From IMG/VR virus record IMGVR_UViG_3300013121_000039, positions 1-64,000 of that record: 64,000 nucleotides of DNA. One strand, 5' to 3'. Under the pieces are notes generated by a model. That model made no database searches, had not been told where the DNA came from, and worked only from the letters and a program-made list of their open reading frames with translations. Origin of the DNA: a virus (lineage: Duplodnaviria > Caudoviricetes). The first letter of the stretch is position 1, and each line of letters starts with the position of its first letter. The position numbers and the translations under genes are program-made. Below are positions 1 through 64,000 of the stretch, piece by piece.

Positions 1-3000
1 GCCCGAGAGGTCCGTCGTCTGGGTTGCGGTCCAGGCAGCGAGGGGCGGGCGCACGCTCATGTAGCCGGAGAACTTCACCACACCGAGCCGCAAGTAGGTG
101 TAGCCGTCGCCCACGTCGCCGAGGATGATGGCGACCTTACCCGTGGCCGTGTTCTTGGCCAGGCGCACCTGAGAGAACCTGAACCACCCCTGTGCCTGGT
201 AGCCAGACCCCGTGAAGCTGCCGGCGGGGTAGGCGTAGGAGCTGATGACGTACTTGAAGTCGTTCGGGAGGACGCTGTACTTGTGCCCCTCGATCTCCAC
301 GTTGAACATCGCGTACGAGGTGGCGTAGTCGATGTTCGTGTCGATGACGATGGCACCCGTCCCCGTCACGCTGTGGATGCTGAAGGTGGCGAGGTTGCGG
401 TACGTCGTCCACCCGTCGCTGCCCTCCATGTACGGGTTGGTCGTGACTCCCGTGTGGTAGAGGTTCAGCCCAGTGGCCGTGAGGACGCCGGCGTAGTCGA
501 AGTACGCCTTCTCGACACCGGCATTCCTCAGGGAGAGGATCTTCGAGCTCGGGTCGCTCAGCGTGATGCCGCTGAACGTGTCGACGATGGCATTGACTGC
601 GGTCGGGCCATCCACCATCCGGCCCAGGAGCTGGAGGCTCTGGCCGTTGTACGCGATGAAGGCGCCGCCGCTGGAAGCGACGAAGTAGCCGCTGGAGGCG
701 GAGAAGCCACCCGCCGAGACGACCCCTCCGGCCTGGTTGACGTAGAAGAGCTCCGTAGTCCCCTGGTCCCGGAAGACCTGGAACATCTTGGCCCCGGGCG
801 TGGTCTGATCGGTGGTCTGGTAGACCTTGGTGCCGAGGTAACCGGCGCTCGGCGCACCGATGTTGCGCAGCACAACGGAACCAGCATTCCCGACGAAGTG
901 GGAGTTCGTGTAGATGTTGCTGTCGACCAGGAGCGTGCCTGGCGTGCGGATGGCGCCGCCGTTGCCGTACCAGTAATCGGTCGCGCTCTGGCCGAAGGAG
1001 ATGCGGCCGCCGGTCGTCAGGGAGATGGCATCTGCGCCCGTAACGGTAGAGGCGATGGCGCCCACCATCGTGCCACCGGCGAGCGCCAACTTCTCGTTGT
1101 CGAGCTCCTCGATGGCCGCCTGGACGTTGATCGAGGCGATGGCGCCGGTCGGGGTGAAGGATACGGCGGAGGCCGGCAGTGACGTGATGCCCCCACCAGG
1201 CAGGGCCGACGACGTGCGGTAGTCGATGGACTCGATGAAGGTCGGAGTCCCGCCCGTGTTGCGGTAGATGATGCCGTAGAGGAGCTTGAACTCGCGCGTG
1301 GGGAGGTTGGCCCAGTCCGGCTGCGGAGCCATACGGGCATCGGACACCGTCGTGTACTCGGTCTGCGCCACCACCACGGAGATCGGGTAGTTGGGATCGT
1401 TGGTCGCGTAGATGAAGTTACAGACGTACCGGTTGTTGCCGACCGCCGTGAGCGTGCCGGCGTTGTCCCACTGGAGGTTGCCCGCGCTGACCGAGTAGGG
1501 CGTGGTGACGAGTGACGTCACCATCTGGTTCGAGGCGTTGCGCCACCAGAGGCGGACCGTGGTGATGGGGCCGGTGATCGAGTGCCGGATGTCCTCGTCG
1601 TAGATGATGCCGGTCCCCGCCGAGATGGTGGTGTCGGTGAAGGTGCAGGCCAGGCCGCTGTCGAAGGCCGTGCCGCGGGTGTTGTGCAGGTACAGGTGCA
1701 TGTCGCGACTGCGCCATGCGCTGTGCCGCTCATCGCCGATGACGCCTGTGGTCCCGTCCCAGTAGACGGTTGCCACAGGAGCCACCTGGTCCGAGCTGAT
1801 CGACCAGACGGCAGTGCTGGAGACCAGTGTCCCGGCCGCGTCGAAGTAGATGAAGTGCTCCCCGACGGTGTTGGGGAGAACCACCGACTGGATGGTCGAC
1901 TTCGTGTACTTGACGTTGTTCGTCCAGAAATCGAAGGAGCCGATCGGTGTAATCGAGAAGGTCCGCGTGCCGTCGACGAACGAGAGCGTGCTCGTCGTGC
2001 GGTCCTTCATACCAGCGAGGACGCTCGTCCCACCGATGGCGACTGTCGGGGCCGAGACGTTGCCGTTGATGGTAACGGCTGCCCCAGTCTTGCCGATGAT
2101 CACCGAAGACGCCACTCCGGTGCCAAGGCTCAGGCTTCCTGAAGGGTACGTGTCGATGACCGGTGAGTAGATCGTGCCGGACGTCTTGATGGCGTACACG
2201 CCAGCGGCGATCAGAGTGGAGTCGGAGGCTTGGATGGTCCACTTCGCGGAGCCGTTGATACCGAAGCGGAGGTCGTGAGCGGTGTTCGTGAAGAGGAAGG
2301 CCCCACTGCCGTCAACTCCGACCGACACCGTCCTGGTACCGTCCCCGAGGTAGAGGCCGGTAGCGTTGGCCGTACCGACGACGTAGGCCTTTTCCGTGCC
2401 TCCGCTCCTGATCGAGAGGAGCTTGGCGCCCGAGGTGCTCAGGGCGTTGTACGTGTCGATGATGTTGCCAACTGCCGAGGCCCCGTCGGTCGCAGCTCCC
2501 CTCAACGTGCTGCGGATATTCTGCGGATCGAAGTAGCCGGAGGCGGTCGAGGTCCCGGTACCCGAGGCGGCGGTCCACGTCGCCGAGTCGGCCTCGCCAG
2601 AGATGATGGTGATGTAGGCCGTAGCCGCCGTGGACCCAGACACACGGCGGATCCGCATCGCGGTCACTGCGGCGTTGACGTTGATCTCCAGGGCGATGTC
2701 GTTCGCCGCGTACGGCCCACCGTCCGAGATCGGTGGAACCGTGAGCCAGTTGGCCCCAGTCAGGTTGTAGATGGAGGAGATCGTGTAGTGCTTGGCCCCC
2801 GAGTAGCCAGAGCCAGGGATCGCGATGTGCACCTGGAAGGAGTGCGACCCGTTGACGATGTTGAAGCTGCCGAGCTCGACGTAGTTGCCGACCACGGTCG
2901 GGAGCGTGCGCGTCTCGTACCACCGCCTCGGCGCCGTGGAGAGGAAGCCGAGGCTGTCGATGTACGCAACCTCGTTCACCATGTTGTTGGTGAAGAAGGC

Positions 3001-3756
3001 GATGACCTTGCCACCGGCCGAGATGTTGCCCGTCGTGCCGACGCGGACTCCAGTGACGACCCCGGTGGACTGCCCCTTCAAGTCCAGCGTGGCGCTGGCA
3101 GCCGCCTGGTGGGTGGTGGCGGTGAGAGTGCCGACGCCGCTGGCCCCGACCGTGAGGTTGCCGGAGGTATCCATCGACATGCGGACGGCGCCGCCCGTCT
3201 CGTCGATGTCGGTGACGAAGCGGAGCAGGTTGGACGCGACGTCGATGGCGAAGTTCTTGTTGGCGCCGTAGATGAACTTCACCGCCGGCGTGTCGGTGGC
3301 CCCGACGTTGAGGACGAGGTCCCCTCCAGTGGCGCTGTTCGTGTAGGCGTAGGGCGTGGCGGTAGCGAGGGTGAGCTCCAAGCTCTGGTTCGTCGCACCG
3401 AGCCCGCGGAGCTGCATGTTGCCCAGCTTCACCTTGGCGCCTGTCGCGGCCGTGAAGGCGTCGCTGCCAGAGGCGGCGTTGGCGTAGAAGCTGACGGCGT
3501 TCAGCTGGCCGGCGTTGGTGAGCCAGGCGTACTCGTTCCCCCCGATCTGGTACGAGATCTTCGTGCCCTCGGTCTTCATGACCAAGAAGGCGTTGGTGGG
3601 GTCGTAGGTGATGCCAGAGGTGCTGGTCGGGGACCCGAGAGGCGTCGTCGTCTTCTGGACGTAGAACCCCCCTGCGACCAGGCTGTCGGCCGTGAAGTCG
3701 ATGGGGAGTTCGAACTGCCCAGTCGCGTCGTTGACGAGCGGGTAGACCAGCGCCAC
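1..3756 (-). CDS. Long tail fibre protein (>1252 aa, runs off window start; missed by ORF track)
   Basis: Manual translation from GTG 3756 (GAAGGG upstream) is open to position 1: VALVYPLVNDATGQFELPIDF... G/T/S/A-rich beta-type sequence, fibre motif LPASAVSFTPTGAIASINVQAAIEELDNEK, internal repeat ending (T/V)EKAY. Confidence 0.85.
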   Translation of the reverse strand, partial: MALVYPLVNDATGQFELPIDFTADSLVAGGFYVQKTTTPLGSPTSTSGITYDPTNAFLVMKTEGTKISYQIGGNEYAWLTNAGQLNAVSFYANAASGSDAFTAATGAKVKLGNMQLRGLGATNQSLELTLATATPYAYTNSATGGDLVLNVGATDTPAVKFIYGANKNFAIDVASNLLRFVTDIDETGGAVRMSMDTSGNLTVGASGVGTLTATTHQAAASATLDLKGQSTGVVTGVRVGTTGNISAGGKVIAFFTNNMVNEVAYIDSLGFLSTAPRRWYETRTLPTVVGNYVELGSFNIVNGSHSFQVHIAIPGSGYSGAKHYTISSIYNLTGANWLTVPPISDGGPYAANDIALEINVNAAVTAMRIRRVSGSTAATAYITIISGEADSATWTAASGTGTSTASGYFDPQNIRSTLRGAATDGASAVGNIIDTYNALSTSGAKLLSIRSGGTEKAYVVGTANATGLYLGDGTRTVSVGVDGSGAFLFTNTAHDLRFGINGSAKWTIQASDSTLIAAGVYAIKTSGTIYSPVIDTYPSGSLSLGTGVASSVIIGKTGAAVTINGNVSAPTVAIGGTSVLAGMKDRTTSTLSFVDGTRTFSITPIGSFDFWTNNVKYTKSTIQSVVLPNTVGEHFIYFDAAGTLVSSTAVWSISSDQVAPVATVYWDGTTGVIGDERHSAWRSRDMHLYLHNTRGTAFDSGLACTFTDTTISAGTGIIYDEDIRHSITGPITTVRLWWRNASNQMVTSLVTTPYSVSAGNLQWDNAGTLTAVGNNRYVCNFIYATNDPNYPISVVVAQTEYTTVSDARMAPQPDWANLPTREFKLLYGIIYRNTGGTPTFIESIDYRTSSALPGGGITSLPASAVSFTPTGAIASINVQAAIEELDNEKLALAGGTMVGAIASTVTGADAISLTTGGRISFGQSATDYWYGNGGAIRTPGTLLVDSNIYTNSHFVGNAGSVVLRNIGAPSAGYLGTKVYQTTDQTTPGAKMFQVFRDQGTTELFYVNQAGGVVSAGGFSASSGYFVASSGGAFIAYNGQSLQLLGRMVDGPTAVNAIVDTFSGITLSDPSSKILSLRNAGVEKAYFDYAGVLTATGLNLYHTGVTTNPYMEGSDGWTTYRNLATFSIHSVTGTGAIVIDTNIDYATSYAMFNVEIEGHKYSVLPNDFKYVISSYAYPAGSFTGSGYQAQGWFRFSQVRLAKNTATGKVAIILGDVGDGYTYLRLGVVKFSGYMSVRPPLAAWTATQTTDLSG

Positions 3757-3775
3757 GCTGTTGCCCTTCTCGCGC

Positions 3776-5311
3776 TTACGGCTTCATGCCGTAGTCGCGG
3801 ATGTCGACGATGAGGTCGGTCGCGTTCTTGGCGATGCCCGCCTGAATGGTCCGCGACCTGGACGGGAGTGCCGTCGGGTCGTTGGTGAGGCCGCCGCTGG
3901 TGCTGAGGAAGATCTGCTGCCCAGCGGTCCAGCCCGAGCCGGCTGCTGTGAGAAGCCCGTTCATCATGATGGTGGCCGTGGCGGCCCCGGCCACCGCAGC
4001 CGTGCACACTCCCACGATGTAGGTCTTGGCCACGTTGCTGGGGTCGCCCTTCGCCACGGTGTCGTTGGCGCTGACGTAGACCACGTCGCCCTTGGCGAGT
4101 CCGCCGGCGGCCGCCGTGGCCGTGAAGGTCGTGGAGGCGGCCGACAGCCCCGCATGGGTGTGGAGCGCGCTCGCGTCCCCGCCACCCGTCAGGGTACCGA
4201 GGTTGGCCGCGGTGACGTTGGCCGAGGTGGCCACGCCGCCGATCTGCCAGGTCCCAGCTGCCGGGACGCCGAGGACGGAGAGGCCGGCTGCGGCGATGGA
4301 GAGGGTCGTGCCGTTCAGCTTCACGGCGACGCCGCTGGCGCCCAGCTGGATGGCCCCGGTGGTGCCATCCGCGAGGACGGAGAGGCCGGAGTTGAACTGG
4401 AGGCCTGGGGTGGCTGCCAGGGTGATGCCGATGCCGTTCGCCCCGACGTTGATGCCCTGGGAGGCGTTGGGCTTGGCGGCGACACCCGTGGCGCTGGCCT
4501 GCACGCCGTCGCCGTACTTCACGTCGACGTAGGTGCTGGTGAAGGCGAGGCCGGGGTTGGTCCCGTTCAGGACGATCTTGAAGCCGCTGGCGTCCACGCC
4601 CATGCCGGCGGCGGTGTTGGCGACGCCGGTGATGGCGGTCCCGGAGATGCTGACGCCGTTCGAGGCGGTGTAGGTGCCGGGGCCGACGAACTGGCTCCAC
4701 ACCTGGGCCGTGGTGCCGACGGTGATCGGGTCGTCGGTGGTGAGGATCCAGGCGGTGTTGCCGTTCGAGGTGCCCTCGGTCACGAAGACCGCGGCGCCAG
4801 ACGTGAGCATGCCGGCCGAACCATCGGACGACCTGGTCGCGCTCGCCGCGCTGTTCCAGACGTAGATGCCGTTCTCGGCCGGGGTCGACTGGGCCTTCAG
4901 GAGGAAGCGGTCCCCGGCCACCATGGCGACGCCGTCGATGCTGGCGCCAGGCGCGGTAGTGGGGTTGGCGAGGTTCCCGGTGGGCGTGGCGCGGACCGAC
5001 TGCTTCCAGTCCACGCCCGCCACCAGGTTGTCGACGTACTGCTTCGAGACGGCGTCCGAGTTGGCAGACGGCGTCAGGTTCAGGTTGGTGATGCGGAGGC
5101 CGCCGGCGTCGATGGCCACACCCGCCACACCAGTGGCGAACGTGGCCTTCTTGACGTTGGTGGCCTCCGTGGTGCCGAAGTCGAGGCCGACCCCCGCCAC
5201 GCCCGTGACGAGGGTGATCTTCGCCAGCTGGATCTCGTCGGTGTCCTGGTTCGAGTCGAAGTACGCCGACCCGACAGCGACGGACTGGAAGATGAAGCGG
5301 CGAAGAGCCAT
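3776..5311 (-). CDS. Tail/head fibre protein with C-terminal capsid-cement-like (DUF2190-like) domain
   Basis: Common phage fibre module DAVSKQYVD..GVDWKQSVRA..IDGV..VAGDRFLLKAQ..AENGIYV. G/A-rich shaft. C-terminal KGDVVYVS..IVGVC..GQQIFLS domain. Confidence 0.75.
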   Translation of the reverse strand: MALRRFIFQSVAVGSAYFDSNQDTDEIQLAKITLVTGVAGVGLDFGTTEATNVKKATFATGVAGVAIDAGGLRITNLNLTPSANSDAVSKQYVDNLVAGVDWKQSVRATPTGNLANPTTAPGASIDGVAMVAGDRFLLKAQSTPAENGIYVWNSAASATRSSDGSAGMLTSGAAVFVTEGTSNGNTAWILTTDDPITVGTTAQVWSQFVGPGTYTASNGVSISGTAITGVANTAAGMGVDASGFKIVLNGTNPGLAFTSTYVDVKYGDGVQASATGVAAKPNASQGINVGANGIGITLAATPGLQFNSGLSVLADGTTGAIQLGASGVAVKLNGTTLSIAAAGLSVLGVPAAGTWQIGGVATSANVTAANLGTLTGGGDASALHTHAGLSAASTTFTATAAAGGLAKGDVVYVSANDTVAKGDPSNVAKTYIVGVCTAAVAGAATATIMMNGLLTAAGSGWTAGQQIFLSTSGGLTNDPTALPSRSRTIQAGIAKNATDLIVDIRDYGMKP

Positions 5312-5314
5312 GGG

Positions 5315-5740
5315 TTACTCCGGCTTGGACTGGTGCGCAGCGAGCTCCGCCTTGTCCGGCGGAGGGATCTTCGAGAGCACGCCGGTCTCGTCGTCGTAGG
5401 CGTACTCCTTCATGTCGACCTTGAGGCGCTTGCCGATGTCGGCGACGAGGTCGCCGTAGACCTTCTGGTGCTTCTGGATCTCGCTCTGGAGCTCCACGAT
5501 GCGGCCGTTCATCTTCTTCGCGTCCTCGTTCTCCTGGAGGAACTTCTGGAAGAGGCCATTCATCGTGGCGGAGGCGAGCTGGAGCTCCATCGAGGCGGCG
5601 CGCACCTTCTCCGCGGACCTCGTGAGGCGCAGGAGGGTGAGCTCGTCGATCTTGAGGTCGTCGGAGACGACCTTCCCATTCTTCTTGGGGGCGGCTGGGG
5701 TGAGATCCCTGATGACGGACGCGACGGTCTTCTTGGCCAT
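5315..5740 (-). CDS. Hypothetical coiled-coil protein (possible fibre chaperone)
   Basis: Start moved to ATG 5740 (MAKKTVA), with AGGAG upstream. Helical, charged sequence. Confidence 0.7.
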   Translation of the reverse strand: MAKKTVASVIRDLTPAAPKKNGKVVSDDLKIDELTLLRLTRSAEKVRAASMELQLASATMNGLFQKFLQENEDAKKMNGRIVELQSEIQKHQKVYGDLVADIGKRLKVDMKEYAYDDETGVLSKIPPPDKAELAAHQSKPE

Positions 5741-5766
5741 GGGGTGAGGCTCCTGTGACGGGGTGA

Positions 5767-5796
5767 AATGTAGCACTCACTTCTTGGAGGTGGGAA
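5767..5796 (-). promoter_or_regulatory. Putative sigma70-like late promoter TTCCCA-N18-TACATT
   Basis: Intergenic. Same architecture at 24833, 36998, 55689 and 63278. Confidence 0.6.
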
Positions 5797-5804
5797 CGAC
5801 TTGG

Positions 5805-6641
5805 TCAGCCTCTCATCTTGGTGACCGAGAGGCTTGGGGTGAACAGAATCGACGCCGAGTCGATGGCGACGCCGATGGACTGGTACGTGATCGTCTCGCC
5901 CACAGCAGGGGTAGGAGGCGACATGGTGGGACGGCCATCGCGTCCCAGGAAGAGCTGGTAGCCGGGGGTGAGGCCGGAGAATCCTGCCACCACCCCAGCC
6001 ACCTGGATCGTGCAGGTGGTGGGAGTCGGCTTCGCTGTCACGATGCCGATGACTGGCGTCTTGCCAGAAACGGCAGGGTCAGCAAGAGCCACCGTTCGAG
6101 AAGCGCCGGCAGCGTAGACGAGGTCACCCACGGCCAGGGTGGAGAGGCAGAGGCCTGTGAACGTTGAGACGGCCCCTCCACCTGTCGAGACTGCCGCCAC
6201 ACCTGCTGCCACCGAGACGCCGGCGTCTTGGAAGTTGATGCCGGTCACCTGGCCCAGGGAGACGCCTCCGGCGAGGATCTGGATGGAGCCGGCTCCCGAG
6301 ATCGGCTGCCCGCCGATTCCGGTGGGGTAGATCGTGCCGGCGAGCCGGACATCGGTGAGCTTCCCCTGAGCGTTCCGGTCGAGGTCCTGGGTGAAGACCT
6401 CCGTGAGGTTGCCGTCCTTGTCGTAGTGCTTCTTCGTGACGTTGGAGAGCTTGCCCAGGACTCGGGTGAGGAGAGTCTCGCGGATCTTCTGAGTCCGGGT
6501 GTTGTCCACCCAGATGATGATGCTGGTGATGACGCCGACCCCATCTCGGACGATCTCCTTGTACCCCCCTCGTGCGAAGACGTGCTGGAGGGTCGCCCGG
6601 GTGTCGTGCGAGATCTCGTTGATGACTCTTGGAGTCGTCAT
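5805..6641 (-). CDS. Virion structural protein with C-terminal DUF2190-like domain
   Basis: C-terminal VGDLVYAAG..VIGIV..GLTPGYQLFLG paralogous to the C-termini of 3776..5311 and 11308..12021. Confidence 0.65.
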   Translation of the reverse strand: MTTPRVINEISHDTRATLQHVFARGGYKEIVRDGVGVITSIIIWVDNTRTQKIRETLLTRVLGKLSNVTKKHYDKDGNLTEVFTQDLDRNAQGKLTDVRLAGTIYPTGIGGQPISGAGSIQILAGGVSLGQVTGINFQDAGVSVAAGVAAVSTGGGAVSTFTGLCLSTLAVGDLVYAAGASRTVALADPAVSGKTPVIGIVTAKPTPTTCTIQVAGVVAGFSGLTPGYQLFLGRDGRPTMSPPTPAVGETITYQSIGVAIDSASILFTPSLSVTKMRG

Positions 6642-6648
6642 GGTTCTC

Positions 6649-8262
6649 TCAAGAGCCAGCCAAGACGATATCGTTCAGGTCCGCGATGTCCTGAGCGACA
6701 GTCGAGTTGGGGGTGCCGAGCTTGTTGGAGACCGCTGTGATGGCCGTGTTGGAGGCCGGATCCGGTGGCAGCAGGTCCGTCTTCGCCCGGATGGTGCTCA
6801 TGACGTCGCGGTCGGTGGCGTTGAAGGCGCCAGACGCCGTGGCCGGATCCGGCGGGATGTTGTCGGTCTTCCCCTTGATGTCGACGAGCAGCTGGTGGTC
6901 CTCTGCCGTGAAGGCGTTGGCCCCAGCACCGACGACCAGGTCGATGTGGCTGTTGGAGGCTGGATCCGTCGGCAGGTTGTCGGTCTTGCCGCGCACACCG
7001 AGGATGTCGGTGCGGTTGAGGTCCTGGGTGGCCGCCACCGTATCGAGTTCGGTCTTGATGGCGTTGATCTGGTCTCGGTCGGTCTGCGTGAAGTTCGAGG
7101 CGACGAGGGAGCTCTTGATGGTGTGGAGGTCATCGCCGGTCGTGAAGCCCGAGCCCTTGATCTCCGTGGCCCTGGTGTTGACCGTGGTGTTGGAAGCCGG
7201 GTCCCCGGGCAGGTTGTCGGTCTTGGCCTTCGTCTGCCTCGTCACCACGTAGGTCTCGGAGACGGTGCGGGCCACGTTCGAACCGTAGGTGGACTCGGTT
7301 CCCAGCACGCCGGCGATGGTACCGGCCTGACTGGCGGGATCAGCGGGGAGGTTGTCGGTCTTCGCCTTGACTGCCTGGAGGTCGGCCCGATCCTGCACGC
7401 CGAAACCACCAGAAGCCGAGGCGTCGGCCGCCAGCTGGATCTGCACCAGGGAGTGCAGCAGTGGATCGTACCCGGCGCCTCCGAGGTAGGAGTTCGAGGC
7501 AGGGTCGGCCGGCAGGTTGGTCGTCTTGGCGTTCACTGCATCGAGCTGCGTGCGGATGGCGTGGAGGGTGTCGTTGGTGGCACTCCAGCTCGTGCCCTTC
7601 AGCGCGGTGCCGAGGTTGTTGGTGTTCGTGTTGACGTTGTCGCGGGCACTCGTCACATCACCCTGCGACGCAGGGATGGCGGGCAGGTTGTCCGTCTTCG
7701 CCTTGATGGCTCCGAGGTTCGACCGGTCGGAGGCTGTGAAGGTCGTGGCCGCGGCGTTGTCGACGTCCGTCTTGCTGGCCACTGAGGAGGTACCGATGAG
7801 GTCCGTCTTCGCCTTCACCGCGAGGAGGCTGTCCCGGTCGGTCGAAGTGAAGCCCCCGGAACCAGTTCCAGCAGCGATGTCCTGGATGTCGTGCGAGAGG
7901 TCCGCCCCCACTGGTGCGCCGATGCGGTCGTAGATCTCCTTCTCGGTGTTGGCCCTCACGTTCACGGAGCCTGGGTAGAACTCGGCCCCAGTGACTGCCA
8001 CGCCGTAGTGGAGAATGCCGGCTTGGTCGACGGCCGAGGCGGGGATCTTGAGCAGGTAGTAGCCGCGCTGCGAGTAGGCCCCCTGGGTCTTCTGCACCCA
8101 GTCAGTGGGGCCAAGGGCGCCGAGGTCCACCTCGGTCCCGTCGTTCTTGATGATGGTGGCCGAGACGGACGAGTAGGTCACGTCGTTGAACGGGGAGCCC
8201 GCCGTCGAGTCGACGAGCACCACCGGGACCAGCGCATCGACGCCTTGCTTGAGGAGAAGCAT
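6649..8262 (-). CDS. Fibrous virion protein with ~8 KAKTDNLPxDPAS repeats
   Basis: Repeated FTxxDRxxLxx(I/V)KAKTDNLPxDPAS units. Lies in the fibre operon. Confidence 0.75.
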   Translation of the reverse strand: MLLLKQGVDALVPVVLVDSTAGSPFNDVTYSSVSATIIKNDGTEVDLGALGPTDWVQKTQGAYSQRGYYLLKIPASAVDQAGILHYGVAVTGAEFYPGSVNVRANTEKEIYDRIGAPVGADLSHDIQDIAAGTGSGGFTSTDRDSLLAVKAKTDLIGTSSVASKTDVDNAAATTFTASDRSNLGAIKAKTDNLPAIPASQGDVTSARDNVNTNTNNLGTALKGTSWSATNDTLHAIRTQLDAVNAKTTNLPADPASNSYLGGAGYDPLLHSLVQIQLAADASASGGFGVQDRADLQAVKAKTDNLPADPASQAGTIAGVLGTESTYGSNVARTVSETYVVTRQTKAKTDNLPGDPASNTTVNTRATEIKGSGFTTGDDLHTIKSSLVASNFTQTDRDQINAIKTELDTVAATQDLNRTDILGVRGKTDNLPTDPASNSHIDLVVGAGANAFTAEDHQLLVDIKGKTDNIPPDPATASGAFNATDRDVMSTIRAKTDLLPPDPASNTAITAVSNKLGTPNSTVAQDIADLNDIVLAGS

Positions 8263-9119
8263 CAGTTCAGCCCCGGGTTGACCTTACGGCGCTTCCTCTT
8301 CTTGCCAGAAGAGGAGGTCGTCAGGCTACGAAGATTCTTGGCTGGGCGAGAGACGGAACGGAGGCCGCCGGTATCGGAGACGACGAGAGAGGGGAGGCTC
8401 GGCGAGAACGTTGCGAACTCAAGGACCTCGGTCGAGGACAGCTCTCGGTTGTACACGCAGACCTCAGAGAGGCAACGGCTGGTCAGGGGGGCCGCTGAGG
8501 TGTTCCTAGACAGGAGGGCAAACGTGGCGGAGCTCGCAATGGTCGCCGCGAGCGTAGCCGTCGGGCCGTCTGCGTACGAGGGCTCGAACCCATCAATGTA
8601 GAAGTGCAGACCGGAGCGGTTCCCGGTCCCGTCGTAGGTCGCCGCGAAGTGGTGCCACCCACTCCAGAAGGAGGACTGCACGGCAAAGTCTCGATAGATG
8701 CCGACGAGCGTATCCGCGTTGTTGTTGAGCTGCCACCGGATGTTGGCGGCCCCGCTCAGCACGAAGAGGTCGTAGCCGATGTACGGTGAGGAGTTGACGA
8801 TCTTCGAGAGGATGGCCCCGCTAGTCGGAGCAGACTGGCTCCAGAGCCAGCCGTGGAACGAGAAGGCCTGGTTGTACTCAAACGAGAGGATGGAGCTGGA
8901 CGCGGCTCTGTAGGCGGTGTTGGAGGCCGAGGCCCTGTAGCACCAGTGGCCTTTCCCCGGGGACCACTGATCCTTGTCCAGGACCGAGGAGAAGATCGAC
9001 AGGTTGTTCCCGCCAGATCCGTAGTCGACGATGGTCGAGCCCGAAGCGACACCGGTCTCGTCCAGTCTCCACCAGGCGAGAGGGTTCGAGGCCGCGACGA
9101 GGTCGTAGTAGTCCGTCAT
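8262..9119 (-). CDS. LamG/concanavalin A-like domain protein (putative receptor-binding)
   Basis: PLAWWRLDE..., FSFHGW, WHHFAATYDG..LHFYIDG, LSEVCVYNRELSSTEV are LamG-like jellyroll motifs. Confidence 0.8.
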   Translation of the reverse strand: MTDYYDLVAASNPLAWWRLDETGVASGSTIVDYGSGGNNLSIFSSVLDKDQWSPGKGHWCYRASASNTAYRAASSSILSFEYNQAFSFHGWLWSQSAPTSGAILSKIVNSSPYIGYDLFVLSGAANIRWQLNNNADTLVGIYRDFAVQSSFWSGWHHFAATYDGTGNRSGLHFYIDGFEPSYADGPTATLAATIASSATFALLSRNTSAAPLTSRCLSEVCVYNRELSSTEVLEFATFSPSLPSLVVSDTGGLRSVSRPAKNLRSLTTSSSGKKRKRRKVNPGLN

Positions 9120-9919
9120 CCGATCCTCGGATTCAGCCGGCCGCCACCCTTGGCGGCCACACTCGACCCTGCCGTCGTGGTGATGAGGTTCTTCGCAGGA
9201 CGGGAGACGGACCTCAAGATCTGCGCACCCTCGTCGTACCGCCCGCTAAACGCCAAGCCAGGGTTGGCGTGTTCGGTGATCTCCTCAAGCGAGAGCGCGC
9301 GGGAGTAGATGGCGCACTCCATGAAACAACCAACACCGCCATCTCCGAACATCGTCACAGGGGTCGTCGCGACGATGTCGTGAGCCCCTGTGAGATTCCA
9401 GGAGTTGGAGCTCTGCGCAAGCTCCACCCCGTCGTGGAACAGGCGCATGCCGCTGAGGGCCACCGTACCGTCGTAGACGAACGCGAAGTGGCGAGGGGCG
9501 CCTGGGGTCGATGCAGGAATCGTGAAGCTCTTCAACCCATACGCCCCCTGTGCGTAGAGATAGAAGACGGGGCTGCTCGTGCCATTCCCGCGAATCTGCC
9601 AGCCGCGAGTGCCGTCGTACCTCTTGATGATGTTGGAGATGTACCACTGGTCCAGCCAGAACTCGATCGTGAAGGCTTGTGAGACGCCGTAGGCTCCCAC
9701 GGAAGTGCTGCCGACCGCGGCTCCGGCAGTCCCCCCGTTGAAGTAAGTGCAGTAGGAGCCTCCCCGCACTGCCCCAAGCACGTGGCTCTGCTGGTAATCC
9801 CCGGCATACGTTGCGTTGACTGCCCCGATCTCATCAACCGCCGTCGAGCCAGACGTCTCCAGAAGACGCCAGTAGGCATCTGGAGCAGCGGCAAGGACAC
9901 GATCGGAGTACGCGCTCAT
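9116..9919 (-). CDS. LamG/concanavalin A-like domain protein (paralog)
   Basis: PDAYWRL.ETSG, FTIEFW, HFAFVYDG..MRLFHDG, ECAIYSRALSLEEI. Confidence 0.8.
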   Translation of the reverse strand: MSAYSDRVLAAAPDAYWRLLETSGSTAVDEIGAVNATYAGDYQQSHVLGAVRGGSYCTYFNGGTAGAAVGSTSVGAYGVSQAFTIEFWLDQWYISNIIKRYDGTRGWQIRGNGTSSPVFYLYAQGAYGLKSFTIPASTPGAPRHFAFVYDGTVALSGMRLFHDGVELAQSSNSWNLTGAHDIVATTPVTMFGDGGVGCFMECAIYSRALSLEEITEHANPGLAFSGRYDEGAQILRSVSRPAKNLITTTAGSSVAAKGGGRLNPRIG

Positions 9920-9927
9920 CGGCCCAG

Positions 9928-11301
9928 CTAGAGGTTGATAGGCATCATGAACCAGCGGGTGCCCATCGTCTGGTAGTTGCTGGTAGCGACGTTGAGATCC
10001 CCGAGCGTTCCGTTGCGCCAGTTGAAGTAGAACCCGCTGGCCGCGTTGGAGTTGTAGACGGTATCGCCCATCAGTGACGTGATCGCAGTCACCAGCTGCT
10101 GGGGGCCGCTGACCTTGAAGAGGAGGTACGTGTTCCCGTCGTCCGCCGGACCGAGCGAGGCGAGATGCAGACCGCTCGGATTCATCACCGGCACCTTGAG
10201 GTGCCGGAGTTCGCCACGCTTCCCCTCATTCGCAGTGAACCCGTTGTTGGCGGCCCCGCAGTAGTAGGCATCCATCTCGCAGAACTGGAACTTGGCCCCA
10301 TCGTCCAGGTTCGTGCGATCGATGCCGAACACGTAGGACGCGCCGCGGGGGAAGAGCATGTAGCCGCAGTTGTCGTTGAAAGAGAAGGCGGCCGCCGGGT
10401 TCGTCCACATCTCACCTCCGATGTTCTTGAACATCGGCGCGGTGCCAGTCCGGTTGTTGGCCGTGCTGTAGGTGGCATTGGTGGAGGGGTAGATACCTGA
10501 GAGCTCCTGGTGCGAGCACGCCTGCACGAGGCAGGTGTTGTCCCCCACGCGCAGCGGGTTGAGGTTGCCCGTGTAGAAGAAGTCGGCGAGGTAGGTCCCT
10601 CCATCAGCAGCGTAGCCCGACACCCAGAGTCCGAGGACGTCGGGGAGGAGGAAAAGCAGGTACTGGAGACGATGCGTGCCGGCGCGCCCGGTCCCGTCCT
10701 CGTAGGCGCGCAGCTCCTCCATCGGCCCGCCGTTCGTACCGACGTGCGTGCCGGCGTTCCAGCTCTCGAAGACCTGGAGGCGAAGGCTGATGCCGTAGGA
10801 GACCGGGCGCGCGATGAGGACGTAGAAGGTCTTCTGCGAGCTCGTGCACTTGAGGACGATGTACGGCCCGCTCTTCTCGTAGACGAGGTGGTTCTGCGCC
10901 GTGCCACCCGTGTAGTTGCGGTCGAGCGTGCCGGCTACCTGCGAGGCGAGCGCCGAGAGGTAGTACCAGTTCGTCTGGTCCGTCGAGATGAAGGTGCCCG
11001 TCGTCCCACCGCCGATGATCCAGTTCCGGCGGAAGCGACCAGACGTCGTCTGGGAGATGGCCTGGCTCGACGCCGTGAAGGAGATGTTGGTGAGGTTGCC
11101 GGAAGCGTAGTTGGCTCCCGCCACGTTGGCCGCCCAGACGAGGGGCGTGAAGCCTGAACGCTGGTCGTCATGCAGCGTCCAGCCATTCTGCCCCGTGCCG
11201 ACATCCGCCACGATGTCGTCGAGGATGGTGGAGAACGTCGAGACCGGGAGCGCGGTGTAGCCGGAGGGGTAGCCGCCGGTGTGTGGGAAGAAGCCAGCCA
11301 T
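9928..11301 (-). CDS. Putative virion/tail structural protein
   Basis: 457-aa G/T/S/Y-rich ORF with strong codon bias, within the fibre operon. Confidence 0.65.
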   Translation of the reverse strand: MAGFFPHTGGYPSGYTALPVSTFSTILDDIVADVGTGQNGWTLHDDQRSGFTPLVWAANVAGANYASGNLTNISFTASSQAISQTTSGRFRRNWIIGGGTTGTFISTDQTNWYYLSALASQVAGTLDRNYTGGTAQNHLVYEKSGPYIVLKCTSSQKTFYVLIARPVSYGISLRLQVFESWNAGTHVGTNGGPMEELRAYEDGTGRAGTHRLQYLLFLLPDVLGLWVSGYAADGGTYLADFFYTGNLNPLRVGDNTCLVQACSHQELSGIYPSTNATYSTANNRTGTAPMFKNIGGEMWTNPAAAFSFNDNCGYMLFPRGASYVFGIDRTNLDDGAKFQFCEMDAYYCGAANNGFTANEGKRGELRHLKVPVMNPSGLHLASLGPADDGNTYLLFKVSGPQQLVTAITSLMGDTVYNSNAASGFYFNWRNGTLGDLNVATSNYQTMGTRWFMMPINL

Positions 11302-11307
11302 GAAGTG

Positions 11308-12021
11308 TCACCTCACGCCGAGGTCGGTGATGCGAACTTCCAGATCTGTCGAAGAGACGGCGTAGCCGAGACGGATGATGCGATTCCCGGGCACGAGCAT
11401 GTTGAAGAGGACCGGCTCGCCGGAGGAGCCGAGGAAGTACTCCTCGCCAGGCACCGCCCCAGAGAGCACATCGGTGACGGGTCCGTAGATGGCGATGGGG
11501 GCCACCTGGCCGTTCGCGACTGTGGCCGCTGCGACTCCGAAGATGGCTGCATGCACATCCGTGTCGTTGGCGCCCTGTGAGACGGTGGAGATCCCGGAGA
11601 GGTAGACCCCGCGGCCCTTGGTGACGCCAGTGCAGAGCAGATCCCGCTGCCACGTCGCCGGCAGCCAGCCGGGGAGCAGCTTCCCAGTCCCGTCAGCGCG
11701 TGGGACGAGGTTCGGGCCTGGGTTCACGTTGACGAGAGACGGGTCGAGACCTCCGCCTCCGGCGCCCCCGACCATGACGAGCGCCACACCGAGCTGTCGG
11801 AAGAAGAGCTGCCGCTCTCGACTCGCCAGTTCGAGAGGCGTGCCGTCGGCGTCGATCTCCTGCGAGTAGATGGTGGGGTCGGTGTTGAGCTGCGGGTCGG
11901 TCACCCCAGTCGTGCCGGCGCGCAGCACCTGGACCAAGGCGGCGACGAAGGCCTCGACTTGAGCGTTGTCGGCGTCGGTGATGACCACCGGCGCTGGGGA
12001 CACGGGGACTGGATTTGGCAC
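11308..12021 (-). CDS. Virion protein with C-terminal DUF2190-like domain
   Basis: NLVPRADGTGKL linker, then KGRGVYLSG..IFGVAA..GAVPGEEYFLG. Confidence 0.65.
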   Translation of the reverse strand: MPNPVPVSPAPVVITDADNAQVEAFVAALVQVLRAGTTGVTDPQLNTDPTIYSQEIDADGTPLELASRERQLFFRQLGVALVMVGGAGGGGLDPSLVNVNPGPNLVPRADGTGKLLPGWLPATWQRDLLCTGVTKGRGVYLSGISTVSQGANDTDVHAAIFGVAAATVANGQVAPIAIYGPVTDVLSGAVPGEEYFLGSSGEPVLFNMLVPGNRIIRLGYAVSSTDLEVRITDLGVR

Positions 12022-12257
12022 TACCCGGCTCCTCTGACTGCCTCAGGGGTTCGGTAGAAACCCCGCACCCACTGCGGATCGATGCGCGTGCCGCAGAAGG
12101 GACAGTACTTGAGAGGAACCAGGAAGGAAATCCTTGGATCGACTTGCGACGCGACTCGAATGGAGAAGCGGTCGCTGCGGTAGGAAGTGGTGACGAGGGC
12201 GTCGATGGCAGCCTGCATGTAGTCGCAGGGACTGCGGTCACACACGGAGGTTGCCAT
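12021..12257 (-). CDS. Small zinc-ribbon protein
   Basis: N-terminal Cys pair plus YCPFCGTRI. Translationally coupled. Confidence 0.6.
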   Translation of the reverse strand: MATSVCDRSPCDYMQAAIDALVTTSYRSDRFSIRVASQVDPRISFLVPLKYCPFCGTRIDPQWVRGFYRTPEAVRGAG

Positions 12258-12565
12258 CAGCCGTTCTCCTTGGCGGCGTCCCGCCGGCGCAGGTACTCCA
12301 TGATGTCAGACTCCGCATCCCCCTGCGCCTGGAGCAGCTGGATGGCCTCCTCCTCCGGCCTCACGTGAAGCTCTGCGTCGGTGAGCCTCGGCTTCTTCTT
12401 CACCTCGATGAAGGAAGACGGAAGAAGATGCACACGGCCGAGAACGTCGACCATGAGGACTGCGACCTGGGACTCCTTCAACGCCTTCGCCACGGTCATG
12501 CCGGCGATGTACACGCTCGGCCGGTCCCCACTCGCGAGACGGTCCAGCAGCAGCTCCTCTTCCAT
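12257..12565 (-). CDS. Hypothetical protein
   Basis: GGAGG RBS. Coupled to the next gene (TGATG). Confidence 0.65.
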   Translation of the reverse strand: MEEELLLDRLASGDRPSVYIAGMTVAKALKESQVAVLMVDVLGRVHLLPSSFIEVKKKPRLTDAELHVRPEEEAIQLLQAQGDAESDIMEYLRRRDAAKENG

Positions 12566-12770
12566 TCGACCTCCCCACTCACCGGTACCACTCGACGATG
12601 CTGCCGTTCCGTGTACCCCGTTTGGAGGAAAACAGGCTTCCCATCTGGCGTCAAGGCCACCCGTCCGTGGTATGGTCCTATGTCAACGGAAGCCAGCTTT
12701 CCAGTACCCCCAGATAGGCAAGCCACGGGGCGCGGAGCATCTTAGCGCACCTCTCCACCGAGGGCGAAGA

Positions 12771-12935
12771 ATGGCTGCAAATGACCCCAGGGTGGAGTTC
12801 CGCCCGTCGACCGCTCTTCGAGACAAGCTGGAGACGTACCGAGAAGAGATGTCGAAGAAGGCTGGGAAGCGGGTCTCCTTGAGCAAGGTCGTGGCAGCCA
12901 TCCTCGAAGAGTTCTTCGAGCTCCCAAGAGACTGA
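12771..12935 (+). CDS. Ribbon-helix-helix-like DNA-binding protein (54 aa)
   Basis: MAANDPRVEFRPSTALRDKLETYREEMSKKAGKRVSLSKVVAAILEEFF: a beta-strand followed by two helices with the S-L-S-x-V-V RHH pattern. Real start lies inside track ORF 12381..12935. Confidence 0.6.
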   Translation: MAANDPRVEFRPSTALRDKLETYREEMSKKAGKRVSLSKVVAAILEEFFELPRD

Positions 12936-13021
12936 CTTCTTCGCTTGCCTTCTTCTCGAAGAGTGCTAAGAGAAGAAGCGAAGAGCAGTCACCCCAAACA
13001 AGAAGTCGAAAGGAAGACCAC

Positions 13022-13588
13022 ATGCCTCGTGGCGTCTACCCCCGGAAGAAGAAGGAAGGCACCCCCATCGCCCCGACCGCCAAGGCTCCCAAGGCGGCCA
13101 AGCTGACCAAGGCGGTCAGCAAGCTGACCGCCACCGAGCTCTCGGAGAAGGTGGAGACGCTCCCCACCAAGCAGTACGACGAGGCCGGCAGCTTCGGCTT
13201 CAAGAGCTACGACTCGGGCCCGCGCAGCCTCTACGACCACCTCGGGCACCTCACCCAGGCCCGGCTCACGGTGAACAGCCAGCCCGCCGGCCACAACGAG
13301 AAGCTCCTCTCCGTCCTGGACGAGGAGATCATGGAGACCATCTCCTCGCTGAAGGCCTGGCGCCAGGCGGCCTACGCCCCGGCCGTCACCATCACCGGGG
13401 CCCAGCCGGCCATCCAGATCGCCGCGGCCGAGGACAAGCCGGCCCAGGCCGTCGCCGTCCCCGCGGTCGAGCGCCCGGCGCCGCCGCCCGCGCCCGTCGC
13501 CACGCCCGCCCCGGCCCCGACCGCCGCCGTGCCGCCCCTGCCCTTCACCCCGCAGGCGGTCCAGGAGGTCATGAAGCACCAGGCCTAG
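13022..13588 (+). CDS. Hypothetical protein with basic N-terminus (MPRGVYPRKKK) and Pro/Ala-rich C-terminus
   Basis: AAGGAAG RBS, strong GC3 bias, followed by a terminator. Confidence 0.75.
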   Translation: MPRGVYPRKKKEGTPIAPTAKAPKAAKLTKAVSKLTATELSEKVETLPTKQYDEAGSFGFKSYDSGPRSLYDHLGHLTQARLTVNSQPAGHNEKLLSVLDEEIMETISSLKAWRQAAYAPAVTITGAQPAIQIAAAEDKPAQAVAVPAVERPAPPPAPVATPAPAPTAAVPPLPFTPQAVQEVMKHQA

Positions 13589-13613
13589 CCTGAACGCTAC
13601 CTGACCGGAACTG

Positions 13614-13648
13614 AGGGGGCCCGGGCCACTCCGGGCCCCCTTTCTCTT
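13614..13648 (+). terminator. Intrinsic terminator
   Basis: Perfect 11-bp stem AGGGGGCCCGG/CCGGGCCCCCT followed by TTCTCTT. Confidence 0.7.
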
Positions 13649-13704
13649 CCCTCTCAGACACACCGCAGCAGAGAATCACCCAGTCCATCCAGGAGCGGGG
13701 AACG

Positions 13705-13911
13705 ATGCGCGGCACGGTGAAGTGGTTCGACGAGAAGAAGGGCTACGGCTTCATCAAGCCGGACGACGGGCCGAAGGACATCTTCGTGCACCACTCCTCC
13801 ATCAAGATGGAGGGGTTCCGCACTCTCGCCGAGAAGCAGCGCGTCGAGTTCGAGGTCGAGCAGGGGCCCAAGGGCCTCCAGGCCACGAACGTCCGCGTCC
13901 TCAAGAGCTGA
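13705..13911 (+). CDS. cspA: Cold-shock domain protein
   Basis: GTVKWF..KGYGFI (RNP1), DIFVHHS (RNP2), [25 protein letters not shown]. Confidence 0.95.
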
Positions 13912-13953
13912 GACAAGAGAAGGCCGGCCGCCTCACCCCGAAGCGGCCGGCCT
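13912..13953 (-). terminator. Hairpin terminator between convergent csp and tail tube genes
   Basis: 11-bp stem AGGCCGGCCGC/GCGGCCGGCCT (13921-13953). Pyrimidine run TCTCTTGT follows on the minus strand. Confidence 0.6.
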
Positions 13954-13984
13954 CCATGTACCCTCCGTGCCTCGCGGAGGGGCC

Positions 13985-14692
13985 TTACGCGACCGCTGCC
14001 TCGGCGGTGATGAGCGCGAGGGCCGGCACGTTGATGGGGACCACGCGCTCGGGCTGGAGGGCCACCTGCTCCTGCACCACGACGCCCTGGGCGTCGGTGG
14101 CGATGGAGTGGGAGGGGATGTACGTCTCCTCCAGGTAGAAGGCCGCCAGCGTCGCCTCGTTGGAGTCCTTCATGTAGACGAGGAGTCCGCAGGGCTGGCT
14201 GAAGAGGTCGGAGGCCAGGTTGAGGTAGATGTTCTCGAAGCCCGGCGGGATCTTCACGTCGTGCTGGTTGGCGACCGCGCCGGCGATGTTCGGGTCCACC
14301 CCGAAGGTCGGGATGATCGTCGACGGGATCTGGTCGTCGTAGAAGCTGTAGAGCATCCGGAGGATCGACGGGCCGTGGTAGAGCACCCGCCCGAAGCCGG
14401 CCTGCGCCACGGTGCGCCCCGAGATGAAGTACGACCGCTCGGAGCCGAGCTCCCAGAAGCGGGCGAACTGCTTGTTGTGGGCAAGGTTGAAGCTCTGGAC
14501 GATGCCGATGGGCAGCGCCCAGTTCTTGTTCCCCACCGATTCGGCGGCCGCAGAGACGCCACCGACCGCCGAGAGCCTCGGCGGGCCGGCAGCGATCATG
14601 GTCATCGCTCCGGAGGCGAAGCGCCCCTCGCCCAGGGCCGACGAGTTGTCGACCTTCTGCTCGTAGGGGTTCCAGTTGGTGATCGTGGCCAT
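13985..14692 (-). CDS. Tail tube protein
   Basis: Downstream of the sheath. PIGIVQSF..ELGSERSYFISGRT..R pattern resembles contractile tail tube proteins. Confidence 0.7.
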   Translation of the reverse strand: MATITNWNPYEQKVDNSSALGEGRFASGAMTMIAAGPPRLSAVGGVSAAAESVGNKNWALPIGIVQSFNLAHNKQFARFWELGSERSYFISGRTVAQAGFGRVLYHGPSILRMLYSFYDDQIPSTIIPTFGVDPNIAGAVANQHDVKIPPGFENIYLNLASDLFSQPCGLLVYMKDSNEATLAAFYLEETYIPSHSIATDAQGVVVQEQVALQPERVVPINVPALALITAEAAVA

Positions 14693-14713
14693 TGGCTGCT
14701 CCTACCCCGGCAC

Positions 14714-15238
14714 TTACGGGGTGACGGTGACGGTGATGGTCCGCTGGACCGGGGTGGCCGCAGCGTGGTTCGGGTCGCCGAGCTGCTGCGCCTCGATCAC
14801 CACGTCCCCGGCGGTGTCGACCGTGAGGTTGGCGCCGTCGAGCGTGGCCGTGCCGCTCACCAGGACGAAGGTGACCGGGAGACCGGAGTCGCTGGTGGCC
14901 ACCAGGGCGACGGTCGCCTCGGTGTCCGGGCCGACGATGTCGATCTGGGCCGGCTGGGCGAAGGTGATGACCTGCGCCAGCTTGTCGGTGGTGATGGAGT
15001 TGAGGCCGGCGCAGATGGCCTCGCCGGCCCGAGCGAGCCGGTTCACCAGGGCCCGCGCCGGGATCGGCGCGTTGGTGCCCTTGACGTGGCGCAGCGCCAT
15101 GGCGTCGCCCCGCTTGGCCAGGCTCTCCATGAGCATCTGGTCGCGCTGGGTCGACTGGAAGAGGATGTTGCGCGCGAAGGAGTCGCCGCGCCGGGCGAGG
15201 TTCGCGATCAGGATCGACTCACGCTGCGAGAGCGCCAT
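14714..15238 (-). CDS. Ig-like domain virion protein
   Basis: C-terminal AQVITF..LVATSDSGLPVTF..SGTATLDG..LTV..AGDVVIEAQQLGD..AAATPVQRTITV is a bacterial Ig-like repeat. Confidence 0.7.
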   Translation of the reverse strand: MALSQRESILIANLARRGDSFARNILFQSTQRDQMLMESLAKRGDAMALRHVKGTNAPIPARALVNRLARAGEAICAGLNSITTDKLAQVITFAQPAQIDIVGPDTEATVALVATSDSGLPVTFVLVSGTATLDGANLTVDTAGDVVIEAQQLGDPNHAAATPVQRTITVTVTP

Positions 15239-15248
15239 GGGTTGCTCC

Positions 15249-18200
15249 TCAGACCACCAGGGTCAGCTTGATGTAGTTGCAGGGGAACGGCACGTCGAGG
15301 GTCACGTCGACGTAGACGGTGTCCGGGCTGGCCTCATCCTGGATGATGTTGTTGATGAAGAAGCCGTTGAGGATGCCGTTCTCGACGAGGAACTGGAGCA
15401 TGCCCGTGAGCGTGGTCGCCACGGAGTCCAGGAAGACCTTGTTGATGTTCTGCCGGCCGATGTACCGGCGCACGCCGGCGCGGAGGAACTTCGAGGTGAA
15501 GTCCACCACCTTCGTGATCGAGAGCTCGCGCGTCTCGACGCTGGAGGTGTCGGTGGAGAGCTGGTGCCGGCAGAAGACCGGCCCGTTCTGCACCTCCTGC
15601 ATGAGGATGAAGGTGCCGCCACCGGCCATCACGTTGAGCTGGCGCCGGGTGAAGTTCGAGACCCCGGTCACCCCGGTGAAGCCCGCCACCGGGTAGTTGG
15701 TGAGGCCCTGCTGCGGCGGGACCGAGGCGATGAGCCCGGCGTAGGCCGCGCAGGCGTAGTAGCCCGGCACGCTCTTCTCGATGCCGCTCAGCGTCGTCTT
15801 GAGCGCCTCGGGGAAGAACGAGTAGGCCCGGCGGTTGCCGTAGCCCGTGTTCCCCTCGGCCACCGTGGAGGCGACGAGGGAGTAGTCGGGCTTGGCCGGG
15901 TTGGACCCCGGGATCATGAGGGACGCGCCGCGCACCTTCATGGCCCAGGAGAGGTTGAGCAGGCCGCTCGGGAGCGCGCCCGTCGTGTAGAAGAGGTCGT
16001 CGTTCTCCCCGGCCGCGAAGGAGCGGTTCAGGTTGGCGAGGCCGCCCGAGACGCTCGACACGTTGTAGCGGTAGAAGGCGCCCTCCCAGGAGAACTCGAC
16101 GTAGACGCCCGCCGAGACCGGGATGGCGACTGCCGGGTTGACCCCCGCCTCGATGAGGCCCTGCTGCGGGGTGGTGTCGAGGAGGAGCTGGTCGGGGAGC
16201 GCCGTCCCCGAGGCGTCCGTCCCGCTGGCCACCGACTTGGGGCTCTTCCGGGTGGGCTGCTTCTTGTTGAAGAGCAGGATGCGCTCGCCCGTCTGCTCGG
16301 GCTCGCTCATCAGGGTCACGTGGGTGTTGAAGAGCCCGTGGACCACCTCGTTCTGCGTGAGCGGGGCGATCGCGTAGACCTCCTCGGCCTCCAGCATCGC
16401 CGCCGCCCGGGCGTAGGCGAGCTCGGTGCCCTCGGGGGCGGCCCCCGAGACCTCGTCCACGCCGAGGAGCTTCACCTCGAAGGTCGGGGCGTTGAGGAGG
16501 GCGAAGTACCCGCCCAGGGCCAGGGGGTTGGTCATGTCGACCGGGTCGAGCACCGAAGTGAGGGTGTCGACGTCGGAGAGGCGGACGATGCCAGGGTCCA
16601 CGGCCGCCGGCGAGACGTCCTTCCGGAGGGCCTTGAACTGGATGTAGAGCGAGGCCGGGCTGGTGCTGGGGTCGAGCGGGAACCCGGTGACCGGGTCACG
16701 CACGAGGTCCGGACCCACCACCAGGTTGCCCGAGACGTCCAGGTAGGCGTCCGGGTTGGGCCGGCCGGAGCCGGCATCGGTGGCCGCGGCGGCGAAGCCG
16801 AGCTGGGTGTTGGCGCTCGTGACGGTGACCTCGGAGGCCAGGCCAGCGAGGGTCGAGGTCAGGACGATCTTGGTGCCGTTCCCGTCCGCGGCCGCCACGG
16901 TGGCGCCGACCGCCGCGTTGATGGCGGCGATGGCCTCGGGGAGCGAGGTCGAGAGGAAGGACACCTCGTAGACGTGCGCCCCACCGTCCAGCGTGAAGGA
17001 GAGGCCCGTCCCGGTGAGGTTCGCGACCGCCGCATCCACGCCCGTGGCGCTGGTGTCGGCGCCGGTGTCGAGCCCGAGGACCGAGTTGGCCGAGCCGGTG
17101 GACTTGATGGTCACCGACTGGCCAGAGCCCTTCCCCACCGTGGTGAAGCGGAGTGCGCCGGCGTTGGAGTCCACCACCAGGCCGTCGATCACGACGTCCG
17201 ACGCCACCGCGCCCATGGTGGTCCGGGAGGCGGTCGAGGTGAAGGTGAAGACGCCGGTGCTCTCCACGCCGTCGATGGTGAGGAGGTACTCGATCTGGAG
17301 CCCGGAGAGGACCACGCCACCCGAGATGTCCGGCGCCGAGGTGCCCTCGACCGACGCGGCCGTGGCAGCCGAGGCGGTGTTGGTCATGGTCAGGGACGCC
17401 GCCACGGCAGCCGTGGTCGGCGAGAGCCCGGTGGCCTTGAACCACACGTAGGCCGGGGTGAAGGGGGTCGAGTCGATGTCGCGGCCCAGGGCCACGTCGT
17501 CGTAGACCTTGGAGGTGTAGCGGCCCTGCTCGTCGGCGACCGAGAGCGTGGCGTTCACCGTCCCCATCTTGAACTTGCCGCTCTCGACGTGGGCGACGTC
17601 GGAGCCGATGCGGACGCCGTCGGCGATGAGCTGGTCGCCCTTGGCGATGGGGATCAGGTTCCCGGCGCCGAAGGTGAGCGCGGTCCTGCGCACGGTGAGC
17701 GCCGTGCCGCCGAGGACCGGCAGGTGCCTGGCCGCCGCTGCCCAGGCCCCGTCGGCGGCCGAGACGCCGTTGGCGAGGTAGTCGCCGCGGTGGAACTCGA
17801 CCCAGGACGACTTGGTCGAGACCTGGGAGGCCGCGTAGGCCCGGTACCCGGCGCCCTCGATCCGCTGCTCCTCGCCGGTCGTGTTCCAGCCGAGACCCAG
17901 GGTCTCGTTGGCCGTGCCGCCGGCGCGGATCGTGAGGCTCGACCTGGCGCCGAAGGTGGGGGAGGTGATGGTGAAGCCGGTCGGGTCGTTGTTGCCGTCG
18001 ACCGTCACCTCGGCGATGTCGAAGCCGAAGGCCGTGTTGATGGTGTCCACCACCTGCTGCGCCGTGAGGGGCGCTGCGCCGGCGAAGGTCACCGTCACGT
18101 CGTCCGTCGTGTCCAGCCGGGTGGGCTGGTCGACGGCGAGGACGAGGCTCTTGCCCTGGACGGCGAAGCTGGTCCCGGTGGCCACGAACTGGGCCTTGGT

Positions 18201-18554
18201 GGCCACGTGGCTGGCGACGAGGAAGCCCTCGCCGGGATCCATGGGGAGCTCGGTCAGCTTCCCGCCGGTCAGCAGGAAGGGCCGGATCGAGTCGAGCTGG
18301 ATGTCCAGCTCGTCGATGTTGCCCCTGGGGTCAGGGAAGGAGCTGTGGGTGATGACCTTGGCCAGCTGGGCGTAGGCGCCGTACTTCGCCTTCGCGTTCA
18401 GCTGGCTGTCCGAGGTCAGCGCGTTGATGACCTCGAACGCCGGTCCGACCACGACTGGCGAGAGCGTCGGACGGCGGATCGTCGGCGAGCGCTGGCGAAC
18501 CTTCTGGAGCACTTCGACGCCGGGCCGGGCGATCTCGGTGGTGGAAGCCATCAT
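15249..18554 (-). CDS. Tail sheath protein (1101 aa)
   Basis: N-terminal RPGVEV. C-terminal RELSITKVVDF..RYIG..DTVYVDVTLDVPFPCNYIKLTLVV sheath signature. Confidence 0.88.
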   Translation of the reverse strand: MMASTTEIARPGVEVLQKVRQRSPTIRRPTLSPVVVGPAFEVINALTSDSQLNAKAKYGAYAQLAKVITHSSFPDPRGNIDELDIQLDSIRPFLLTGGKLTELPMDPGEGFLVASHVATKAQFVATGTSFAVQGKSLVLAVDQPTRLDTTDDVTVTFAGAAPLTAQQVVDTINTAFGFDIAEVTVDGNNDPTGFTITSPTFGARSSLTIRAGGTANETLGLGWNTTGEEQRIEGAGYRAYAASQVSTKSSWVEFHRGDYLANGVSAADGAWAAAARHLPVLGGTALTVRRTALTFGAGNLIPIAKGDQLIADGVRIGSDVAHVESGKFKMGTVNATLSVADEQGRYTSKVYDDVALGRDIDSTPFTPAYVWFKATGLSPTTAAVAASLTMTNTASAATAASVEGTSAPDISGGVVLSGLQIEYLLTIDGVESTGVFTFTSTASRTTMGAVASDVVIDGLVVDSNAGALRFTTVGKGSGQSVTIKSTGSANSVLGLDTGADTSATGVDAAVANLTGTGLSFTLDGGAHVYEVSFLSTSLPEAIAAINAAVGATVAAADGNGTKIVLTSTLAGLASEVTVTSANTQLGFAAAATDAGSGRPNPDAYLDVSGNLVVGPDLVRDPVTGFPLDPSTSPASLYIQFKALRKDVSPAAVDPGIVRLSDVDTLTSVLDPVDMTNPLALGGYFALLNAPTFEVKLLGVDEVSGAAPEGTELAYARAAAMLEAEEVYAIAPLTQNEVVHGLFNTHVTLMSEPEQTGERILLFNKKQPTRKSPKSVASGTDASGTALPDQLLLDTTPQQGLIEAGVNPAVAIPVSAGVYVEFSWEGAFYRYNVSSVSGGLANLNRSFAAGENDDLFYTTGALPSGLLNLSWAMKVRGASLMIPGSNPAKPDYSLVASTVAEGNTGYGNRRAYSFFPEALKTTLSGIEKSVPGYYACAAYAGLIASVPPQQGLTNYPVAGFTGVTGVSNFTRRQLNVMAGGGTFILMQEVQNGPVFCRHQLSTDTSSVETRELSITKVVDFTSKFLRAGVRRYIGRQNINKVFLDSVATTLTGMLQFLVENGILNGFFINNIIQDEASPDTVYVDVTLDVPFPCNYIKLTLVV

Positions 18555-18563
18555 CTACTCCTT

Positions 18564-19322
18564 TCACTTCCGGGGCTTCTGGGTGATGGCCCCAAGAGGC
18601 AGCACCCGTTGCGTGAGAGAGAACACCTTGGTCGTCTTCAGAACTCGTCCGCCGTAGGACGGAGGACGCAGTGAAGAGGCCTGCGACTCCGACTGGCTCA
18701 CAGCCTCAGAAGTTAGTCTCAGGTCGAGCCCTTTGAGAAGGAGATTGTCGATCGGAGCGATGCTGTAGGTGTCCTGGAAGAAGAAGGGCACCATCACCTG
18801 CACCGCGCGGTAGCCCTTCGCGTCAGGGATGATCCGCTCGGCAGGCATCTCAGCGCTGTATCCGACGTTCTCTCCCACCCTGTGCATCCCGAGACGCATG
18901 AGATGCCGCTTCAGGGTGCGCGTGGCGTAGCCGGCGATCCAGGCCAGCCTCTGAGCCTCCAACCCTTCCCGCGACAGGCAGGAGTAGAGCATCGCCGAGG
19001 CGACCAGATCGGTGTGGGACCTGGCCCCCGTGGCGAAATCGAAGCTCTTGAACTGGTCCATCGAGACGTTGAGCCAGTCCGCCTGCCCGCGCATGCACAC
19101 GATGCTCGGACGCTTCTCGGCGGCCGGGTTGTTCACCGTGAACTGGTCGGAGATGGTGATGTCCGTCTGCTCCAGGTCCGGCTCCCAGCGGTAGGACCCC
19201 TTCTCGAAGGAGTGGAAGACCACTTGGAGAAAGCGGACGAAGACCTTCGTGAAGTGGAAGAGCGGATCCTCTCCCACAGCCTGCGGCTGCACCTCGCCCG
19301 TGGTGGTCTTCGGCTCACTCAT
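18564..19322 (-). CDS. Putative tail terminator/neck protein
   Basis: Immediately upstream of the sheath. RPSIVCMRG and alpha/beta pattern of tail-completion proteins. Confidence 0.5.
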   Translation of the reverse strand: MSEPKTTTGEVQPQAVGEDPLFHFTKVFVRFLQVVFHSFEKGSYRWEPDLEQTDITISDQFTVNNPAAEKRPSIVCMRGQADWLNVSMDQFKSFDFATGARSHTDLVASAMLYSCLSREGLEAQRLAWIAGYATRTLKRHLMRLGMHRVGENVGYSAEMPAERIIPDAKGYRAVQVMVPFFFQDTYSIAPIDNLLLKGLDLRLTSEAVSQSESQASSLRPPSYGGRVLKTTKVFSLTQRVLPLGAITQKPRK

Positions 19323-19662
19323 CCTTGCCTTCGACCATCCTCTTGTACTTCTGGGCGCCGTACTGTTGTGCCGCGAGAGAGGCGAGACCGAGTGCCCCGG
19401 TGGCGGTGTTGAGGACTCGGTACTTGGTCTGCGGAGTCCACTTCGGGTAGCTCTTCTTGAAGGCGCGCCGCAGGCCCTCGTCGACCAGGAGGGCGGCGGA
19501 GTAGCCGGCAGCGCTCCCCGCCGCCGAAAGGGCGCCGGCCTTCAAGACCCTCTTCCACAGGGGCTTGGGCTTCTTCGGGAGCTGCGGCTCCTCGGCGATC
19601 TTCTCCAGCTCGTCGAAGAGGGCTGCCTGGGTCTCAGCGGAGAGCGCCACGAGGCTTCCCAT
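19315..19662 (-). CDS. FxDELxKIA-tagged small basic protein with two hydrophobic Gly/Ala segments
   Basis: AALFDELEKIA near the N-terminus. Start ATG 19662 or GTG 19650. Confidence 0.75.
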   Translation of the reverse strand: MGSLVALSAETQAALFDELEKIAEEPQLPKKPKPLWKRVLKAGALSAAGSAAGYSAALLVDEGLRRAFKKSYPKWTPQTKYRVLNTATGALGLASLAAQQYGAQKYKRMVEGKDE

Positions 19663-20551
19663 TCCAGAACGAGAGGATGTCCCTGTTGTCACCATCGGCC
19701 CCGACGTTCTGCGAGTTCGTGAAGTTCCTCTCCGCGGCGGGGGTGAGCTCCCTGGGATCCACCTTGACCTCGATGGCGAATTCGACCTCGCTTCTCGGAA
19801 TCTCGGCCAGGGTCAGCTCTTGGTGGACAGCGGCACGAAGTCGCTGTGTTTCTTGCACATTCACCACCCGCCATCTGCGGTTCTCGGACTCGACCAGTAT
19901 GTCTCGCTGAGTCACGGGTGGGAAGGAACTCATGCGCGCGGTCGTCATGGAGGGGAGGATCTCTCCCTCCGGGGACCCCACAGCGCTCTTGGGGTTCGGG
20001 TCGAACTGGACGTAGACCTCGACCGGCGAGAGGAAGCCGCCCAGCCAGCCTGTGCCGAAGCAAGGCAGGTGGCCAGAACGAGTCTGCCTCCCGAGCGTCA
20101 CATCGAAGCAAGAGCACCGGGGGCCGAATGACCTGGCCGGGAAGAGCCAGCTCTTGCGGCCGACGAACTCTCGGAAGAGGACGTCTTCTTGCCTCTGGAT
20201 CTCCAGAGCGATGAGGTCCGGCTCTGGGTTCTTGGTGGCAGTGGGGCCGAACTCCTTCGTGTCCCCCGTGCGCTTGTCGATGACGCGGAGCTTGTAGAAG
20301 AACTGGTGCCACTTGTTGACCTGCGGCACCGCCGAGTCGCGGAAGTGGTAGGTGTCGCGGAGGGCCGGGCTGATGACCTCGTAAGGCCCCAGCGCAGCCT
20401 CGCTCCGCAGCACCGTGAACTCGTAGTTGAAGATCTCGTGGTTCGAGAGATCCTGGTCTCGGCTTGGGCCCGCAACGGCAGCGATCTCCCAGAAGACTTC
20501 CTGGTGGGAGAGCGTGAAGCTGCGTGTCCAGAGCTTCGAGACGACGAGCAC
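19634..20551 (-). CDS. Putative head-closure/neck protein with Cys motif
   Basis: FN3-like N-half, then RCSC..PCFGTGWLGGF motif, followed by a beta-barrel-like DILVE..RWRV segment. Confidence 0.55.
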   Translation of the reverse strand: MLVVSKLWTRSFTLSHQEVFWEIAAVAGPSRDQDLSNHEIFNYEFTVLRSEAALGPYEVISPALRDTYHFRDSAVPQVNKWHQFFYKLRVIDKRTGDTKEFGPTATKNPEPDLIALEIQRQEDVLFREFVGRKSWLFPARSFGPRCSCFDVTLGRQTRSGHLPCFGTGWLGGFLSPVEVYVQFDPNPKSAVGSPEGEILPSMTTARMSSFPPVTQRDILVESENRRWRVVNVQETQRLRAAVHQELTLAEIPRSEVEFAIEVKVDPRELTPAAERNFTNSQNVGADGDNRDILSFWNGKPRGALR

Positions 20552-21363
20552 TAGGAGTCCCGCACCATCTGGTACGACTGGAGGTTGTTGGTCCCGGGCG
20601 TGTAGGTGGCCGTGATGGTGTAGGCCGCCACCGGGTTGATGCCGTTCTGCGCGTCGGACTTCGATCCGAAGATCCGCAGCCGGCCGGACGTGAGGTTGTT
20701 CTTCACGTCGAAGATCGTCTGGTCGAGGACGCTGTTCTCCTTCACGAGGCCGAGCATCCTGGTCATGTTCGACTTCAGCTCGTTCAGGCGGGCGGTGAAG
20801 TCAGCCGGGATGAGGTCCGTCTTGGCCTTGATGGCGTCCCGCGCCTCGTAGATCTTCCCGAAGAGGGAGTCCGTGCCAGAGACGTCGGCTGGAGTGCCGA
20901 TGTTGGTCGTGCCCCCAGCTTCCTGCGCCTCGATGATGGCGTTCAGCCGTCCGAACTCGGTGTCGACCGACGACAGGTCGGTCGGCTGGCCCTGGAGCGC
21001 TGCGATGCCGCTCAGCACCGGGTCCATGGCCGTCACGACACCCTCGATGTTCGTGGCTGTCGCCGCCACCTCCGAGATGGGAGCGTCGAGCATGGAGTCG
21101 GTCGGCCCCACCACCCCGGACTGGTAGCGGCGATCAGCCGGCACCACCAGCCCACCGTCGATCTGGAAGAAGTACTCGTGCCCCGACGTGTCGCCCTCTC
21201 CGCCGTAGGTGTACTCGAAGAAGTAGCTCCCCGTGCCGGGGATCTCGGTGATGGTGGGGTAGCTGCCCGGGTCGACCGGTGTCAGCGTGTCGAGGTCCAC
21301 GAACGCCGAGAACGTCGGCGTGAGTCCGACATACCCCTGTCCGAAGTTGACGATGTACCTCAT
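20551..21363 (-). CDS. Virion structural protein (contains one KAKTDLIP repeat)
   Basis: Shares AIKAKTDLIPAD with the 6649..8262 repeats. Confidence 0.65.
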   Translation of the reverse strand: MRYIVNFGQGYVGLTPTFSAFVDLDTLTPVDPGSYPTITEIPGTGSYFFEYTYGGEGDTSGHEYFFQIDGGLVVPADRRYQSGVVGPTDSMLDAPISEVAATATNIEGVVTAMDPVLSGIAALQGQPTDLSSVDTEFGRLNAIIEAQEAGGTTNIGTPADVSGTDSLFGKIYEARDAIKAKTDLIPADFTARLNELKSNMTRMLGLVKENSVLDQTIFDVKNNLTSGRLRIFGSKSDAQNGINPVAAYTITATYTPGTNNLQSYQMVRDS

Positions 21364-21375
21364 CTAGCGCTCCGG

Positions 21376-21951
21376 TTACCTGGGGTCGGTGATGGCCTTG
21401 ACCGCGTCGATGGTGGGGGCCGTACGGATCGAGTCCTTGAGCGTCACCCCACCGTCGAGGTGCGCCCGGTAGGTCCCGAGAGCCGCGAGGAAGAAGCTGT
21501 GGACCGAAGCCGCATCCGACAGCTCGATCACGTCCTGGTCGTCGATGGTGTTGTACCGCACCGGGTACGTGAAGGCTGGATCGTCGCGCACCTGGTCCAT
21601 GCCCATGATGTTGCGCTGGGCATTCTCGGAGAGGCTGAAGGTCTTCCCTCCGTAGACGAAGCCTTGCTGGATGAGCGCCCGCGTCCGCGTGTCGACCTGC
21701 GCCATCTTGAGGGCCCGGAGGGTCGGCAGGTGCCTGGAGTCGTCGATGTGTGCCGCCACCACCTGGCGCAGAACACCTTCGTCTCCCCCAGAGAGCGGGG
21801 CGGGGAACATGACGGTCACCGCTCGATGGGACATCGGCTCCACGACGACCCGAACCGGCCTGAGACCGGCCTGGTAGATCTCCAGCCTCAGGCGGTCCAG
21901 CGAGTAGGCCGAGTTCTGGAACTCGGAGACGGAGAAGAGGTACTTGGTCAC
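21376..21951 (-). CDS. Tail fibre assembly/chaperone protein (DUF4376-like)
   Basis: LKMAQVD..R..IQQGFVYGG..AQRNI..LKDSIRTAPTIDAVKAI. Directly downstream of a fibre gene. Confidence 0.7.
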   Translation of the reverse strand: MTKYLFSVSEFQNSAYSLDRLRLEIYQAGLRPVRVVVEPMSHRAVTVMFPAPLSGGDEGVLRQVVAAHIDDSRHLPTLRALKMAQVDTRTRALIQQGFVYGGKTFSLSENAQRNIMGMDQVRDDPAFTYPVRYNTIDDQDVIELSDAASVHSFFLAALGTYRAHLDGGVTLKDSIRTAPTIDAVKAITDPR

Positions 21952-23417
21952 TGGACGTGCACCCTCAGGACCGCACCACCGTCCTGGTAGATGTTGTCAC
22001 TGCCTGGGATGTCCCAGTCCCCTGACGTGGCCCCACTCGGCCCGATGGAGTAGTCGGAGACGTCGCTGACCATGGCGCAGTTGATGACGTCGGCGACCCC
22101 ATTCTTGATCCTGACGGCTGGCTGTCCGACCACGGAAGAGACGCAGTAGGTGGCGAACACCGAGCCTCCGCGGTCGACCTCCAGAACACTGCCCCCGAGA
22201 TCGACGGAGTCGAGGTAGACGAGGGCAGCCTCCACCTTCAAGGTGTACCCCCCACTCTCGAAGGTCCCTTCCCCGATCTTGGCTCCGGTGTGCCACGGGC
22301 CCCCAGAGAAGTCAGGGGGCAGGGCGAGATCGAAGAGGCGCATCTCCAGGTAGCCACCCACCCCATTCACCTCGCTGCCGAGGTAGAGGCCCTCATTGTC
22401 AGCGACGACTCCCTCCAGCCGAACCGAGCCGCCTGCGAGACGCAGCCATCCGCCCCCGGCCACCTCTCCAGCAGTCGAAGGGACCAGGGAGAGGTAGCGG
22501 ATGAAGGCGTTCCCGCCCCAGGCCTCGATTCGACCATCGGACGAGATGCGGATCATCCCGATGTAGTTGTCGTTGGAGTCGTTGAGCTGGAACACCTTGA
22601 CGGCGAGGCTCGTGCTGTTGTCGTCGACCTGAGACGTGACGCGGATGCCGGCGATGCCGATTGGGGTGAGCTGGTCCGCGACGACCAGCGGGCCTGGCTG
22701 GTCGTAGACGAAGGCGACCGCCAGCGGGTCTCGGCGCAGAACGGCAGAGGTGTCCACGATCTTGGCGACGACGTTGTCCCAGAACTCGGGCGCTGCGGGA
22801 TCAGGCAGCGAGGACGAGACCTGCTCCGCCAGATCGAGGTCCTCCGCCGAGTTGTTGCGGATGAGGGCGACGAAGGTGAACAGTTCGCCGGTCGGGACGT
22901 AGTTGGCCTGGACGACGAAGAACCTGCCGCGGTGCTCGTCAGTCGTCCAGGTCTTGCCTGTGAAGGTGAAGGTTCCGTGACCGAAGGCAGTCGGGGCGGC
23001 GGTGGGAAGCGCCGCCCCCCAGTCCGCGGTGAGGTCCACTACCGTCGTGGGCTGGGCCACGAAGTTGACCGCCCCTTCGTAGAAGAGCCCTGGGTAGAGC
23101 GCCCGCAGTGCGTCGGGGACGAGGGTGTAGGGGGTCTTGTTGGAGCGGTACTGCGGGATGACGACCTGCTGGACGATGTCCGTGTCGGTGAGGTCGATGT
23201 AGAAGGTCCCGTTGATGAAGTCCTTCGGGATCTTGGTGATGGCGCCCTTCCATGTCTGGAAGGGGAAGGCGAGCGAGCCGTCCCCACTGGCGTCGCTCCC
23301 CGTCGAGCGGACGTAGTAGATGATGGTCTGACCCTGGAGATCGACGAAGTTCTGGAGATCGAGGCTACCGATCCCCGCCCCGCCACCTCCACCGCTTGTT
23401 GGGAAGAACTTGGCCAC
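21948..23417 (-). CDS. Tail fibre/tailspike with pectin-lyase-like beta-helix
   Basis: IYYVRSTGSDASGDGSLAFPFQTWKGAI motif and a beta-rich C-terminus. Confidence 0.65.
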   Translation of the reverse strand: MAKFFPTSGGGGGAGIGSLDLQNFVDLQGQTIIYYVRSTGSDASGDGSLAFPFQTWKGAITKIPKDFINGTFYIDLTDTDIVQQVVIPQYRSNKTPYTLVPDALRALYPGLFYEGAVNFVAQPTTVVDLTADWGAALPTAAPTAFGHGTFTFTGKTWTTDEHRGRFFVVQANYVPTGELFTFVALIRNNSAEDLDLAEQVSSSLPDPAAPEFWDNVVAKIVDTSAVLRRDPLAVAFVYDQPGPLVVADQLTPIGIAGIRVTSQVDDNSTSLAVKVFQLNDSNDNYIGMIRISSDGRIEAWGGNAFIRYLSLVPSTAGEVAGGGWLRLAGGSVRLEGVVADNEGLYLGSEVNGVGGYLEMRLFDLALPPDFSGGPWHTGAKIGEGTFESGGYTLKVEAALVYLDSVDLGGSVLEVDRGGSVFATYCVSSVVGQPAVRIKNGVADVINCAMVSDVSDYSIGPSGATSGDWDIPGSDNIYQDGGAVLRVHVQ

Positions 23418-23426
23418 GCTCTCTCC

Positions 23427-24191
23427 CTATGCCTTCGGCGCGCCGTAGCGGCCGTGCATCGCGTCCTGGACCGGCTGAGTGCTGAGCGCGTGCCCGGCGA
23501 GCTCCTTCGAGGCCAGGCCGGCCAAGCCGCCCACCGCCGCGCCGCGAGTCGCGGCGCCCAGCATCGACCCCCGCTCCTGCTTCGGCTTCATGAAGTTGCG
23601 CCCGACGTTGAGGGCTGCGCCGGCCCCAGCGCCGATGAGGGCCCTGCGGCCGGTGCTGGAGCCCTTCACCGCCGTGAGCGCCCGGCCCACGGTCGGGCCC
23701 ACCTTGTTGATGAAGGGCGCAGCCTTGGCCGCCATGGACCCGAGGAAGGCCCCGAGGGCTGCCTGCTTGTCCATCTCCGCCCGGAGGAGGGCCACGCCGC
23801 TCGTCTTCCGCATCGACTGGACCTTCTCCACCACTGCCTTGCGCACCTTGGGGTGGCTGCCGGCGCCCAGGGCTGCCCCGGCCGCGGCGCCGGCGATGGT
23901 GCCTGGCAGCTTGGACTTCTTCTTGATGTTGCCGTCCCAGTCGACGGTCTCCTCGTCCTTGGAGAGCTTGTTGCCGAGGACCCCGCCGACGACCGCTCCG
24001 CCGACGGTGCGCGTCCCGGGGCCGGAGCTCTTGGCGTACTCCCAGAGCTTCTTGCCCTGCCCGGCCGCCCACGTGGCCTTGGAGGCGGCCCCGGCAGCCC
24101 TCTCCGCGTCGCGGAAGAAGGAGGCGAGCTTCCTCTTGGAGGCAGCGTCGTCGGTCCGAAGAGCCAGGGCCAGCTTCATGTCGTGCGTCAT
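23427..24191 (-). CDS. Basic glycine-zipper protein (degenerate tag; putative head cargo)
   Basis: Start at ATG 24191 (GAGG RBS). KLASFFRDAERAA and RAEMDKQA motifs, multiple GxxxG segments. Confidence 0.75.
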   Translation of the reverse strand: MTHDMKLALALRTDDAASKRKLASFFRDAERAAGAASKATWAAGQGKKLWEYAKSSGPGTRTVGGAVVGGVLGNKLSKDEETVDWDGNIKKKSKLPGTIAGAAAGAALGAGSHPKVRKAVVEKVQSMRKTSGVALLRAEMDKQAALGAFLGSMAAKAAPFINKVGPTVGRALTAVKGSSTGRRALIGAGAGAALNVGRNFMKPKQERGSMLGAATRGAAVGGLAGLASKELAGHALSTQPVQDAMHGRYGAPKA

Positions 24192-24198
24192 GCAGACC

Positions 24199-24825
24199 TC
24201 AGTGCGTGAAGGTGTGGACCATCCGGCCGAGCTCGGCGCCGAGCGGGGCCCCTGTTCCTGCGAAGAGGACCGACCCCGCACCAGGGTGGTCCCCCACGGC
24301 CTTGGCGAGACCCTTGTACGCCTTGGCGTAGACGTTGCGGACCTTGTAGGAGAACCCAGGGTCCTTCCCCTTGGAGGACAGGACCCGCCTCTCGGTCTTC
24401 AGCTCGTCGTCGAGATCGTCGGCCCGCCGCTCCATGTAGGAGGTGCCCTTCTTGCCCCGGCGGCCCGCCAGGTAGCCCCCGAGCCCAGCTGCCGCGGCGC
24501 CCGCCAGGCCGCCGATGATCTCCGGCTTGAACTCGCCGGCGAGGGTCTTGAGCTGCCCCACATCCATTCCCGCGTGCTTGCGGAGAGCTTCGCCGGCCAG
24601 GGACGTACCACCCGCGACGAGGGCTCCTCTGTAGCCGACGTCGATGAGGCTCTGCCTGCGGCGGTGCTTCTTCGAGCTGTGAGCCAGCCCCACGGCGATG
24701 CCAGCCCCCAGGGCGGCCGCCAGGAGGTGGGGGTGAGAGCTGGCGAAGTTCGCCGCCTTCACCTTCCCGGTGAGCGTGGGCGCCCTCTCGGAGCGCAGGA
24801 TCTCAAAAAGACCAAGCGAGTCCAT
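24199..24825 (-). CDS. Basic glycine-zipper protein (putative head cargo)
   Basis: VKAA, then LLAAALGAGIAVG and IIGGLAGAAAAGLGG segments flanked by K/R clusters. Confidence 0.7.
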   Translation of the reverse strand: MDSLGLFEILRSERAPTLTGKVKAANFASSHPHLLAAALGAGIAVGLAHSSKKHRRRQSLIDVGYRGALVAGGTSLAGEALRKHAGMDVGQLKTLAGEFKPEIIGGLAGAAAAGLGGYLAGRRGKKGTSYMERRADDLDDELKTERRVLSSKGKDPGFSYKVRNVYAKAYKGLAKAVGDHPGAGSVLFAGTGAPLGAELGRMVHTFTH

Positions 24826-24832
24826 GTCCTAG

Positions 24833-24861
24833 AGCCTACGGCAGTGGTCCGCGGGTGGGAA
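24833..24861 (-). promoter_or_regulatory. Putative sigma70-like late promoter TTCCCA-N17-TAGGCT (possibly leaderless mRNA)
   Basis: Intergenic. The ATG at 24825 is the 8th nt after the -10 box. Confidence 0.55.
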
Positions 24862-24864
24862 CGT

Positions 24865-25341
24865 CTACCTCTTCCTGAGCTTGGCGATGAGGCGCTTCAC
24901 GCCGGACTTGGCGCTGTCGTAGAAGTTCTTGGGGATGCCCTTCGCGGAGTCGGCGATGTAGTCGCCGAGCCAGGTCCGCCCCTGGGCCGCACGGGCCCGC
25001 GCCTTCTCGTTCAGGTGGCCCAGGCCGTAGCCGATCCCGGCAGAGGTCGCCCCGCCCAGCACGGTGTCGATGGCCGCGCCCGTCCGGCGCTTCTTCGCCA
25101 TCGCCTTGCGCTTCTTCTCGTCGGGCTCCGCCCGCATGTCCTTCGCCTGTTCCAGATGGTCACGGCTGACGTGCTTGATCCCCTTGTAGGCGGCCGTGCC
25201 GAGACCGAGCGCGAGAGCCCCTCGCCGGCCAGTCCGGATCGGGTTCCACTTCGGGTCCGGAGCGGCATCCGCCGTCTTGGTGATCTCGCCGGAGATCTTC
25301 TCCAGCTCATCGAAGAAGCTCGTGGTCGGAAGAGTGGCCAT
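24865..25341 (-). CDS. FxDELxKIA-tagged basic glycine-zipper protein
   Basis: TSFFDELEKIS..TKTA, two Gly-rich hydrophobic segments. Confidence 0.8.
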   Translation of the reverse strand: MATLPTTSFFDELEKISGEITKTADAAPDPKWNPIRTGRRGALALGLGTAAYKGIKHVSRDHLEQAKDMRAEPDEKKRKAMAKKRRTGAAIDTVLGGATSAGIGYGLGHLNEKARARAAQGRTWLGDYIADSAKGIPKNFYDSAKSGVKRLIAKLRKR

Positions 25342-25539
25342 CTAGAACCCCGTCTTCGGCATGGCCCCAGGGCCAGCGGTCATGGTGGACATCGGCTTGG
25401 GGGCAGGCGTGATACGTGGCGTCTTGGGCACCCCCATCCCAGCACCCTTGGAGTTGACGGTCGGAGCCCCGGCCGGCGCCAGGCCAGTCGAGATCTTCTC
25501 CAGTTCGTCGAAGAAGCTCTTGAGCACGTCTGCGGTCAT
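25342..25539 (-). CDS. Minimal FxDELxKIA-tagged peptide (65 aa)
   Basis: GAGGTG RBS before ATG 25539. KSFFDELEKIS followed by a P/G/T-rich tail. Confidence 0.75.
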   Translation of the reverse strand: MTADVLKSFFDELEKISTGLAPAGAPTVNSKGAGMGVPKTPRITPAPKPMSTMTAGPGAMPKTGF

Positions 25540-25546
25540 GTTCACC

Positions 25547-26680
25547 TCAGGCCGACAGACGGCCCTTGAGCCCGCCCCACAGCGAAGCGAGACGCTTGCC
25601 GATGCCCGGAGTCATGGGCGGAAGTGGTTGTCCGGTCCGCGCCTCCAGTCCTCGCTTGGCCTTGATCACGGCCTCCCGCACCCCGGGCATGAGCGAGGCC
25701 TGGCCTCCCAGCGACATCCCGATCCGTCCGGCCCGTGTCGGGTCGGCCTGCGCCTCAGCCCTCATCGCGGCCCCGAGCCTGCGGGTGTCGAAGGCGGCCG
25801 GGGAGATTACGAGGTCGGCGGCGTGCTGCGCCGGCCGACTCAGGTTCCCGTGCTGGAGACCCTGCTTGAACTGCTCCTTCATGAAGGTCTGGCCCTGCTT
25901 GCTCCGCCCCACGAAGTTGCGGATCCCGTTCACCCCCATGTGGACGGCGGTGTGGGGCTCGGCGGCGATGGCCGCGGCCCCGATGCCGGCGCTGACAGCC
26001 CTCTGGCCCAGGGTCGGTGCGGCGCCGGCGGCGACGGTGGGGATCTTGTCCATGAACCCCTGCTTGTTGCCCAGGATCCGGTTCACGGCAGGCACCACCG
26101 ACTCCCCCATCGGCGCATGCCGCACGTGCTCGGACATGGCCACGTTCTTCCGCAGCTTCTTGAGCTGGCGGTACCTCTTCCCCTTGCCCATGGGGGCGAG
26201 CTGCTTGCCGAGCTCCGTTCCGAGGTCGTAGTTGACGAGAGACTCCGGGCCGACGCCGTAGGTGGCGACGTTGCGGGCGATGGGGTTGATCTTCTTCCCC
26301 TCCAGGCCGTGCCTGTAGCCCGTGGCGACCTGCCCAGCCTCGAAGCCACGACCACGGTCGGTGTTCCGGACGAACCCCTTGTAGAGCGCGTTCGACCCCA
26401 TGTGCAACCCGGCCCCCAAGGCCAGGGAGCCGAGGATGGCGGTCTTCTCGATCTCCCGAGTCTCGTCGAGAAGGCCTCGCACCATGGCCGACTTCTCCAT
26501 CTTGCGGAGCTTCTCGTAGTAGGCCGGGTCCTCGCTGAGGTGGTCCCTCGCGATCTCCTTGGCGAGCGTCTTGTTGGACGTGTGCTCCCGCTCCACCCTC
26601 GCTCCCCGCTCGACCTTCTTTGCAGGGAACGCGGAGGGCGGGATCTTGTCAGCCTTGCCGCCTGGCAGGAGGTCGCTCAT
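25547..26680 (-). CDS. DUF5661-like domain plus degenerate tag, basic protein
   Basis: GARVEREHTSNKTLAKEIARDHLSEDPAYYEKL matches the DUF5661 pattern, then GLLDETREIEKTA. Confidence 0.75.
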   Translation of the reverse strand: MSDLLPGGKADKIPPSAFPAKKVERGARVEREHTSNKTLAKEIARDHLSEDPAYYEKLRKMEKSAMVRGLLDETREIEKTAILGSLALGAGLHMGSNALYKGFVRNTDRGRGFEAGQVATGYRHGLEGKKINPIARNVATYGVGPESLVNYDLGTELGKQLAPMGKGKRYRQLKKLRKNVAMSEHVRHAPMGESVVPAVNRILGNKQGFMDKIPTVAAGAAPTLGQRAVSAGIGAAAIAAEPHTAVHMGVNGIRNFVGRSKQGQTFMKEQFKQGLQHGNLSRPAQHAADLVISPAAFDTRRLGAAMRAEAQADPTRAGRIGMSLGGQASLMPGVREAVIKAKRGLEARTGQPLPPMTPGIGKRLASLWGGLKGRLSA

Positions 26681-26683
26681 GGA

Positions 26684-26824
26684 CTAGGTCCACCAGAAGA
26701 GGATCCAGCCTCCGCTGGCCGCGTCGGCGTCGATCTTGAGGATGTTGTTCTGCGCGATGGCGTTGTCGTTCACGAACTTGCAGAGCAGCGTGCCGGTCTG
26801 GAAGTTCTTGCAGTTGAGTGTCAT
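26684..26824 (-). CDS. Small hypothetical protein (46 aa; not in ORF track)
   Basis: MTLNCKNFQTGTLLCKFVNDNAIAQNNILKIDADAASGGWILFWWT. Fills the operon gap exactly, with strong codon bias. Confidence 0.65.
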   Translation of the reverse strand: MTLNCKNFQTGTLLCKFVNDNAIAQNNILKIDADAASGGWILFWWT

Positions 26825-26825
26825 C

Positions 26826-27356
26826 TCACCACTCCCCGTAGAAGTTGTTCACGAAGCGGTACTCCGAGTTGATGCCTCCGCCCCAGCCGTTCTCGATGTT
26901 GTACGCGGTCTTCAGCCGCAGCTTCTTGGCGTCGTACTCGCTCCGCAGCAGGTTGATCCAGGCCTGGAGGTATGGCGTCTTGTCGTTGATGCCGACTTGG
27001 ATGCCGCCATCCGAGAACTGGAGGTGGTTGCGGGTCTGGAGCAGGCCGATCGAGGTGAGCAGCGAGATGACCGTGCCCCGGATGAGGAGGTGCCGCGAGG
27101 GGAAGTCGGCGAGCCCGAAGCGGGTGAAGGGCGGGTCGGTGTTGAACTCGTCGAGGGCGTCGAAGACGGCCCACATGATCTGCCGGTTCGAGCTCTCCTC
27201 GCCGGCGATGAGGCGGTTCAGCTCCGAGTGGTCGCGCATGAACATGCGGACCATGTTCACGAAGCGGTTCAGCTCCTGCTCCGCCCGAGGCAGGTCAGCC
27301 GCCTCCGACGAGGTGAAGCCGGGGCTGGGGATCATGCCTTGGTCCTGCACCGCCAT
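26826..27356 (-). CDS. Putative head-tail adaptor/neck protein
   Basis: VRMFMRD..ALDEFN..LQFSDGGIQV helical-bundle plus beta-hairpin pattern, downstream of the MCP. Confidence 0.55.
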   Translation of the reverse strand: MAVQDQGMIPSPGFTSSEAADLPRAEQELNRFVNMVRMFMRDHSELNRLIAGEESSNRQIMWAVFDALDEFNTDPPFTRFGLADFPSRHLLIRGTVISLLTSIGLLQTRNHLQFSDGGIQVGINDKTPYLQAWINLLRSEYDAKKLRLKTAYNIENGWGGGINSEYRFVNNFYGEW

Positions 27357-27359
27357 GGG

Positions 27360-27701
27360 CTACCCCCTGAACCGCTTCTTGGTGGGAGAACGACGCTCTT
27401 CGGCCGGCTCCCAGTCATCGGACTGCTGCTCCGTCATCTCGGCGACCAGGGACGGGATGTCCTCCTTCACCTCTTCCACCCGCGGGACGGGCCTCGGCAG
27501 CGTCTCCCAGTGGGCCGCTTCCCGCTCCATGCGCCACCAGAGCGGCAGCGCGCCGAAGGAGAGCACCTTCTGCTCCTCCAGCTTCCGGTCCCGAAGAGGC
27601 AGGAAGTTGGAGATCTCCGGGTAGTCGAGGCTTCCCCCGTCCGGCGGAATGGTTCTGCCGTGGAAGTCGATGGGGTTCTTGGTGAGGTTGAAGACGCGCA
27701 T
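27360..27701 (-). CDS. Hypothetical protein
   Basis: Coupled ORF in the head operon. Confidence 0.65.
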   Translation of the reverse strand: MRVFNLTKNPIDFHGRTIPPDGGSLDYPEISNFLPLRDRKLEEQKVLSFGALPLWWRMEREAAHWETLPRPVPRVEEVKEDIPSLVAEMTEQQSDDWEPAEERRSPTKKRFRG

Positions 27702-28144
27702 CAGGCCTCCGGCTCCGAGTCCTCGGGCGTGGGATCGGGCTCCTCATCTTGCCCCGCCTCCCCACCGTCCGTCGAGGAGGGAGGCTCGTCGGCCTCCAGC
27801 TCCTCATCCTCGGCCTCCTGGCTTGCAGGGCCAGAAGGTTGCTGCGCTGCGTCCCCGGAAACACCCTCGACGGACGGCTTCTGCATCCTGGCCGACCGGT
27901 AGTCGAGGCGGACAGGCTGCTGGTCCGCGTCGACCACGTAGATCTCGACAGACCCCGACAGGAGCAGTCGGAGCAGCTGCGGCTTGAAACGGGAGAACTG
28001 CGCCTCGGTGAGGAGCCGCGGCTTCTCTCCCCTCCGCAGGACCTTCCCCAGCACGACCGGCTCTTCGGCGAACGTGCCGCTGGTCCTCTGGGTCTTCGAG
28101 AGGGGGCGGCCGGTCTTGTAGCCCAGGCGGACTTCGTAGTGCAT
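27701..28144 (-). CDS. Hypothetical protein with acidic C-terminal tail
   Basis: Coupled ORF in the head operon. Confidence 0.6.
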   Translation of the reverse strand: MHYEVRLGYKTGRPLSKTQRTSGTFAEEPVVLGKVLRRGEKPRLLTEAQFSRFKPQLLRLLLSGSVEIYVVDADQQPVRLDYRSARMQKPSVEGVSGDAAQQPSGPASQEAEDEELEADEPPSSTDGGEAGQDEEPDPTPEDSEPEA

Positions 28145-28147
28145 CGG

Positions 28148-28948
28148 CTACCTCACGACCTGGGCTTGCCCGACGAAGGGCGGGTGGTAGGGGATGCCGG
28201 CCGTCTGGAGGTTCTGAGCCCGCATGCGTGGCGGCATGCTGGCGAGCCTCTTGGACTCCAGAGACTCCGTCAGGCGTCGAATCGCGTGCCGGGAGAGGCG
28301 AGGGCTCTCGCCGTACTTCAGCCCGTACGGGGCGAAGTACTCCCGGTCCCCGTGAGCGGGGAAGTTGCGCATGCCCTTCATGAACTGCTTCACCGGGGCC
28401 GCGCTCTCCGGAAGCGTCGCCACACGGTTGTGCTCCTTGAAGATGACCGCCGGGTTGTGCTCGCGGACCACGCTCGTGCTGCCGAGCTCGTCCAGCTCGT
28501 GACCCTTGATCACCCCTTGCAGGATGCGGTTGTTGGCCGGGTCCCTCATCTTGGGAAGCTGCCGCACGTGGGCCTCGTCGACGCCGCGGCGGATCTCGGA
28601 GACGGCTCCCGGGGCTTGGAAGATCCGGGGGGTGTGCCCGGCGAGAGCGGCGGCCGGCTGCTTCACGGCTGCACGGACCACCTGGTCCCGGCCAGTCTCT
28701 GCCAGCTGCTGCCGGAACTCGGGCCGGACGGGCCCGGTGAACTTCTTGAAGAGCTCCTTGCCGCGCTGGAGCATCCCCGAGACCGACTGGTGGGCCGACA
28801 TCGGGCCGATCCCCAACCTCTTGGAGATGCGGGTCGGCACGTTGACCTGGAGCTTCTTGGCGAGGCCGGCCACGCGCATGGCCTCCTCCTCGCCGAAGGC
28901 GACCTTCTCCAACTCGTCGAAGAAGCTGTAGAGGGTCTCAGGCCGCAC
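28148..28948 (-). CDS. FxDELxKIA-tagged basic protein with HELDE...H motif
   Basis: YSFFDELEKVA; GHELDELG..REHNPAVIFKEHN. Confidence 0.75.
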   Translation of the reverse strand: MRPETLYSFFDELEKVAFGEEEAMRVAGLAKKLQVNVPTRISKRLGIGPMSAHQSVSGMLQRGKELFKKFTGPVRPEFRQQLAETGRDQVVRAAVKQPAAALAGHTPRIFQAPGAVSEIRRGVDEAHVRQLPKMRDPANNRILQGVIKGHELDELGSTSVVREHNPAVIFKEHNRVATLPESAAPVKQFMKGMRNFPAHGDREYFAPYGLKYGESPRLSRHAIRRLTESLESKRLASMPPRMRAQNLQTAGIPYHPPFVGQAQVVR

Positions 28949-28957
28949 GAGGTCTCC

Positions 28958-28996
28958 GAACGAACAACGGGGAGGGAGGCAGAGCTCCCTCCCCGT
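28958..28996 (-). terminator. Terminator after the major capsid gene
   Basis: 12-bp perfect stem ACGGGGAGGGAG/CTCCCTCCCCGT. TGTTCGTTC follows on the minus strand. Confidence 0.7.
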
Positions 28997-29022
28997 CGGG
29001 TCTCACTGGCTGCGGGCCAGTT

Positions 29023-30141
29023 CTAGAACTGGCTGACGTTCGGGTACTTCAGGCCGGCGTCGACCCGGTTGTTCACGGGGAACAGGTTCGGGTCGTTCTC
29101 GTCGAGCGGGACCGCCGCCTCGTAGCCGGTGTCCGTGTCGCCGGGGGTGACGGAGCCCGCGTAGAGCTCCATCTTGACGATGGACGCGATGTTGCCGAAG
29201 CCCATCGCGATGTCCTCCCAGGACTGCCAGGTGATCAGGTTCGCGATCTTGTCGATGTAGAACTTGGTCTGGTTGAGGACGTAGAAGCGGCCCAGGAACT
29301 CCGGCGCGGTGAAGCAGTAGATGTTGCCCTCGCGGAGGATCTCGGTCTTGATGGTGCGGATGTACTTCAGGCCGAGGATGTTGTCGCTCTTCCAGCCCTG
29401 GGTCGCGGTCTCGCCGGCGATCTGCATGCCGACGTCCTGGATGGTCCAGGCCGAGATGTCGTCGAAGTCCGTCTCGGTGAGCAGCATCCGCTCGGCGCGC
29501 AGGTGGCGCCGGTGGAGCAGCTTCTTCAGCTTGATGAAGTCGGTCTTGAGGACCGGGTAGACGGTGAAGTCGTCGGCCGCGCTGGTGAGCGCGCCCTCAC
29601 CCTTCACCACCGAGGCCCCGACCACCGTGGCGATGTCGGAGGTCCGGAAGCCCTTCACGCTGCCGTTGGCGTCCGTCTGGTACCCCTGGACGCACGCCTC
29701 GGCGAAGATGAGGAACTGGCGGTCCTCGATCGTCTGCATGTCCTTGACGGTGTTCTCCTCGATGATCTTGGTCACCGGCATCTCGTAGGCGAGGAGCTCC
29801 TGCTCCGTCTTCTCGAACTTCTCGCTGGAGATGGTGAAGAACGGGATCTCGTAGCGGGGCGCCCGGATGAAGCGGGCGGTGGGCTGGCCGCGGAAGGTCA
29901 GCGCCATGGCCCGCGAGTTGGGCTCGATGTCCACGATCTTCACGAGGGTGTCGTGGTTGACCGACCGCTGGCACTCCGTCCGCTGGACCGGCTGCGGCGG
30001 GATGACCTTGCGGGCGAACGACACCTCGCGGAGCCGGTCGCGGATGTACGTCCCGCCGAACTCGGCGATCTTGTCCTTGCCCTCCTGGTGGGCGACCTTG
30101 TCGAAGAAGAGGTCGTTCAGGACCTTGGCTGGCACGCTCAT
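29023..30141 (-). CDS. Major capsid protein (HK97-fold)
   Basis: Follows protease and scaffold genes. YIRDRLREVSFARKVIPP, KDMQTIEDRQFL and YCFTAPEFLGRF patterns. Extreme codon bias, own terminator. Confidence 0.85.
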   Translation of the reverse strand: MSVPAKVLNDLFFDKVAHQEGKDKIAEFGGTYIRDRLREVSFARKVIPPQPVQRTECQRSVNHDTLVKIVDIEPNSRAMALTFRGQPTARFIRAPRYEIPFFTISSEKFEKTEQELLAYEMPVTKIIEENTVKDMQTIEDRQFLIFAEACVQGYQTDANGSVKGFRTSDIATVVGASVVKGEGALTSAADDFTVYPVLKTDFIKLKKLLHRRHLRAERMLLTETDFDDISAWTIQDVGMQIAGETATQGWKSDNILGLKYIRTIKTEILREGNIYCFTAPEFLGRFYVLNQTKFYIDKIANLITWQSWEDIAMGFGNIASIVKMELYAGSVTPGDTDTGYEAAVPLDENDPNLFPVNNRVDAGLKYPNVSQF

Positions 30142-30188
30142 TTGGTTCTCCTGTTCAGGTTCCGTGTGGGGTCAGTGGCGGTCCTGGA

Positions 30189-30701
30189 CTACACCGCGCT
30201 GATCTTCTGGTTGCCGAAGTGGACGAAGCGGACCTTGGCCGCCGCGCCCGTCCCGGTGATCTTGGAGATGAAGCCGACCACCACGCGCTCGTCGGTGCCG
30301 GCCGCCTTGGCCAGGCCGCGCCGCACGATGCCGCCGTGGGTCACGTCCTGGACGGTCAGCGGGTCGCCGACCTGGTAGCCGGAGAGGTCCGCCGGGTGGA
30401 CCAGCGTCTCCGCCTCGTACATGCCGAGGAAGATGACGTTGGCCTTCTTGATGCTCTGGGTGTCGTACCGGCCGCGCTCGGTGTGGACCGGGAAGACGGC
30501 GGCGTTGACGCCCTCGTCGGCCGTGCCGGCGTTGTTGTCGCCGCCGCGGGCCAGCATGTAGTCGGTGTTGAGCTCCAGCCACTCGCCCTCGACCAGAGGC
30601 CGGGAGTCGAGCGGGTTGAGGATGGCCTCGGCGGCCAGGGGGAAGTCGCGGCGGATGGTGACCTGGAGCTCGGTGATCAGCTCGAAGTTGGGGGACGGCA
30701 T
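30189..30701 (-). CDS. Putative capsid decoration/cement protein
   Basis: Directly upstream of the MCP, highly biased codons, beta-rich with YQVGDPLTV..VVGFI. Confidence 0.6.
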   Translation of the reverse strand: MPSPNFELITELQVTIRRDFPLAAEAILNPLDSRPLVEGEWLELNTDYMLARGGDNNAGTADEGVNAAVFPVHTERGRYDTQSIKKANVIFLGMYEAETLVHPADLSGYQVGDPLTVQDVTHGGIVRRGLAKAAGTDERVVVGFISKITGTGAAAKVRFVHFGNQKISAV

Positions 30702-30748
30702 CTGGTTCTTCTCCTTGAAGGGTTGTGTGAAGAGCTACAGCTGGTGGG

Positions 30749-31141
30749 TCAGACCTCGTTGAGGGCGGCGAGGAAGCGGGTGGCGGCCTGGTCGCCCTCG
30801 GTGTCGCCCGAGGACTCGACCTCCAGGTCGGTCTCGTGGACGAAGGCGACCTTCGTCTGCGGGGCGGCCATGCCCACGGCCTCCTCGACGGCGTCGAGGT
30901 TGTCGCGCTGCATGAGCTCGGCGATCTTCTCCTGGAGGCTGGAGCCCGGGTTGAGCCCCTTCTCCTCCATCTGACCGGCGATCTTCTCGACCCGCGCCCG
31001 CTTCTCGAACGCCGCCACCTTCTGCTTGAGGTCGGTGTTCTCGTCGCGGAGCTTGGTGTTGTCCTCCGAGAGAGCTCGGAGGTTGTCGGCCGCCAGCTTC
31101 GAGAGCTGGGCGACCTGGGTGTTGCTCAGCTTGGTCGGCAT
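30749..31141 (-). CDS. Scaffold-like coiled-coil protein, K-x-A rich
   Basis: Start ATG 31141 (MPTKLS). 6 of 10 Lys are followed by x-A. Confidence 0.7.
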   Translation of the reverse strand: MPTKLSNTQVAQLSKLAADNLRALSEDNTKLRDENTDLKQKVAAFEKRARVEKIAGQMEEKGLNPGSSLQEKIAELMQRDNLDAVEEAVGMAAPQTKVAFVHETDLEVESSGDTEGDQAATRFLAALNEV

Positions 31142-31155
31142 GGTCGTCTCGCTCC

Positions 31156-32199
31156 TCAGACGGTGGTCTTGTCGTCCGTCGCCAGCTTGGCGGCGGCCGC
31201 CTTCATCTTGCAGTGGCGGCAGGTTCCTGCCTGCTCGCACTGGCACCCCTCCTCGGCGATCTTCGCCAGGAAGGCTCGCTGCGCTGCGATCTTCACGCCG
31301 CCCTTCGCGGCGCTCCGCAGGTTCCCCGTGATGTTCTCGGCCACGCCGCGCTTCGAGGCGGGCTCGGTCAGCACCTGGGCCAGCTCCGCCTTGCGGGCGG
31401 CCTTGGCCTCGGGCTTGGTCACGTTCTTGAGGTTCTGGGCGTTCTGGATGAGCCCACGCCCGGGCTGCATCTTGGGCTTGGCGCTGGAGGCGAGGGTCTC
31501 GCCGCCCTGCCGCGCCTCGCCACCGAGATCCGCGCCCTCGGCGATCTTGGAGAGGATGTAGTCGACCGCGCCGGCCGTCTTCTCCTCGGGCTTCTTGGCC
31601 GCGGTCTTCTCCTGGGCGGCGGCCGCGACGGCGGCCTTCAGGGTCTCGACGCTGCTGGTCTTGAGCACGCCCTTCGCCGGGTACTTCGCGCCCGTCCCAC
31701 CCGGCGCACGGTGCGCGTCGGTGGCCGTCAGGCCCTGGGTCGGGTTGTCGGAGGCCGCCGTGGTCATGCCCTTCGGCGACTTCGCCTTGCCCTTGGAGGG
31801 CGTCGGCTGGGTGCCGCCAGCAGGACGCTGGACGGGGAGGACCTGGCCGCCCTGGTGGGACTCACCGCCCAGCTCCACGGCGTCGGCCAGCTTCTCGGCC
31901 ATCTCGTCGAGCGCCGCGGCGAGCTTCGTGACCTCCTCCGGGTCGGCGGGGTCGATGACGGCCGAGGACTTCTTCTCGTACTCGGCCTTCTCCTCCTCGA
32001 CGGAGGGGACGTGGCCGTGCTCCTTCTTCTCGAACTTGAGGAGCTTCTTCACCTTGTCGCCCTTCTCGCCCTTGTCGTCGTCGCACTTCTCGGCGGCGAC
32101 CTTCATCTTCTGGCGCGTCTCGTCGAGCACGTTGGAGATGAGAGCGGAGAGGTGGGTCTGCGAGCCGGCGAGCTTGGTCTTCAGCATCATCGTCTCCAT
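31156..32199 (-). CDS. Prohead core/scaffold-like protein, K-x-A rich, C-terminal Cys4
   Basis: Many KLA/KIA/KTA/KVA. Internal repeat LGGE(S/A)(H/R)QGG. CQCEQAGTCRHC. Confidence 0.7.
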   Translation of the reverse strand: METMMLKTKLAGSQTHLSALISNVLDETRQKMKVAAEKCDDDKGEKGDKVKKLLKFEKKEHGHVPSVEEEKAEYEKKSSAVIDPADPEEVTKLAAALDEMAEKLADAVELGGESHQGGQVLPVQRPAGGTQPTPSKGKAKSPKGMTTAASDNPTQGLTATDAHRAPGGTGAKYPAKGVLKTSSVETLKAAVAAAAQEKTAAKKPEEKTAGAVDYILSKIAEGADLGGEARQGGETLASSAKPKMQPGRGLIQNAQNLKNVTKPEAKAARKAELAQVLTEPASKRGVAENITGNLRSAAKGGVKIAAQRAFLAKIAEEGCQCEQAGTCRHCKMKAAAAKLATDDKTTV

Positions 32200-32571
32200 C
32201 TAGATATCCCCCGCCGAGGTGGCGAGGGGCGGTGGAAGGCTGTCCGGCACCGGCCGGCTGTTGAGGAACGGCTTCGAGGGATCCCTGCGCTTGTTGGCTG
32301 CGATCTTCTTCATCTCGTCAGAGAACCCCTTCAGGAAGGCCAAGCTGCTCGTCTTGGACTTGCTGCTGGGGTCCGCCGTCTGCGTGTACTCCGACTGCGA
32401 CTTCCGGTACTTCCTCTTCGCCTTCTGCTTCCCTTCCGCCGTCCCGTAGCCTCCGGGGGTGTGTCCTGTTGCGTGCGACTGCTGCGTGGCGATTGCGAAG
32501 GCCTGGCTCTTCGGCATCGCCGGGTTCTTCGAGAGGATGTGCTCTGCCCTGTTGTGGATCCAGGCTGGCAT
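32200..32571 (-). CDS. Tagged small basic protein
   Basis: GAGGAG RBS before ATG 32571. Internal FLKGFSDEMKKIA. Confidence 0.75.
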   Translation of the reverse strand: MPAWIHNRAEHILSKNPAMPKSQAFAIATQQSHATGHTPGGYGTAEGKQKAKRKYRKSQSEYTQTADPSSKSKTSSLAFLKGFSDEMKKIAANKRRDPSKPFLNSRPVPDSLPPPLATSAGDI

Positions 32572-32580
32572 GAGCTCCTC

Positions 32581-32625
32581 GAACAACATCCCAGGGGCGG
32601 CGTCTCGTACCCGCCGCCCCTGGGA
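32581..32625 (-). terminator. Terminator after the acidic scaffold gene
   Basis: 14-bp stem TCCCAGGGGCGGCG/CGCCGCCCCTGGGA. TGTTGTTC follows on the minus strand. Confidence 0.7.
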
Positions 32626-32634
32626 AGGGGTGTG

Positions 32635-33393
32635 CTACTCCTCGGCCTCCTCGGCCTGCTGCTGGACGTAGCCGGCCTCGGTCAGCATCTCGATGGCGCG
32701 CTGCTCGACGCGCTCGGCCAGGACCTCCTCCGGCGCGGCGGCCTTCTTCTCCTCGCCGACCTCGATGCCGTTCTCCGCGAGGATCTCGTGGGCCCGGCGG
32801 AGGGCGAGCTGGTCGAGGGCGGAGGGCTGCTCCGTCTCGGCCGACGCCTTCTTCTTCTTCATCTTCTTGTAGGCCAGGGCGCCGCCACCGGCCACGGCCG
32901 CGCCCGCGGCGCCGCCGATGTACTTCTTCTTGTGGGCCTTGAGGTGGGCGCCGACCTTGCCGCCGACCTCCTTGGCCTTCGCCTTGAAGGCCTCGGCGCG
33001 GGGGCCGGCGGTCTTCTCCTCGCCCTCGGCGGCGGCGATCTTGCGGAGCTCCTGCGTGTAGGCGTGCGCCATCACGCGGCCGAGGTAGTCGGCCTCGGCG
33101 AGCTTCTCCTGGGCCTCGGCGACCTTGGCCTCCTCGCCCTCCTCGGGCTCCTTGACCTCGGCCTCCTCGTCGTCCTCCTCGCCGGAGGCCTCCTGCTCCT
33201 CCTCCTCGCCCTCCTCGCCGGCGAGCGCGGCGGCGGCGAGCGCCTCGACCTGCTCGTCGGTGATCTCGGCGGGGTCGACCTCGCCCTCGGCGGCGAGCTT
33301 CTCGGCGAGCTCGGCCGCGGCCAGCTTCTCGGTGTCCTCGCCGTCCGAGACGTCCGTCCCGTAGAGAGCGGCGAGCTGGGGATCCATCGGCAT
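32635..33393 (-). CDS. Acidic scaffolding/prohead core protein
   Basis: E/A-rich. EKLA repeats, GRVMAHAYTQELRKIA. Directly downstream of the protease. Confidence 0.75.
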   Translation of the reverse strand: MPMDPQLAALYGTDVSDGEDTEKLAAAELAEKLAAEGEVDPAEITDEQVEALAAAALAGEEGEEEEQEASGEEDDEEAEVKEPEEGEEAKVAEAQEKLAEADYLGRVMAHAYTQELRKIAAAEGEEKTAGPRAEAFKAKAKEVGGKVGAHLKAHKKKYIGGAAGAAVAGGGALAYKKMKKKKASAETEQPSALDQLALRRAHEILAENGIEVGEEKKAAAPEEVLAERVEQRAIEMLTEAGYVQQQAEEAEE

Positions 33394-33456
33394 GTCTTCT
33401 TCTCCTGTGTGCAAGTGCTGCGGGTGGGTGTGTGGCCGTCTCCGAGACGTGAGTCT

Positions 33457-35178
33457 CTAGGCCGCGTGTGGGGAGTCCGTCAGGAAGTCCCTGGAATCGA
33501 GAACGGCCGCACCAGCGACCGCATCACTGCGCAGGAGGTCACGGTCCTTGAAGTGAGCGCCCAAGAAGTACGTCATCGAGTTGGGGGAGAGTACCTCGGC
33601 GCTGGACGTCTTGAGGAACATGGTGCCGAGTCCGTCTCCGAGAAGCTCTGCCCTCAACTTCGGGTCACTGTGGACTGCCGCGACGACTTGCGACAGCTTC
33701 TTCAAGACACCGCGCCGGTACCCGTTGTACGCGGCACTGACCTTGTCCAGCAAAGGATGCTCGACGGGGTCACGGGTGGGAAGGGCATTTTTCGCCGAAC
33801 CGCCTGAGATGAGGACCCGGATTTGGAAGGGCGACCCGATGGCCGATCGCTCTCTCACGTACTTCTTCAGAGTGGCGAAGACGGCGTCGAGAGGATCGAG
33901 GCGGGAGGGGAGACCGCCGAAGTCGAACCCCGGCACCTGGCGGAAGACCTTGTGGTCCCGGTCCAGCGTGTCGAGAAGGTCGTCCTCGCCCATCCGGCGC
34001 AGCGTGAGGTGCTGAAACTCCTGCGGCTTGAGGACGATCCCGAGGCGGGTCAGAGCCCCCAGGATGGCGGGGAGCGGGTGCCCGGACAGCTCTTCGAGAT
34101 CGGCCTTCCGGAAGTCCGGCTCGGCCTGCTCCAGCGTCCGCATCGAAGAGGAGAAAGCCGGAACCTTCTTGAGGATCTCGGCCACCTTCTTGGACGCCTG
34201 CTTCACGCCGAAGGCGGAGGCGAGCTTCTCCTCTTCGCACGCATCCTTGGAGGCGCACTCGGAGCACAACCTCCCACATGGCCCACGCCGCTCGTCTCCG
34301 CAGGACGCAGCCTTGACGGTGTGCGCCCCACCCTGGTGTTCAGGATTGAGCTCGGCCAGGGCCGGGGGAGGGCTGGACGACACCGCTTCCGCTGCACTGG
34401 GCAGGGCGCACACCGAACCGAGACACACCTGCCGGCCCTTCGCGGCCAGCTTCGCCATCACCTTGGCCGTCTTGTCGGCACCGATGAAGACGAAGCTGAT
34501 GTCGAAGAAGCGCGGGAGGGTGTTGACGACGTAGATCTTCCTGCCGTCCGGCAGGATCTTGTTGGGGCCGAAGATGCCGCGGAACTCCTCGGTCGGCCTC
34601 ATGTGCTTGCAGTAGTCGTCGCGCGTCTTCGACTTGTGCCCGCAGATGGAGCAGACGTCGAAGGGGACCCGGCAGCCCATGCTGACGTCCGGGAACTCGC
34701 CCTTCTCGATCCGAGTGATGATCCCTTCGGCGCCGCGCTCCTTGGCCTGGGCGCGGTCGAGCCGGATGATGAGCTCGACCCGCTTCATCCCGTGGTTCAG
34801 GACCGAGAGCACCGGCACCCCGAAGGCGCGGGCTGGGTCCTTGTTCACGTGGTGCTGGAAGGCGTGAGCGTTGAGGAAGGTGAGGTAGCCGTAGTCCTTC
34901 CCCGCGTGGGCCAGAGCCTCCCAGGGGAAGTAGTCGGCGTTGATGTTGGGGCCGAAGTACTCGCCGGCGCCCAGGGCGTTCACCAGGACGTAGAGGTAGT
35001 TCTTCCGGTCCTCGGCGGTGAGCTTCTTGATGTAGCGGCGAAGGGCCTCTCCAGTCTCCCAGTCCGAAAAGGGAGCCGCGCCGGCTGTCTTCTCGAAAGC
35101 TCCGGAGCTTCCGAAAAGGGCCTGCGCGTTGGTGCCGGCGTCTGATGCGCCGAGGAAGAGGACCTGCTTGTCCATCAC
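33457..35178 (-). CDS. Prohead maturation protease (HK97-type serine protease) with Zn-ribbon insert
   Basis: NADYFP, FQHHVN (catalytic His region), PDVSMGC (catalytic Ser), CSICG..YCKH, FFDISFV..GAD. Confidence 0.85.
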   Translation of the reverse strand: MMDKQVLFLGASDAGTNAQALFGSSGAFEKTAGAAPFSDWETGEALRRYIKKLTAEDRKNYLYVLVNALGAGEYFGPNINADYFPWEALAHAGKDYGYLTFLNAHAFQHHVNKDPARAFGVPVLSVLNHGMKRVELIIRLDRAQAKERGAEGIITRIEKGEFPDVSMGCRVPFDVCSICGHKSKTRDDYCKHMRPTEEFRGIFGPNKILPDGRKIYVVNTLPRFFDISFVFIGADKTAKVMAKLAAKGRQVCLGSVCALPSAAEAVSSSPPPALAELNPEHQGGAHTVKAASCGDERRGPCGRLCSECASKDACEEEKLASAFGVKQASKKVAEILKKVPAFSSSMRTLEQAEPDFRKADLEELSGHPLPAILGALTRLGIVLKPQEFQHLTLRRMGEDDLLDTLDRDHKVFRQVPGFDFGGLPSRLDPLDAVFATLKKYVRERSAIGSPFQIRVLISGGSAKNALPTRDPVEHPLLDKVSAAYNGYRRGVLKKLSQVVAAVHSDPKLRAELLGDGLGTMFLKTSSAEVLSPNSMTYFLGAHFKDRDLLRSDAVAGAAVLDSRDFLTDSPHAA

Positions 35179-35783
35179 GACCTGGAGGACCCACCCGTCT
35201 TCGGCCTCTCGTCCTTGCTGCCCTGGACGGTGACCTTGGCGCCGCCGGAGAAGGGCGCATAGTAGGACTTCGCCTTCTCCGTCTGGGCCTTCACCATGCT
35301 CTCCATGAGCTTGTGGGCGCTGCCCTCCATCTCACCGGAGTGGACCACGTTGTAGACCATGGCCCCGGCGGCCATGGGGTCCGAGGCGACGTCCGGCGCA
35401 TGGCGCTGGAGCATGTGGAAGGCGCTCCGCACCCGCTCCTGGGGATGGTCCTTGAGGGCCGGGTTCGCCTCGATCATCCGCTTCCAGTTGCGGCCGCTGG
35501 TGAGGCCGCGCCGGCTGGCGTTGTAGAGATCCGTCGCGATGGCGGTTCCGAGACCGAGGACGACCGTGCCGGCGATGCCCTTGCCGACATCCGCGAAGAA
35601 GCCCCCCACCGAGGCCTCCTTGGACTTGCCGAGAGCGTAGGCGGTGATCTCCCGCATCTCGGCCGCCACTTCCTGGGCCGAGACGGGGTCCAGCGACTCC
35701 AGCTCCTGGAGCATGGTCGCCGTCTTCTGCATGAGGTCCGGCTTGGCCGCGTGGGCGGCCTTGATGATGTCGGTCTGGGTCAT
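35175..35783 (-). CDS. Head-associated protein with K-x-A sites and Gly-rich hydrophobic segment
   Basis: IKAA, QKTA, SKEAS; GIAGTVVLGLGTAIA. Confidence 0.7.
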   Translation of the reverse strand: MTQTDIIKAAHAAKPDLMQKTATMLQELESLDPVSAQEVAAEMREITAYALGKSKEASVGGFFADVGKGIAGTVVLGLGTAIATDLYNASRRGLTSGRNWKRMIEANPALKDHPQERVRSAFHMLQRHAPDVASDPMAAGAMVYNVVHSGEMEGSAHKLMESMVKAQTEKAKSYYAPFSGGAKVTVQGSKDERPKTGGSSRS

Positions 35784-36034
35784 CGCGAGTCCGTCATGCC
35801 GAGCTGCTGACGCAGCACGCCCGGGCGCATGTTGTTGTAGGTCTTGCGGCCCGCCCCCACCGCAGCAGCGCCACCGAGGACCGCCGTGGTCGCCTTGACG
35901 GGATGGGCCAGGCCCCAGGCCACACCCTTCCCCGCCATCCGGCCGGCTGCGTTGAGCAGACCGGCCTCCTTCGCCAGGACCAGCCGCCGGAGCGCCTGTG
36001 ACGTCTGGGCGTGCTTGCGCAGCTCAGCCAGCAA
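35780..36034 (-). CDS. Small basic glycine-zipper protein (degenerate tag)
   Basis: MLAELRKHA..AKEAG; AVLGGAAAVGAG. Confidence 0.7.
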   Translation of the reverse strand: MLAELRKHAQTSQALRRLVLAKEAGLLNAAGRMAGKGVAWGLAHPVKATTAVLGGAAAVGAGRKTYNNMRPGVLRQQLGMTDSR

Positions 36035-36959
36035 GGAACTCCTCCCGGATGGCCTGCTTCACCCTGTCGAGCTGCATGTCGACGTCCTCCAGGGCGGAGG
36101 CCACCTTCTCCGTCTCGTCGAGGAGGTTGTGGAGCGCCGAGAAGCCGGCGACGAAGGGGTGGGTCGGATCGACGACGCGGTGGGCCACCTTGGAGAGGCC
36201 GCGGCTCTGGAGGGTGATCTCGTCCACCGAGGCCACCTTCTCGTCGATCAGGCGCTTGATGAAGGGGCCGAGGATGGAGGCGATCTTCTGGGACGGCAGC
36301 CCCGTCTCGTTGGCACCCCGCAGGACGTCGACGAAGCTGCCGCCGTCCATGAGGTGCCTCTTCATCGAGTCGTAGTAGTCGGCCTCGGCCGTCTTGAGCA
36401 GGATCTCGAACCTCTCCCCGGAGGAGGCCAGGTTGTCCCGGAGGTCGATGAGATCGTGCTTGGCGTTGACGATCACCTCGGCGGCGGACTCCGGGGTGAA
36501 GTCCACCGCGGCGGTCTTCGCCTGGCTGCCGGTACCGAGGAAGAGCTCCTCCAGAGCCCGCTCCCTCTCCGGGGTGGAGATCGAGGAGCGGCTCGGAGAC
36601 GCGAGGTAGGTCACGTCGGCCACCTGGCCCTCCTGGGACTGGGCGTTCGAGAGCTTCTTGAGGACAGCCTGCGGGTCGGCCAGTACGAACTGGGGGTAGC
36701 TGTGCTCCGAGCCGGCGGTCTTGTTCTTGTCGTGGAAGGAGAGGTAGGCCGCCGTGTTGGCGAACTCGACCACCCGGCGGACCTGCTCCGCGTTCATGTC
36801 GGGGTGCTGGGAGGCGATCTTCACCACTCCGTCGGTCAGGGGGACGTTCTTCTCGATGAGCAGGGAGGCGGCTTCCTTGCCCATGAGCTCCAGCTTCTCG
36901 GGGGTGAGGGCAAAGCCTCCGGTCCCGGAGAGCAGGTACTTGGAGAGATCATCGGCCAT
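36024..36959 (-). CDS. Head-associated protein, K-x-A rich
   Basis: 10 of 19 Lys are in K-x-A. Contains LLDETEKVA. First gene of the head operon. Confidence 0.75.
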   Translation of the reverse strand: MADDLSKYLLSGTGGFALTPEKLELMGKEAASLLIEKNVPLTDGVVKIASQHPDMNAEQVRRVVEFANTAAYLSFHDKNKTAGSEHSYPQFVLADPQAVLKKLSNAQSQEGQVADVTYLASPSRSSISTPERERALEELFLGTGSQAKTAAVDFTPESAAEVIVNAKHDLIDLRDNLASSGERFEILLKTAEADYYDSMKRHLMDGGSFVDVLRGANETGLPSQKIASILGPFIKRLIDEKVASVDEITLQSRGLSKVAHRVVDPTHPFVAGFSALHNLLDETEKVASALEDVDMQLDRVKQAIREEFLAG

Positions 36960-36997
36960 GGGTGGTAGACTCCAATCACCAGTCTTGAGCTGGGCCT

Positions 36998-37026
36998 AGC
37001 GTAGAAGGGAGAGGGCGAGGTGGGAA
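36998..37026 (-). promoter_or_regulatory. Putative sigma70-like late promoter TTCCCA-N17-TACGCT for the head operon
   Basis: The -35 box overlaps the start of the divergent HTH gene. Confidence 0.6.
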
Positions 37027-37715
37027 GCGATTTTCGAGACCTGGTGACAATGGAAGAAGCGGCCAAGATGCTGGGTCGCACGGTCCGCTCTGTCCGCTCA
37101 TACATGAAGACCGGCCTGCTGCGCAGGATCGTGGACAGCAAGAAGGTCTTCATCCCGAGGACCGACGTGGAGCAGCTCCAGGTCGAACTCGGAGCCGGCT
37201 TCCCGCCGATGAACCGCAAGACCTTCAACCAGCTGGTGGCCCACGTCCAGCGGCTGGAGATGGACCTCGTCGTCCTGAAAAGGATGAACGGCGTCTACGA
37301 CTCCCCACTTCGCCCGACGAAGGAGGAAACATCCAACCTCTTCCAGGCCTGCGTCGCAGCCCTCTCTGCGGGCTCCTGGACCCTCTCGGAGATCTCGCAG
37401 TGGGCCGACCTCTTCGAGAAGATGGATGACGTCTTCTTCGAGGTGCTAGCCGACAACATCGGCGTCTCCGACCCGTGGAGGCCCTTCTACCAGATCTGCG
37501 TGGCGCAGATGAAGCAGCTCTCCTCCATGGAAGGGTACAAGTCCTCTCTCGAACTGCAACATCTTCACAGCCGTCTCTCCATCGGCCTCTCCACGATGCG
37601 GCGTGTGATCATGGTCTGGATCGAGGCGGGGCGTAGCGAGAAGGCGCACGCAGTGGCGACGCTCATGGATGGGATCTCAGAAGCAGTGCTGCGTCGACTC
37701 ACAGCAAAAGCGTAG
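37020..37715 (+). CDS. Helix-turn-helix (MerR/excisionase-like) DNA-binding protein
   Basis: VTMEEAAKMLGRTVRSVRSYMKTGLL..VFIPRTDVEQL, followed by a coiled coil. Confidence 0.8.
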   Translation: MGSDFRDLVTMEEAAKMLGRTVRSVRSYMKTGLLRRIVDSKKVFIPRTDVEQLQVELGAGFPPMNRKTFNQLVAHVQRLEMDLVVLKRMNGVYDSPLRPTKEETSNLFQACVAALSAGSWTLSEISQWADLFEKMDDVFFEVLADNIGVSDPWRPFYQICVAQMKQLSSMEGYKSSLELQHLHSRLSIGLSTMRRVIMVWIEAGRSEKAHAVATLMDGISEAVLRRLTAKA

Positions 37716-37734
37716 AGCCTCCGGAGATAAGAAG
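37704..37734 (+). promoter_or_regulatory. Putative phage-RNAP promoter (AAAAG...GGAGATAAGAAG)
   Basis: Matches the motif at 55721-55755 and 63323-63357. Upstream of a plus-strand gene. Confidence 0.55.
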
Positions 37735-37774
37735 GTGACGGGTAGTTCTTCACCTTTTTCGGAGGCAACACATC

Positions 37775-38092
37775 ATGCAGCCTGACCAGTCCACCGGCGC
37801 TCCGTCCAGCGCCAAGACCTTCAACATCACCTGCAACGCCGAGGAGCTCGTCGGCATCGCCAAGGGCGCCGCCATCGCGGGCGACGTCAAGACCGTGAGC
37901 CGCGCCGAGGAGCTGCTCGGCCAGAAGGTGGAGGTCGGCTTCTTCGACCGCCACCCCATGACCACTGGCGTGGCCATCGGCGTCGTCGCCGGCGCGGCCG
38001 TCGCCGGCGGCACCATCCTCGGCGTGCAGGCCTACAAGCGGCGCCAGGCCGCCAAGCTCCAGGCTCCCAGCCGGCTGCGCCGGGTGGGCTAG
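37775..38092 (+). CDS. Small membrane protein (C-terminal TM helix plus basic tail)
   Basis: GGAGG RBS; GVAIGVVAGAAVAGGTILGV then YKRR. Confidence 0.75.
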   Translation: MQPDQSTGAPSSAKTFNITCNAEELVGIAKGAAIAGDVKTVSRAEELLGQKVEVGFFDRHPMTTGVAIGVVAGAAVAGGTILGVQAYKRRQAAKLQAPSRLRRVG

Positions 38093-38192
38093 TAGGATTG
38101 GGCACTCGGCGTAGTAGACCTGCGAGGACGCTCGCCACGACGTGGACAGACAACCCACGCCGTCCCAGAAGCCGAGTGGCGCGAGGGAGCGC

Positions 38193-38236
38193 GCGGAGTC
38201 GGGACTCACCCCCCGACTCCGCCCCGCTTTCTTAGC
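38193..38236 (+). terminator. Hairpin + TTCTTAGC terminator
   Basis: 11-bp stem GCGGAGTCGGG/CCCGACTCCGC, then CTTTCTTAGC. Confidence 0.65.
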
Positions 38237-40031
38237 CATCTTCCGGCGCAGCGTACCCGGTCTTCTGGGTCGGGTTCATCACGTCGTAGCGCGGGTGCCT
38301 GATCATGGAGGCCAGGAAGCAGAGCAGGATGGAGTGGTAGGAGTCGTCCGTGGCATCAGGCGCATGCTTGTACTGCACCTGCCTCTGGACCTCGTTGTAC
38401 TCCGAGAAGATGGAGAGCATGTCCTTCGCGAAAGGGTCCTCGAACTGGGGCCAGTTCGGGAAGCGGAGCACGTCCCGGCGCTTGATGGCGTTGAAGATGT
38501 CGCTCATCACCTCGGTGCGGTGAACGAGGAAGCGCTGGAGCCCCTCCTCCCACTTCACCTTCTGGCCAGGCTGGCTGTACTGGTACTTCACGAGGCGCTG
38601 CTTGCCGAAGATGCGGGCCAGGGCGTCGTTGCGGTCGAAGCCGCCGCCGTAGTCACAGCCCACCAGCTTGACGTCCCAGTACCGGATGAGCTTCTCGATG
38701 AGGTCCAGCTGGATGGGGGGCTCGATCTCCTGCCCCTCGAACCGGTGGATGTAGAAGATGGTGAAGAAGCCGTGCATGTAGGCGCCGAGGGAGAGGACGG
38801 TGTAGCTGCCCTCGCCGGTGCCCCAGTCGATGCCGGCGTAGACGGGGGAGCTGCCGCCCAGGAACCCCTTCAGCTTCACCAGGCTCTCGGAGTCCATCGA
38901 CAGGCTGTCGAGGCAGTTGTCCATCACGTCCTGGCGCGTGAGGGGTCGGGTGCCGGAGTCGTACGAGAGGCCGAGCACCTCGTTGTAGAACTGGCTCCGC
39001 GGGTACTTGATGTACTTGTCGAAGATCTCGCCCCAGTTCAGCCAGGGCACCATGAGCTGCGGGATCCGGTAGCCCTCGTACCAGTCCTTCAGCTTGTCCT
39101 TCACCCCGGGATTCATGGTGACCCACTGGGCCATGGGGTGCCGAGGGTCGATCCGCTCGCCGCACTTGTCGCAGACGAGGCCCTCCTTCGAGATGTGGGC
39201 CTCCCCCAGGATGTTCCAGTGCCAGCTGCTGGGGTTGTTCGGAGTGCCGTGCCGATCGCAGGGGACCGCCCACTCGTTCTGGGTCGAGTAGTTGGTCCAG
39301 TAGTGCTCGATGGCGTTGTCGTAGCTCTTCGGCGTGCCGGAGTAGATGAAGAGCTTGTAGTGGGAGTGTGAGGCGCACTCCTCGATGACGGGGATGTTGT
39401 CGGTGATGATGTCCTGGATCTCGTCGAGGAGGACGAGGTCCGCAGGGATGCCGCGAGTACGATCGGCGTTGTGGTAGGCGTACCGCAGCGTGATCTGGCT
39501 GCGGTTGATGAACTTCTTGAGGAAGACGTTGTCCGAGAGCTTCGAGGTCGTCCAGGCCTTCAGGATCTCCGACGTCTCGATGGGCTCCTTGAGCCGGTCG
39601 GCGGAGAAGGTCTTCGTCTGCTGGTTGGTCGGGGAGACGTAGAGGACGTTGAAGGCGTTGATGATGCAGCAGTAGGCCAGCGTCTTGTTGCCGAGGAGCG
39701 TCGACTTCTCCACCTGCCGGCCACACTTGTAGAGGGTGCGGCGGGAGGGGGTATCGTAGGGGAGGCGGAGGTACTCACGCTTCTTGAAGCTGAAGTTGAT
39801 GTGCTTCTGAAGCTCCTTGTCCGGGAGCTTCACGGCGAACTCGACGAACTGGGAGGGGGAGACGTTGATGAGCTCGGCCTGCTTGCGGGCCAGCTCGTCG
39901 TCGCTCATGAACTCGTCGGTGATCTCCGGCTCGTAGTCCCACTCCTCCCGCAGCTCGGGCTGCCCGCTCTCAGAAACGATGATGTTGGAGGTCTCCCGCC
40001 TCCATCGGCCGTAGTCGAGCACACTCTGCAT
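38232..40031 (-). CDS. terL: Terminase large subunit (GpA-like)
   Basis: Walker A KCGRQVEKST, Walker B RGIPADLVLLDEIQD, SGTPK coupling motif, Zn pair CDRH..CDKC, nuclease YAGIDWG..DDSYHS. Exact start uncertain. Confidence 0.9.
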   Translation of the reverse strand: MQSVLDYGRWRRETSNIIVSESGQPELREEWDYEPEITDEFMSDDELARKQAELINVSPSQFVEFAVKLPDKELQKHINFSFKKREYLRLPYDTPSRRTLYKCGRQVEKSTLLGNKTLAYCCIINAFNVLYVSPTNQQTKTFSADRLKEPIETSEILKAWTTSKLSDNVFLKKFINRSQITLRYAYHNADRTRGIPADLVLLDEIQDIITDNIPVIEECASHSHYKLFIYSGTPKSYDNAIEHYWTNYSTQNEWAVPCDRHGTPNNPSSWHWNILGEAHISKEGLVCDKCGERIDPRHPMAQWVTMNPGVKDKLKDWYEGYRIPQLMVPWLNWGEIFDKYIKYPRSQFYNEVLGLSYDSGTRPLTRQDVMDNCLDSLSMDSESLVKLKGFLGGSSPVYAGIDWGTGEGSYTVLSLGAYMHGFFTIFYIHRFEGQEIEPPIQLDLIEKLIRYWDVKLVGCDYGGGFDRNDALARIFGKQRLVKYQYSQPGQKVKWEEGLQRFLVHRTEVMSDIFNAIKRRDVLRFPNWPQFEDPFAKDMLSIFSEYNEVQRQVQYKHAPDATDDSYHSILLCFLASMIRHPRYDVMNPTQKTGYAAPEDG

Positions 40032-40048
40032 GCGGTAGAACCCTCTCG

Positions 40049-40375
40049 ATGAGACCGCCCGGACTGGCCTGGTTGACTTCCTTCTGCGACTCCATCGGCA
40101 CCGCGATGGGGCAGACCATCGTCTCAGACGTCAAGAACAGCGTCAATCCACTCGTGTACACCACCTCGGTGTCCTGGCGCGACCCGGTGAAGATGGACTC
40201 GGCCGTTCAGGTCTGGAACCTCTTCCAGAAGTGGGCCGCCGCGAACCGCTGCACCCCCTCTGGTCGCGTGACCTTCCAGCAGTTCGAGAAGCTGGGGGCG
40301 ACCCTGGTTCTCGGGCTGTCGGTCGAGGTGCACCTGCGTGAGAGGCTTGGACATCCGCAAGATCGTCACCCCTAG
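40049..40375 (+). CDS. Hypothetical protein
   Basis: 108-aa ORF with plausible codon usage, divergent from the terminase. Confidence 0.55.
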   Translation: MRPPGLAWLTSFCDSIGTAMGQTIVSDVKNSVNPLVYTTSVSWRDPVKMDSAVQVWNLFQKWAAANRCTPSGRVTFQQFEKLGATLVLGLSVEVHLRERLGHPQDRHP

Positions 40376-40392
40376 CTGCCATAAGGAAAGCA
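40357..40392 (+). promoter_or_regulatory. Putative phage-RNAP promoter (GCAAG...GCCATAAGGAAAG)
   Basis: ATAAG at 40381, intergenic, upstream of the Zn-finger and RNase H genes. Confidence 0.45.
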
Positions 40393-40409
40393 GAAAGGGG
40401 TTTCTAGCC

Positions 40410-40607
40410 ATGAGAACGTTCAATGCAACGCCCGGGCACATCTGCAAGCTGTGCGACAAGGCCTTCGTGGAAGGGGAGCAGGTCGTCCTCATCTCCATCG
40501 GCCCATCCGACGCTGAAGAGGCTGAGAAGAAGGCGGCCGGGAAGGCCTACACCAGTGAGGCGGTCGTCTCCCATGTCGAGCACATCCGAGAATTCCTGCT
40601 CGGCTAA
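40410..40607 (+). CDS. Small zinc-finger-like protein (65 aa)
   Basis: ICKLCDKAFVEGEQVVL...SHVEH. Confidence 0.6.
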   Translation: MRTFNATPGHICKLCDKAFVEGEQVVLISIGPSDAEEAEKKAAGKAYTSEAVVSHVEHIREFLLG

Positions 40608-41244
40608 GAACGGCCTCATCGCGGGGCTTGACGAGGTGGGCTGGGGCGCTGGGGCCGGGCCCATCGTCTCGGTGGTAGCAGTCCTCTCTGCCGCCGACCT
40701 ACTCCTCTTGCCGAAAGGGGTCACGGACTCGAAGAAGCTGTCCCCTGCCAGGCGGGAGTCGTTCTTCGAGCACATCTGCGCAGCCTGCACCGACATCGGG
40801 ATCGGGGCCGTGGATGCCTGGGAGATCGACGCCATCAGCCCCAAGCGAGCTCTCCAGACGAGCTACAAGCGCGCCATCGAAGAGCTGCGCGTCGTGCCAG
40901 AGCTCCTCATCGTGGACGGTACGGAGTGGAACAACAAGGTCCTCGCCTGGCCCAACAAGCAGCTCATCGAGCCGAAAGCCGACCTGAAACACAAGCAGGT
41001 CTCCGTCGCCAGCATCATCGCCAAGGTGGTGCGAGACACGGTGATGAGCGAGCGGGCGGCCAAGTTCCGTCGGCTGGGGCTGCCCGATTACAACTGGGCG
41101 AAGAACAAGGGCTACCTGACCCCGGACCATCTACGTGAGATCGAGCAGCACGGTCTGTTGTTCGGGCCGGCGCAGGAGCTCTACCACCACCGACGCAGCT
41201 ACTGCCGGAACCTCCTCGGGAAGGTGCCCATCCGCACCTTCTGA
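40573..41244 (+). CDS. rnhB: Ribonuclease HII
   Basis: IAGLDEVGWG..AGP, DSKKLS, LIVDG, KAD..VASIIAKVVRD, NKGY, HRRSY. Start likely ATG 40573. Confidence 0.92.
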   Translation: MSSTSENSCSAKNGLIAGLDEVGWGAGAGPIVSVVAVLSAADLLLLPKGVTDSKKLSPARRESFFEHICAACTDIGIGAVDAWEIDAISPKRALQTSYKRAIEELRVVPELLIVDGTEWNNKVLAWPNKQLIEPKADLKHKQVSVASIIAKVVRDTVMSERAAKFRRLGLPDYNWAKNKGYLTPDHLREIEQHGLLFGPAQELYHHRRSYCRNLLGKVPIRTF

Positions 41245-41247
41245 GGG

Positions 41248-41271
41248 GAAGAGGCTCCGCCTCTTCTTAGC
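41248..41271 (+). terminator. Hairpin + TTCTTAGC terminator
   Basis: GAAGAGGC-TCC-GCCTCTTC then TTAGC, between convergent genes. Confidence 0.6.
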
Positions 41272-41736
41272 TCACTTCCCGCCGAGCTGGTGGTGCAGGT
41301 CGGTGACCGCCTTCACAGCGAGGTCGAACCAGAACTGCTTGCGGCCCACGCCGGCCGCCTTGGCGTACCAGGAGCCGAGGTCCCGCTGCTCCGAGATCTC
41401 GGTGAGGCCGAAGTGGTGGGTGAGGACTGCCCGCAGGACCGGGCCGAAGCCGGTCGGGAACGGGGGCCTGGGCTTGCCATCCCTGTCGGCCTGGTGGAGC
41501 CCCCAGGGCCAGAAGTGGAAGATGAGGTCCCCGTCCTTCACGCCGAACTCCCCCTCGAAGATGCCCGGGCTGCGGACCTCTTGGAAGTGGACGGGCTTGA
41601 TCGGACGGTCCCCGGCGTTCGCCTCCTGCCGGATGATCGGCAGGCTGCCGGCCTTCACCTCGTCGAGGAGCGCCTCGCGCTCGGTCGTGACGGTGAGCTT
41701 CTTCCGCTCCTTGTGGCTCTGCTCGACCCAGCTCAT
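41272..41736 (-). CDS. Hypothetical protein
   Basis: ATGA-coupled terminal gene of the operon. Confidence 0.7.
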   Translation of the reverse strand: MSWVEQSHKERKKLTVTTEREALLDEVKAGSLPIIRQEANAGDRPIKPVHFQEVRSPGIFEGEFGVKDGDLIFHFWPWGLHQADRDGKPRPPFPTGFGPVLRAVLTHHFGLTEISEQRDLGSWYAKAAGVGRKQFWFDLAVKAVTDLHHQLGGK

Positions 41737-42641
41737 GAGGCGTTGTCCTTGTGTGGGTTGTAGGAGTGGAAGACATAGTCCTTCTTCCCGAACTTCGCAT
41801 CCGGGTCGATGGTCTTCACCTTCCGCAGGTCAGCCTCCACCCGACGGTGGAGCTCGGTGGAGGCTGAGCCCTTCCGGTGCCAGGTGCGCGGCATGACGAT
41901 GACCTCGGTCCGCTTGGACCCCACGCCCTTGCGGGGATGGGCCATCTCGGCCTTCACCCGCTTCTGGGCCTGGTGGTCGATGGTCTTGGTCAGGTCCTTG
42001 ACCTTGGCGCGGCCCTTCTGCCACTTGATCTTGACGTACTTCTTGCGGCCCTGGTGCAGGCCGGCTGCCGTGGCGAGGGCCAGGGAGCCGGCGAGGATCT
42101 TGCCCTTGTGCTTCTGCCAGACGGAGTCGCTGGGGCGATCCCAGCCGTCGTCCTTCTTGGCCGCGGTCTTCGCCTGCTGGTAGATGGGCGTGTTCTTCCG
42201 GTAGATGTGCGAGAGGCGGTGGAACTTCTCCTTGGTCTTCGGGTCCTGCTTGCCGAAGTCCTTCACGTCGAAGCCGACGCGCTTGGCCGCCCGCTCGGCC
42301 GCCCCCATGTCCCGCTTGGCGCGATGGTAGATGTGCCCGCCGGCCAGGCCGACAGCCCCGCCGACTGCCCCACCCTTGAGCGCACCCTTCGTGCGCTCCC
42401 CCTTCTCCGCCGTGACGGCCCCGATGGCGGCTCCGGGCAGGGCGCCCATGGCGAAGTGCTTCACCGCGGGGTGGGTGACGTACGGCTTCACCGCATCCAC
42501 GACACTGGCCTTCTTGGAGAGCCGCTTCCCGACCTTCTCGAAGAAGACGGAGGCCTCCTTGGCCATCTCCTGCTGCATCGCGATCTTGTCGAGCTCGTCG
42601 TAGAACCCGTTCAGCATGGCGTGGTGCTCCTTGGGAGTCAT
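41733..42641 (-). CDS. FxDELxKIA-tagged basic glycine-zipper protein
   Basis: MLNGFYDELDKIA..AKEAS..KKAS; GALPGAAIGA and GGAVGGAVGLAGG. Confidence 0.8.
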   Translation of the reverse strand: MTPKEHHAMLNGFYDELDKIAMQQEMAKEASVFFEKVGKRLSKKASVVDAVKPYVTHPAVKHFAMGALPGAAIGAVTAEKGERTKGALKGGAVGGAVGLAGGHIYHRAKRDMGAAERAAKRVGFDVKDFGKQDPKTKEKFHRLSHIYRKNTPIYQQAKTAAKKDDGWDRPSDSVWQKHKGKILAGSLALATAAGLHQGRKKYVKIKWQKGRAKVKDLTKTIDHQAQKRVKAEMAHPRKGVGSKRTEVIVMPRTWHRKGSASTELHRRVEADLRKVKTIDPDAKFGKKDYVFHSYNPHKDNAS

Positions 42642-43261
42642 GACTTGGCCTCCAGCGCGGTGACCGGCTTCATGACGGGGGCCTGCATGATCTCCGACGG
42701 CCGGGTTGATTGGCGCGCAGCGAGTGAGAACTTGCGACGAGGGTAGGCGTTGGCCACCAGGGCCGAGCAGATGTGGGCCTTGGCCTCTTCCGGCTTCCTG
42801 CCCTCCCTCCGACCGCGGAAGGGCATGGCGGCGAGGAGCAGCTTGGCCTTGCTGTACGGGGTGCCCTCAGACGAGAGGGCGTACCTCACAGCCGCCTTCC
42901 GCTCCTCCCTCGTGACTTTCGGCCGGAAGGCGACGATGTTGTTCTTCCGAGCCACCGCGTTCAGGGTCCGAGTGCGTGTGCCTTCCCCGATGCGCGCCTC
43001 CACGACCTGCCCCTTCCCGACGTAGATGGAGGAGTGGCCGTAGTCGGTCCTCTGGACGAGCTTGGAGATCGGCTTGAAGACGTACTTCCCGAAGCGGCTC
43101 TTCATCCTGGAGCGGATGGGGGCCGTGAAGAGCACGTCCCCTGGCTTCAGCTTCTGCTCCAGCGCATCGACGTGCGGCACGGCAGCGGACTGAGCCGCCT
43201 CGACCTTCGCGGCCTCGGCGATCTTCGTCAGCTCGTCGATGAAGCTGGGCATCCAGGACAC
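42638..43261 (-). CDS. Tagged permuted papain-like NlpC/P60 (YiiX/YaeF-type) amidase
   Basis: PSFIDELTKIA, then LKPGDVLF, YGHSSIY (His), FRP, GTPYS, ICSALV (Cys). Confidence 0.85.
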   Translation of the reverse strand: MSWMPSFIDELTKIAEAAKVEAAQSAAVPHVDALEQKLKPGDVLFTAPIRSRMKSRFGKYVFKPISKLVQRTDYGHSSIYVGKGQVVEARIGEGTRTRTLNAVARKNNIVAFRPKVTREERKAAVRYALSSEGTPYSKAKLLLAAMPFRGRREGRKPEEAKAHICSALVANAYPRRKFSLAARQSTRPSEIMQAPVMKPVTALEAKS

Positions 43262-43268
43262 AGGCGCC

Positions 43269-44141
43269 TCAGTTCTTCAGCTTGGTGGCGGCCTTCTCCT
43301 TCTCGGAGAGGCCCCCGCCAGTGAAGTTGCCGAGCGGGGCGAGGGTGCGGATGTCTGGCGGCAGGGCCTGTGGGTGCTCCATGCGGAAGCGCTCGAACTG
43401 CTTGAGCACGTCCTTGAGGGCCATGTCGGAGGTGGAGAGCGCCTCGTGGCACTCGACCACGGCCTTGTTGAGCACCGCGATGGCCTTCACCTTGTCCGGC
43501 GACGTGCCGGGCTTCAGGCTGACCTCCTCCAGCGTGTGGTAGGCGATCTCCTGCGCCCGCTGGATCATCACCTTCGACTCGATGTTCTGCTCGATGCGCA
43601 GGTGGAAGAGGGCGATGCGGGGATCGTTGGCCTGGAGCAGTGCCATGTGCCGCTCGTAGAGCGCGGCCCGGCCGAAGAGGAACTTCCCCCACTCATCGAA
43701 GGTGAGGAGCTTGGTGTTCCAGAAGTAGTGCCGGAAGGTGGTGACCGCGTCCTCGGAGAGGAACCAGCCCATCTTCCGGTTGATGCGCTGGCAGGCCATC
43801 TTGAGGTCGAGTCGGGAGAGGATGATCTGCTCGACCACGAGACGCTGCTCGGGGTTGGCGAGGATGTCCCATGCGTCCTGCATGTTCTGGGAGTGCCGGA
43901 ACATCTCGTAGATGCCGAGCTTTCGCAGGTAGACCACCGATGGACGATGCGTCAGGTCGTAGGGGTCGAAGCCTGTCGGGGGCTGCGGGATCGTCTGCCT
44001 CAGGAACTGGAAGTAGGTCTTGTCCCACTCCGGAGGCGGAAGGATGCCCCAGTCACGAAGGCGCTTCTCGACGACAGCGTCCGTGGCCTGAGGGTCACGG
44101 ACGATGAGGAAGGTGATGAACTTCTCGGCCGGGTGGTGCAC
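43269..44141 (-). CDS. Hypothetical helical protein
   Basis: 290-aa ORF in the operon, good codon bias. Confidence 0.7.
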   Translation of the reverse strand: MHHPAEKFITFLIVRDPQATDAVVEKRLRDWGILPPPEWDKTYFQFLRQTIPQPPTGFDPYDLTHRPSVVYLRKLGIYEMFRHSQNMQDAWDILANPEQRLVVEQIILSRLDLKMACQRINRKMGWFLSEDAVTTFRHYFWNTKLLTFDEWGKFLFGRAALYERHMALLQANDPRIALFHLRIEQNIESKVMIQRAQEIAYHTLEEVSLKPGTSPDKVKAIAVLNKAVVECHEALSTSDMALKDVLKQFERFRMEHPQALPPDIRTLAPLGNFTGGGLSEKEKAATKLKN

Positions 44142-44144
44142 GGG

Positions 44145-45545
44145 CTAGCCCCCGATGCTCATGAGCTCGGAGATGAAGCCGGAGACCATGGCCTTCTTCG
44201 CCTTGGAGTTGAAGAAGCGCCTCACGCCCTTGGGAACCCTCTCCTGCCGTGCCTTGAGGTCGGCGTTGTGCAGGTGGGATCCGATGTCGACGTTGATGGG
44301 CGGCATCTCGAATTCGAGCGGCGGGGGCGGGCCCTTGGCGCCACCCTTCACCCAGTCACTCGTGGCCTTCTTGCGTGCCGCCTGACGGGCATCGTAGGCA
44401 GCCCTCGCCTTCGCATGATCTGCTGCCCTGTCCTTGACGACGGCGGCCGCACGCCGGAAGTTCTTCCCGCTCTCCCACCGCCCAGTCTTCGCGGCCTCGT
44501 GGCCGAGGTTCCCGAAGACTGCCCCAGCGGCCGCCATGGGGAGTGCGGTACTGGCAGCGCCCTTGAGGGCGTTCTTGAGCCGGGTCTCCTTCTTCGCCTT
44601 GTCGGGCTCGGAGATCGCGCCACCGAGAGCGCCGACGGCCCCGCCGGATGCCCCACCGGCCAGGGCGCCGTGCAGCGTGTGGTTGGTCAGGGCATGGTAC
44701 TTCAGCCGCCGAGGCCGGAGGTTCTTCTTGGCCCAGCTCCAGCCCTTCTTCGCCGCGGCAGGCGCCTCATCCGAGACGAACGTCGAGAGAGCGGTCGAGG
44801 GGGCCGAGAGCTTGGAGAAGTGGTCCGAGTCCGAGTACTGCTTCCACTCGGCGGAGAGCTCCTGGAACTTCTTGTGCCGCTTCGCCTTCGTCACCGCATC
44901 CTGGGCGGTGTCCGGGTGGGTCTTCATCGCCAGGTCCCGGTACCTCTTCTTGGCCTCGGCCTTCGTCGAGACCCCGGAGAGCCAGCCCGGGACGGAGCCG
45001 CCGACGGACTTGAAGCCCCGTCCGGTCGCCTGCGCCTTCCCCTTCTCTCGGACGTGCTTGAGCAGGCCGGCCGTACTGTGGGCGAGACCCAGCCCGCTCC
45101 CACCGAAGGCGCCGCTGGCAGCACCCGACAGAGCTGCCCCGAGTCGGGAAGCCTTGGGCCCGTGCTTGTTGGGCCACAGCCCCTTGGCCTTCCGCTCGTT
45201 CTGCCGCTTCGCGGAACGGTCACCACCCACGGCTCCCAGAGCGGCACCACCGGCGGTCATGAGCGCCGCGTTTCGGTAGAGCTTCGGGTTCTTGACCGCC
45301 TTGGAGAACGTCCGCGCCGTGGATAGGTTGGACCCCGTCATGGCGCCCAGCACGCCTCCACTCAGCGCGCCGAAGACCGGCCCCGGGTTCTCCTTGCGCT
45401 CCTTCGGCGTCATCTTCTTGCGCGCCCGGTGCGAGGCGTAGCCGCCGGCGGTGGCGCCCAGCAGCGCTCCACCGCCGATGTGGGCGGCGGTGTCCGGGTG
45501 GGACCGGATCAGGTACTTCAGGGTGTTCCAGTCGTAGGAAGGCAT
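44145..45545 (-). CDS. Glycine-zipper protein with J-domain (HPD) and C-terminal tag
   Basis: KAEAKKRYRDLAMKTHPDT..KKFQEL; several GxxxG hairpins; ends AMVSGFISELMSIGG. Confidence 0.8.
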   Translation of the reverse strand: MPSYDWNTLKYLIRSHPDTAAHIGGGALLGATAGGYASHRARKKMTPKERKENPGPVFGALSGGVLGAMTGSNLSTARTFSKAVKNPKLYRNAALMTAGGAALGAVGGDRSAKRQNERKAKGLWPNKHGPKASRLGAALSGAASGAFGGSGLGLAHSTAGLLKHVREKGKAQATGRGFKSVGGSVPGWLSGVSTKAEAKKRYRDLAMKTHPDTAQDAVTKAKRHKKFQELSAEWKQYSDSDHFSKLSAPSTALSTFVSDEAPAAAKKGWSWAKKNLRPRRLKYHALTNHTLHGALAGGASGGAVGALGGAISEPDKAKKETRLKNALKGAASTALPMAAAGAVFGNLGHEAAKTGRWESGKNFRRAAAVVKDRAADHAKARAAYDARQAARKKATSDWVKGGAKGPPPPLEFEMPPINVDIGSHLHNADLKARQERVPKGVRRFFNSKAKKAMVSGFISELMSIGG

Positions 45546-48244
45546 CAGTTCTCCGCGTGCCCGATGGCCTTGAGGTGGAGGAGGATCTCCTCCATGTTCT
45601 TCATGCTACGCTCGACGGCGCCCTCTGGGATCTCCTCCATGCCGAGGTAGCTGGAGAGCAGCATCTCGGCGAGCTTCTCGGAGGTCTGCTCCAGCTCGGG
45701 CGCGTACTCGACGAAGGTGGTGAGGTTCTCCGGGTTGACGAAGTTGAGGGCCAGCACCTTGTCGACGGTGGCCTCGTCCTCGATGGCGGCCGCCTCCTTG
45801 ATGAGATCACGGCGCAGGTCGGGGACCTTGGCCAGGAAGGCCGACGCCGTCTTCACCGACGACTGGTAGTGCTCGGAGATGGGCGTGATGGTCTTCAGGT
45901 TGTAGAGGTCGACGGAGCCCTGCTTGCGGGCCTGGGCCAGCTTCTCCTTCACGTCGGAGCCCGCGACGCCGAGCAGGCCGAGCATGAACTCCGCCGAGAC
46001 CGGGTCGAGGTCGTGGCGGTAGCTCTTGGCGAGCTTGTTGAGGCCGCAGCCGCCTTCCAGGTTGAAGGCGCCGTTCCAGAAGAGGGTGACCTTCTGGGCG
46101 GCGATCTTCACCGCGCCGGTCTTGTTCATCTGGACCGGGTCGGGGACGAGCTGGGTCTGGTTGTTGAGCGCCATGAACTTCCAGCTCGCCGGGATGGCGT
46201 ACTCCGTGTCGGAGATGCGCTGGGGCTGGATGAGCTCGGGCGAGAGGTGGATGGAGAACTGGTTCCCCATGAAGTCCTGGGCCTGGTACATCGGCCCGCC
46301 GTCCGGCCCGCTCATGCCGCCGCGGACGGTGACGGGCGCGGTGACCCGCACGCCGTCCCGGGTCACCTCGTAGAAGGCCCCCTCGCCGCGGATGGGCGAC
46401 ATCGGGAGCTGGGTGTTCTTCCCGATGAGCTCACCAGCGATGGCATCCTGGACGGCGAAGGCGGAGCCGTTGGTGAAGAGGGCCACCGGCTGCGGCTGGA
46501 AGGAGCCGTCCCAGGCCAGCGTCTCGGGGAAGACCCAGCCCATCACCTGGTTCCCCATGAGGTCCTGGGTGAGGTACTCGCCGAAGGTCTCGGCGACCAC
46601 CGCGTTCTGCGTCGGCGCGGAGGTGTCCTCCACCGGGTCGGAGACGGCGGAGACGGTCTGCCCGGGCTGCATGGCCTGGGCCTGCTCGTCCCCCATCATC
46701 TCGGCACCGGCCTCCGGCGGGACCACCTGGCCCTGGGCCTCCTGTCCGGGGACGAAGGCGTCGTTGTTGGCCTGCTTCACCAGGAACTCGCCGCCCGGCA
46801 GCTTCTGGATGGTGGTCACCGTCGGGTCGATGGCGTCGACCACGGCCTGGAGCCGCTCCTGCGACGTGGCGAGCTTGGTGACGAGGAAGGCGTTGATGAG
46901 CGGGCCCATCCCGTTGCGCTGGAAGCTGGCGACGAGGGTGGGGTCACTGGCGAGCTTCGCCTTGAAGGCCTGGCGATCCCGGTCCCGCACGGTGCTGGCG
47001 ATCTTCATGAGCAGGGACGGATTCTTCCCCGTCCGCAGCGTGGTCTCCAGGTCCTCCATGGCCGTCCCCATCTTCACGGCCGCGGTCTTCTTCTGCCCGC
47101 CGCTGCCCACCAGCTTCTGGCCCTCCTGGAGCATCTTCTGCCCCTTCTCCATCTGCTTCTGGGAGGCCTTCTGCTGCTTCTCCTGCTGCTTCTGGTGGTA
47201 CTCCTGGAGCTTCTGGGGCGGAGGCGGCTCCGGCTTCGGGTGGTAGCCGTAGTGCTTCACCGCGAGCTCGTAGACCTTGTTCTGCACGGCCGGGTGAGCC
47301 CTCTGGCCGCCGTAGTCGTGCATGAGCTTCTGGACCTCCATCGAGTTGTAGATGGCGTCCCACTGCTCCTTGGAGATGTGCTTGAAGGCCTCCTTCACGA
47401 AGGCGACCTTCTCCGAGCCCTTCAGCGCGTGCATCTGGCGCAGCAGGTCGAGCTGGTTCCGCCGCACGCGGAGCTTGTCCTCGCGCTGCGAGATGTCGTC
47501 CTGCTTCTGCTGAGCCCGCTCCTCGATCTGACGGATCTCCTTCTGGCTCCTGGCGAGGTCGATCTTGAGCTGCTCCTTCTCCAGGGCCGCCGCCTGCGCG
47601 TAGAAGGGGGTGTCGTCGAACTTCTTGAGCCAGTAGCTGCGCGGGTCCTCCTTCGTCGGGCTGCCCACGTCCATGGCCGGCTCCTTCTCCATGGCCGTCT
47701 TGGGCTTGCCGCCCTGGAGCATGGCGAGGAGCTGCTCGTCGGCGCTGGCGAGCTTGTAGTCGCCGCCCATGCCGATGCCGCTGCGCTGGGGCGGCATGAG
47801 GGGCTCGACGAGGCTCGGGTCCTGCGGCGGGACGACGGAGAGGTCGAAGGTGGAGGGGTTGAAGAGCTTCTCGCGCAGCCGCTCCTCGTTGAGCGGCATC
47901 ACCTTCTCCCCGTCCATGAAGATGGAGAAGGGCTTCACCTGGCGCTCACGGACGACGAGCGGGATGCGCAGGTGGGGCAGCCCCGCCTCGTCATGCTCCG
48001 CCTCCGGCCGCTCGGTCTTGTTGGCGACGTCGGCGTAGCCGAAGGCGTACCCCCGCTCCGCGTCCGTGCGGTCGAGGTTGACGTTGACGTCGTAGTCCGA
48101 GAGGTAGGGGAGCTGCTTGTACAGGTCGCTCGTCAGCTCCTGCGGCCAGTTCTCGGGCTCTTCGGAGAGCCGAGACGCGAAGGCGGCCGTCTTCCGCATG
48201 GAGCGGTCGAAGGCGGGAAGCTGGTCCTTGTAGAGGGAGCGCAT
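45545..48244 (-). CDS. Large putative internal head protein (899 aa), K-x-A rich
   Basis: RKTA, YKLA, EKVA, KKTA, MKIA, VKQA, VKIA, VKTA, IKEA, EKLA; Q/K-rich coiled coil. Confidence 0.75.
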   Translation of the reverse strand: MRSLYKDQLPAFDRSMRKTAAFASRLSEEPENWPQELTSDLYKQLPYLSDYDVNVNLDRTDAERGYAFGYADVANKTERPEAEHDEAGLPHLRIPLVVRERQVKPFSIFMDGEKVMPLNEERLREKLFNPSTFDLSVVPPQDPSLVEPLMPPQRSGIGMGGDYKLASADEQLLAMLQGGKPKTAMEKEPAMDVGSPTKEDPRSYWLKKFDDTPFYAQAAALEKEQLKIDLARSQKEIRQIEERAQQKQDDISQREDKLRVRRNQLDLLRQMHALKGSEKVAFVKEAFKHISKEQWDAIYNSMEVQKLMHDYGGQRAHPAVQNKVYELAVKHYGYHPKPEPPPPQKLQEYHQKQQEKQQKASQKQMEKGQKMLQEGQKLVGSGGQKKTAAVKMGTAMEDLETTLRTGKNPSLLMKIASTVRDRDRQAFKAKLASDPTLVASFQRNGMGPLINAFLVTKLATSQERLQAVVDAIDPTVTTIQKLPGGEFLVKQANNDAFVPGQEAQGQVVPPEAGAEMMGDEQAQAMQPGQTVSAVSDPVEDTSAPTQNAVVAETFGEYLTQDLMGNQVMGWVFPETLAWDGSFQPQPVALFTNGSAFAVQDAIAGELIGKNTQLPMSPIRGEGAFYEVTRDGVRVTAPVTVRGGMSGPDGGPMYQAQDFMGNQFSIHLSPELIQPQRISDTEYAIPASWKFMALNNQTQLVPDPVQMNKTGAVKIAAQKVTLFWNGAFNLEGGCGLNKLAKSYRHDLDPVSAEFMLGLLGVAGSDVKEKLAQARKQGSVDLYNLKTITPISEHYQSSVKTASAFLAKVPDLRRDLIKEAAAIEDEATVDKVLALNFVNPENLTTFVEYAPELEQTSEKLAEMLLSSYLGMEEIPEGAVERSMKNMEEILLHLKAIGHAEN

Positions 48245-48253
48245 CTTCTTCTC

Positions 48254-49315
48254 CTAGTGGCTGTAGAGCGACGACGACGTTGCAGAAGGCGGAGGGGGAG
48301 CAGGGACATCCGTCGCGGGAGCAGACGGAGACGGGATCGGGTGGCGGTGGGTAGCCAGCCAGAGCAGGAGCTCGTCAGTCGCCAGCATGACCGGCGCGGC
48401 AGGACCGGCAGCGCTCTTCGGGCCCACGGTGACGTTCGGGCCCAGGGCCACACCGGCGCCTCCGAAGATGGACGCCAGGGCCGCAGCCGTGATCTCGACC
48501 TTGCCCGTCTTGGCGTCGACCTTGAGATCGAGGTCTGCCAAGAGCGAGAGCGTCTTCGAGTGGATGGAGAGGTTCTCGGTCACGTCCCACGTCACGTTGC
48601 CACTGAACGACCAGGCTGCGGAGCCATCCTTCCGAAACTCCAACGAGATCTTCCTCGCCGCACCGGGCTGGCCGGAGGCGTTGACGGCGAGGGACAGGAT
48701 ATTCGCGGAGTTAGCCGTGTGGGAACCGATTTCCAGAACGGCCACCGGCTCTGGGTCGTCGGCGAACTCCCTCGCCTTGAGGCGCAGGAGTGCCGGCCGA
48801 TGCCCGTCGACCGTGGCCTCTTCCCGGTCGATGGTCCACTCCAGATCGCCGCCCAGGGTGTGCAGCCCGTAGTTCTCGCAGAGGTCGGTGATGGTGTTGT
48901 TGACCGGGATGTACATCCGCTGAGAGAGCGGCCCTCCACCCACCTGCACGACCCCACCCCGCCGCAGGATGAGGAAGTTGTCGTCCCGTGTCCCGAGGAA
49001 GATGTCCCCTGGGTTGAGATCCCTCTTGTTGCTCTTGAGAGAGTCGTCTTGTTCTCGGCCGGGTGCCCAAGCCAAGACGAAAGGCTTCCCTCCATCGGAG
49101 GGGAAGCACAGCCAGACCAGGCTGCCCACCTCCGGCATGAAGTAGATGCCTTCTCCGTTCGAGAAGTGCTGGTAGGGCGTGGCGAAGGCCAGGCCGAGCA
49201 GCGACTTCTGGGTGTACTGCGTCACCACGGAGACGGTGTAGTTCTCGACGTCCACGTCGATGACCTGGCCGGTCTCGATGTACGCCGGGACGATGCGGAC
49301 GTTGGTCGGGGCCAT
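48254..49315 (-). CDS. Baseplate central spike (gpV/gp5/VgrG-like)
   Basis: OB-fold IYFMPEVGSLVWL, beta-repeat region, C-terminal WLATHRHP (HxH metal tip). Confidence 0.75.
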   Translation of the reverse strand: MAPTNVRIVPAYIETGQVIDVDVENYTVSVVTQYTQKSLLGLAFATPYQHFSNGEGIYFMPEVGSLVWLCFPSDGGKPFVLAWAPGREQDDSLKSNKRDLNPGDIFLGTRDDNFLILRRGGVVQVGGGPLSQRMYIPVNNTITDLCENYGLHTLGGDLEWTIDREEATVDGHRPALLRLKAREFADDPEPVAVLEIGSHTANSANILSLAVNASGQPGAARKISLEFRKDGSAAWSFSGNVTWDVTENLSIHSKTLSLLADLDLKVDAKTGKVEITAAALASIFGGAGVALGPNVTVGPKSAAGPAAPVMLATDELLLWLATHRHPIPSPSAPATDVPAPPPPSATSSSLYSH

Positions 49316-49318
49316 GGG

Positions 49319-52300
49319 CTAGTAGACGTACGGCTTGGGCTTCGCCCCTGGGGCCGGCTTGGGGGCCTTCCCGAACTCCGCACCATAGGCCAGGCCGGGG
49401 ATGGGGTGCGAGCCGTGGATGTCGCTCTTCCACCCCATGCCGGCGCCACGCTGAATCGTCTCGCCGAGGCGCTGGTAGTTGAGGCGCGCCATCCAGTCCT
49501 CGCTGAAGCGTGGGATGTTCTCCGAGCCCTTGAGGAATGGCTCGTGGAGGACCGGCTTCGCCTTGGCCCCCTTGAGCTCCCGGTTGTGCTCCTCGACCAC
49601 CGAGTGCGGGACGATGTCGCCGACCTCCCAGTGGGAGTGGCCAGGATCCTTCACCCTCGTGTAGTTGGTGAGGGCCCTGACCACGAGCTCGACGTTGCGC
49701 TGACGCACCGACTGGTCCTTGTAGAGCTTCCCGTAGAGCTCGTCCGTCAGGAGGCGCTGCACATCCTTCATGTCCTTGGTGATGTGGAGCAGCTCCCTGG
49801 GGTGGACCGGCGCGCCCTCATGGGAGAGCGATTGGCCCTTGCGGATCTGCATGCCGACCGTCAGACCCTCCCTCATCTCATCCGGCCGCAGGTGGTGGAG
49901 CACCCCACCGATGTTGACGTCGTGACCGCCGAGGCCTGGAGCCGGCTTGATGGAGAGGATCGGCCCCTCCGTCTTGGCGAGGACCGCGGAGCCGCGGAGG
50001 ATCTCCGGCATCTTGAGGATCTGCTTCAGGCGCTCGATCTTCGAGGTCGAGCTTCCCCCGCGCCCTGAAGCCACACCGCCTGAGTGGAAGGCGTCCATGG
50101 CGAGCTGGGTCGCGGGCTCTCCGAGAGCCTGCCCGGCCAGGACGCCGATGTTGGTCCCCACGGAGTGGAGCTTCCCGTTCTCGTTCAGGCCGAAGCACTT
50201 GGCGCAGATCCCCTCGCCGTGCTGGCAGCGAAGCGGGGAACGGACCTGGACCTCCTTCTTGGGGCCGAGCAGCTTCTTGAGCCCGTTGACCACGTCCGGG
50301 GTGAGCAGCGTCCCCGCACGGTGCTGCCCGTACTCCTTCGCGAGGAAGCGGTCGTGGATGTCCTCATGGTCGAGCGACATCGAGATGCCGTTGTGGGTCT
50401 TGCAGTCGTCGCTCGTGATGAGGGTCGCGATGGTGGAGTTGATGATGTCCTTGGTCATCGTCCCTGGCTCCTTCGTGCCAGAGGCGCGGTCCAGGGTCCC
50501 CTTGCGCGCACCATGCTGCGCCAGCCAGTAGTCGCCGAGGTCGAGCCCCTCTCCGTAGGACTTGGTGATGGGGCTGAGCACCGTACGACCTGCCGAGTCC
50601 TTCACCAGCATCGGTGCCGCGATCATCTGCCGGAGCTGGTTCTGCTTGCCGCGAGCTCCCGAGTGCACCATCGTGGCGAGCCGGTTGTCCGACCCCACCT
50701 TCTTCGTCGCCGCGTCGAGCTTCTGGGTCGCCTCGGTCCAGTGCGCCTCCAGAGCCTTGCTCAGCTGCTTCCGGTCCTTGATGGATGCCTTCATCTTCTG
50801 GGCACCCTGTTCGTACTCGTGGATGATGCGGTCCCGCTCCGGGATGGTGGCGAAGTCCTTCAGGCCGATGGAGAAGCCGTGCTTGAAGGACTGGTCGGTC
50901 CCGAGATCCTTCAGGTGGTTCACCGCCGAGTCGAAGTGGTCCGGGTGCTTCCTGGCCACTTCCTCCACGAGACCGTGGAGCGTCCCCTTCGACACCACGT
51001 AGTTGGGGTCGTGGAGCAGCGTCTCGTTCTTGGAGAACCCCCGCGGCATCTTCTCGGCGATGAGCAGTCGCCCCAGGGTGGTCGGACCCTTGGCGCCCTG
51101 GAGGTGCACCACGTCCGTCATCTGGAGCTGGCCCGAGTCGTGGGCCTTCTTCATTTCCGCGATGGTCTTGAAATTCTTGCCCGTGTCGGACCCCCACTTA
51201 GAGATGAGGTGCAGACCGAGCATGAACTCCTGGTTGGGCACGTGCATGGGCCCGAAGGTGGTCGGCGAGAAGAGGTTCTTGGAGGGGAACATCCCCTTCG
51301 CCTCCTCCACCGCCTCTCGGGAGATCGGCACCGTGCCGGCCATGGTGTCGCCGTCGAAGTCGGCGTTGAAGCCGCCGGTGACGAGCGGGTGGATCTTGAT
51401 GGCCTTACCCTCGACCACCTTGGGCCGGAAGGCCATGACCGAGAACTTGTGCAGGGCCGGGTCCCGCTTGAGCAGCAGGGGGCGGTCGGCCATCACGGCG
51501 TCGAGCGCCTTGAGGGCGTGCGGCGCCTTCGACTGCATGGCCTCCAGTGCCTCCTCGGGGGTGTACCCGAGCTTGGTGTGGAGGTGCGCGATGACGAAGG
51601 GCTTGTAGAGCTCCATCGCTGCATGGCCCGGGAGCCCGACCTCATCGAGGTGGAGGGTCGGCTCGGGGATGATCACGGAGCGGATGGAGAGGTCCTGGCG
51701 ACGCTTGACGAGGCGGGACTGGAAGTAGCCCGTCTTGGGCTGGTCCCCGCCGATCACTTCGAGGATGCCCTTGAGCGGCCTCTTCTCGGCAGCGTCCTTG
51801 TCGTAGATCGGGTCGTAGGAGCCCACGGACTGGAGCGCCTTGAGCCCGTTCCAGAGGGAAGTGCGGACCATGGAGCCGGGTTCGGGGCCGAAGCGGTCGA
51901 CCGGCAGCTCCCGCAGCTTCTCGTTCAGCAGGAAGACGTTGCGGTAGTGGTTGTTGAGACTGCTCTTCGCCACGTCTCCATAGTTGGTCATGGCGACCGG
52001 CCGGAACTTGGGAGGCAGGACCGGCACGTTGTGCATGACGTAGGCCTCGTGCGGCTGGAGACCCGCCTCCTTCAGCGCCAGGAGGTACTTCAGAGAGCGG
52101 TTGTACTGGTCCCGCTTGTTGCCGCGCTTGGAGCCGATCTGCTCCCGGATCATCTTGATGGAAGCGTCGACGTCGATCTCCTTCAGCGCATCGCGGATCG
52201 CAGCCCCACCGGTCTTCCCGTTGAGCTGCTGCTTGCCCGTGACGACGGCGTCCACATCCGACACCGAGAAGTTCGGATGCTTGAGGCCGATGAGGGATGG

Positions 52301-55300
52301 GATGGGGCCCTTGTTCTGGGTGTCGCCGACGAAGATCGGGTTGGGCAGTGGTTCGGAGAGCTTGAAGTGGCTCCACCGATCCCCCTCGGTCCCGACGATG
52401 GCCGGGTCGAAGAAACCGCCCTTCTCGGGCTTCACGCTTCTGGCGATCAGGAGCCCGGCCGTCTTCACCTCGTTCGCCCCAGCGAGCCTCAGGAGGTTCT
52501 TGTCCCCCATCGGCAAGAGCCGGAGGTGGGACCCGTTCTTCTGGACATCGACCCCGAGCCCCTTGAGCAGCCCCTCGAACTTCTGGAAGGCGAACGGGAC
52601 CTTCGGGGTCCCAGGCTCGTGCCCCTCCTGGATCATCGACCAGAAGTCCTCTGACTGCTTGTCGGACTTGTAGGACGCCATCTCGCGCAGCACGTTGCGC
52701 GCGTTGTGTCCGAGGAGGGAGTAGACCTCCAGGGCACCGAAGCCTTGGCCGCTCTGCGGCCCGCCCCTGACTGGCTGGTTGTCCTGGTCGTACTTGTAGC
52801 CCTGAGGAGCTCGTCCCGGGGCTCCGAGGTCGGAGCCGCCGCCGCGGACGAAGAGCTTCTTCTCGACCTGGTGCTTCAGCTTGATGATGTGCTGAGGTCC
52901 GACGAGGACCGACCCCAGAGGTCTGCGCGAGTCCTTCGGATCGAAGACCTGCTCCTCGTCCGTGAGCCCGTGCTTCTTGAGGTCCTCCTCCACCTGCTTG
53001 CGGTAGTCGTGGTTCGCGCCGGCGAAGTTGTCGACGAGGTAGGTCTTCCCCGTCTTCTCCGCGATCTTGGCCGCGGCCGTCTCCAGGACCTGTCCGACGT
53101 TGATGCGGGTCGGCACGCCGGACGGGTTGAGGATGACGTCGAGGGGCTTCTTCTTCCCCTCATGCGTCGTGTATGGCATCTCGTCGTCCGGCAGGATCAT
53201 CGTGATGATGCCCTTGTTGCCGTGCCGGCCCGAGAGCTTGTCGCCGATCTCGGCCTTCTCCTCCGTCTTCACGAAGACGCGGACCGACTTCCCGTTGGGG
53301 CTCTTCACCACCCGGGTCACCACCCCCGGCCGGTCCTCGTCCCAGGTGAGGGACTTGTCCTTCCAGATGTTGGTGAGCTTGGTGTCGAACCGCTTGGCGG
53401 CGTCGAGCGCCTTCTCCAGGTTCGGGGTGACGCAGGTGGCCAGCACCTGACCGGGGAGGACGCGCGCCCCCTCCTTGATCACCCCATCATCGTCGAGCGC
53501 CTTCCAGTGCTCCGGCGTCATGCTCTCCGCCCGACGAGAGGCGTTGGCCTTCCAGACGCTCTTGCTGGTCCGATCCTCCTTGGGATCGATGTCGAGATGG
53601 AGCTTGTGGAGATGCTCCGAAGTCAGCCGCTCCGAGGCGCTCTGTGAGATGACGATGCCGTCCTCGAAGTTGTAGCCCTTGTACGGCAGGTAGCCCACGC
53701 GCAGGTTGGTCCCGAGCGCGAGCTGGCCGTTGCGGGTGAAGTTCGTGTCCGCGACCCGCTGGCCCGCCTTCACCTCGTCCCCCACCGCCACCGTCGGCGA
53801 CGAGTGCAGCATGGTCGTCGGGTCGTTGAGCGGGAAGTGGTTGTAGAGATGGACGACGTGCTCCTTCCCGCCCTCGTTGATGTGGATGGCGTCAGGAGTG
53901 ACCTTCGACACCTTCCCGGCGACCTTGGAGGTGTGGGAGGCGAAGGAGGTCCCGATCAGCTTCTCGAAGGTGTTCTCCGGGTTCGCTGGGTTCACCACCG
54001 ACTGCACGAGAGGCGCTTCCCGGTGCTTCAGGGAGATGGCCTGCTCCATCTGCTTGTCGGCCATCGACGCCCGGTTACCTTGATCGGTGGGCAGGAAGGG
54101 GATGAGGTTGGAGGCGTAGCTGAACATGCCCTTGGCGGAGGGCATGATGAAGTGGGCCTCGGAGAAGGGCCTCTTCTCGATGTCGCCGCCAGGGAGCTTG
54201 ACCTTCACCTCCTTGGCGATGGGGACCGGCTTGCCTCCGGTGAACTTCACCTGGTCAGGCAAGACCACCATGGCGGTGTGGAACTCCGGCACGGAGACGC
54301 TGCGGAGCTTGCCGGTCTTGAGGTCGTAGACCTGGGTCTTGAGCTCGTTGTTCTCCTTGCGGACCGCTGACCCGAGGTGGAGCGTGATACCCGTCCGCTC
54401 CGACTCCGGGGTGTGCATCGGGTCGAGGAACCCAAAGTGGGATGGGTTCACGGTCTGCATCTCGGCGCCGAGCGTGTCGGGGCTCTTGATGCCGCCGAAG
54501 TCCTTGGAGATGAGGGTCGTCTTGAAGTTGGCCGAGAGCATCTGCACGGGGTTGGTCTGCTCCCCGCGCTCTGCCACGCCACTGCCCTTCGAGAAGAACT
54601 CCCGGATCGGCCGGTTGAAGACCTCACCGCCGAGGAGGATCTCGGAGGCCGAGTTCTTGTGGCTCAGGGTGGCTCGCACCTTCTGGACGATCTGGTTCCG
54701 GCTCTTGCCGAGCTTCTCCGGCAGGTAGTCCTCGATGTGGGCCACTTCCTTGAAGATGAGGCTGTCCCGGTCGTCCGGCTCGACCTCCTTGCGCTCCAGC
54801 TTGATGAGCTTGTGGACAGAGGCCAGCAGAGCCCCGCCGGTCACCTTCGAGAAGGGGGTGCCGAGCGTCACCCGGGTCGTGTCAGGGAGAAGCTCCGTCT
54901 CGTCGAAGTACTTGTAGACGTGCTCCTTCACCTGCTCCGGCGTGGGGGACGACAGCTCGCCGCCCGTCTTCTCGTAGAACTTCCGAAGCGTCCGGTCGAC
55001 GGCTTCAGGGGCAGCGATCCGGTTGGCTGCGAAGACCTGCTTGCCCCAGGTCTGCTCCATCTCGTCGTCGGACACGCCCATGACCTTCATGAGCGGGTAG
55101 ACGGGGATGTGGGCCCCACCGCCGTGGGGCGTGAACTGGATGAGGCTCTTCTTCCTGTCGAGCTCCAGCGTGAAGTTCTTGTGGCCGCCCTTGCGCAGCA
55201 TGAACTCCGAGGCCAGGTCGCCGTTGCGACGGACCTTGGTGTAGACGCCGGAGCGCAGCTTGAGCAGGTGGTCGACCTGGTACTCCCCTCCATCGACGAT

Positions 55301-55600
55301 GAAGGAGAAGCGCGAGGTCATCTTGGGTACCTTCGCGACCTGGAGCGTGGAGGGGCGGCCGACCGGCTTCCCGGTCAGGTTGTCGACCAGTTGGACCGTC
55401 GCCTTGATGGGGATGCCCCAGGTCTGGTCGTGGTCCTTGGCGTGGACCTGGCTGGCGATGTCGTTCGGGTCGAGGTTGTCCTCCGCCCAGATCTTCAGGA
55501 GCTCCAGAGAGCGGTTCCTGGACTTGAAGTGGGGGAAGAGTTCCTGGACCTTCTCGATGACGTTCTGCGTGAGATTCGTCATCTTGGCGTCGGAAGCCAC
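49319..55600 (-). CDS. Phage DNA-dependent RNA polymerase, fused beta-beta' (2093 aa)
   Basis: Beta motifs HFGFLDPMHTPES, GYNFEDGIVIS, GDKLSGRHGNKG, LNPSGVPTRINVGQ. Beta' motifs RDPALH, FNADFDGD (51347-51367), HGARKG bridge helix, GEPATQLAMDAFHSGG trigger loop. AGGAG RBS before GTG. Confidence 0.95.
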   Translation of the reverse strand: MASDAKMTNLTQNVIEKVQELFPHFKSRNRSLELLKIWAEDNLDPNDIASQVHAKDHDQTWGIPIKATVQLVDNLTGKPVGRPSTLQVAKVPKMTSRFSFIVDGGEYQVDHLLKLRSGVYTKVRRNGDLASEFMLRKGGHKNFTLELDRKKSLIQFTPHGGGAHIPVYPLMKVMGVSDDEMEQTWGKQVFAANRIAAPEAVDRTLRKFYEKTGGELSSPTPEQVKEHVYKYFDETELLPDTTRVTLGTPFSKVTGGALLASVHKLIKLERKEVEPDDRDSLIFKEVAHIEDYLPEKLGKSRNQIVQKVRATLSHKNSASEILLGGEVFNRPIREFFSKGSGVAERGEQTNPVQMLSANFKTTLISKDFGGIKSPDTLGAEMQTVNPSHFGFLDPMHTPESERTGITLHLGSAVRKENNELKTQVYDLKTGKLRSVSVPEFHTAMVVLPDQVKFTGGKPVPIAKEVKVKLPGGDIEKRPFSEAHFIMPSAKGMFSYASNLIPFLPTDQGNRASMADKQMEQAISLKHREAPLVQSVVNPANPENTFEKLIGTSFASHTSKVAGKVSKVTPDAIHINEGGKEHVVHLYNHFPLNDPTTMLHSSPTVAVGDEVKAGQRVADTNFTRNGQLALGTNLRVGYLPYKGYNFEDGIVISQSASERLTSEHLHKLHLDIDPKEDRTSKSVWKANASRRAESMTPEHWKALDDDGVIKEGARVLPGQVLATCVTPNLEKALDAAKRFDTKLTNIWKDKSLTWDEDRPGVVTRVVKSPNGKSVRVFVKTEEKAEIGDKLSGRHGNKGIITMILPDDEMPYTTHEGKKKPLDVILNPSGVPTRINVGQVLETAAAKIAEKTGKTYLVDNFAGANHDYRKQVEEDLKKHGLTDEEQVFDPKDSRRPLGSVLVGPQHIIKLKHQVEKKLFVRGGGSDLGAPGRAPQGYKYDQDNQPVRGGPQSGQGFGALEVYSLLGHNARNVLREMASYKSDKQSEDFWSMIQEGHEPGTPKVPFAFQKFEGLLKGLGVDVQKNGSHLRLLPMGDKNLLRLAGANEVKTAGLLIARSVKPEKGGFFDPAIVGTEGDRWSHFKLSEPLPNPIFVGDTQNKGPIPSLIGLKHPNFSVSDVDAVVTGKQQLNGKTGGAAIRDALKEIDVDASIKMIREQIGSKRGNKRDQYNRSLKYLLALKEAGLQPHEAYVMHNVPVLPPKFRPVAMTNYGDVAKSSLNNHYRNVFLLNEKLRELPVDRFGPEPGSMVRTSLWNGLKALQSVGSYDPIYDKDAAEKRPLKGILEVIGGDQPKTGYFQSRLVKRRQDLSIRSVIIPEPTLHLDEVGLPGHAAMELYKPFVIAHLHTKLGYTPEEALEAMQSKAPHALKALDAVMADRPLLLKRDPALHKFSVMAFRPKVVEGKAIKIHPLVTGGFNADFDGDTMAGTVPISREAVEEAKGMFPSKNLFSPTTFGPMHVPNQEFMLGLHLISKWGSDTGKNFKTIAEMKKAHDSGQLQMTDVVHLQGAKGPTTLGRLLIAEKMPRGFSKNETLLHDPNYVVSKGTLHGLVEEVARKHPDHFDSAVNHLKDLGTDQSFKHGFSIGLKDFATIPERDRIIHEYEQGAQKMKASIKDRKQLSKALEAHWTEATQKLDAATKKVGSDNRLATMVHSGARGKQNQLRQMIAAPMLVKDSAGRTVLSPITKSYGEGLDLGDYWLAQHGARKGTLDRASGTKEPGTMTKDIINSTIATLITSDDCKTHNGISMSLDHEDIHDRFLAKEYGQHRAGTLLTPDVVNGLKKLLGPKKEVQVRSPLRCQHGEGICAKCFGLNENGKLHSVGTNIGVLAGQALGEPATQLAMDAFHSGGVASGRGGSSTSKIERLKQILKMPEILRGSAVLAKTEGPILSIKPAPGLGGHDVNIGGVLHHLRPDEMREGLTVGMQIRKGQSLSHEGAPVHPRELLHITKDMKDVQRLLTDELYGKLYKDQSVRQRNVELVVRALTNYTRVKDPGHSHWEVGDIVPHSVVEEHNRELKGAKAKPVLHEPFLKGSENIPRFSEDWMARLNYQRLGETIQRGAGMGWKSDIHGSHPIPGLAYGAEFGKAPKPAPGAKPKPYVY

Positions 55601-55688
55601 GAGTACTCCTAGCGCCTGGCGGTCGGCGTTATGTCGAACGGCCCTCTCTCCTCGCCACTGGAGATCTCCGAGCCTGGGCAGCGGTCCG

Positions 55689-55718
55689 AGGATACAGGCG
55701 GGCCGTCTGGGATGGCAA
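55689..55718 (-). promoter_or_regulatory. Putative sigma70-like promoter TTGCCA-N18-TATCCT for the RNAP operon
   Basis: Intergenic, back-to-back with the ATAAG motif. Confidence 0.6.
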
Positions 55719-55720
55719 TC

Positions 55721-55755
55721 GAAAGTCGTGTCAGAACGACGGCATAAGAAGAGAA
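55721..55755 (+). promoter_or_regulatory. Putative phage-RNAP promoter GAAAG-N18-ATAAG (CGGCATAAGAAGAGAA)
   Basis: 16 bp (55740-55755) identical to 63342-63357, with GAAAG at the same offset in both. Confidence 0.7.
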
Positions 55756-55800
55756 GCAGGAGTTCCTCAGTTCACCTCTCACTTTTTGGAGCAAGTCACG

Positions 55801-55932
55801 ATGACGACCGGCAAGAGCACCACCGACTTCGAGGATGAGGTCCACGACGCCTTGCTGGGGGGCCTGGTCGAGGATGATCAGGAAGAAGAAGAAGACGTGG
55901 AAGACGGGGATAAGAAGGAAGAGGAGGAGTAG
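55801..55932 (+). CDS. Very acidic 43-aa peptide (not in ORF track)
   Basis: MTTGKSTTDFEDEVHDALLGGLVEDDQEEEEDVEDGDKKEEEE. GGAG RBS, TAGATG coupling. Confidence 0.65.
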   Translation: MTTGKSTTDFEDEVHDALLGGLVEDDQEEEEDVEDGDKKEEEE

Positions 55933-56052
55933 ATGGGTCTTTTCTTCGCGGCATTCGTGGCGTCGTTTTGCGGGTACTTCCTGATGCGGGCGGGGATGGA
56001 GATCTTCCGCGTCCAGCAGGAGGAGGCCTGGCGGCAAGCGCAGGGAGCGTAG
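55933..56052 (+). CDS. Small membrane peptide (39 aa; not in ORF track)
   Basis: MGLFFAAFVASFCGYFLMRAG...; GAGGAG RBS, TAGATG coupling on both sides. Confidence 0.65.
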   Translation: MGLFFAAFVASFCGYFLMRAGMEIFRVQQEEAWRQAQGA

Positions 56053-56481
56053 ATGGAACATCCTGTCCGCGTCGCCTTCTGCAAGATCCTCTTCTGGAAG
56101 AACGGAGGCACGTTCGACGTCAGAGGCATGCCGATCCGGGCGCAGCGGCAGCAGTACATTCGTGGGAAGTGTTCCCAGCCCTACGACTGCGGACAGTGCT
56201 CCCTTCTCCAAGAGTGGCTTGCCTCCCTTAGCGCTGCCGGATGGCAGTGGGGGTGGGAGTGCGACGCCTGTCTCAAGGAGACGCTGGGGCAAGATCGAGC
56301 CGCCGGGACCGAGAGGTTCGTGCAGGGCTACTACCAGGCCGGCCGCAAGGCAGACCTCTCGCCGGACGACCCCGACTTCGACCCAGACCGTCCTCAGCTC
56401 GAAGGCTGCACCAGGTGCGGCTGGGAGAGCTCCTTCTTGCAACTCGTGCTCAGGAGGCTTCCCCCTCAAGCATCCCCATGA
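56053..56481 (+). CDS. Cys-rich (zinc-binding) hypothetical protein
   Basis: C..DCGQC, WECDAC, GCTRCG. Confidence 0.7.
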   Translation: MEHPVRVAFCKILFWKNGGTFDVRGMPIRAQRQQYIRGKCSQPYDCGQCSLLQEWLASLSAAGWQWGWECDACLKETLGQDRAAGTERFVQGYYQAGRKADLSPDDPDFDPDRPQLEGCTRCGWESSFLQLVLRRLPPQASP

Positions 56482-56843
56482 CCAGCTACTACCAATCAAT
56501 CTTCCCAGGGCACCAGTCGTCCGACCTCAAGACCGCAGAAGGAGAGCCGATCTACACCGGGCCGTACACCGCCGCCCAGGCTCCGTTCCTGGAGTGTGCA
56601 GCTTGCGGCGGTGCCATCACCGTAGGGCAGCGGGTGACGCTGGTCCAAGAGGTGATGCTGGCCATCACCCACAGCGGGAAGCTGATGTACCTCCCGCTCG
56701 TCGATTTCCCAGAGCAGGCGTTCGTCCACTCCGACTGCTCCTCGGACTTCGCCCACGACCAGATCACGAAGGAGCCGTGCGAGAAGGACGAGGACACGTA
56801 CTGCGCTGGCTGCGAGGTCAAGCTAGGAGGTGAGTCTGAGTGA
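56478..56843 (+). CDS. Zinc-finger protein
   Basis: ATGA-coupled start at 56478. ECAACGGAITVGQRV..VHSDC, YCAGC. Confidence 0.7.
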   Translation: MTSYYQSIFPGHQSSDLKTAEGEPIYTGPYTAAQAPFLECAACGGAITVGQRVTLVQEVMLAITHSGKLMYLPLVDFPEQAFVHSDCSSDFAHDQITKEPCEKDEDTYCAGCEVKLGGESE

Positions 56844-56860
56844 GCCTGTCCGCCGAGTAG

Positions 56861-57079
56861 ATGCGCGAGCCCCTCACCGAAGAGGACATGGACGACCTCG
56901 TCGACTACCTGACCTCGCTCTCGGACACGGTGAAGGGGTACTTCGACCGGATGCGCACCCAGACCCAGGGCAACTCGCCGATCTCCGACACCCTGTGGGC
57001 CTCGCACTGCGCCCTCAACCAGGAGGTGGACCGTCTCACAACGCTTCGGCGCAGCTACGTCTGGCCGAAGGGGAAGTAG
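56861..57079 (+). CDS. Small helical hypothetical protein
   Basis: 72-aa ORF with good codon bias, last of the island. Confidence 0.6.
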   Translation: MREPLTEEDMDDLVDYLTSLSDTVKGYFDRMRTQTQGNSPISDTLWASHCALNQEVDRLTTLRRSYVWPKGK

Positions 57080-57080
57080 G

Positions 57081-57109
57081 AGAAGGGCCAAGGTTGGCCC
57101 TTCTTTAGC
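57081..57109 (+). terminator. Hairpin + TTCTTTAGC (probably bidirectional) terminator
   Basis: AGAAGGGCCA-AGGT-TGGCCCTTCT then TTAGC, between convergent genes. Confidence 0.7.
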
Positions 57110-57111
57110 TC

Positions 57112-59232
57112 CTAGACGCCGGTCGAGGCGATGCGGCGGGTCGGCTTCTGCTGCGGCTGCGGACTCTGGATCGCGTCGAGTGGGTTCTCCTGCGAGCCAC
57201 GCTGCTGGTTCAGGATCTGGAGGACCAGCGAGCCGAGCTGCGGGTTGCCCATGCGGAGCTTGTTGAGCTCCATGTTGGCCTGCATGGGCCCCTGCTCCTT
57301 CTCGATCTTCTCGATCTGGTTGGCGGCCCGCTTGGCGAGGTACTGGAGGTTGTAGCCGCCGCCCTTCTGCCCCATCTGGAGCGGGGACTGCATCGCCTCC
57401 GGGAGCCCTTCCTGCGGCGCCTGCTGTGCGTTCTCCGGCGAGACCGTCGTGCCCTCGGGCATGGACGGGTCGACCTGCTGCCCGTCGATCATCTCTCCCT
57501 GGGCCCCGCTGGCCGGGGTGGGCTGGCCCATGGCCCCGGGCGGGCCCTGCTGACCGCCCTCGGCTCCCTGCTGACCGCCCATCATGGCGTCGAGCCCGCC
57601 GGCGCCGGCCGCGGCATCCCCACCGACCCCCATCTGCTGCCCGCCGTTGGCTGCCTGCGCCTCGGCCTGGGCCTTCATCATCATCTCCTGGCTCTTGGCC
57701 GCGTAGCGGCCCTGGACCAGGGAGACCTCGCCCATGATGCCGGCCTGTGCCAGCTGCTGCTTGCGCATGATGGCCAGCTGGCGGTCCATCTCCTTCTGCC
57801 GACGCTCGTCCTCGACCCCCGCCTCGAAGTCGCACTCGCTGAGGAGGGTCTGGTCGGAGATCTTCTGCGCCTGGTTGAGCTGGAAGTGGAAGGCCATCCG
57901 CTGGAGGTCGTCCGCCATCTTGAAGCGCTTCATGTGCGCCCTGACCACGGGCCACTCCATGAAGTCGGCGATGCGCCGGATGACGAAGTTGTTGAGCATG
58001 TTCTCGTGGTCCTGGCGGTACCCGATGAACATGTTCTCCAGCATTCGCATCGAGACGTTCGAGCCGGAGTACTGCATGCCGCCGAAGATGAACTCCTCGG
58101 GCACGCCCATGCCGGCCACGATGTGGCGGCTCCAGACCTCCATCTCCTGGTAGAGGCCGAGCGCCTTCCCGTCACCGCCGATGGTCTCGTTGCCGATGGG
58201 CAGTGGCAGGATGGGGATGTAGTTGTTGTCGTACTTCCACTTGGCGATCTCGGTCTCGATGCGGCCCTTCCAGGCGTTGAGGTCGACCGTGGTGTACGGG
58301 TCTGAGGTGCTGGACCCCGCCTGCGGGAAGAGCACGCGCAGCGGCACGATGTGCTCTTGCGCGATGGTCTCCTGGGCCTTGCGGAGCACCTGGAGGTAGA
58401 AGGTGTCCTTCAGCACCGGCATGATGAGCGGCATGCCCCAGCCGTTGTCCTTCTGACTGATGATGGGGCGCCGCATCACGAAAACGTTGTCGTCGGTGAA
58501 GCGGATGTACTTGTTGCGCCGCAGGGCCTCGACGAAGACGTCGGAGACCGTGTCGAGGACAGTCTTCTTGCCGAGGATGAGGTCGTTCTTGAGCTGGAGC
58601 GGAAGCTCGAAGGTGTAGACGGGGTCCGCGCCGCCGAAGCCCGGGTCGACGTTGAGGTACTCCGGATTCCAGCGCATGAGCCGGATCCGGCGGTAGTCGC
58701 GCTCGAAGAAGTCGAGGACGGTGGCCGGCCCTTCGTGGTGGCACTTGTCGCAGGCGAGGATGTACTCCAGGTTGCGCCACTTGTAGTGGACCGCGGACGC
58801 CTTGTGCCGGTGCTTGCAGGCCTTGCAGATGAGCCACTTCGTGAACGGGAAGTGGATGGTCACCACCACGATCCCGTAGGTGTAGAAGTCGAGGCCGCAC
58901 TCGATCTGGAAGGCGCGGTAGCGCAGGTGCTGGCCCAGCACTTCTTCCCACTTCTGCCTGACCTCGTTCTTCGTCTCGTCGATGACGATCTCCGTCACCG
59001 GGTACTCGCTCATCTTGTGGATGGTGGTGTTGATGAGCGGGTTGACGAGGTAGTAGTAGCGGCACCACCTGAGCAGCGCCTTCATCGACGGCGGCAGGTA
59101 GGTGTGCGCGATGTCGAAGAAGGGGGATGGGTAGCGGACACCGCTTCTGTTGGTCCCGTCGGCAGTGCGGCCGCGCTGCCCGGAGAACCGAGCTGCGCCG
59201 GAGGCACCCAACGAGAGAGAGTCCATGCTCAT
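57112..59232 (-). CDS. Portal protein with Zn-ribbon insert and Gln/Gly-rich tail
   Basis: RYYYLVNPLINTTI, GWGMPLI..L, IVAGMGVPEEFIFGG..YSG portal patterns; CKAC..CDKC. Confidence 0.82.
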   Translation of the reverse strand: MSMDSLSLGASGAARFSGQRGRTADGTNRSGVRYPSPFFDIAHTYLPPSMKALLRWCRYYYLVNPLINTTIHKMSEYPVTEIVIDETKNEVRQKWEEVLGQHLRYRAFQIECGLDFYTYGIVVVTIHFPFTKWLICKACKHRHKASAVHYKWRNLEYILACDKCHHEGPATVLDFFERDYRRIRLMRWNPEYLNVDPGFGGADPVYTFELPLQLKNDLILGKKTVLDTVSDVFVEALRRNKYIRFTDDNVFVMRRPIISQKDNGWGMPLIMPVLKDTFYLQVLRKAQETIAQEHIVPLRVLFPQAGSSTSDPYTTVDLNAWKGRIETEIAKWKYDNNYIPILPLPIGNETIGGDGKALGLYQEMEVWSRHIVAGMGVPEEFIFGGMQYSGSNVSMRMLENMFIGYRQDHENMLNNFVIRRIADFMEWPVVRAHMKRFKMADDLQRMAFHFQLNQAQKISDQTLLSECDFEAGVEDERRQKEMDRQLAIMRKQQLAQAGIMGEVSLVQGRYAAKSQEMMMKAQAEAQAANGGQQMGVGGDAAAGAGGLDAMMGGQQGAEGGQQGPPGAMGQPTPASGAQGEMIDGQQVDPSMPEGTTVSPENAQQAPQEGLPEAMQSPLQMGQKGGGYNLQYLAKRAANQIEKIEKEQGPMQANMELNKLRMGNPQLGSLVLQILNQQRGSQENPLDAIQSPQPQQKPTRRIASTGV

Positions 59233-59235
59233 GCG

Positions 59236-59940
59236 CTAGTCCCTGAGGCCTTGGGGTGGGGGCGGCAGCGAAGGAGGATGCGCCGGCTTGGGCCGGACGC
59301 CGCGGAGCTTGTCGACGGCCGCGCCGGCCGTGTCACCGATCTTGCTGCCGACCATCGACGAGAGCAGGCCTCCGGTGAATCCGAATGGGGCACCGATGAT
59401 ACCCCCAGCCTGGTCTCCGGCGAAGCGAAGAGCTCGCCTCACCCGGCTGTGGCCCTGGCCAGAGGGGTCCTCTCGCTTGAGGACGTCCCTGGTCCCGGTG
59501 AGCAGACCGTACCCCATCAGCGCCTTCCATGGCAGGCTGAGTGGCTGCCCGCCAGGCCGCCAGGTGGACTCCCACCCCTTCTGGAAGCTCTTCTTGGGAG
59601 ACGCCCAGGCCGCGGTCGCCTTGCCCAGGTTCTTCCCGACCCCCTCGGCCTGGTTCCGGACGAACCGCGTCGCCCGGCTGCCGAAGGCCTGGGCCTGCCC
59701 AGCAGCCTGCCCCATGTCGAAGGCCGTCTTCACGTTGCCGACGTGGGCCTTCTTCACCTTGTCGCCGAAGGCGCACTTCCCACAGGGCCCGTGGTAGCTG
59801 CGCAGGTCTCTCGTCGACCCGCACTCGTCGCATCGCGGCTTGTGGAGCTTCCCACAGTCCGGACACGTGATGATGCGCGCGACCTTCGTCTTGGAGATCT
59901 GGTCGACCTCGTCGAGGAAGGAGAGCAGGTCCGGGATCAC
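59236..59940 (-). CDS. Tagged Zn-finger plus glycine-zipper protein (234 aa)
   Basis: True start is GTG 59940 overlapping the upstream stop. LSFLDEVDQISKTKVA, CPDC..CDEC..CGKC, VKTA, GGIIGAPFGFTGG. Confidence 0.75.
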   Translation of the reverse strand: MIPDLLSFLDEVDQISKTKVARIITCPDCGKLHKPRCDECGSTRDLRSYHGPCGKCAFGDKVKKAHVGNVKTAFDMGQAAGQAQAFGSRATRFVRNQAEGVGKNLGKATAAWASPKKSFQKGWESTWRPGGQPLSLPWKALMGYGLLTGTRDVLKREDPSGQGHSRVRRALRFAGDQAGGIIGAPFGFTGGLLSSMVGSKIGDTAGAAVDKLRGVRPKPAHPPSLPPPPQGLRD

Positions 59941-60878
59941 GAGGCCCCCAGCCAGCTCTTCAGGTTGGTGATCTGCTCCGCGAGCTGCTTGCGGCGCAGG
60001 TTCATGTAGTCCCTGGCCAGGAGCAGCTTCGCGCACTGCATGTCCTCCCGGCTCTCGGAGTGGGGCTGGAACTCCCGGAAGGACATCCCCTTCACCTCGT
60101 CCCACCGCTTGGCGATGGGCTCCCAGTCGAAGCGGGGGGCGGCCACGACGTTCTTGCCCATCCCGGCCCGCAGCTTCTCCGGCAGCGGCTGCATGGAGAG
60201 CTTCTGGGTCGGGTTCATCCGGTCGGTGCAGTTGGAGCAGACTCCGTCGTGGAAGAGCGCCAGCTCCGTGTTGCCGCAGTCCTTGCAGAGGTAGTGCGGC
60301 TGCGCCACCTCCATCTGGATGAAGTCGAGCGGCGGCGGGACGTAGAAGATGTCCTCGTCCAGCACCGTCGCCGCCATGTAGAGCTTCACCTCGTCCTCGA
60401 ACTCCTGCTCCTTGTTGATGGTCTGGAGCATGTCGACGGAGGCGTACAGCTCTGGGAGCGAGAGCTTCTGGAGATGCTGGAAGTCCGGGAAGTTGCTGTT
60501 GAGCGCCTGGGCCACCTTCTCGAAGATGTTCCACCTCTTCCAGGGCCACTTGGAGACGTGGACCACTTGGAGGGCGCGGATCTTGTGGCGGCAGAGCTCG
60601 GAGAGCTGTGTGGAGAAGCTCTCCTGAATCTCGAACCAGGTGGTCTCCGGCGTCCACCTGAACCAGTCTTCCTGGAAGCTCTTCTGGAGGGCGAAGTCGA
60701 GAACCACCGGGTGCGCGTCGGGGTGGGTGAAGAGGTTGCGGAGCGTGACAGGCTTCGTGGACTCCGGCTCCCCCTTGCGGTAGGCCGCGTCCTCTTCGGG
60801 ACTGCCTTCGGTGGGAGCCGTCGGGGCCTTCGTCTCCAGCGCCTTCAGGCTGGTCGCCAGCGTCTCCTCGGGTGTCAT
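59937..60878 (-). CDS. Hypothetical protein with CxxC..CxxC
   Basis: 313-aa ORF upstream of the portal in the operon. Confidence 0.75.
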   Translation of the reverse strand: MTPEETLATSLKALETKAPTAPTEGSPEEDAAYRKGEPESTKPVTLRNLFTHPDAHPVVLDFALQKSFQEDWFRWTPETTWFEIQESFSTQLSELCRHKIRALQVVHVSKWPWKRWNIFEKVAQALNSNFPDFQHLQKLSLPELYASVDMLQTINKEQEFEDEVKLYMAATVLDEDIFYVPPPLDFIQMEVAQPHYLCKDCGNTELALFHDGVCSNCTDRMNPTQKLSMQPLPEKLRAGMGKNVVAAPRFDWEPIAKRWDEVKGMSFREFQPHSESREDMQCAKLLLARDYMNLRRKQLAEQITNLKSWLGAS

Positions 60879-60879
60879 C

Positions 60880-61464
60880 TTACTCCCAGTACTGGCTGGC
60901 TCCGTGCTGGACCACGAAGGGCTGGTGGGTCTGCGGCACCGCGATCGGCTTGGCGATCGGCTGCTTCACCACCCGCTTGGAGACGGCATGCATGGCCGGG
61001 TTCTGGAGCATCTGGGCATCCCCGGCGGCTCGCGGCAGGACCTTGGGAGCCGCGGCCCGCAGACGGGCCGCCGCCGCCCTGGGGTCGACGAGCTTGTTGG
61101 GAGCAGGCGCCGCCTTGGCTGCCTGCCAGGCTCCTTGGAGGGCGCCCTGACGCAGCATGGCCTTCGGATCGATCGTCGCGAGCTTGGGCTTCTTGAACGC
61201 CTTGTAGGCCGAGTGGGCCAGGTGCATCGCCGATGGGGCGGCGAGGATGCCGAGACCTGCGAGCTCGTACTTGGCAGCCTTCCGCTCTTCGGGTGGCGTC
61301 TCCTTCTTCTTGATCTTCCGGAGACGGTGCACGCTCGGGACGGCGAGGACTCCGAGGCCCGCGAGCTCGGCAGCGTGGGTCAGATGTTCGCCGATGGCCG
61401 CCTCCTTCTCCAGCTCGGAGGAGACGGCAGCGGCCAGGGCCCTGAGACGCTGTGGGTGGAGCAT
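60880..61464 (-). CDS. Tagged basic protein with duplicated ELAGLG(V/I)LAxPS segments
   Basis: Start ATG 61464 (TGATG coupling). AVSSELEKEA. Confidence 0.75.
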   Translation of the reverse strand: MLHPQRLRALAAAVSSELEKEAAIGEHLTHAAELAGLGVLAVPSVHRLRKIKKKETPPEERKAAKYELAGLGILAAPSAMHLAHSAYKAFKKPKLATIDPKAMLRQGALQGAWQAAKAAPAPNKLVDPRAAAARLRAAAPKVLPRAAGDAQMLQNPAMHAVSKRVVKQPIAKPIAVPQTHQPFVVQHGASQYWE

Positions 61465-61781
61465 CAGCGCACCTTCATGACGGGCTTCCGCCCGAGGAGC
61501 CCCTTCTTGGCGGCGACGTCGGACAGGCGCGCCGCGGCAGCCTGTGGGGACACGAGCCTCTTCGCCCGCGCCTGCTCGTTGGCCCACGACTGGAAGGTGG
61601 GATGCTGGCCGACCGGCTGCCGCACCGGGGTCGGCTTGAGGGCAGCCGCCGGTGCGGCCAGCGGCTTCGCCACCTGGCCGATGTTCTTCACGTTCATCGC
61701 CCGGCCCATGCCGCCGACATCCCCGAGGGCTGCGATCTTGGTGAGCTCGTCGAAGAAGGCGTTCAGCGTGACGCGGGTCAT
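61464..61781 (-). CDS. FxDELxKIA-tagged small basic protein
   Basis: MTRVTLNAFFDELTKIA. Confidence 0.8.
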   Translation of the reverse strand: MTRVTLNAFFDELTKIAALGDVGGMGRAMNVKNIGQVAKPLAAPAAALKPTPVRQPVGQHPTFQSWANEQARAKRLVSPQAAAARLSDVAAKKGLLGRKPVMKVR

Positions 61782-63235
61782 GGCACCATCCGGGTGATGA
61801 GGGCCTTGTGGGCGTCCGGCATGGAGTCGAAGATCGCCGTGGGGTTGGCGCCGAAGGCCTCCACGAAGTCGGACGAGAAGGTCTGGGAGAGCTGCTCGGT
61901 GGGGATGGAGCGGAGCGCCGCCTCGTCCACCGACTCCCCGTCAGCCCCCTGCCAGGCCCACGCCACCTTCTCCTGCCCACGGCCGCCGAACGTGGCGAAG
62001 TAGGGGTCCTGGATCGCCCCACCCCAGTGGAGGTCGAGGTCGAAGAGCTGGTCGGCCTCCTTGAGGAGCTTGGCGAAGGTCTCCGGCTCGATCATGGCCC
62101 TCTTCTCCTGGAGGTCGTCCCAGACCTCCGTGTGGGCGGGATCGACCTGCCGGCGGTTGGCGAGATGGGCCTCGACGTCGGGGGCGTACTCGGTGGACCC
62201 GTAGCGGTCCAGGAGGGCAGGGACCTGGATGCCGAGCTCGTCCGCCCGGGCCGCCGTCTTCACGGCGAACTCGTGCCGGTCGGCCGGCTCCATCACGGTC
62301 CAGGACTCCTCGAAGAAGCGGATGGCGTCCGTGACGTCGGAGTAGCTGTCGAGGGAGTAGCGGTCCCCGAGGGCGTGGCGGGAGGCGACCTTCCTCTTCG
62401 ACACCGGCCTCGGCTCCATGGAGGAGACGTCGACGACGTTGGCGACGTGGGCAGCCTTCTTCACCTTCTTCGTCTCGCTGGACGGTCCGTGGGCGACCCG
62501 GTGCGCGAGACGACCGGCGCCGTACCCGAGGAGGGCGTTCTTGCCGGCGTCGACGGCGAGCGGGACGGGGTAGCGCAGGGGGTTCACGCCACTGACCATG
62601 GCAGCAGGGATGGTGGCGGCCGCTCCGACCATGGCCCCTCTGCGCCCCCACCTGCGGGCCCGATCCCGCGTGGACTCGGTCTCCGCCTTGGCCGCCGTCT
62701 TCATCTGGTTGGCGGTGGGGATCACCCGGCCGGAGTCGGCGCCGCCACGGACGGAGATGAGGTTGGTGCGTTGGGCCCAGTCGGCCTCGTCTCCGACGTA
62801 GGGCTCGTTCTTGGAGTCCCGCTTGCGGGCGAGGGCCGTGGCGGCAGCCTTCTTCTCCCGGACCGGCAGCCCGGTCTCGGCGGCGAGGAGGAGGTCGGGC
62901 GGGACGTCGAGTCCGAACTCCTGGTTGAAGGCGATGAGGTTCTGGGCGGCCGTCTTGATGGCCTCGGCCGGCAGCTTCTCGGCGTTCTCCAGGAAGTAGA
63001 GGGTCGAGAGCGCCGTGTTCCCCTCGTCGACGCAGGCGAACTTGCGCAGGTGCGAGTCGCCCGCGTGGAGGATGAGGGCGAAGGCCTCGTCGCGGAGCAC
63101 GTTGCGCTCCTCCGACGAGAGGAAGTGGGCCGTCTTGATCGACTCCGGCAGGTCGTCGGGAGACGGGCACCAGCTCTTCAGCACCTCCCCGCCCTTGTCG
63201 TCGTAGAAGTCGAGCACCAGTCCGGCTGTCTTCAT
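61778..63235 (-). CDS. Putative internal head protein, K-x-A rich
   Basis: Start ATG 63235 (AGGAG upstream). MKTA, IKTA x2, KKAA, RKVA, VKTA, EKRA, EKVA; inserted glycine-zipper segment. Confidence 0.75.
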   Translation of the reverse strand: MKTAGLVLDFYDDKGGEVLKSWCPSPDDLPESIKTAHFLSSEERNVLRDEAFALILHAGDSHLRKFACVDEGNTALSTLYFLENAEKLPAEAIKTAAQNLIAFNQEFGLDVPPDLLLAAETGLPVREKKAAATALARKRDSKNEPYVGDEADWAQRTNLISVRGGADSGRVIPTANQMKTAAKAETESTRDRARRWGRRGAMVGAAATIPAAMVSGVNPLRYPVPLAVDAGKNALLGYGAGRLAHRVAHGPSSETKKVKKAAHVANVVDVSSMEPRPVSKRKVASRHALGDRYSLDSYSDVTDAIRFFEESWTVMEPADRHEFAVKTAARADELGIQVPALLDRYGSTEYAPDVEAHLANRRQVDPAHTEVWDDLQEKRAMIEPETFAKLLKEADQLFDLDLHWGGAIQDPYFATFGGRGQEKVAWAWQGADGESVDEAALRSIPTEQLSQTFSSDFVEAFGANPTAIFDSMPDAHKALITRMVP

Positions 63236-63277
63236 CTTCTCAGCTCCTAAGTGGTGGGGAAGGCTCCGGCTTTCGCG

Positions 63278-63307
63278 AGTGTAGGGCCTTCCCCCCACGA
63301 GTGGCAA
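63278..63307 (-). promoter_or_regulatory. Putative sigma70-like promoter TTGCCA-N18-TACACT
   Basis: Intergenic. Partly overlaps an inverted repeat (GGGGAAGGC/GCCTTCCCC). Confidence 0.6.
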
Positions 63308-63322
63308 CGAGAACGTGCCTCG

Positions 63323-63357
63323 GAAAGACCGCGAAAGGAGGCGGCATAAGAAGAGAA
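63323..63357 (+). promoter_or_regulatory. Putative phage-RNAP promoter GAAAG-N18-ATAAG
   Basis: Identical 16-mer to 55740-55755. Confidence 0.7.
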
Positions 63358-63389
63358 CACGGAAGTCTTAGCTCAAGGAGACGCTCGAT

Positions 63390-64000
63390 GTGCCGATGAC
63401 GCCCCCCTGCTTCGGCAAGGACTACGACAACGATTCACTACGGTGCGCTGGCTGCGGGTTCAACCACGCATGCCGACAAGAGGTCATAAGGATGAGCTTC
63501 GCGCAGTCGTTTCAACCTCCTCCCAGCGCGGTTCAGTCACCGTCCCCACCCCCGTTTTACCCCTCTGCCCCTTCCATGCCGTTCCAGCCGGCTCCTCCGC
63601 CTCCGCCGTTCGCGCAGACGCAGGCTCCGCCGCAGTTCCGGCCGCAGCCCTGGTCGCCTCCCGTCCAGCAGCCACAGCAGTTCAGGGTCCCGGTGATGCC
63701 GGCCCCGACGGCCATGCCGCCCATGCTGACGACGCAGGCTCCTCCGATGCAGCAGATGCCGATGATGTCCGGGTACCCGTCGCACTTCCAAGTGCCGCCG
63801 GGGCTCATGCAGTCCAGCTTCGGCTACTATGGCTACGCGCCGGACCAGATGTGGTCCGCGCTGGCCGCCGTCCCACCGATGTGGAGGCCGCAGCAGCCGG
63901 GCGAGACGTTCGCTCGGAGGTGGGCGGTGAACACCGGACTGAACACCATCGAGGTGCTGCTCCAGCAAGCCCTGCTCGGCGTGCGGCAGATCTTCATGCC
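63390..64000 (+). CDS. Cys4 N-terminal domain plus Pro/Gln-rich protein (runs off window end; not in ORF track)
   Basis: AAGGAG RBS, GTG 63390: MPMTPPCFGKDYDNDSLRCAGCGFNHAC... followed by a P/Q/M-rich region, open to 64000. Confidence 0.75.
   Translation, partial: MPMTPPCFGKDYDNDSLRCAGCGFNHACRQEVIRMSFAQSFQPPPSAVQSPSPPPFYPSAPSMPFQPAPPPPPFAQTQAPPQFRPQPWSPPVQQPQQFRVPVMPAPTAMPPMLTTQAPPMQQMPMMSGYPSHFQVPPGLMQSSFGYYGYAPDQMWSALAAVPPMWRPQQPGETFARRWAVNTGLNTIEVLLQQALLGVRQIFM

Follow-up and report, generated by a model that had tools for sequence, protein, structure and literature searches.

What is the short peptide that recurs in otherwise dissimilar minus-strand genes of this phage locus, and what might it do? 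The initial annotation of the window (the whole 64,000-nt stretch of viral DNA analyzed here) had counted ~15 unrelated proteins sharing such a motif and had read it as a candidate capsid-targeting signal. Using a regular expression and a profile HMM trained on relatives only, we found eight strong tags in the window, every one on the minus (coding) strand:

19594-19620, minus strand: LFDELEKIA tag close to the N-terminus of a protein that is small, basic, and of glycine-zipper type (gene 19315-19662/19695; net charge +7; HMM 20.5 bits)
25291-25317, minus strand: FFDELEKIS tag, F 8 codons past the ATG of gene 24865-25341 (158 aa, basic; 18.1 bits)
25489-25515, minus strand: FFDELEKIS tag, F 8 codons past the ATG of gene 25342-25539 (65 aa; 20.1 bits)
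28898-28924, minus strand: FFDELEKVA tag, F 8 codons past the GTG of gene 28148-28948 (266 aa; 17.2 bits)
32299-32325, minus strand: FSDEMKKIA tag, residues 89-97 of the product of gene 32200-32589 (129 aa; 17.6 bits)
42579-42605, minus strand: FYDELDKIA tag, 12 codons past the ATG of gene 41733-42641 (302 aa, basic, glycine-zipper; 15.9 bits)
43217-43243, minus strand: FIDELTKIA tag at the N-terminus of a papain-like amidase (gene 42638-43261, 207 aa; 17.8 bits)
61731-61757, minus strand: FFDELTKIA tag, F 8 codons past the ATG of gene 61464-61781 (105 aa, basic; 19.6 bits)

The consensus is [AGS]-F-x-D-E-L-x-K-I-[AGS], a near-invariant core of 10 residues within an N-terminal leader of ~17 residues, M-x6-[AGS]-F-x-D-E-L-x-K-I-[AGS]. 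A ninth strong tag lies beyond the window in the same viral record (120662-120688). In the six-frame HMM search, the nine strong tags scored 15.9 to 20.5 bits, compared to 4.6 bits for the next match and a maximum of 6.7 bits in the reversed-proteome control; the strict pattern had zero matches on the plus strand of the window. The motif is far above chance. The count of ~15 was nevertheless inflated: eight tags in the window are robust, and about three more are supported through orthologs. The coordinates at which the initial annotation had placed the motifs are actually the low ends of the genes. Many tagged genes begin at, or overlap, the stop codon of the preceding gene, and two tandem tagged pairs are present (24865/25342 and 41733/42638).

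Weaker forms of the tag are present at these loci:

59893-59919, minus strand: FLDEVDQIS, weakly tag-like (K to Q), N-terminal in gene 59236-59940; a regex match whose HMM score, 4.5 bits, does not reach the 6.7 bits of the best control match
25547-26680, minus strand: DUF5661-domain protein (Pfam DUF5661, E 1.9e-10) with a degenerate tag, LLDETREIEKTA, at residues 69-80, then a basic glycine-rich body
32635-33414, minus strand: acidic scaffold-like or core protein (net charge -35) with the half-tag AYTQELRKIA (33028-33051), then EEKTAG and a basic glycine-zipper segment

The product of gene 59236-59940 has a Cys-rich segment and a glycine zipper. The form present in 25547-26680, GLLDETREIEKTA, is degenerate in this genome; its orthologs have a canonical tag, KKAF[AI]DELMKI[AS], at the equivalent place behind the DUF5661 domain. 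The half-tag in 32635-33414 scored 4.4 bits here and 5.6 to 7.5 bits in orthologs, where it reads LGRVMAH[AS]YxQELxKIA. Close to the C-terminus of the 36024-36959 product, LLDETEKVA scored -0.2 bits and is kept in orthologs as [AS]LD[ES]E[IV]xKVA. A related helix had been proposed for both the scaffold and the capsid N-arm; the conserved half-tag in the acidic protein is the basis of the first, and of the idea that the tag may mimic a scaffold helix, and the capsid sequence DLFFDKVA is no tag, being supported by none of the tests. AVSSELEKEA (gene about 60880-61460), LLAELRKHA (35780-36034), and the C-terminal GFISELMSIGG of 44145-45545 were likewise supported as tags by none of the tests.

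The N-terminal register of the tag is fixed. Among 222 unique tag instances, start codons peak 8 codons ahead of the tag F (83 of 222), in keeping with the earlier description of the tag as usually N-terminal, and 101 of the instances have an in-frame stop codon no more than 24 codons upstream. Some tags are internal, either behind DUF5661 domains or, as in 32200-32589, at residue 89 of 129 (distant relatives' version of this gene begins right at the tag), so a strictly N-terminal signal is not required. The tag region is predicted to be helical (residues 6-25, pLDDT about 80), and the leader would be amphipathic, its F, L, and I all lying on the same face of the helix. The leader is acidic, unlike a signal peptide. 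No conserved sequence was found downstream of the tag; therefore, any cut position is a guess.

Outside the tag, the tagged proteins are mutually unrelated. After masking of the tag, none of the carriers matched another at E < 0.01, which bears out the initial description of otherwise dissimilar genes. Carriers are mostly small and basic, with about ten per genome in the clade. Their net charge ranges from +3 to +48, compared to -35 and -14 for the scaffold-like proteins, a pattern also seen in T4. Several have glycine-zipper, membrane-like segments, which would fit a membrane role too; gene 41733-42641 matches Pfam Gly-zipper_YMGG (E 2.6e-5, under the gathering score). Enzymes are also tagged, including the C92 amidase encoded by 42638-43261 (Pfam Peptidase_C92, E 1.9e-7, residues 38-137) and, in relatives, fusions to a MazG domain with a P-loop NTPase, an SNF2 helicase, a GNAT acetyltransferase with a glyoxalase domain, an InPase (pyrophosphatase-family) domain (E 1e-45), and a P-loop protein. 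The nine strong tags of this record all lie inside two structural clusters, with one tag in the baseplate cluster. Tagged gene 28148-28948 is directly downstream of the capsid gene, and 32200-32589, the family's most conserved tagged slot, is tagged in 60 related loci, where it has the scaffold-like gene on one side and the capsid gene on the other. The tag HMM found no tag in the capsid, portal, sheath, or terminase genes, nor in most late structural genes.

The following genes of the window also bear on the role of the tag:

33457-35178, minus strand: prohead protease (573 aa) in which a Cys-rich linker joins an N-terminal domain of gp21/assemblin fold to a C-terminal domain; phrog_18299 'head maturation protease', E 8e-7
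30749-31141, minus strand: candidate scaffold, a coiled-coil protein (about 130 aa) encoded upstream of the capsid gene; 3 K-[IV]-A sites
31156-32199, minus strand: head-module protein (347 aa); 6 K-[ITV]-A sites, p = 1e-3
36024-36959, minus strand: acidic protein (311 aa) whose C-terminal helix is tag-like and conserved; 8 K-[ITV]-A sites versus 0.35 expected, p = 4e-9
45545-48244, minus strand: head-module protein (899 aa); 7 K-[ITV]-A sites
61778-63307, minus strand: protein of 509 aa encoded upstream of the portal cluster; 7 K-[ITV]-A sites
29023-30141, minus strand: major capsid protein (phrog_2522); E-G-K-[ED]-K-I-A-E at residues 20-27
57112-59232, minus strand: portal protein (phrog_16240); zero K-[ITV]-A sites
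38232-40031, minus strand: large terminase subunit (phrog_675, E 9e-62); zero K-[ITV]-A sites
49319-55600, minus strand: single-chain beta-beta' multisubunit-type RNA polymerase (2093 aa) in the head module, untagged; Pfam RNA_pol_Rpb2_6, E 1e-60, plus Rpb1 domains 1-5

The N-terminal domain of the 33457-35178 product is predicted to fold like the T4 prohead protease gp21: its model matched gp21 (5JBL) with a Foldseek probability of 0.99 and a Z of 9.7 (rmsd 2.9 A over 134 residues), and herpesvirus assemblins with Z of 6 to 8. A G-x-F-E-K-T-A-G sequence close to residue 30 is conserved. The last three residues of the tag, K-I-A, fit the pattern K-[ITV]-A, which we counted 50 times in head-module proteins versus 13.9 expected (z 9.7, about 3.6-fold), where expectations come from per-protein shuffling that is blind to helical periodicity, so that the enrichment could in part reflect Lys/Ala-rich helices. 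The enrichment is restricted to the head module, given 1 site observed versus 4.3 expected in tail proteins and 22 versus 15.7 in the rest of the record. Sites gather in the acidic scaffold/core candidates, and in relatives, including one of 28% GC, they are concentrated in the same orthologous proteins: 4 versus 0.17 expected in the 28%-GC ortholog of 30749-31141, 7 in the ortholog of 36024-36959 in relative G003, 6 in G002 and 4 in G003 for 45545-48244, and 6 in G003 for 61778-63307. On these sequence patterns, K-[ITV]-A is a probable cut motif of the prohead protease, and the 36024-36959 product is a candidate core protein that would be cut to pieces. In the capsid protein, E-G-K-[ED]-K-I-A-E is conserved family-wide, with K24 and A26 invariant in aligned N-termini, and is a possible maturation (cleavage-type) site.

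The reading that we favor, with moderate confidence, is that the tag is a T4-type capsid-targeting leader ending in a new protease site. The leader helix would dock newly made cargo, mostly small, basic, glycine/alanine-rich proteins plus enzymes that vary between relatives, into the assembling prohead core, where acidic scaffold/core proteins would co-assemble with it. The gp21-type protease (33457-35178), once active, would cut K-[ITV]-A sites, clipping the leader from the cargo and also chopping the acidic core proteins (36024-36959, 45545-48244, 61778-63307, 31156-32199, 32635-33414, and 30749-31141), whose peptides would exit the head. The basic cargo would remain with the DNA and reach the host at infection, together with an RNA polymerase that is probably a virion protein; packaging and ejection are inferred steps, as are the bond cut and the receptor of the helix. 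The capsid-targeting proposal of the initial annotation is thereby supported indirectly, by the fixed start distance, the unrelated cargo, the confinement to structural clusters, and the K-I-A end with K-[ITV]-A enriched beside a gp21-fold protease, which together parallel the T4 capsid-targeting sequence plus gp21 cleavage. The RNA polymerase (49319-55600) is conserved in relatives and probably carried in the virion; because it is untagged, the tag cannot be the sole route into the head.

The leader might instead serve the prohead protease alone, as an extended recognition element or propeptide, with head entry achieved otherwise, for example through charge or through DNA or scaffold binding by the protein bodies. 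Helical leaders are known to precede cut sites elsewhere, as in the double-glycine leaders recognized by C39 peptidases, and both the enriched K-I-A at the end of the tag and the gp21 fold of the encoded protease would be expected. However, dozens of core K-[ITV]-A sites have no F-x-D-E-L half, so cutting seems independent of this half, which probably serves more than marking a cut. F-x-D-E-L is the best conserved part of the tag over 28 to 68% GC, and the tagged helicase and pyrophosphatase-family domain share no other head-entry feature. We regard this explanation as unlikely.

We give a slightly lower probability to docking of the helix onto a non-capsid partner, such as a chaperone, a membrane-insertion or lysis/exclusion system, or a tail/baseplate assembly line. 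The J-domain-like protein 44145-45545, which lies near the tagged genes, has a weak DnaJ match (E 6e-6, under the gathering score) that would suit the first, the membrane-like segments of many carriers the second, and the tag within the baseplate cluster the third. Against these stand the most conserved tagged gene, placed between scaffold-like and capsid genes in 60 loci, and a tag end matching a motif enriched in head proteins only; moreover, an acidic leader is not signal-peptide-like, and soluble enzyme carriers do not fit a membrane role.

The distribution of the tag bears on the two remaining explanations. It occurs in a clade of large, uncultured phages of ~160 to 210 kb, and 94 viral stretches contain the F-x-DELEKIA pattern. 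The more specific FFDELEKIA is at chance level across 596 Gb of prokaryote genomes, with only three matches, internal and chance-like. On capsid sequence, the tag tracks one capsid-protein lineage: of the 13 IMG/VR records that bear the tag and are at least 90% complete, 12 encode this family, and the tag is nearly invariant between relatives although identity within the family falls to about 30%. The closest cultured relative by capsid lineage is Salmonella phage Arash (27% identity), in whose 40-kb capsid-gene region no tag was found. The same tag peptide is encoded with differing codons in genomes of 28%, 38%, 54%, and 59-68% GC, and no shared nucleotide element was found upstream of tagged genes. 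The constant peptide with varying codons indicates that selection acts on the protein and, together with the missing upstream motif, speaks against an element in the RNA. A signal for timing or stability with no localization role, such as a degron or an element that late genes share at the level of translation, could account for the N-terminal position, the fixed start-codon distance, and the starts at upstream stop codons, but it is highly improbable given this codon freedom, the internal copies, and the many untagged late structural genes, including capsid, portal, sheath, and terminase. That the shared N-termini are functionless remnants of common descent or paralog recombination can hardly be right: several carriers are small, basic, and Gly/Ala-rich and could be old paralogs, and tandem pairs occur, yet no similarity is left outside the tag, the tag heads enzymes of unrelated folds, and it has stayed near-invariant while the capsid proteins diverged.

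Among known systems, class II bacteriocin double-glycine leaders are N-terminal amphipathic helices in which small residues follow an E-L-x-x-I core, and a dedicated protease removes them. The tag, a predicted N-terminal amphipathic helix, has the same core followed by small residues; however, the register of its other hydrophobic positions differs, and it lies in a phage head module, with no G-G cut site, C39 peptidase, or ABC exporter, so the likeness is one of form only. Encapsulin cargo-loading peptides and the C-terminal capsid-targeting tail of the HK97 protease are short, portable sequences through which cargo docks to the interior of an HK97-fold shell or to its scaffolding domain; they are usually C-terminal, not helical peptides of the F-x-D-E-L type, and not removed. 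The putative role of the tag would likewise be docking cargo inside a shell, but the tag is usually N-terminal, predicted to be helical, and putatively removed.

The phiKZ-like giant phages are, like this phage, large myoviruses; they have numerous head proteins as well as ejected ones, RNA polymerase among them (here, ejection would be by analogy), and gp21-type proteases remove their N-terminal propeptides, with several cuts in long ones, as may happen here. In SPN3US, the gp245 substrates have A-x-E cleavage sites and propeptides of 20 to 254 residues, and no shared leader peptide is reported (PMC10052503). Here, one leader sequence is reused, and the RNA polymerase is a single fused chain.

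The closest parallel is T4, in which the capsid-targeting sequence of the internal proteins IPII and IPIII is removed by the prohead protease gp21 (Mullaney & Black 1996, cited in PMC9958956). Both systems have a short N-terminal leader common to unrelated, basic, head-internal (here, putatively so) proteins, a leader end with a head-protease motif (here, a probable one) and a gp21-fold protease gene nearby, and acidic core proteins rich in that motif. The T4 leader has about 10 residues and an [LI]-x-E cut site, versus about 17 residues with a 10-residue near-invariant core and a putative K-[ITV]-A site here. The tag has no sequence similarity to the T4 leader, has about 10 carriers per genome, enzymes included, is also found behind an N-terminal domain, and belongs to a capsid lineage that is not T4-like. 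Thus, a leader that appears to parallel that of T4 in arrangement differs from it in sequence and in its probable protease site.

A strict-pattern search of the window returned nine matches that fit the tag, one C-terminal tag-like match, and one stray; every match falls on the coding strand, the opposite strand of the window giving none. One further tag lies at 120.6 kb of the record, outside the window. We also built a tag profile from 109 instances, taken from relatives only, and searched the entire record with it in six-frame translation. This search yielded nine matches at 15.9 to 20.5 bits, eight of them in the window, and the next best scored 4.6 bits; a reversed control for the tag profile reached a maximum of 6.7 bits. 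Given this clean split, the approximately 15 tagged proteins claimed in the initial annotation contain eight robust tags in the window, and the rest are borderline, degenerate, or unsupported. The gene at 59236 is borderline, its score of 4.5 bits falling below the reversed control. The tags proposed for 25547-26680, for the C-terminus of 36024-36959, and for the acidic scaffold-like protein 32635-33414 are degenerate here, although orthologs have a conserved or canonical version at the corresponding position. Those proposed for the gene at 60880, for 35780-36034, for the C-terminus of 44145-45545, and for the capsid N-arm are unsupported as tags. The central observation, that the same leader is found on several otherwise unrelated proteins, was borne out: with the tag masked, the window carriers have no pairwise similarity.

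The strong tags of the record lie among structural genes: the profile check placed 9 of 9 within two structural clusters. The record comprises 138,310 bases and is rated 72% complete, and the window (65% GC) is its first 64 kb. From 1 to 63 kb, nearly all genes are minus-strand genes and together make up a structural module of the myovirus type, with the following landmarks.

15249-18554, sheath
29023-30141, minus strand, major capsid protein
38232-40031, minus strand, large terminase
49319-55600, minus strand, 2093-aa single-chain beta-beta' RNA polymerase
57112-59232, minus strand, portal

The profile search detected no strong tag in the plus-strand block at 64-92 kb of the record. A second minus-strand cluster, at 93-129 kb and outside the window, encodes a baseplate wedge homolog (phrog_6, E 1.8e-10). 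Given this homolog and the tagged gene in the same cluster, the structural genes are split into two blocks. The tagged gene, the ninth, is 120404-120712; the 93000-129000 cluster (loci L105 and L106) also encodes very large proteins, of 689-1492 aa.

Two other features of the window structural module deserve description. The RNA polymerase (49319-55600) has an Rpb2_6 match at E 1e-60 and Rpb1 domains 1-5 in one reading frame; because Rpb2-type (beta) and Rpb1-type (beta') domains are in a single frame, we interpret it as a fused multisubunit-type RNA polymerase. It is flanked by the portal and a baseplate-spike-like gene, within the head module, and is 42-53% identical to its counterparts in two complete relatives and 33% identical in the 28%-GC relative. 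It does not have the tag, and it is probably carried in the virion. Between the terminase and the tagged genes, the 40100-41700 region contains only low-quality frames on the minus strand, alongside several plus-strand frames; it is possibly a plus-strand island that was inserted.

Across 122 unique instances, the tag consensus is [AGS]-F-x-D-E-L-x-K-I-[AGS]. Of the 122, 116 have A, G, or S before the F, a position absent from the search pattern; hydrophobic residues are preferred at -3 and -5/-6, and no conservation was found downstream of the tag. A larger set of 222 unique instances has its start-codon peak exactly 8 codons upstream of F (83 instances), and in 101 there is an in-frame stop within 24 codons upstream. 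The start-codon peak and the upstream stops indicate that the usual form of the tag is a 17-residue N-terminal leader. The tag region is a helix in an AlphaFold2 model (residues 6-25, pLDDT about 80), and the F, L, and I of the tag fall on a single face of this predicted helix.

A minority of tags are internal, behind an N-terminal domain. The tag of 32200-32589 is at residue 89 of 129, and in orthologs of 25547-26680 it lies behind DUF5661. If the K-I-A site is cut, the domains ahead of the tag in these two proteins would be freed as separate small proteins. In both 25547-26680 and 32200-32589 (minus strand), the N-terminal domain ahead of the tag has 65-85 residues; that of 25547-26680 is DUF5661 (E 1.9e-10), and distant orthologs of 32200-32589 begin at the tag, without an N-terminal domain.

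Relatives with GC contents of 28%, 38%, 54%, and 59-68% encode the same tag peptide with quite different codons, and no common sequence was found upstream of tagged genes beyond ordinary ribosome-binding context. Because of this codon variation and the lack of a common upstream motif, we rejected an RNA- or DNA-level explanation of the tag; selection is on the tag peptide and not on the nucleic acid.

Small, basic (net +3 to +48), Gly/Ala-rich proteins, often with glycine-zipper segments, predominate among the window carriers; one carrier (42638-43261) is a C92/NlpC-P60-type amidase. Most carriers, and the scaffold/core candidates, had no match in Pfam, PHROGs, or NCBIfam. The fetched loci contain 226 unique tagged reading frames, of which 42, forming 31 sequence clusters, have at least 170 residues beyond the tag. 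Enzymes are among the proteins headed by the tag in relatives, where it lies 5-10 codons past the start. They include the following.

L157:5165-7417, minus strand, SNF2-family helicase of 751 aa, tagged in a relative
L140:8507-9646, plus strand, InPase-family domain (PF18823, E 1e-45), tagged in a relative

Also tagged in relatives are a GNAT acetyltransferase with a glyoxalase-like domain, a P-loop protein, and a MazG domain with a P-loop NTPase. The tagged InPase-family and SNF2-type proteins are candidates for delivery with the DNA and for an early-acting or counter-defence role.

The product of 44145-45545 (minus strand) is 466 aa long, very basic (net +48), and Gly/Ala-rich. A weak J-domain match to DnaJ (E 6e-6) spans residues 193-240 and falls short of the gathering score. 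The C-terminal GFISELMSIGG resembles the tag, and no ortholog was found in the two complete relatives. In 59236-59940 (minus strand), a Cys-rich zinc-ribbon-like segment (C-P-D-C ... C-D-E-C ... C-G-K-C) comes right after the leader and is followed by a glycine zipper.

Using the capsid protein, we collected relatives at 169 loci in IMG/VR (59-84% identity); complete genomes reach 190-210 kb. Each complete relative examined has approximately 9-10 tagged proteins, and tags are still present in the 28%-GC relative, in which the capsid protein is approximately 30% identical. In 60 loci, the gene that occupies the slot between the scaffold-like and capsid genes has the tag. Back-translated F-x-DELEKIA gave 94 matching stretches in IMG/VR, and 12 of 13 tag-bearing records that are at least 90% complete encode the same capsid family. 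We discounted one record without this family (G038, a 31.6-kb provirus), where the pattern match is C-terminal and looks like chance. In 596 Gb of bacterial and archaeal genomes, the more specific FFDELEKIA pattern had only three matches, each of them inside an unrelated reading frame, as expected by chance. A tag-alignment profile search of a 5.8-billion-protein collection yielded just 18 proteins, all unnamed and from metagenomes and most of them orthologous to the small tagged protein, and offered no functional lead; a full-text literature search for five tag peptide strings returned no paper containing them. Among cultured phages, Salmonella phage Arash comes closest, with a capsid protein only 27% identical and no tag in the 40 kb around its capsid gene. 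We found no cultured model phage for the tagged clade; the phage of this record is known only from metagenomes.

The last three residues of the tag (K-I-[AGS] in the consensus) correspond to K-[ITV]-A, a motif whose enrichment is limited to head-module proteins.

K-[ITV]-A sites by genome region and in individual proteins
Head module: 50 observed, 13.9 expected, z 9.7
Tail genes: 1 observed, 4.3 expected
Rest of record: 22 observed, 15.7 expected
36024-36959: 8 sites, 0.35 expected
45545-48244: 7 sites
61778-63307: 7 sites
31156-32199: 6 sites
32635-33414, acidic protein: 3 sites
33457-35178, protease: 3 sites
30749-31141, small coiled-coil protein: 3 sites
Capsid protein, first 26 residues: 2 sites

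The portal, the terminase, and most other head-module proteins counted have zero sites. The same orthologs head the enrichment list in the 59%-GC relative, and in the 28%-GC relative the coiled-coil scaffold candidate tops it, with 4 sites vs 0.17 expected. E-G-K-[ED]-K-I-A-E of the capsid protein is nearly invariant in the family, and the residue following the Ala of the motif is usually small. The enrichment fits the pattern expected of a prohead-protease cleavage site, which K-[ITV]-A probably is; helical Lys/Ala-rich sequence may inflate the count.

The protein encoded by 33457-35178 has a weak PHROG match to head maturation protease, and a PDB sequence search with it returned no match. 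We modeled its N-terminal 265 residues (pLDDT 75), and the best structural match of this domain is the T4 prohead protease gp21 (5JBL; Foldseek probability 0.99; Z 9.7, rmsd 2.9 A over 134 residues). Herpesvirus assemblins are the next-best fold matches (Z 6-8). By this comparison of a predicted fold, the head module encodes a prohead protease of the gp21/assemblin type. Orthologs retain H-H-x-N-K-D, D-V-S-M-G, and an N-terminal G-x-[FLM]-E-K-T-A-G. At 573 aa, the protein is far longer than T4 gp21; Cys-rich stretches of the C-x2-C type follow the protease domain around residues 176-190, 252-257, and 293-313, and the C-terminal domain of approximately 240 residues could serve in docking or scaffold binding.

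On balance, we think it somewhat probable that the tag is a capsid-loading leader of the T4 type. Many K-[ITV]-A sites in core proteins lack the F-x-D-E-L half, although conservation within the tag is strongest there; we infer from this that the half has a separate job, docking, besides presenting a cut site. That the leader is purely a protease-recognition propeptide we consider unlikely. Docking to some other common partner, for example a chaperone or membrane system, strikes us as improbable. When the capsid protein was co-modeled with the 45-residue tag region, without controls, both runs gave an ipSAE of 0.00, a result that counts neither for nor against binding. The conserved Y-x-Q-E-L-x-K-I-A half-match of the acidic protein gives the scaffold mimicry suggested in the initial annotation something to stand on, as a sequence likeness and no more. 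A stability or timing signal is very improbable, and we give almost no credence to a relic of paralogy among carriers that are dissimilar outside the tag.

Extending the capsid-loading reading to the whole clade, we put forward as a tentative possibility that one helical "address" peptide loads interchangeable head cargo in phages of 160-210 kb and 28-68% GC and is removed by a gp21-type K-[ITV]-A protease. The cargo would comprise helicases, acetyltransferases, nucleotide-hydrolysing enzymes, cell-wall amidases, and many small basic membrane-active proteins. Because it occurs either at the N-terminus or behind a domain, the peptide would dock regardless of position, as a helix recognised by a specific prohead receptor. 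How phages select proteins for packaging into their heads is not well understood, T4 included, and a review describes the mechanisms as still mysterious (PMC9958956). If true, the address peptide would be a tractable handle on core-protein localisation, and K-[ITV]-A would be a previously undescribed specificity for a gp21-type protease. The leader is long, nearly invariant, and easily recognised, with hundreds of natural examples; given its natural variation in position and the probable matching protease site, its receptor and loading rules would be approachable with recombinant procapsids. Within the clade, the tag can also be used as an annotation key that flags genes probably encoding virion-delivered proteins, including the candidate early-acting enzymes.

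The parallels with T4 are threefold: a gp21-fold protease is encoded here, as in T4; the acidic core proteins are full of the putative protease motif, as T4 core proteins are of the gp21 motif; and basic proteins have a short N-terminal leader ending in the putative protease motif, like the T4 internal proteins. To our knowledge, the tag consensus does not resemble the T4 leader. The likeness to the T4 capsid-targeting sequence, drawn by analogy, is one of function, not homology. The T4 leader can bring foreign proteins into the core, and how it does so is still called mysterious (PMC9958956); in SPN3US and such giant phages N-terminal propeptides are removed at A-x-E sites (PMC10052503). Double-glycine leaders have a G-G cut site, whereas no conserved G-G follows the tag here, and none of those window proteins that were run against Pfam or PHROGs gave a match to C39 peptidases or ABC transporters. 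The principle is that of T4 and the idea is not new in itself, so this example is of value for its quality and not for introducing a new principle. Its distinctive features are a long, nearly invariant leader that persists over a very wide GC range and is occasionally internal, a capsid lineage other than that of T4, and the inferred K-[ITV]-A specificity.

Follow-up and report, generated by a model that had tools for sequence, protein, structure and literature searches.

Ten copies of the sequence G(C/A)AA(A/G)-N15-G-N-C-ATAAG, all on the plus strand, are present in the 138,310-bp record of a large uncultured phage. Four of them lie in the window, which is the whole stretch of 64,000 nucleotides that was analysed (positions 1 to 64,000 of the record). 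Judged from the sequence, non-structural genes are preceded by a genuine two-box promoter, whose -10 part is the recurrent ATAAG. It is likely that these sites are the promoters at which a phage-encoded sigma factor, together with a phage-encoded RNA polymerase (RNAP), transcribes all the non-structural genes.

Distribution of the ATAAG sites

The ten sites are located 26-158 nt upstream of plus-strand genes of the record and can be aligned without gaps. A genome scan for the motif and its strand and position bias had been proposed as a check in the preliminary description; it returned these ten sites, all on the plus strand and all before plus-strand genes. In the whole record, CATAAG is found ten times on the plus strand and never on the minus strand, and ATAAG 14 times and twice, respectively. 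Numbered from ATAAG, the preceding columns A(-21) and G(-3) are invariant (10/10), and A(-20) and C(-1) are kept in nine sites out of ten; these columns were outside the criteria by which the sites were selected. The spacer between the boxes is 17 bp in nine sites and 18 bp in the tenth. With a position weight matrix (PWM), the ten sites score 23-34 bits, and the next best match in the record scan reaches 13.6 bits.

Simple over-representation of the hexamer was ruled out, as CATAAG alone occurs in the window four times for an expected 4.09. What stands out is the two-box pattern and where it is placed: it occurs four times in the window for 0.06 expected, a count reached in none of 100 shuffles. 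Of these four, the match at 55889-55914 is no promoter site but coding sequence for a Glu/Lys-rich stretch. The four ATAAG sites of the window are as follows.

37704..37738, plus strand: ATAAG promoter 1, with -35 box GCAAA (37704-37708), G(-14) at 37724, ATAAG at 37727-37731 and predicted start at ~37738; heads a 105-aa ORF (37775-38092)
40357..40392, plus strand: ATAAG promoter 2, with GCAAG (40357-40361), an 18-bp spacer, G(-14) at 40378, CATAAG at 40380-40385 and predicted start at ~40392; heads a 65-aa ORF (40410-40607) and an RNase HII gene (end at 41244)
55721..55755, plus strand: ATAAG promoter 3, a consensus copy, with GAAAG (55721-55725), GGCATAAG at 55741-55748 and predicted start at ~55755; heads a small-gene island (ATG at 55801, to 57079)
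63323..63357, plus strand: ATAAG promoter 4, a consensus copy, with GAAAG (63323-63327), GGCATAAG at 63343-63350 and predicted start at ~63357; heads a long plus-strand replication block from 63390 (216-aa ORF, SNF2-type helicase, DnaB and others)

The identity of the 16-mer CGGCATAAGAAGAGAA at 55740 and 63342, noted in the preliminary description, was confirmed, and no other copy exists in the record; GAAAG does start 23 nt before ATAAG at both places. The variants reported at 37727 and 40381 are also real. The upstream box of the first is GCAAA in the common register, not AAAAG, and the GCAAG box of the second sits one nucleotide further upstream than the common register. No ATAAG site was found at the plus-strand units 12772-13911, 37020 and 40049 of the window.

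The words AGTTC, TTCACCT and TTTT(C/T)GGAG said to be shared by the leaders at 37744 and 55761 are present, but the similarity is marginal. Its score, the highest among 45 leader pairs, is reached by 7 of 2000 shuffles, and the words were rejected as a shared signal not convincingly above chance. At 37744, they coincide with a hairpin beginning inside ATAAG, of which they form the 3' arm and the U-run; the leader at 55761 has no fold. Promoter 1 overlaps this hairpin and U-run (about 37729-37759), probably the terminator of the HTH_17 (TerS-like) gene that lies upstream (37020-37715).

A second promoter class on the opposite strand

The structural, RNAP and sigma genes are encoded on the strand opposite to the ATAAG-headed genes. 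Sigma70-like promoters of the form TTGCCA/TTCCCA-N17/18-TAnnnT are found ahead of the RNAP gene and several structural operons.

55689..55718, minus strand: sigma70-like promoter of the RNAP gene, TTGCCA-N18-TATCCT
63278..63307, minus strand: sigma70-like promoter TTGCCA-N18-TACACT of a minus-strand operon starting at ~63235
36998..37026, minus strand: sigma70-like promoter TTCCCA-N17-TACGCT, preceding the minus-strand gene 36024-36959

Further copies of this class end at 24833 and 5767. ATAAG promoter 3 is divergent from the RNAP gene promoter and abuts it, the two -35 boxes being 2 bp apart on opposite strands, and ATAAG promoter 4 is back-to-back with the promoter at 63278..63307. In relatives, the RNAP gene promoter is kept as TTGAC(C/G)-N17/18-TAnnCT. 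A scan for at least 9/12 matches to the TTGACA-17-TATAAT consensus, with T required at -7, recovered the minus-strand class at 55718-55689 and 63307-63278 and none of the ATAAG sites.

The ATAAG sites have sigma70-family geometry

The motif had been described as not sigma70-like. Its letters are indeed unlike TTGACA/TATAAT, but its geometry is that of the sigma70 family: a -35 box G(C/A)AA(A/G) at -34..-30, a 17-bp spacer, G(-14), a hexamer (C/T/G)ATAAG at -12..-7 and a purine at the predicted +1. In a pooled set of 69 sites from four genomes, A(-32) is found in 64, A(-31) in 60 and G(-14) in 67. A(-11) and G(-7) are present in all 69, the latter partly as a result of selecting ATAAG; no ATAAT variant scored in the PWM searches. 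The spacer, fixed at about 17 bp, is free in sequence, its columns carrying less than 0.2 bit. The seventh nucleotide after the hexamer, the predicted +1, is a purine in 58 of the 69 sites, with a peak over adjacent columns; this column is outside the PWM model. Since A(-11) is kept but T(-7) is absent, the sites form a sigma-like promoter outside the housekeeping class.

The closest known arrangement is that of extended -10 promoters (TGnTATAAT), which have in common with the ATAAG sites G(-14), A(-11), T(-10), A(-9) and A(-8), a distance of 17 bp to the -35 box (with or without TTGACA there) and a purine 7 nt past the hexamer, the predicted start of the phage sites. The ATAAG sites differ by G instead of T at -7, by allowing C, G or T at -12, by GCAAA or GAAAG in place of TTGACA, and by their reader, which is probably the phage sigma with the phage core.

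The baculovirus late motif (A/G/T)TAAG is an initiator, with the start inside the motif, and has neither a fixed upstream box nor a sigma. It has in common with the phage sites the letters TAAG and a virus-encoded two-barrel RNAP. In the phage, however, ATAAG lies at the predicted -11..-7, the upstream box is fixed, G(-14) is conserved and a sigma is encoded. The likeness, described earlier as probably convergent or coincidental, is judged coincidental.

Conservation in relatives

Fourteen of the 16 related contigs keep the motif at the orthologous position. There, ahead of the RNAP gene and divergent from it, the two boxes are retained and separated by a free spacer in these 14 relatives, whose RNAPs have 50-74% identity and whose GC content is 50-64%. 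The two-box footprint holds across 13 aligned orthologous regions. In three complete relatives, PWM matches of at least 13 bits have strand ratios of 32:1, 25:6 and 23:3, and the 59 of these sites with an exact ATAAG and at least 16 bits are all on the non-structural strand. The sites behave as promoters, as had been supposed: they keep to one strand and to intergenic positions, occur at every strand switch and bear a phylogenetic footprint.

Two cultured phages, Arash of Salmonella and D69 of Vibrio, have the same motif core with the same strand logic. Like the family of the window, they encode a related bacterial-type RNAP, and those of Arash and D69 are the closest cultured relatives. The core reads TG(T/C)TATAAG in D69 and (T)GGTATAAG(T/A)AAnnTGTA in Arash, where the strand ratio of TATAAG is 19:1; position -7 is G in both.

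Arash (OQ632216.1; PMC10585845) has a bacterial-type RNAP with 33% identity over 69% of the window's fusion protein, and gp10 as an orthologous sigma. As in the window phage, its structural, RNAP and sigma genes are on one strand and its small, RNR and tRNA genes on the other, on which (T)GGTATAAG is found 25-40 nt ahead of start codons. Arash differs from the window phage in encoding β and β' separately, in its weak -35 box, in a downstream box TAAnnTGTA and in one copy of the motif ahead of the sigma operon, the window phage having none there. In Arash virions, RNAP β yields more spectra than any other protein, and β' and sigma were detected too; the authors caution that abundant enzymes may contaminate virion preparations, and report no promoters (PMC10585845).

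The phage RNAP and sigma factor

Two minus-strand genes encode the components of the proposed transcription machinery.

49319..55600, minus strand: single-chain bacterial-type RNAP, a β-β' fusion of 2093 aa (Pfam Rpb2_6, 1e-60; Rpb1 domains 1-5)
118154-119065 of the record, minus strand: divergent sigma70-family protein of 303 aa, ortholog of Arash gp10

The RNAP matches bacterial RpoB chains with E-values down to 1.7e-74, and a solved RpoB with 254 bits. Sixteen full-length relatives were found. A megablast search of phage records with the gene gave no match, and no description of a fused phage RNAP was found in the literature. Rif cluster I of the β part is diverged, so that transcripts of the phage RNAP are expected to persist under rifampicin. 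Neither an alpha-like domain (PF01193) nor a T7-like RNAP (PF00940) was matched in the record or the complete relatives. An N-terminal tag, FxDELxKIA, is carried by about ten proteins encoded by the structural strand and is absent from the RNAP.

The phage encodes a sigma factor which is, on comparison of protein profiles, a candidate cognate factor for the ATAAG sites. Its profile matches RpoS (4e-6), RpoD, SigA and FliA chains of the PDB over regions 2-4. Only sigma factors are found among the top 43 matches; two unrelated chains appear at E-values of 0.47 and 0.79, and a weak match to FliA at 0.46. With Arash gp10, hhalign gives 99.2%, and homologues of gp10 are present in G000-G004. A divergent sigma factor is common to the window's family and Arash. 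One member of the sigma family is above the Pfam cut-off for Sigma70_r3. Sigma70_r2 (PF04542) gave no match in the record and complete relatives, bar a sub-threshold one in G005 (12.5 bits, E-value 0.021). PHROGs gave nothing for eight of nine minus-strand proteins tested, sigma included, and matched only a 490-aa protein (DNA helicase). The sigma gene lies within a structural block on the same strand and has no mapped promoter of its own. The preliminary description was made without knowledge of this protein.

Two other sigma candidates were discarded. A weak Sigma70_r4 match at 37047-37121 belongs to a probable small terminase, being its HTH_17 domain, and is unrelated to Arash gp10. The protein annotated as a sigma in Vibrio phage D69 (0246) is no ortholog of the phage sigma.

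Proposed transcription scheme

The preliminary description had proposed a promoter of the phage RNAP for early genes. The phage-encoded RNAP is still the most likely reader, as the motif core travels with the RNAP lineage across hosts. The restriction to early genes is unproven and too narrow. ATAAG sites head not only the small-gene islands but also the genes of RNase HII, the SNF2 and DnaB helicases and a class II ribonucleotide reductase, so that all non-structural units are covered.

In the proposed scheme, the ATAAG sites would drive the small-gene islands and the genes of replication and nucleotide metabolism. The phage sigma would place the helix-turn-helix of its region 4 on the -35 box and its region 2 on the hexamer, and would work together with the single-chain β-β' RNAP. 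The fixed G(-7), where host sigma70 needs a T, would exclude the host holoenzyme and make the sites private. As the RNAP gene and several structural operons have host-type promoters, the phage enzyme is probably made by the host RNAP. It would either be carried in the virion and injected, as N4 does and the Arash virion proteome suggests, or first made after infection, as in T7. Packaging of the RNAP by the window phage is proposed by analogy with the mass spectrometry of Arash virions. Against the scheme count the missing FxDELxKIA tag of the RNAP, the absence of an alpha-like match, the weak -35 box of Arash and the three plus-strand units of the window with no ATAAG site; a bacterial-type core might also pair with host sigma70, and the phage sigma with host core. 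The motif and its register, its bias in strand and position, its conservation and the presence of the RNAP and sigma genes are direct sequence observations. We infer the ATAAG binder, the start site, the timing and the packaging, and the polymerases are assigned to promoter classes by parsimony, two enzymes facing two classes.

A wider reading is put forward tentatively. The β-β' core without alpha and its own sigma may form a self-contained machine, delivered by the virion and reading private G(-7) promoters that are invisible to host sigma70, in a widespread lineage of roughly 180-210-kb phages that would use the host RNAP only for new virions and the polymerase. Members of such a lineage would be found in soil metagenomes and among the isolates from Salmonella and Vibrio; it is almost unstudied, and its RNAP is a single chain here.

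Alternative readers of the ATAAG sites

The phage sigma might instead steer the host core RNAP to the ATAAG sites, like SPO1 gp28 or T4 gp55. The phage β-β' would then be employed elsewhere, for instance on the TTGCCA...TAnnnT class with host sigma70, or on an unrecognised signal. The promoter geometry is fully sigma-like, the phage sigma belongs to the family that binds bacterial core, and an alpha-like subunit for the phage core was not found (PF01193, record and complete relatives). This is nevertheless unlikely, as the sigma gene lies within the structural block and not among early genes, and Arash virions contain sigma along with β and β'. Moreover, the motif core and the RNAP lineage co-occur over very different hosts, with the sigma in the window's family and Arash, and a third promoter class on which the phage RNAP might act was not seen.

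An unmodified host holoenzyme is a much less probable reader, whether it acts with the primary sigma on an extended -10 or with an alternative sigma of the sigma28/FliA type. G(-14)-n-(T/C)ATAA does fit five to six positions of TGnTATAAT. The sigma28/FliA consensus is TAAAG-N14-GCCGATAA; when both are aligned on ATAA they are in the same register, the upstream box coincides with the position of TAAAG, and (G)AAAG resembles it, with CCGATAA replaced by GnCATAAG. However, sigma70 needs T(-7), where G is found in 69/69 sites and in the Arash and D69 copies, no known Salmonella sigma consensus fits, and the genome has a separate, truly sigma70-like class with T(-7). Conservation over hosts of 44-65% GC also points to a phage-borne reader.

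That the motif is no promoter but a regulator binding site of the phage or an RNA-level processing or stability signal at the 5' ends of units is most improbable. A strong hairpin does start at or right after ATAAG in four of the ten sites, but it is absent from the other six, each strand switch into a plus-strand block must have a promoter, the motif is the sole conserved candidate at 55.7, 63.3, 128.8 and 136.5 kb, and two boxes 17 bp apart with a free spacer and a +1 purine are a promoter signature.

Comparison with other phage transcription systems

The proposed scheme resembles in part that of N4, in which a virion RNAP transcribes early genes and the host sigma70 RNAP late genes (PMC4496689). 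As in N4, host-type promoters stand before the structural and phage RNAP genes, and a private signal before the non-structural genes. The N4 virion RNAP is single-subunit and T7-like and reads DNA hairpins with no need of a sigma, whereas the window phage has a two-barrel bacterial-type core, a sigma and duplex two-box promoters.

The jumbo phages phiKZ and AR9 (PMC7598289, PMC13282480) also encode two-barrel RNAPs with promoter signals of their own. In these enzymes, β and β' are broken up into four to five pieces of very diverged sequence, no sigma (gp68, gp226) is recognisable by sequence, and transcription is directed by short AT-rich or single-element promoters. The window phage has, in contrast, one polypeptide near bacterial RpoB/RpoC and a recognisable sigma. 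In jumbo phages with a sigma, an RNAP is thought to be absent (PMC13282480). Compared with these highly diverged, split multisubunit enzymes with no recognisable sigma, the lineage of the window combines a bacterial-like core with a sigma. It now has a candidate promoter code displaying a specificity switch from T(-7) to G; no paper on an ATAAG-type or TATAAG promoter was found. With core, sigma and candidate code at hand, the T-to-G retuning of the sigma pocket becomes testable, as do the assembly of an alpha-less single-chain core and its initiation. With this promoter as a marker, units of both kinds, non-structural and structural, can be annotated across hundreds of uncultured genomes; it could also be used for orthogonal expression. 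The cultured phages Arash and D69 can serve as models of the lineage.

ATAAG sites and the genes behind them

A scan of the whole record (138,310 bp, 65% GC; an IMG/VR phage, about 72% complete by estimate, of which the window takes up the first 64 kb) bore out the strand and position bias that the preliminary description had proposed checking. CATAAG occurs ten times on the plus strand and never on the minus strand; the counts for ATAAG are 14 and 2. CGGCATAAGAAGAGAA is present only at 55740 and 63342, exactly as had been described, with GAAAG starting 23 nt upstream of ATAAG in both copies. Ten sites (ATAAG at 37727, 40381, 55744, 63346, 68958, 82760, 128862, 129412, 131823 and 136581) are all intergenic, with a plus-strand ORF beginning 26–158 nt downstream. 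Aligned without gaps on ATAAG, they share letters that were not selected for: A at −21 from ATAAG (10/10), A at −20 (9/10), G at −3 (10/10) and C at −1 (9/10). Their PWM scores are 23–34 bits, the next best match genome-wide reaching 13.6 bits. In the window, the CATAAG hexamer by itself is not enriched (4 observed vs 4.09 expected); the two-box pattern G(C/A)AA(A/G)-N15-G-N-C-ATAAG is (4 observed, including a coding stretch at 55889–55914 that is not a site, vs 0.06 expected).

The following genes lie behind ATAAG sites.

37775–38092, plus strand: small unknown proteins
55801–57079, plus strand: small unknown proteins
Plus strand: units with RNase HII, SNF2-type helicase, DnaB and class II ribonucleotide reductase

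Plus-strand units at 12772–13911, 37020–37715 and 40049–40375 are without the motif. The minus strand encodes the tail sheath, the large terminase and a 2093-aa bacterial-type β–β′ fusion.

Directly downstream of the second promoter in the window, a 65-aa Cys-rich ORF (40410–40607) overlaps the long RNase HII frame (40423–41244). Since the RNase HII domain first appears at residue 67 of this frame, the true start is probably near 40604–40620. At 12772–12990, a 54-aa plus-strand ORF with a CopG/Arc-like C-terminal sequence precedes a long inverted repeat, CTTCTTCGC...GCGAAGAG, and a plus-strand island (13022–13911) without an ATAAG promoter. A sub-threshold match to Rfam BjrC68 (E 0.0018) lies at 13579–13649.

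Promoter architecture and conservation

Sixty-nine sites pooled from four genomes were numbered with the A of ATAAG at −11. The upstream box G(C/A)AA(A/G) occupies −34 to −30 and is followed by a 17-bp spacer; G(−14), invariant in this record, is the G of an extended −10 'TG', and −12 to −7 is the hexamer (C/T/G)ATAAG. Among the pooled sites, A(−32) is found in 64, A(−31) in 60 and G(−14) in 67. At the seventh base past the hexamer, a column outside the model, purines peak locally (58/69). The 16-mer CGGCATAAGAAGAGAA covers −15 to +1 of the two promoters closest to the consensus. The motif had been called not sigma70-like, which holds for its letters and fails for its architecture of upstream box, 17-bp spacer, G(−14) and hexamer. 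Judged on sequence, the ATAAG site is a sigma-type promoter with G replacing T at −7.

The same RNAP fusion was found in 16 IMG/VR contigs (50–74% identity, 50–64% GC), several of them complete at about 177–209 kb. Upstream of the RNAP gene, the orthologous divergent site keeps AACGAAAG-N15-GG(C/T/G)ATAAG in 14 of the 16, with a drifting spacer; as aligned, these conserved boxes and drifting spacer are a phylogenetic footprint. In three complete relatives, PWM matches of at least 13 bits are distributed 32:1, 25:6 and 23:3 between the strands, and all 59 exact-ATAAG sites (at least 16 bits) are opposite in strand to the RNAP and structural genes. In one genome of the family, G001, a dense ATAAG cluster precedes small ORFs at 164–191 kb.

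The RNAP gene has a 5′ leader (window about 55640–55675, minus strand; columns about 150–195 of A1, the alignment at this locus) that contains a hairpin, GACCTC-nnTGCGnn-GAGGTAG, kept in 13 phages. The stem letters vary with pairing maintained by compensatory changes, and the loop keeps its TGCG. This hairpin could act in autoregulation or processing.

Phage RNA polymerase and sigma factor

The 2093-aa protein is a complete β–β′ fusion (Pfam Rpb2_6, 1e-60, and Rpb1 domains 1–5) that matches solved RpoB chains at up to 1.7e-74; an alpha-like domain was searched for and not found. Among cultured phages, the nearest RNAPs come from Vibrio phages D69, D148 and D181 (29% along the whole length) and from Salmonella phage Arash (33%). 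Compared with solved RpoB, Rif cluster I in the β part (52301–55600, minus strand, residues about 335–380) has diverged, FMDQ being replaced by RGEQ and THKRR by ANFKT. The phage polymerase is predicted to be insensitive to rifampicin and, because of this divergence, the rifampicin test suggested earlier should tell it from the host enzyme. In D69 the RNAP (19932–26983) is split between large ORFs of 1527 and 609 aa that flank two small ORFs, at the position of which D181 and D148 have a homing endonuclease; the D69 gap holds one ATAAG-type site on the opposite strand.

Arash (52% GC) has a strand-segregated layout like that of this record. There, (T)GGTATAAG(T/A)AAnnTGTA is found about 13 times, 25–40 nt upstream of non-structural start codons, with one copy upstream of gp9–gp10, and TATAAG is distributed 19:1 between the strands in 50 kb. 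D69 (44% GC) has TG(T/C)TATAAG(T/A)AAnnTGTA, preceded at a distance of 14 nt by a box resembling TAAACA. The main argument for a phage-encoded reader of the motif is that G-n-(T/C)ATAAG, with G at −7, recurs in three phage groups whose hosts differ greatly and fits no Salmonella sigma consensus that we know of.

Pfam sigma models gave no convincing match in this record. With Arash sigma factor gp10 as query, one homologue was found in each of five genomes of the family (G000–G004), here as follows.

118154–119065, minus strand: sigma factor (gp10 homologue), 303 aa, within the structural block and on the strand of the structural operons

The top 43 PDB matches of a profile of the five proteins are sigma factors only (RpoS at 4e-6, then RpoD, SigA, SigB and FliA; two unrelated chains appear at E 0.47 and 0.79) and cover regions 2–4. 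Against Arash gp10 itself the profile reaches 99.2% probability, and the G004 member is above the Pfam Sigma70_r3 cut-off. Residues 8–21 form a conserved N-terminal extension, EALEWVLGKLAA, with invariant W13, K17 and A20, which is missing from Arash gp10. This extension is a possible packaging signal; it bears a loose resemblance to the FxDELxKIA tag, which is present on about ten structural-strand proteins and absent from the RNAP.

In purified Arash virions, RNAP β has the most spectra of any protein, and β′ and gp10 are also present (PMC10585845). A 490-aa SF2 DNA helicase (record 93832–95304, minus strand; phrog_62, 7e-46) lies among unknown giant proteins in a large block on the minus strand. 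It may be packaged in association with the RNAP, because the Arash helicase encoded beside β′ is abundant in virions. According to reviews, phage multisubunit RNAPs have no sigma homologues and jumbo phages that carry a sigma have no RNAP; no paper on the ATAAG promoter was found in the literature.

A second, host-type promoter class

Several minus-strand operons are headed by TT(G/C)CCA-N17/18-TAnnnT.

63307–63278, minus strand: copy of this class
55718–55689, minus strand: copy before the RNAP gene
37026–36998, minus strand: copy of this class
Ending at 24833, minus strand: copy of this class
Ending at 5767, minus strand: copy of this class
Near 128.83 kb: TTGGCC-N17-TACCCT copy

The RNAP-gene promoter is kept in relatives as TTGAC(C/G)-N17/18-TAnnCT. 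One host-type promoter is on the plus strand, upstream of the leader of a 41-tRNA array. The two classes stand back-to-back at strand switches: their −35 boxes are 1–2 bp apart at the RNAP locus (window 55713–55725; conserved as CTTTCGTTGAC in relatives), overlap near 128.8 kb (record about 128.83–128.86 kb) and are 15 bp apart at the 63.3 kb switch (63302–63327). Where the boxes abut or overlap, two polymerases may compete or cooperate.

In the proposed mechanism, the phage sigma factor with the single-chain phage core would initiate at ATAAG promoters and transcribe all non-structural units, and the host holoenzyme would read the TTGCCA...TAnnnT class, which heads the RNAP gene and several structural operons. 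The phage enzyme would be either injected, as in N4 and as the Arash virions suggest, or first made after infection, as in T7.

Hairpins at ATAAG sites

Shared words had been noted in the leaders at 37744 and 55761; they are present and statistically marginal. At the 37727 site they make up the 3′ arm and the U-run of a hairpin starting within ATAAG. Four sites have a strong hairpin at or just after ATAAG, some with a U-run.

129417–129462 (record): at ATAAG 129412, z −7.9
131825–131860 (record): at ATAAG 131823, z −3.6
68960–69000 (record): at ATAAG 68958, z −2.2
37729–37759 (window): begins in ATAAG 37727, z −2.1

These look like terminator–promoter cassettes, or may be 5′ stabiliser hairpins; from a cassette, promoter-initiated transcripts would not have the complete 5′ arm of the hairpin. 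The same arrangement is found at apparently corresponding sites in G001 (98979, 101369 and 43027).
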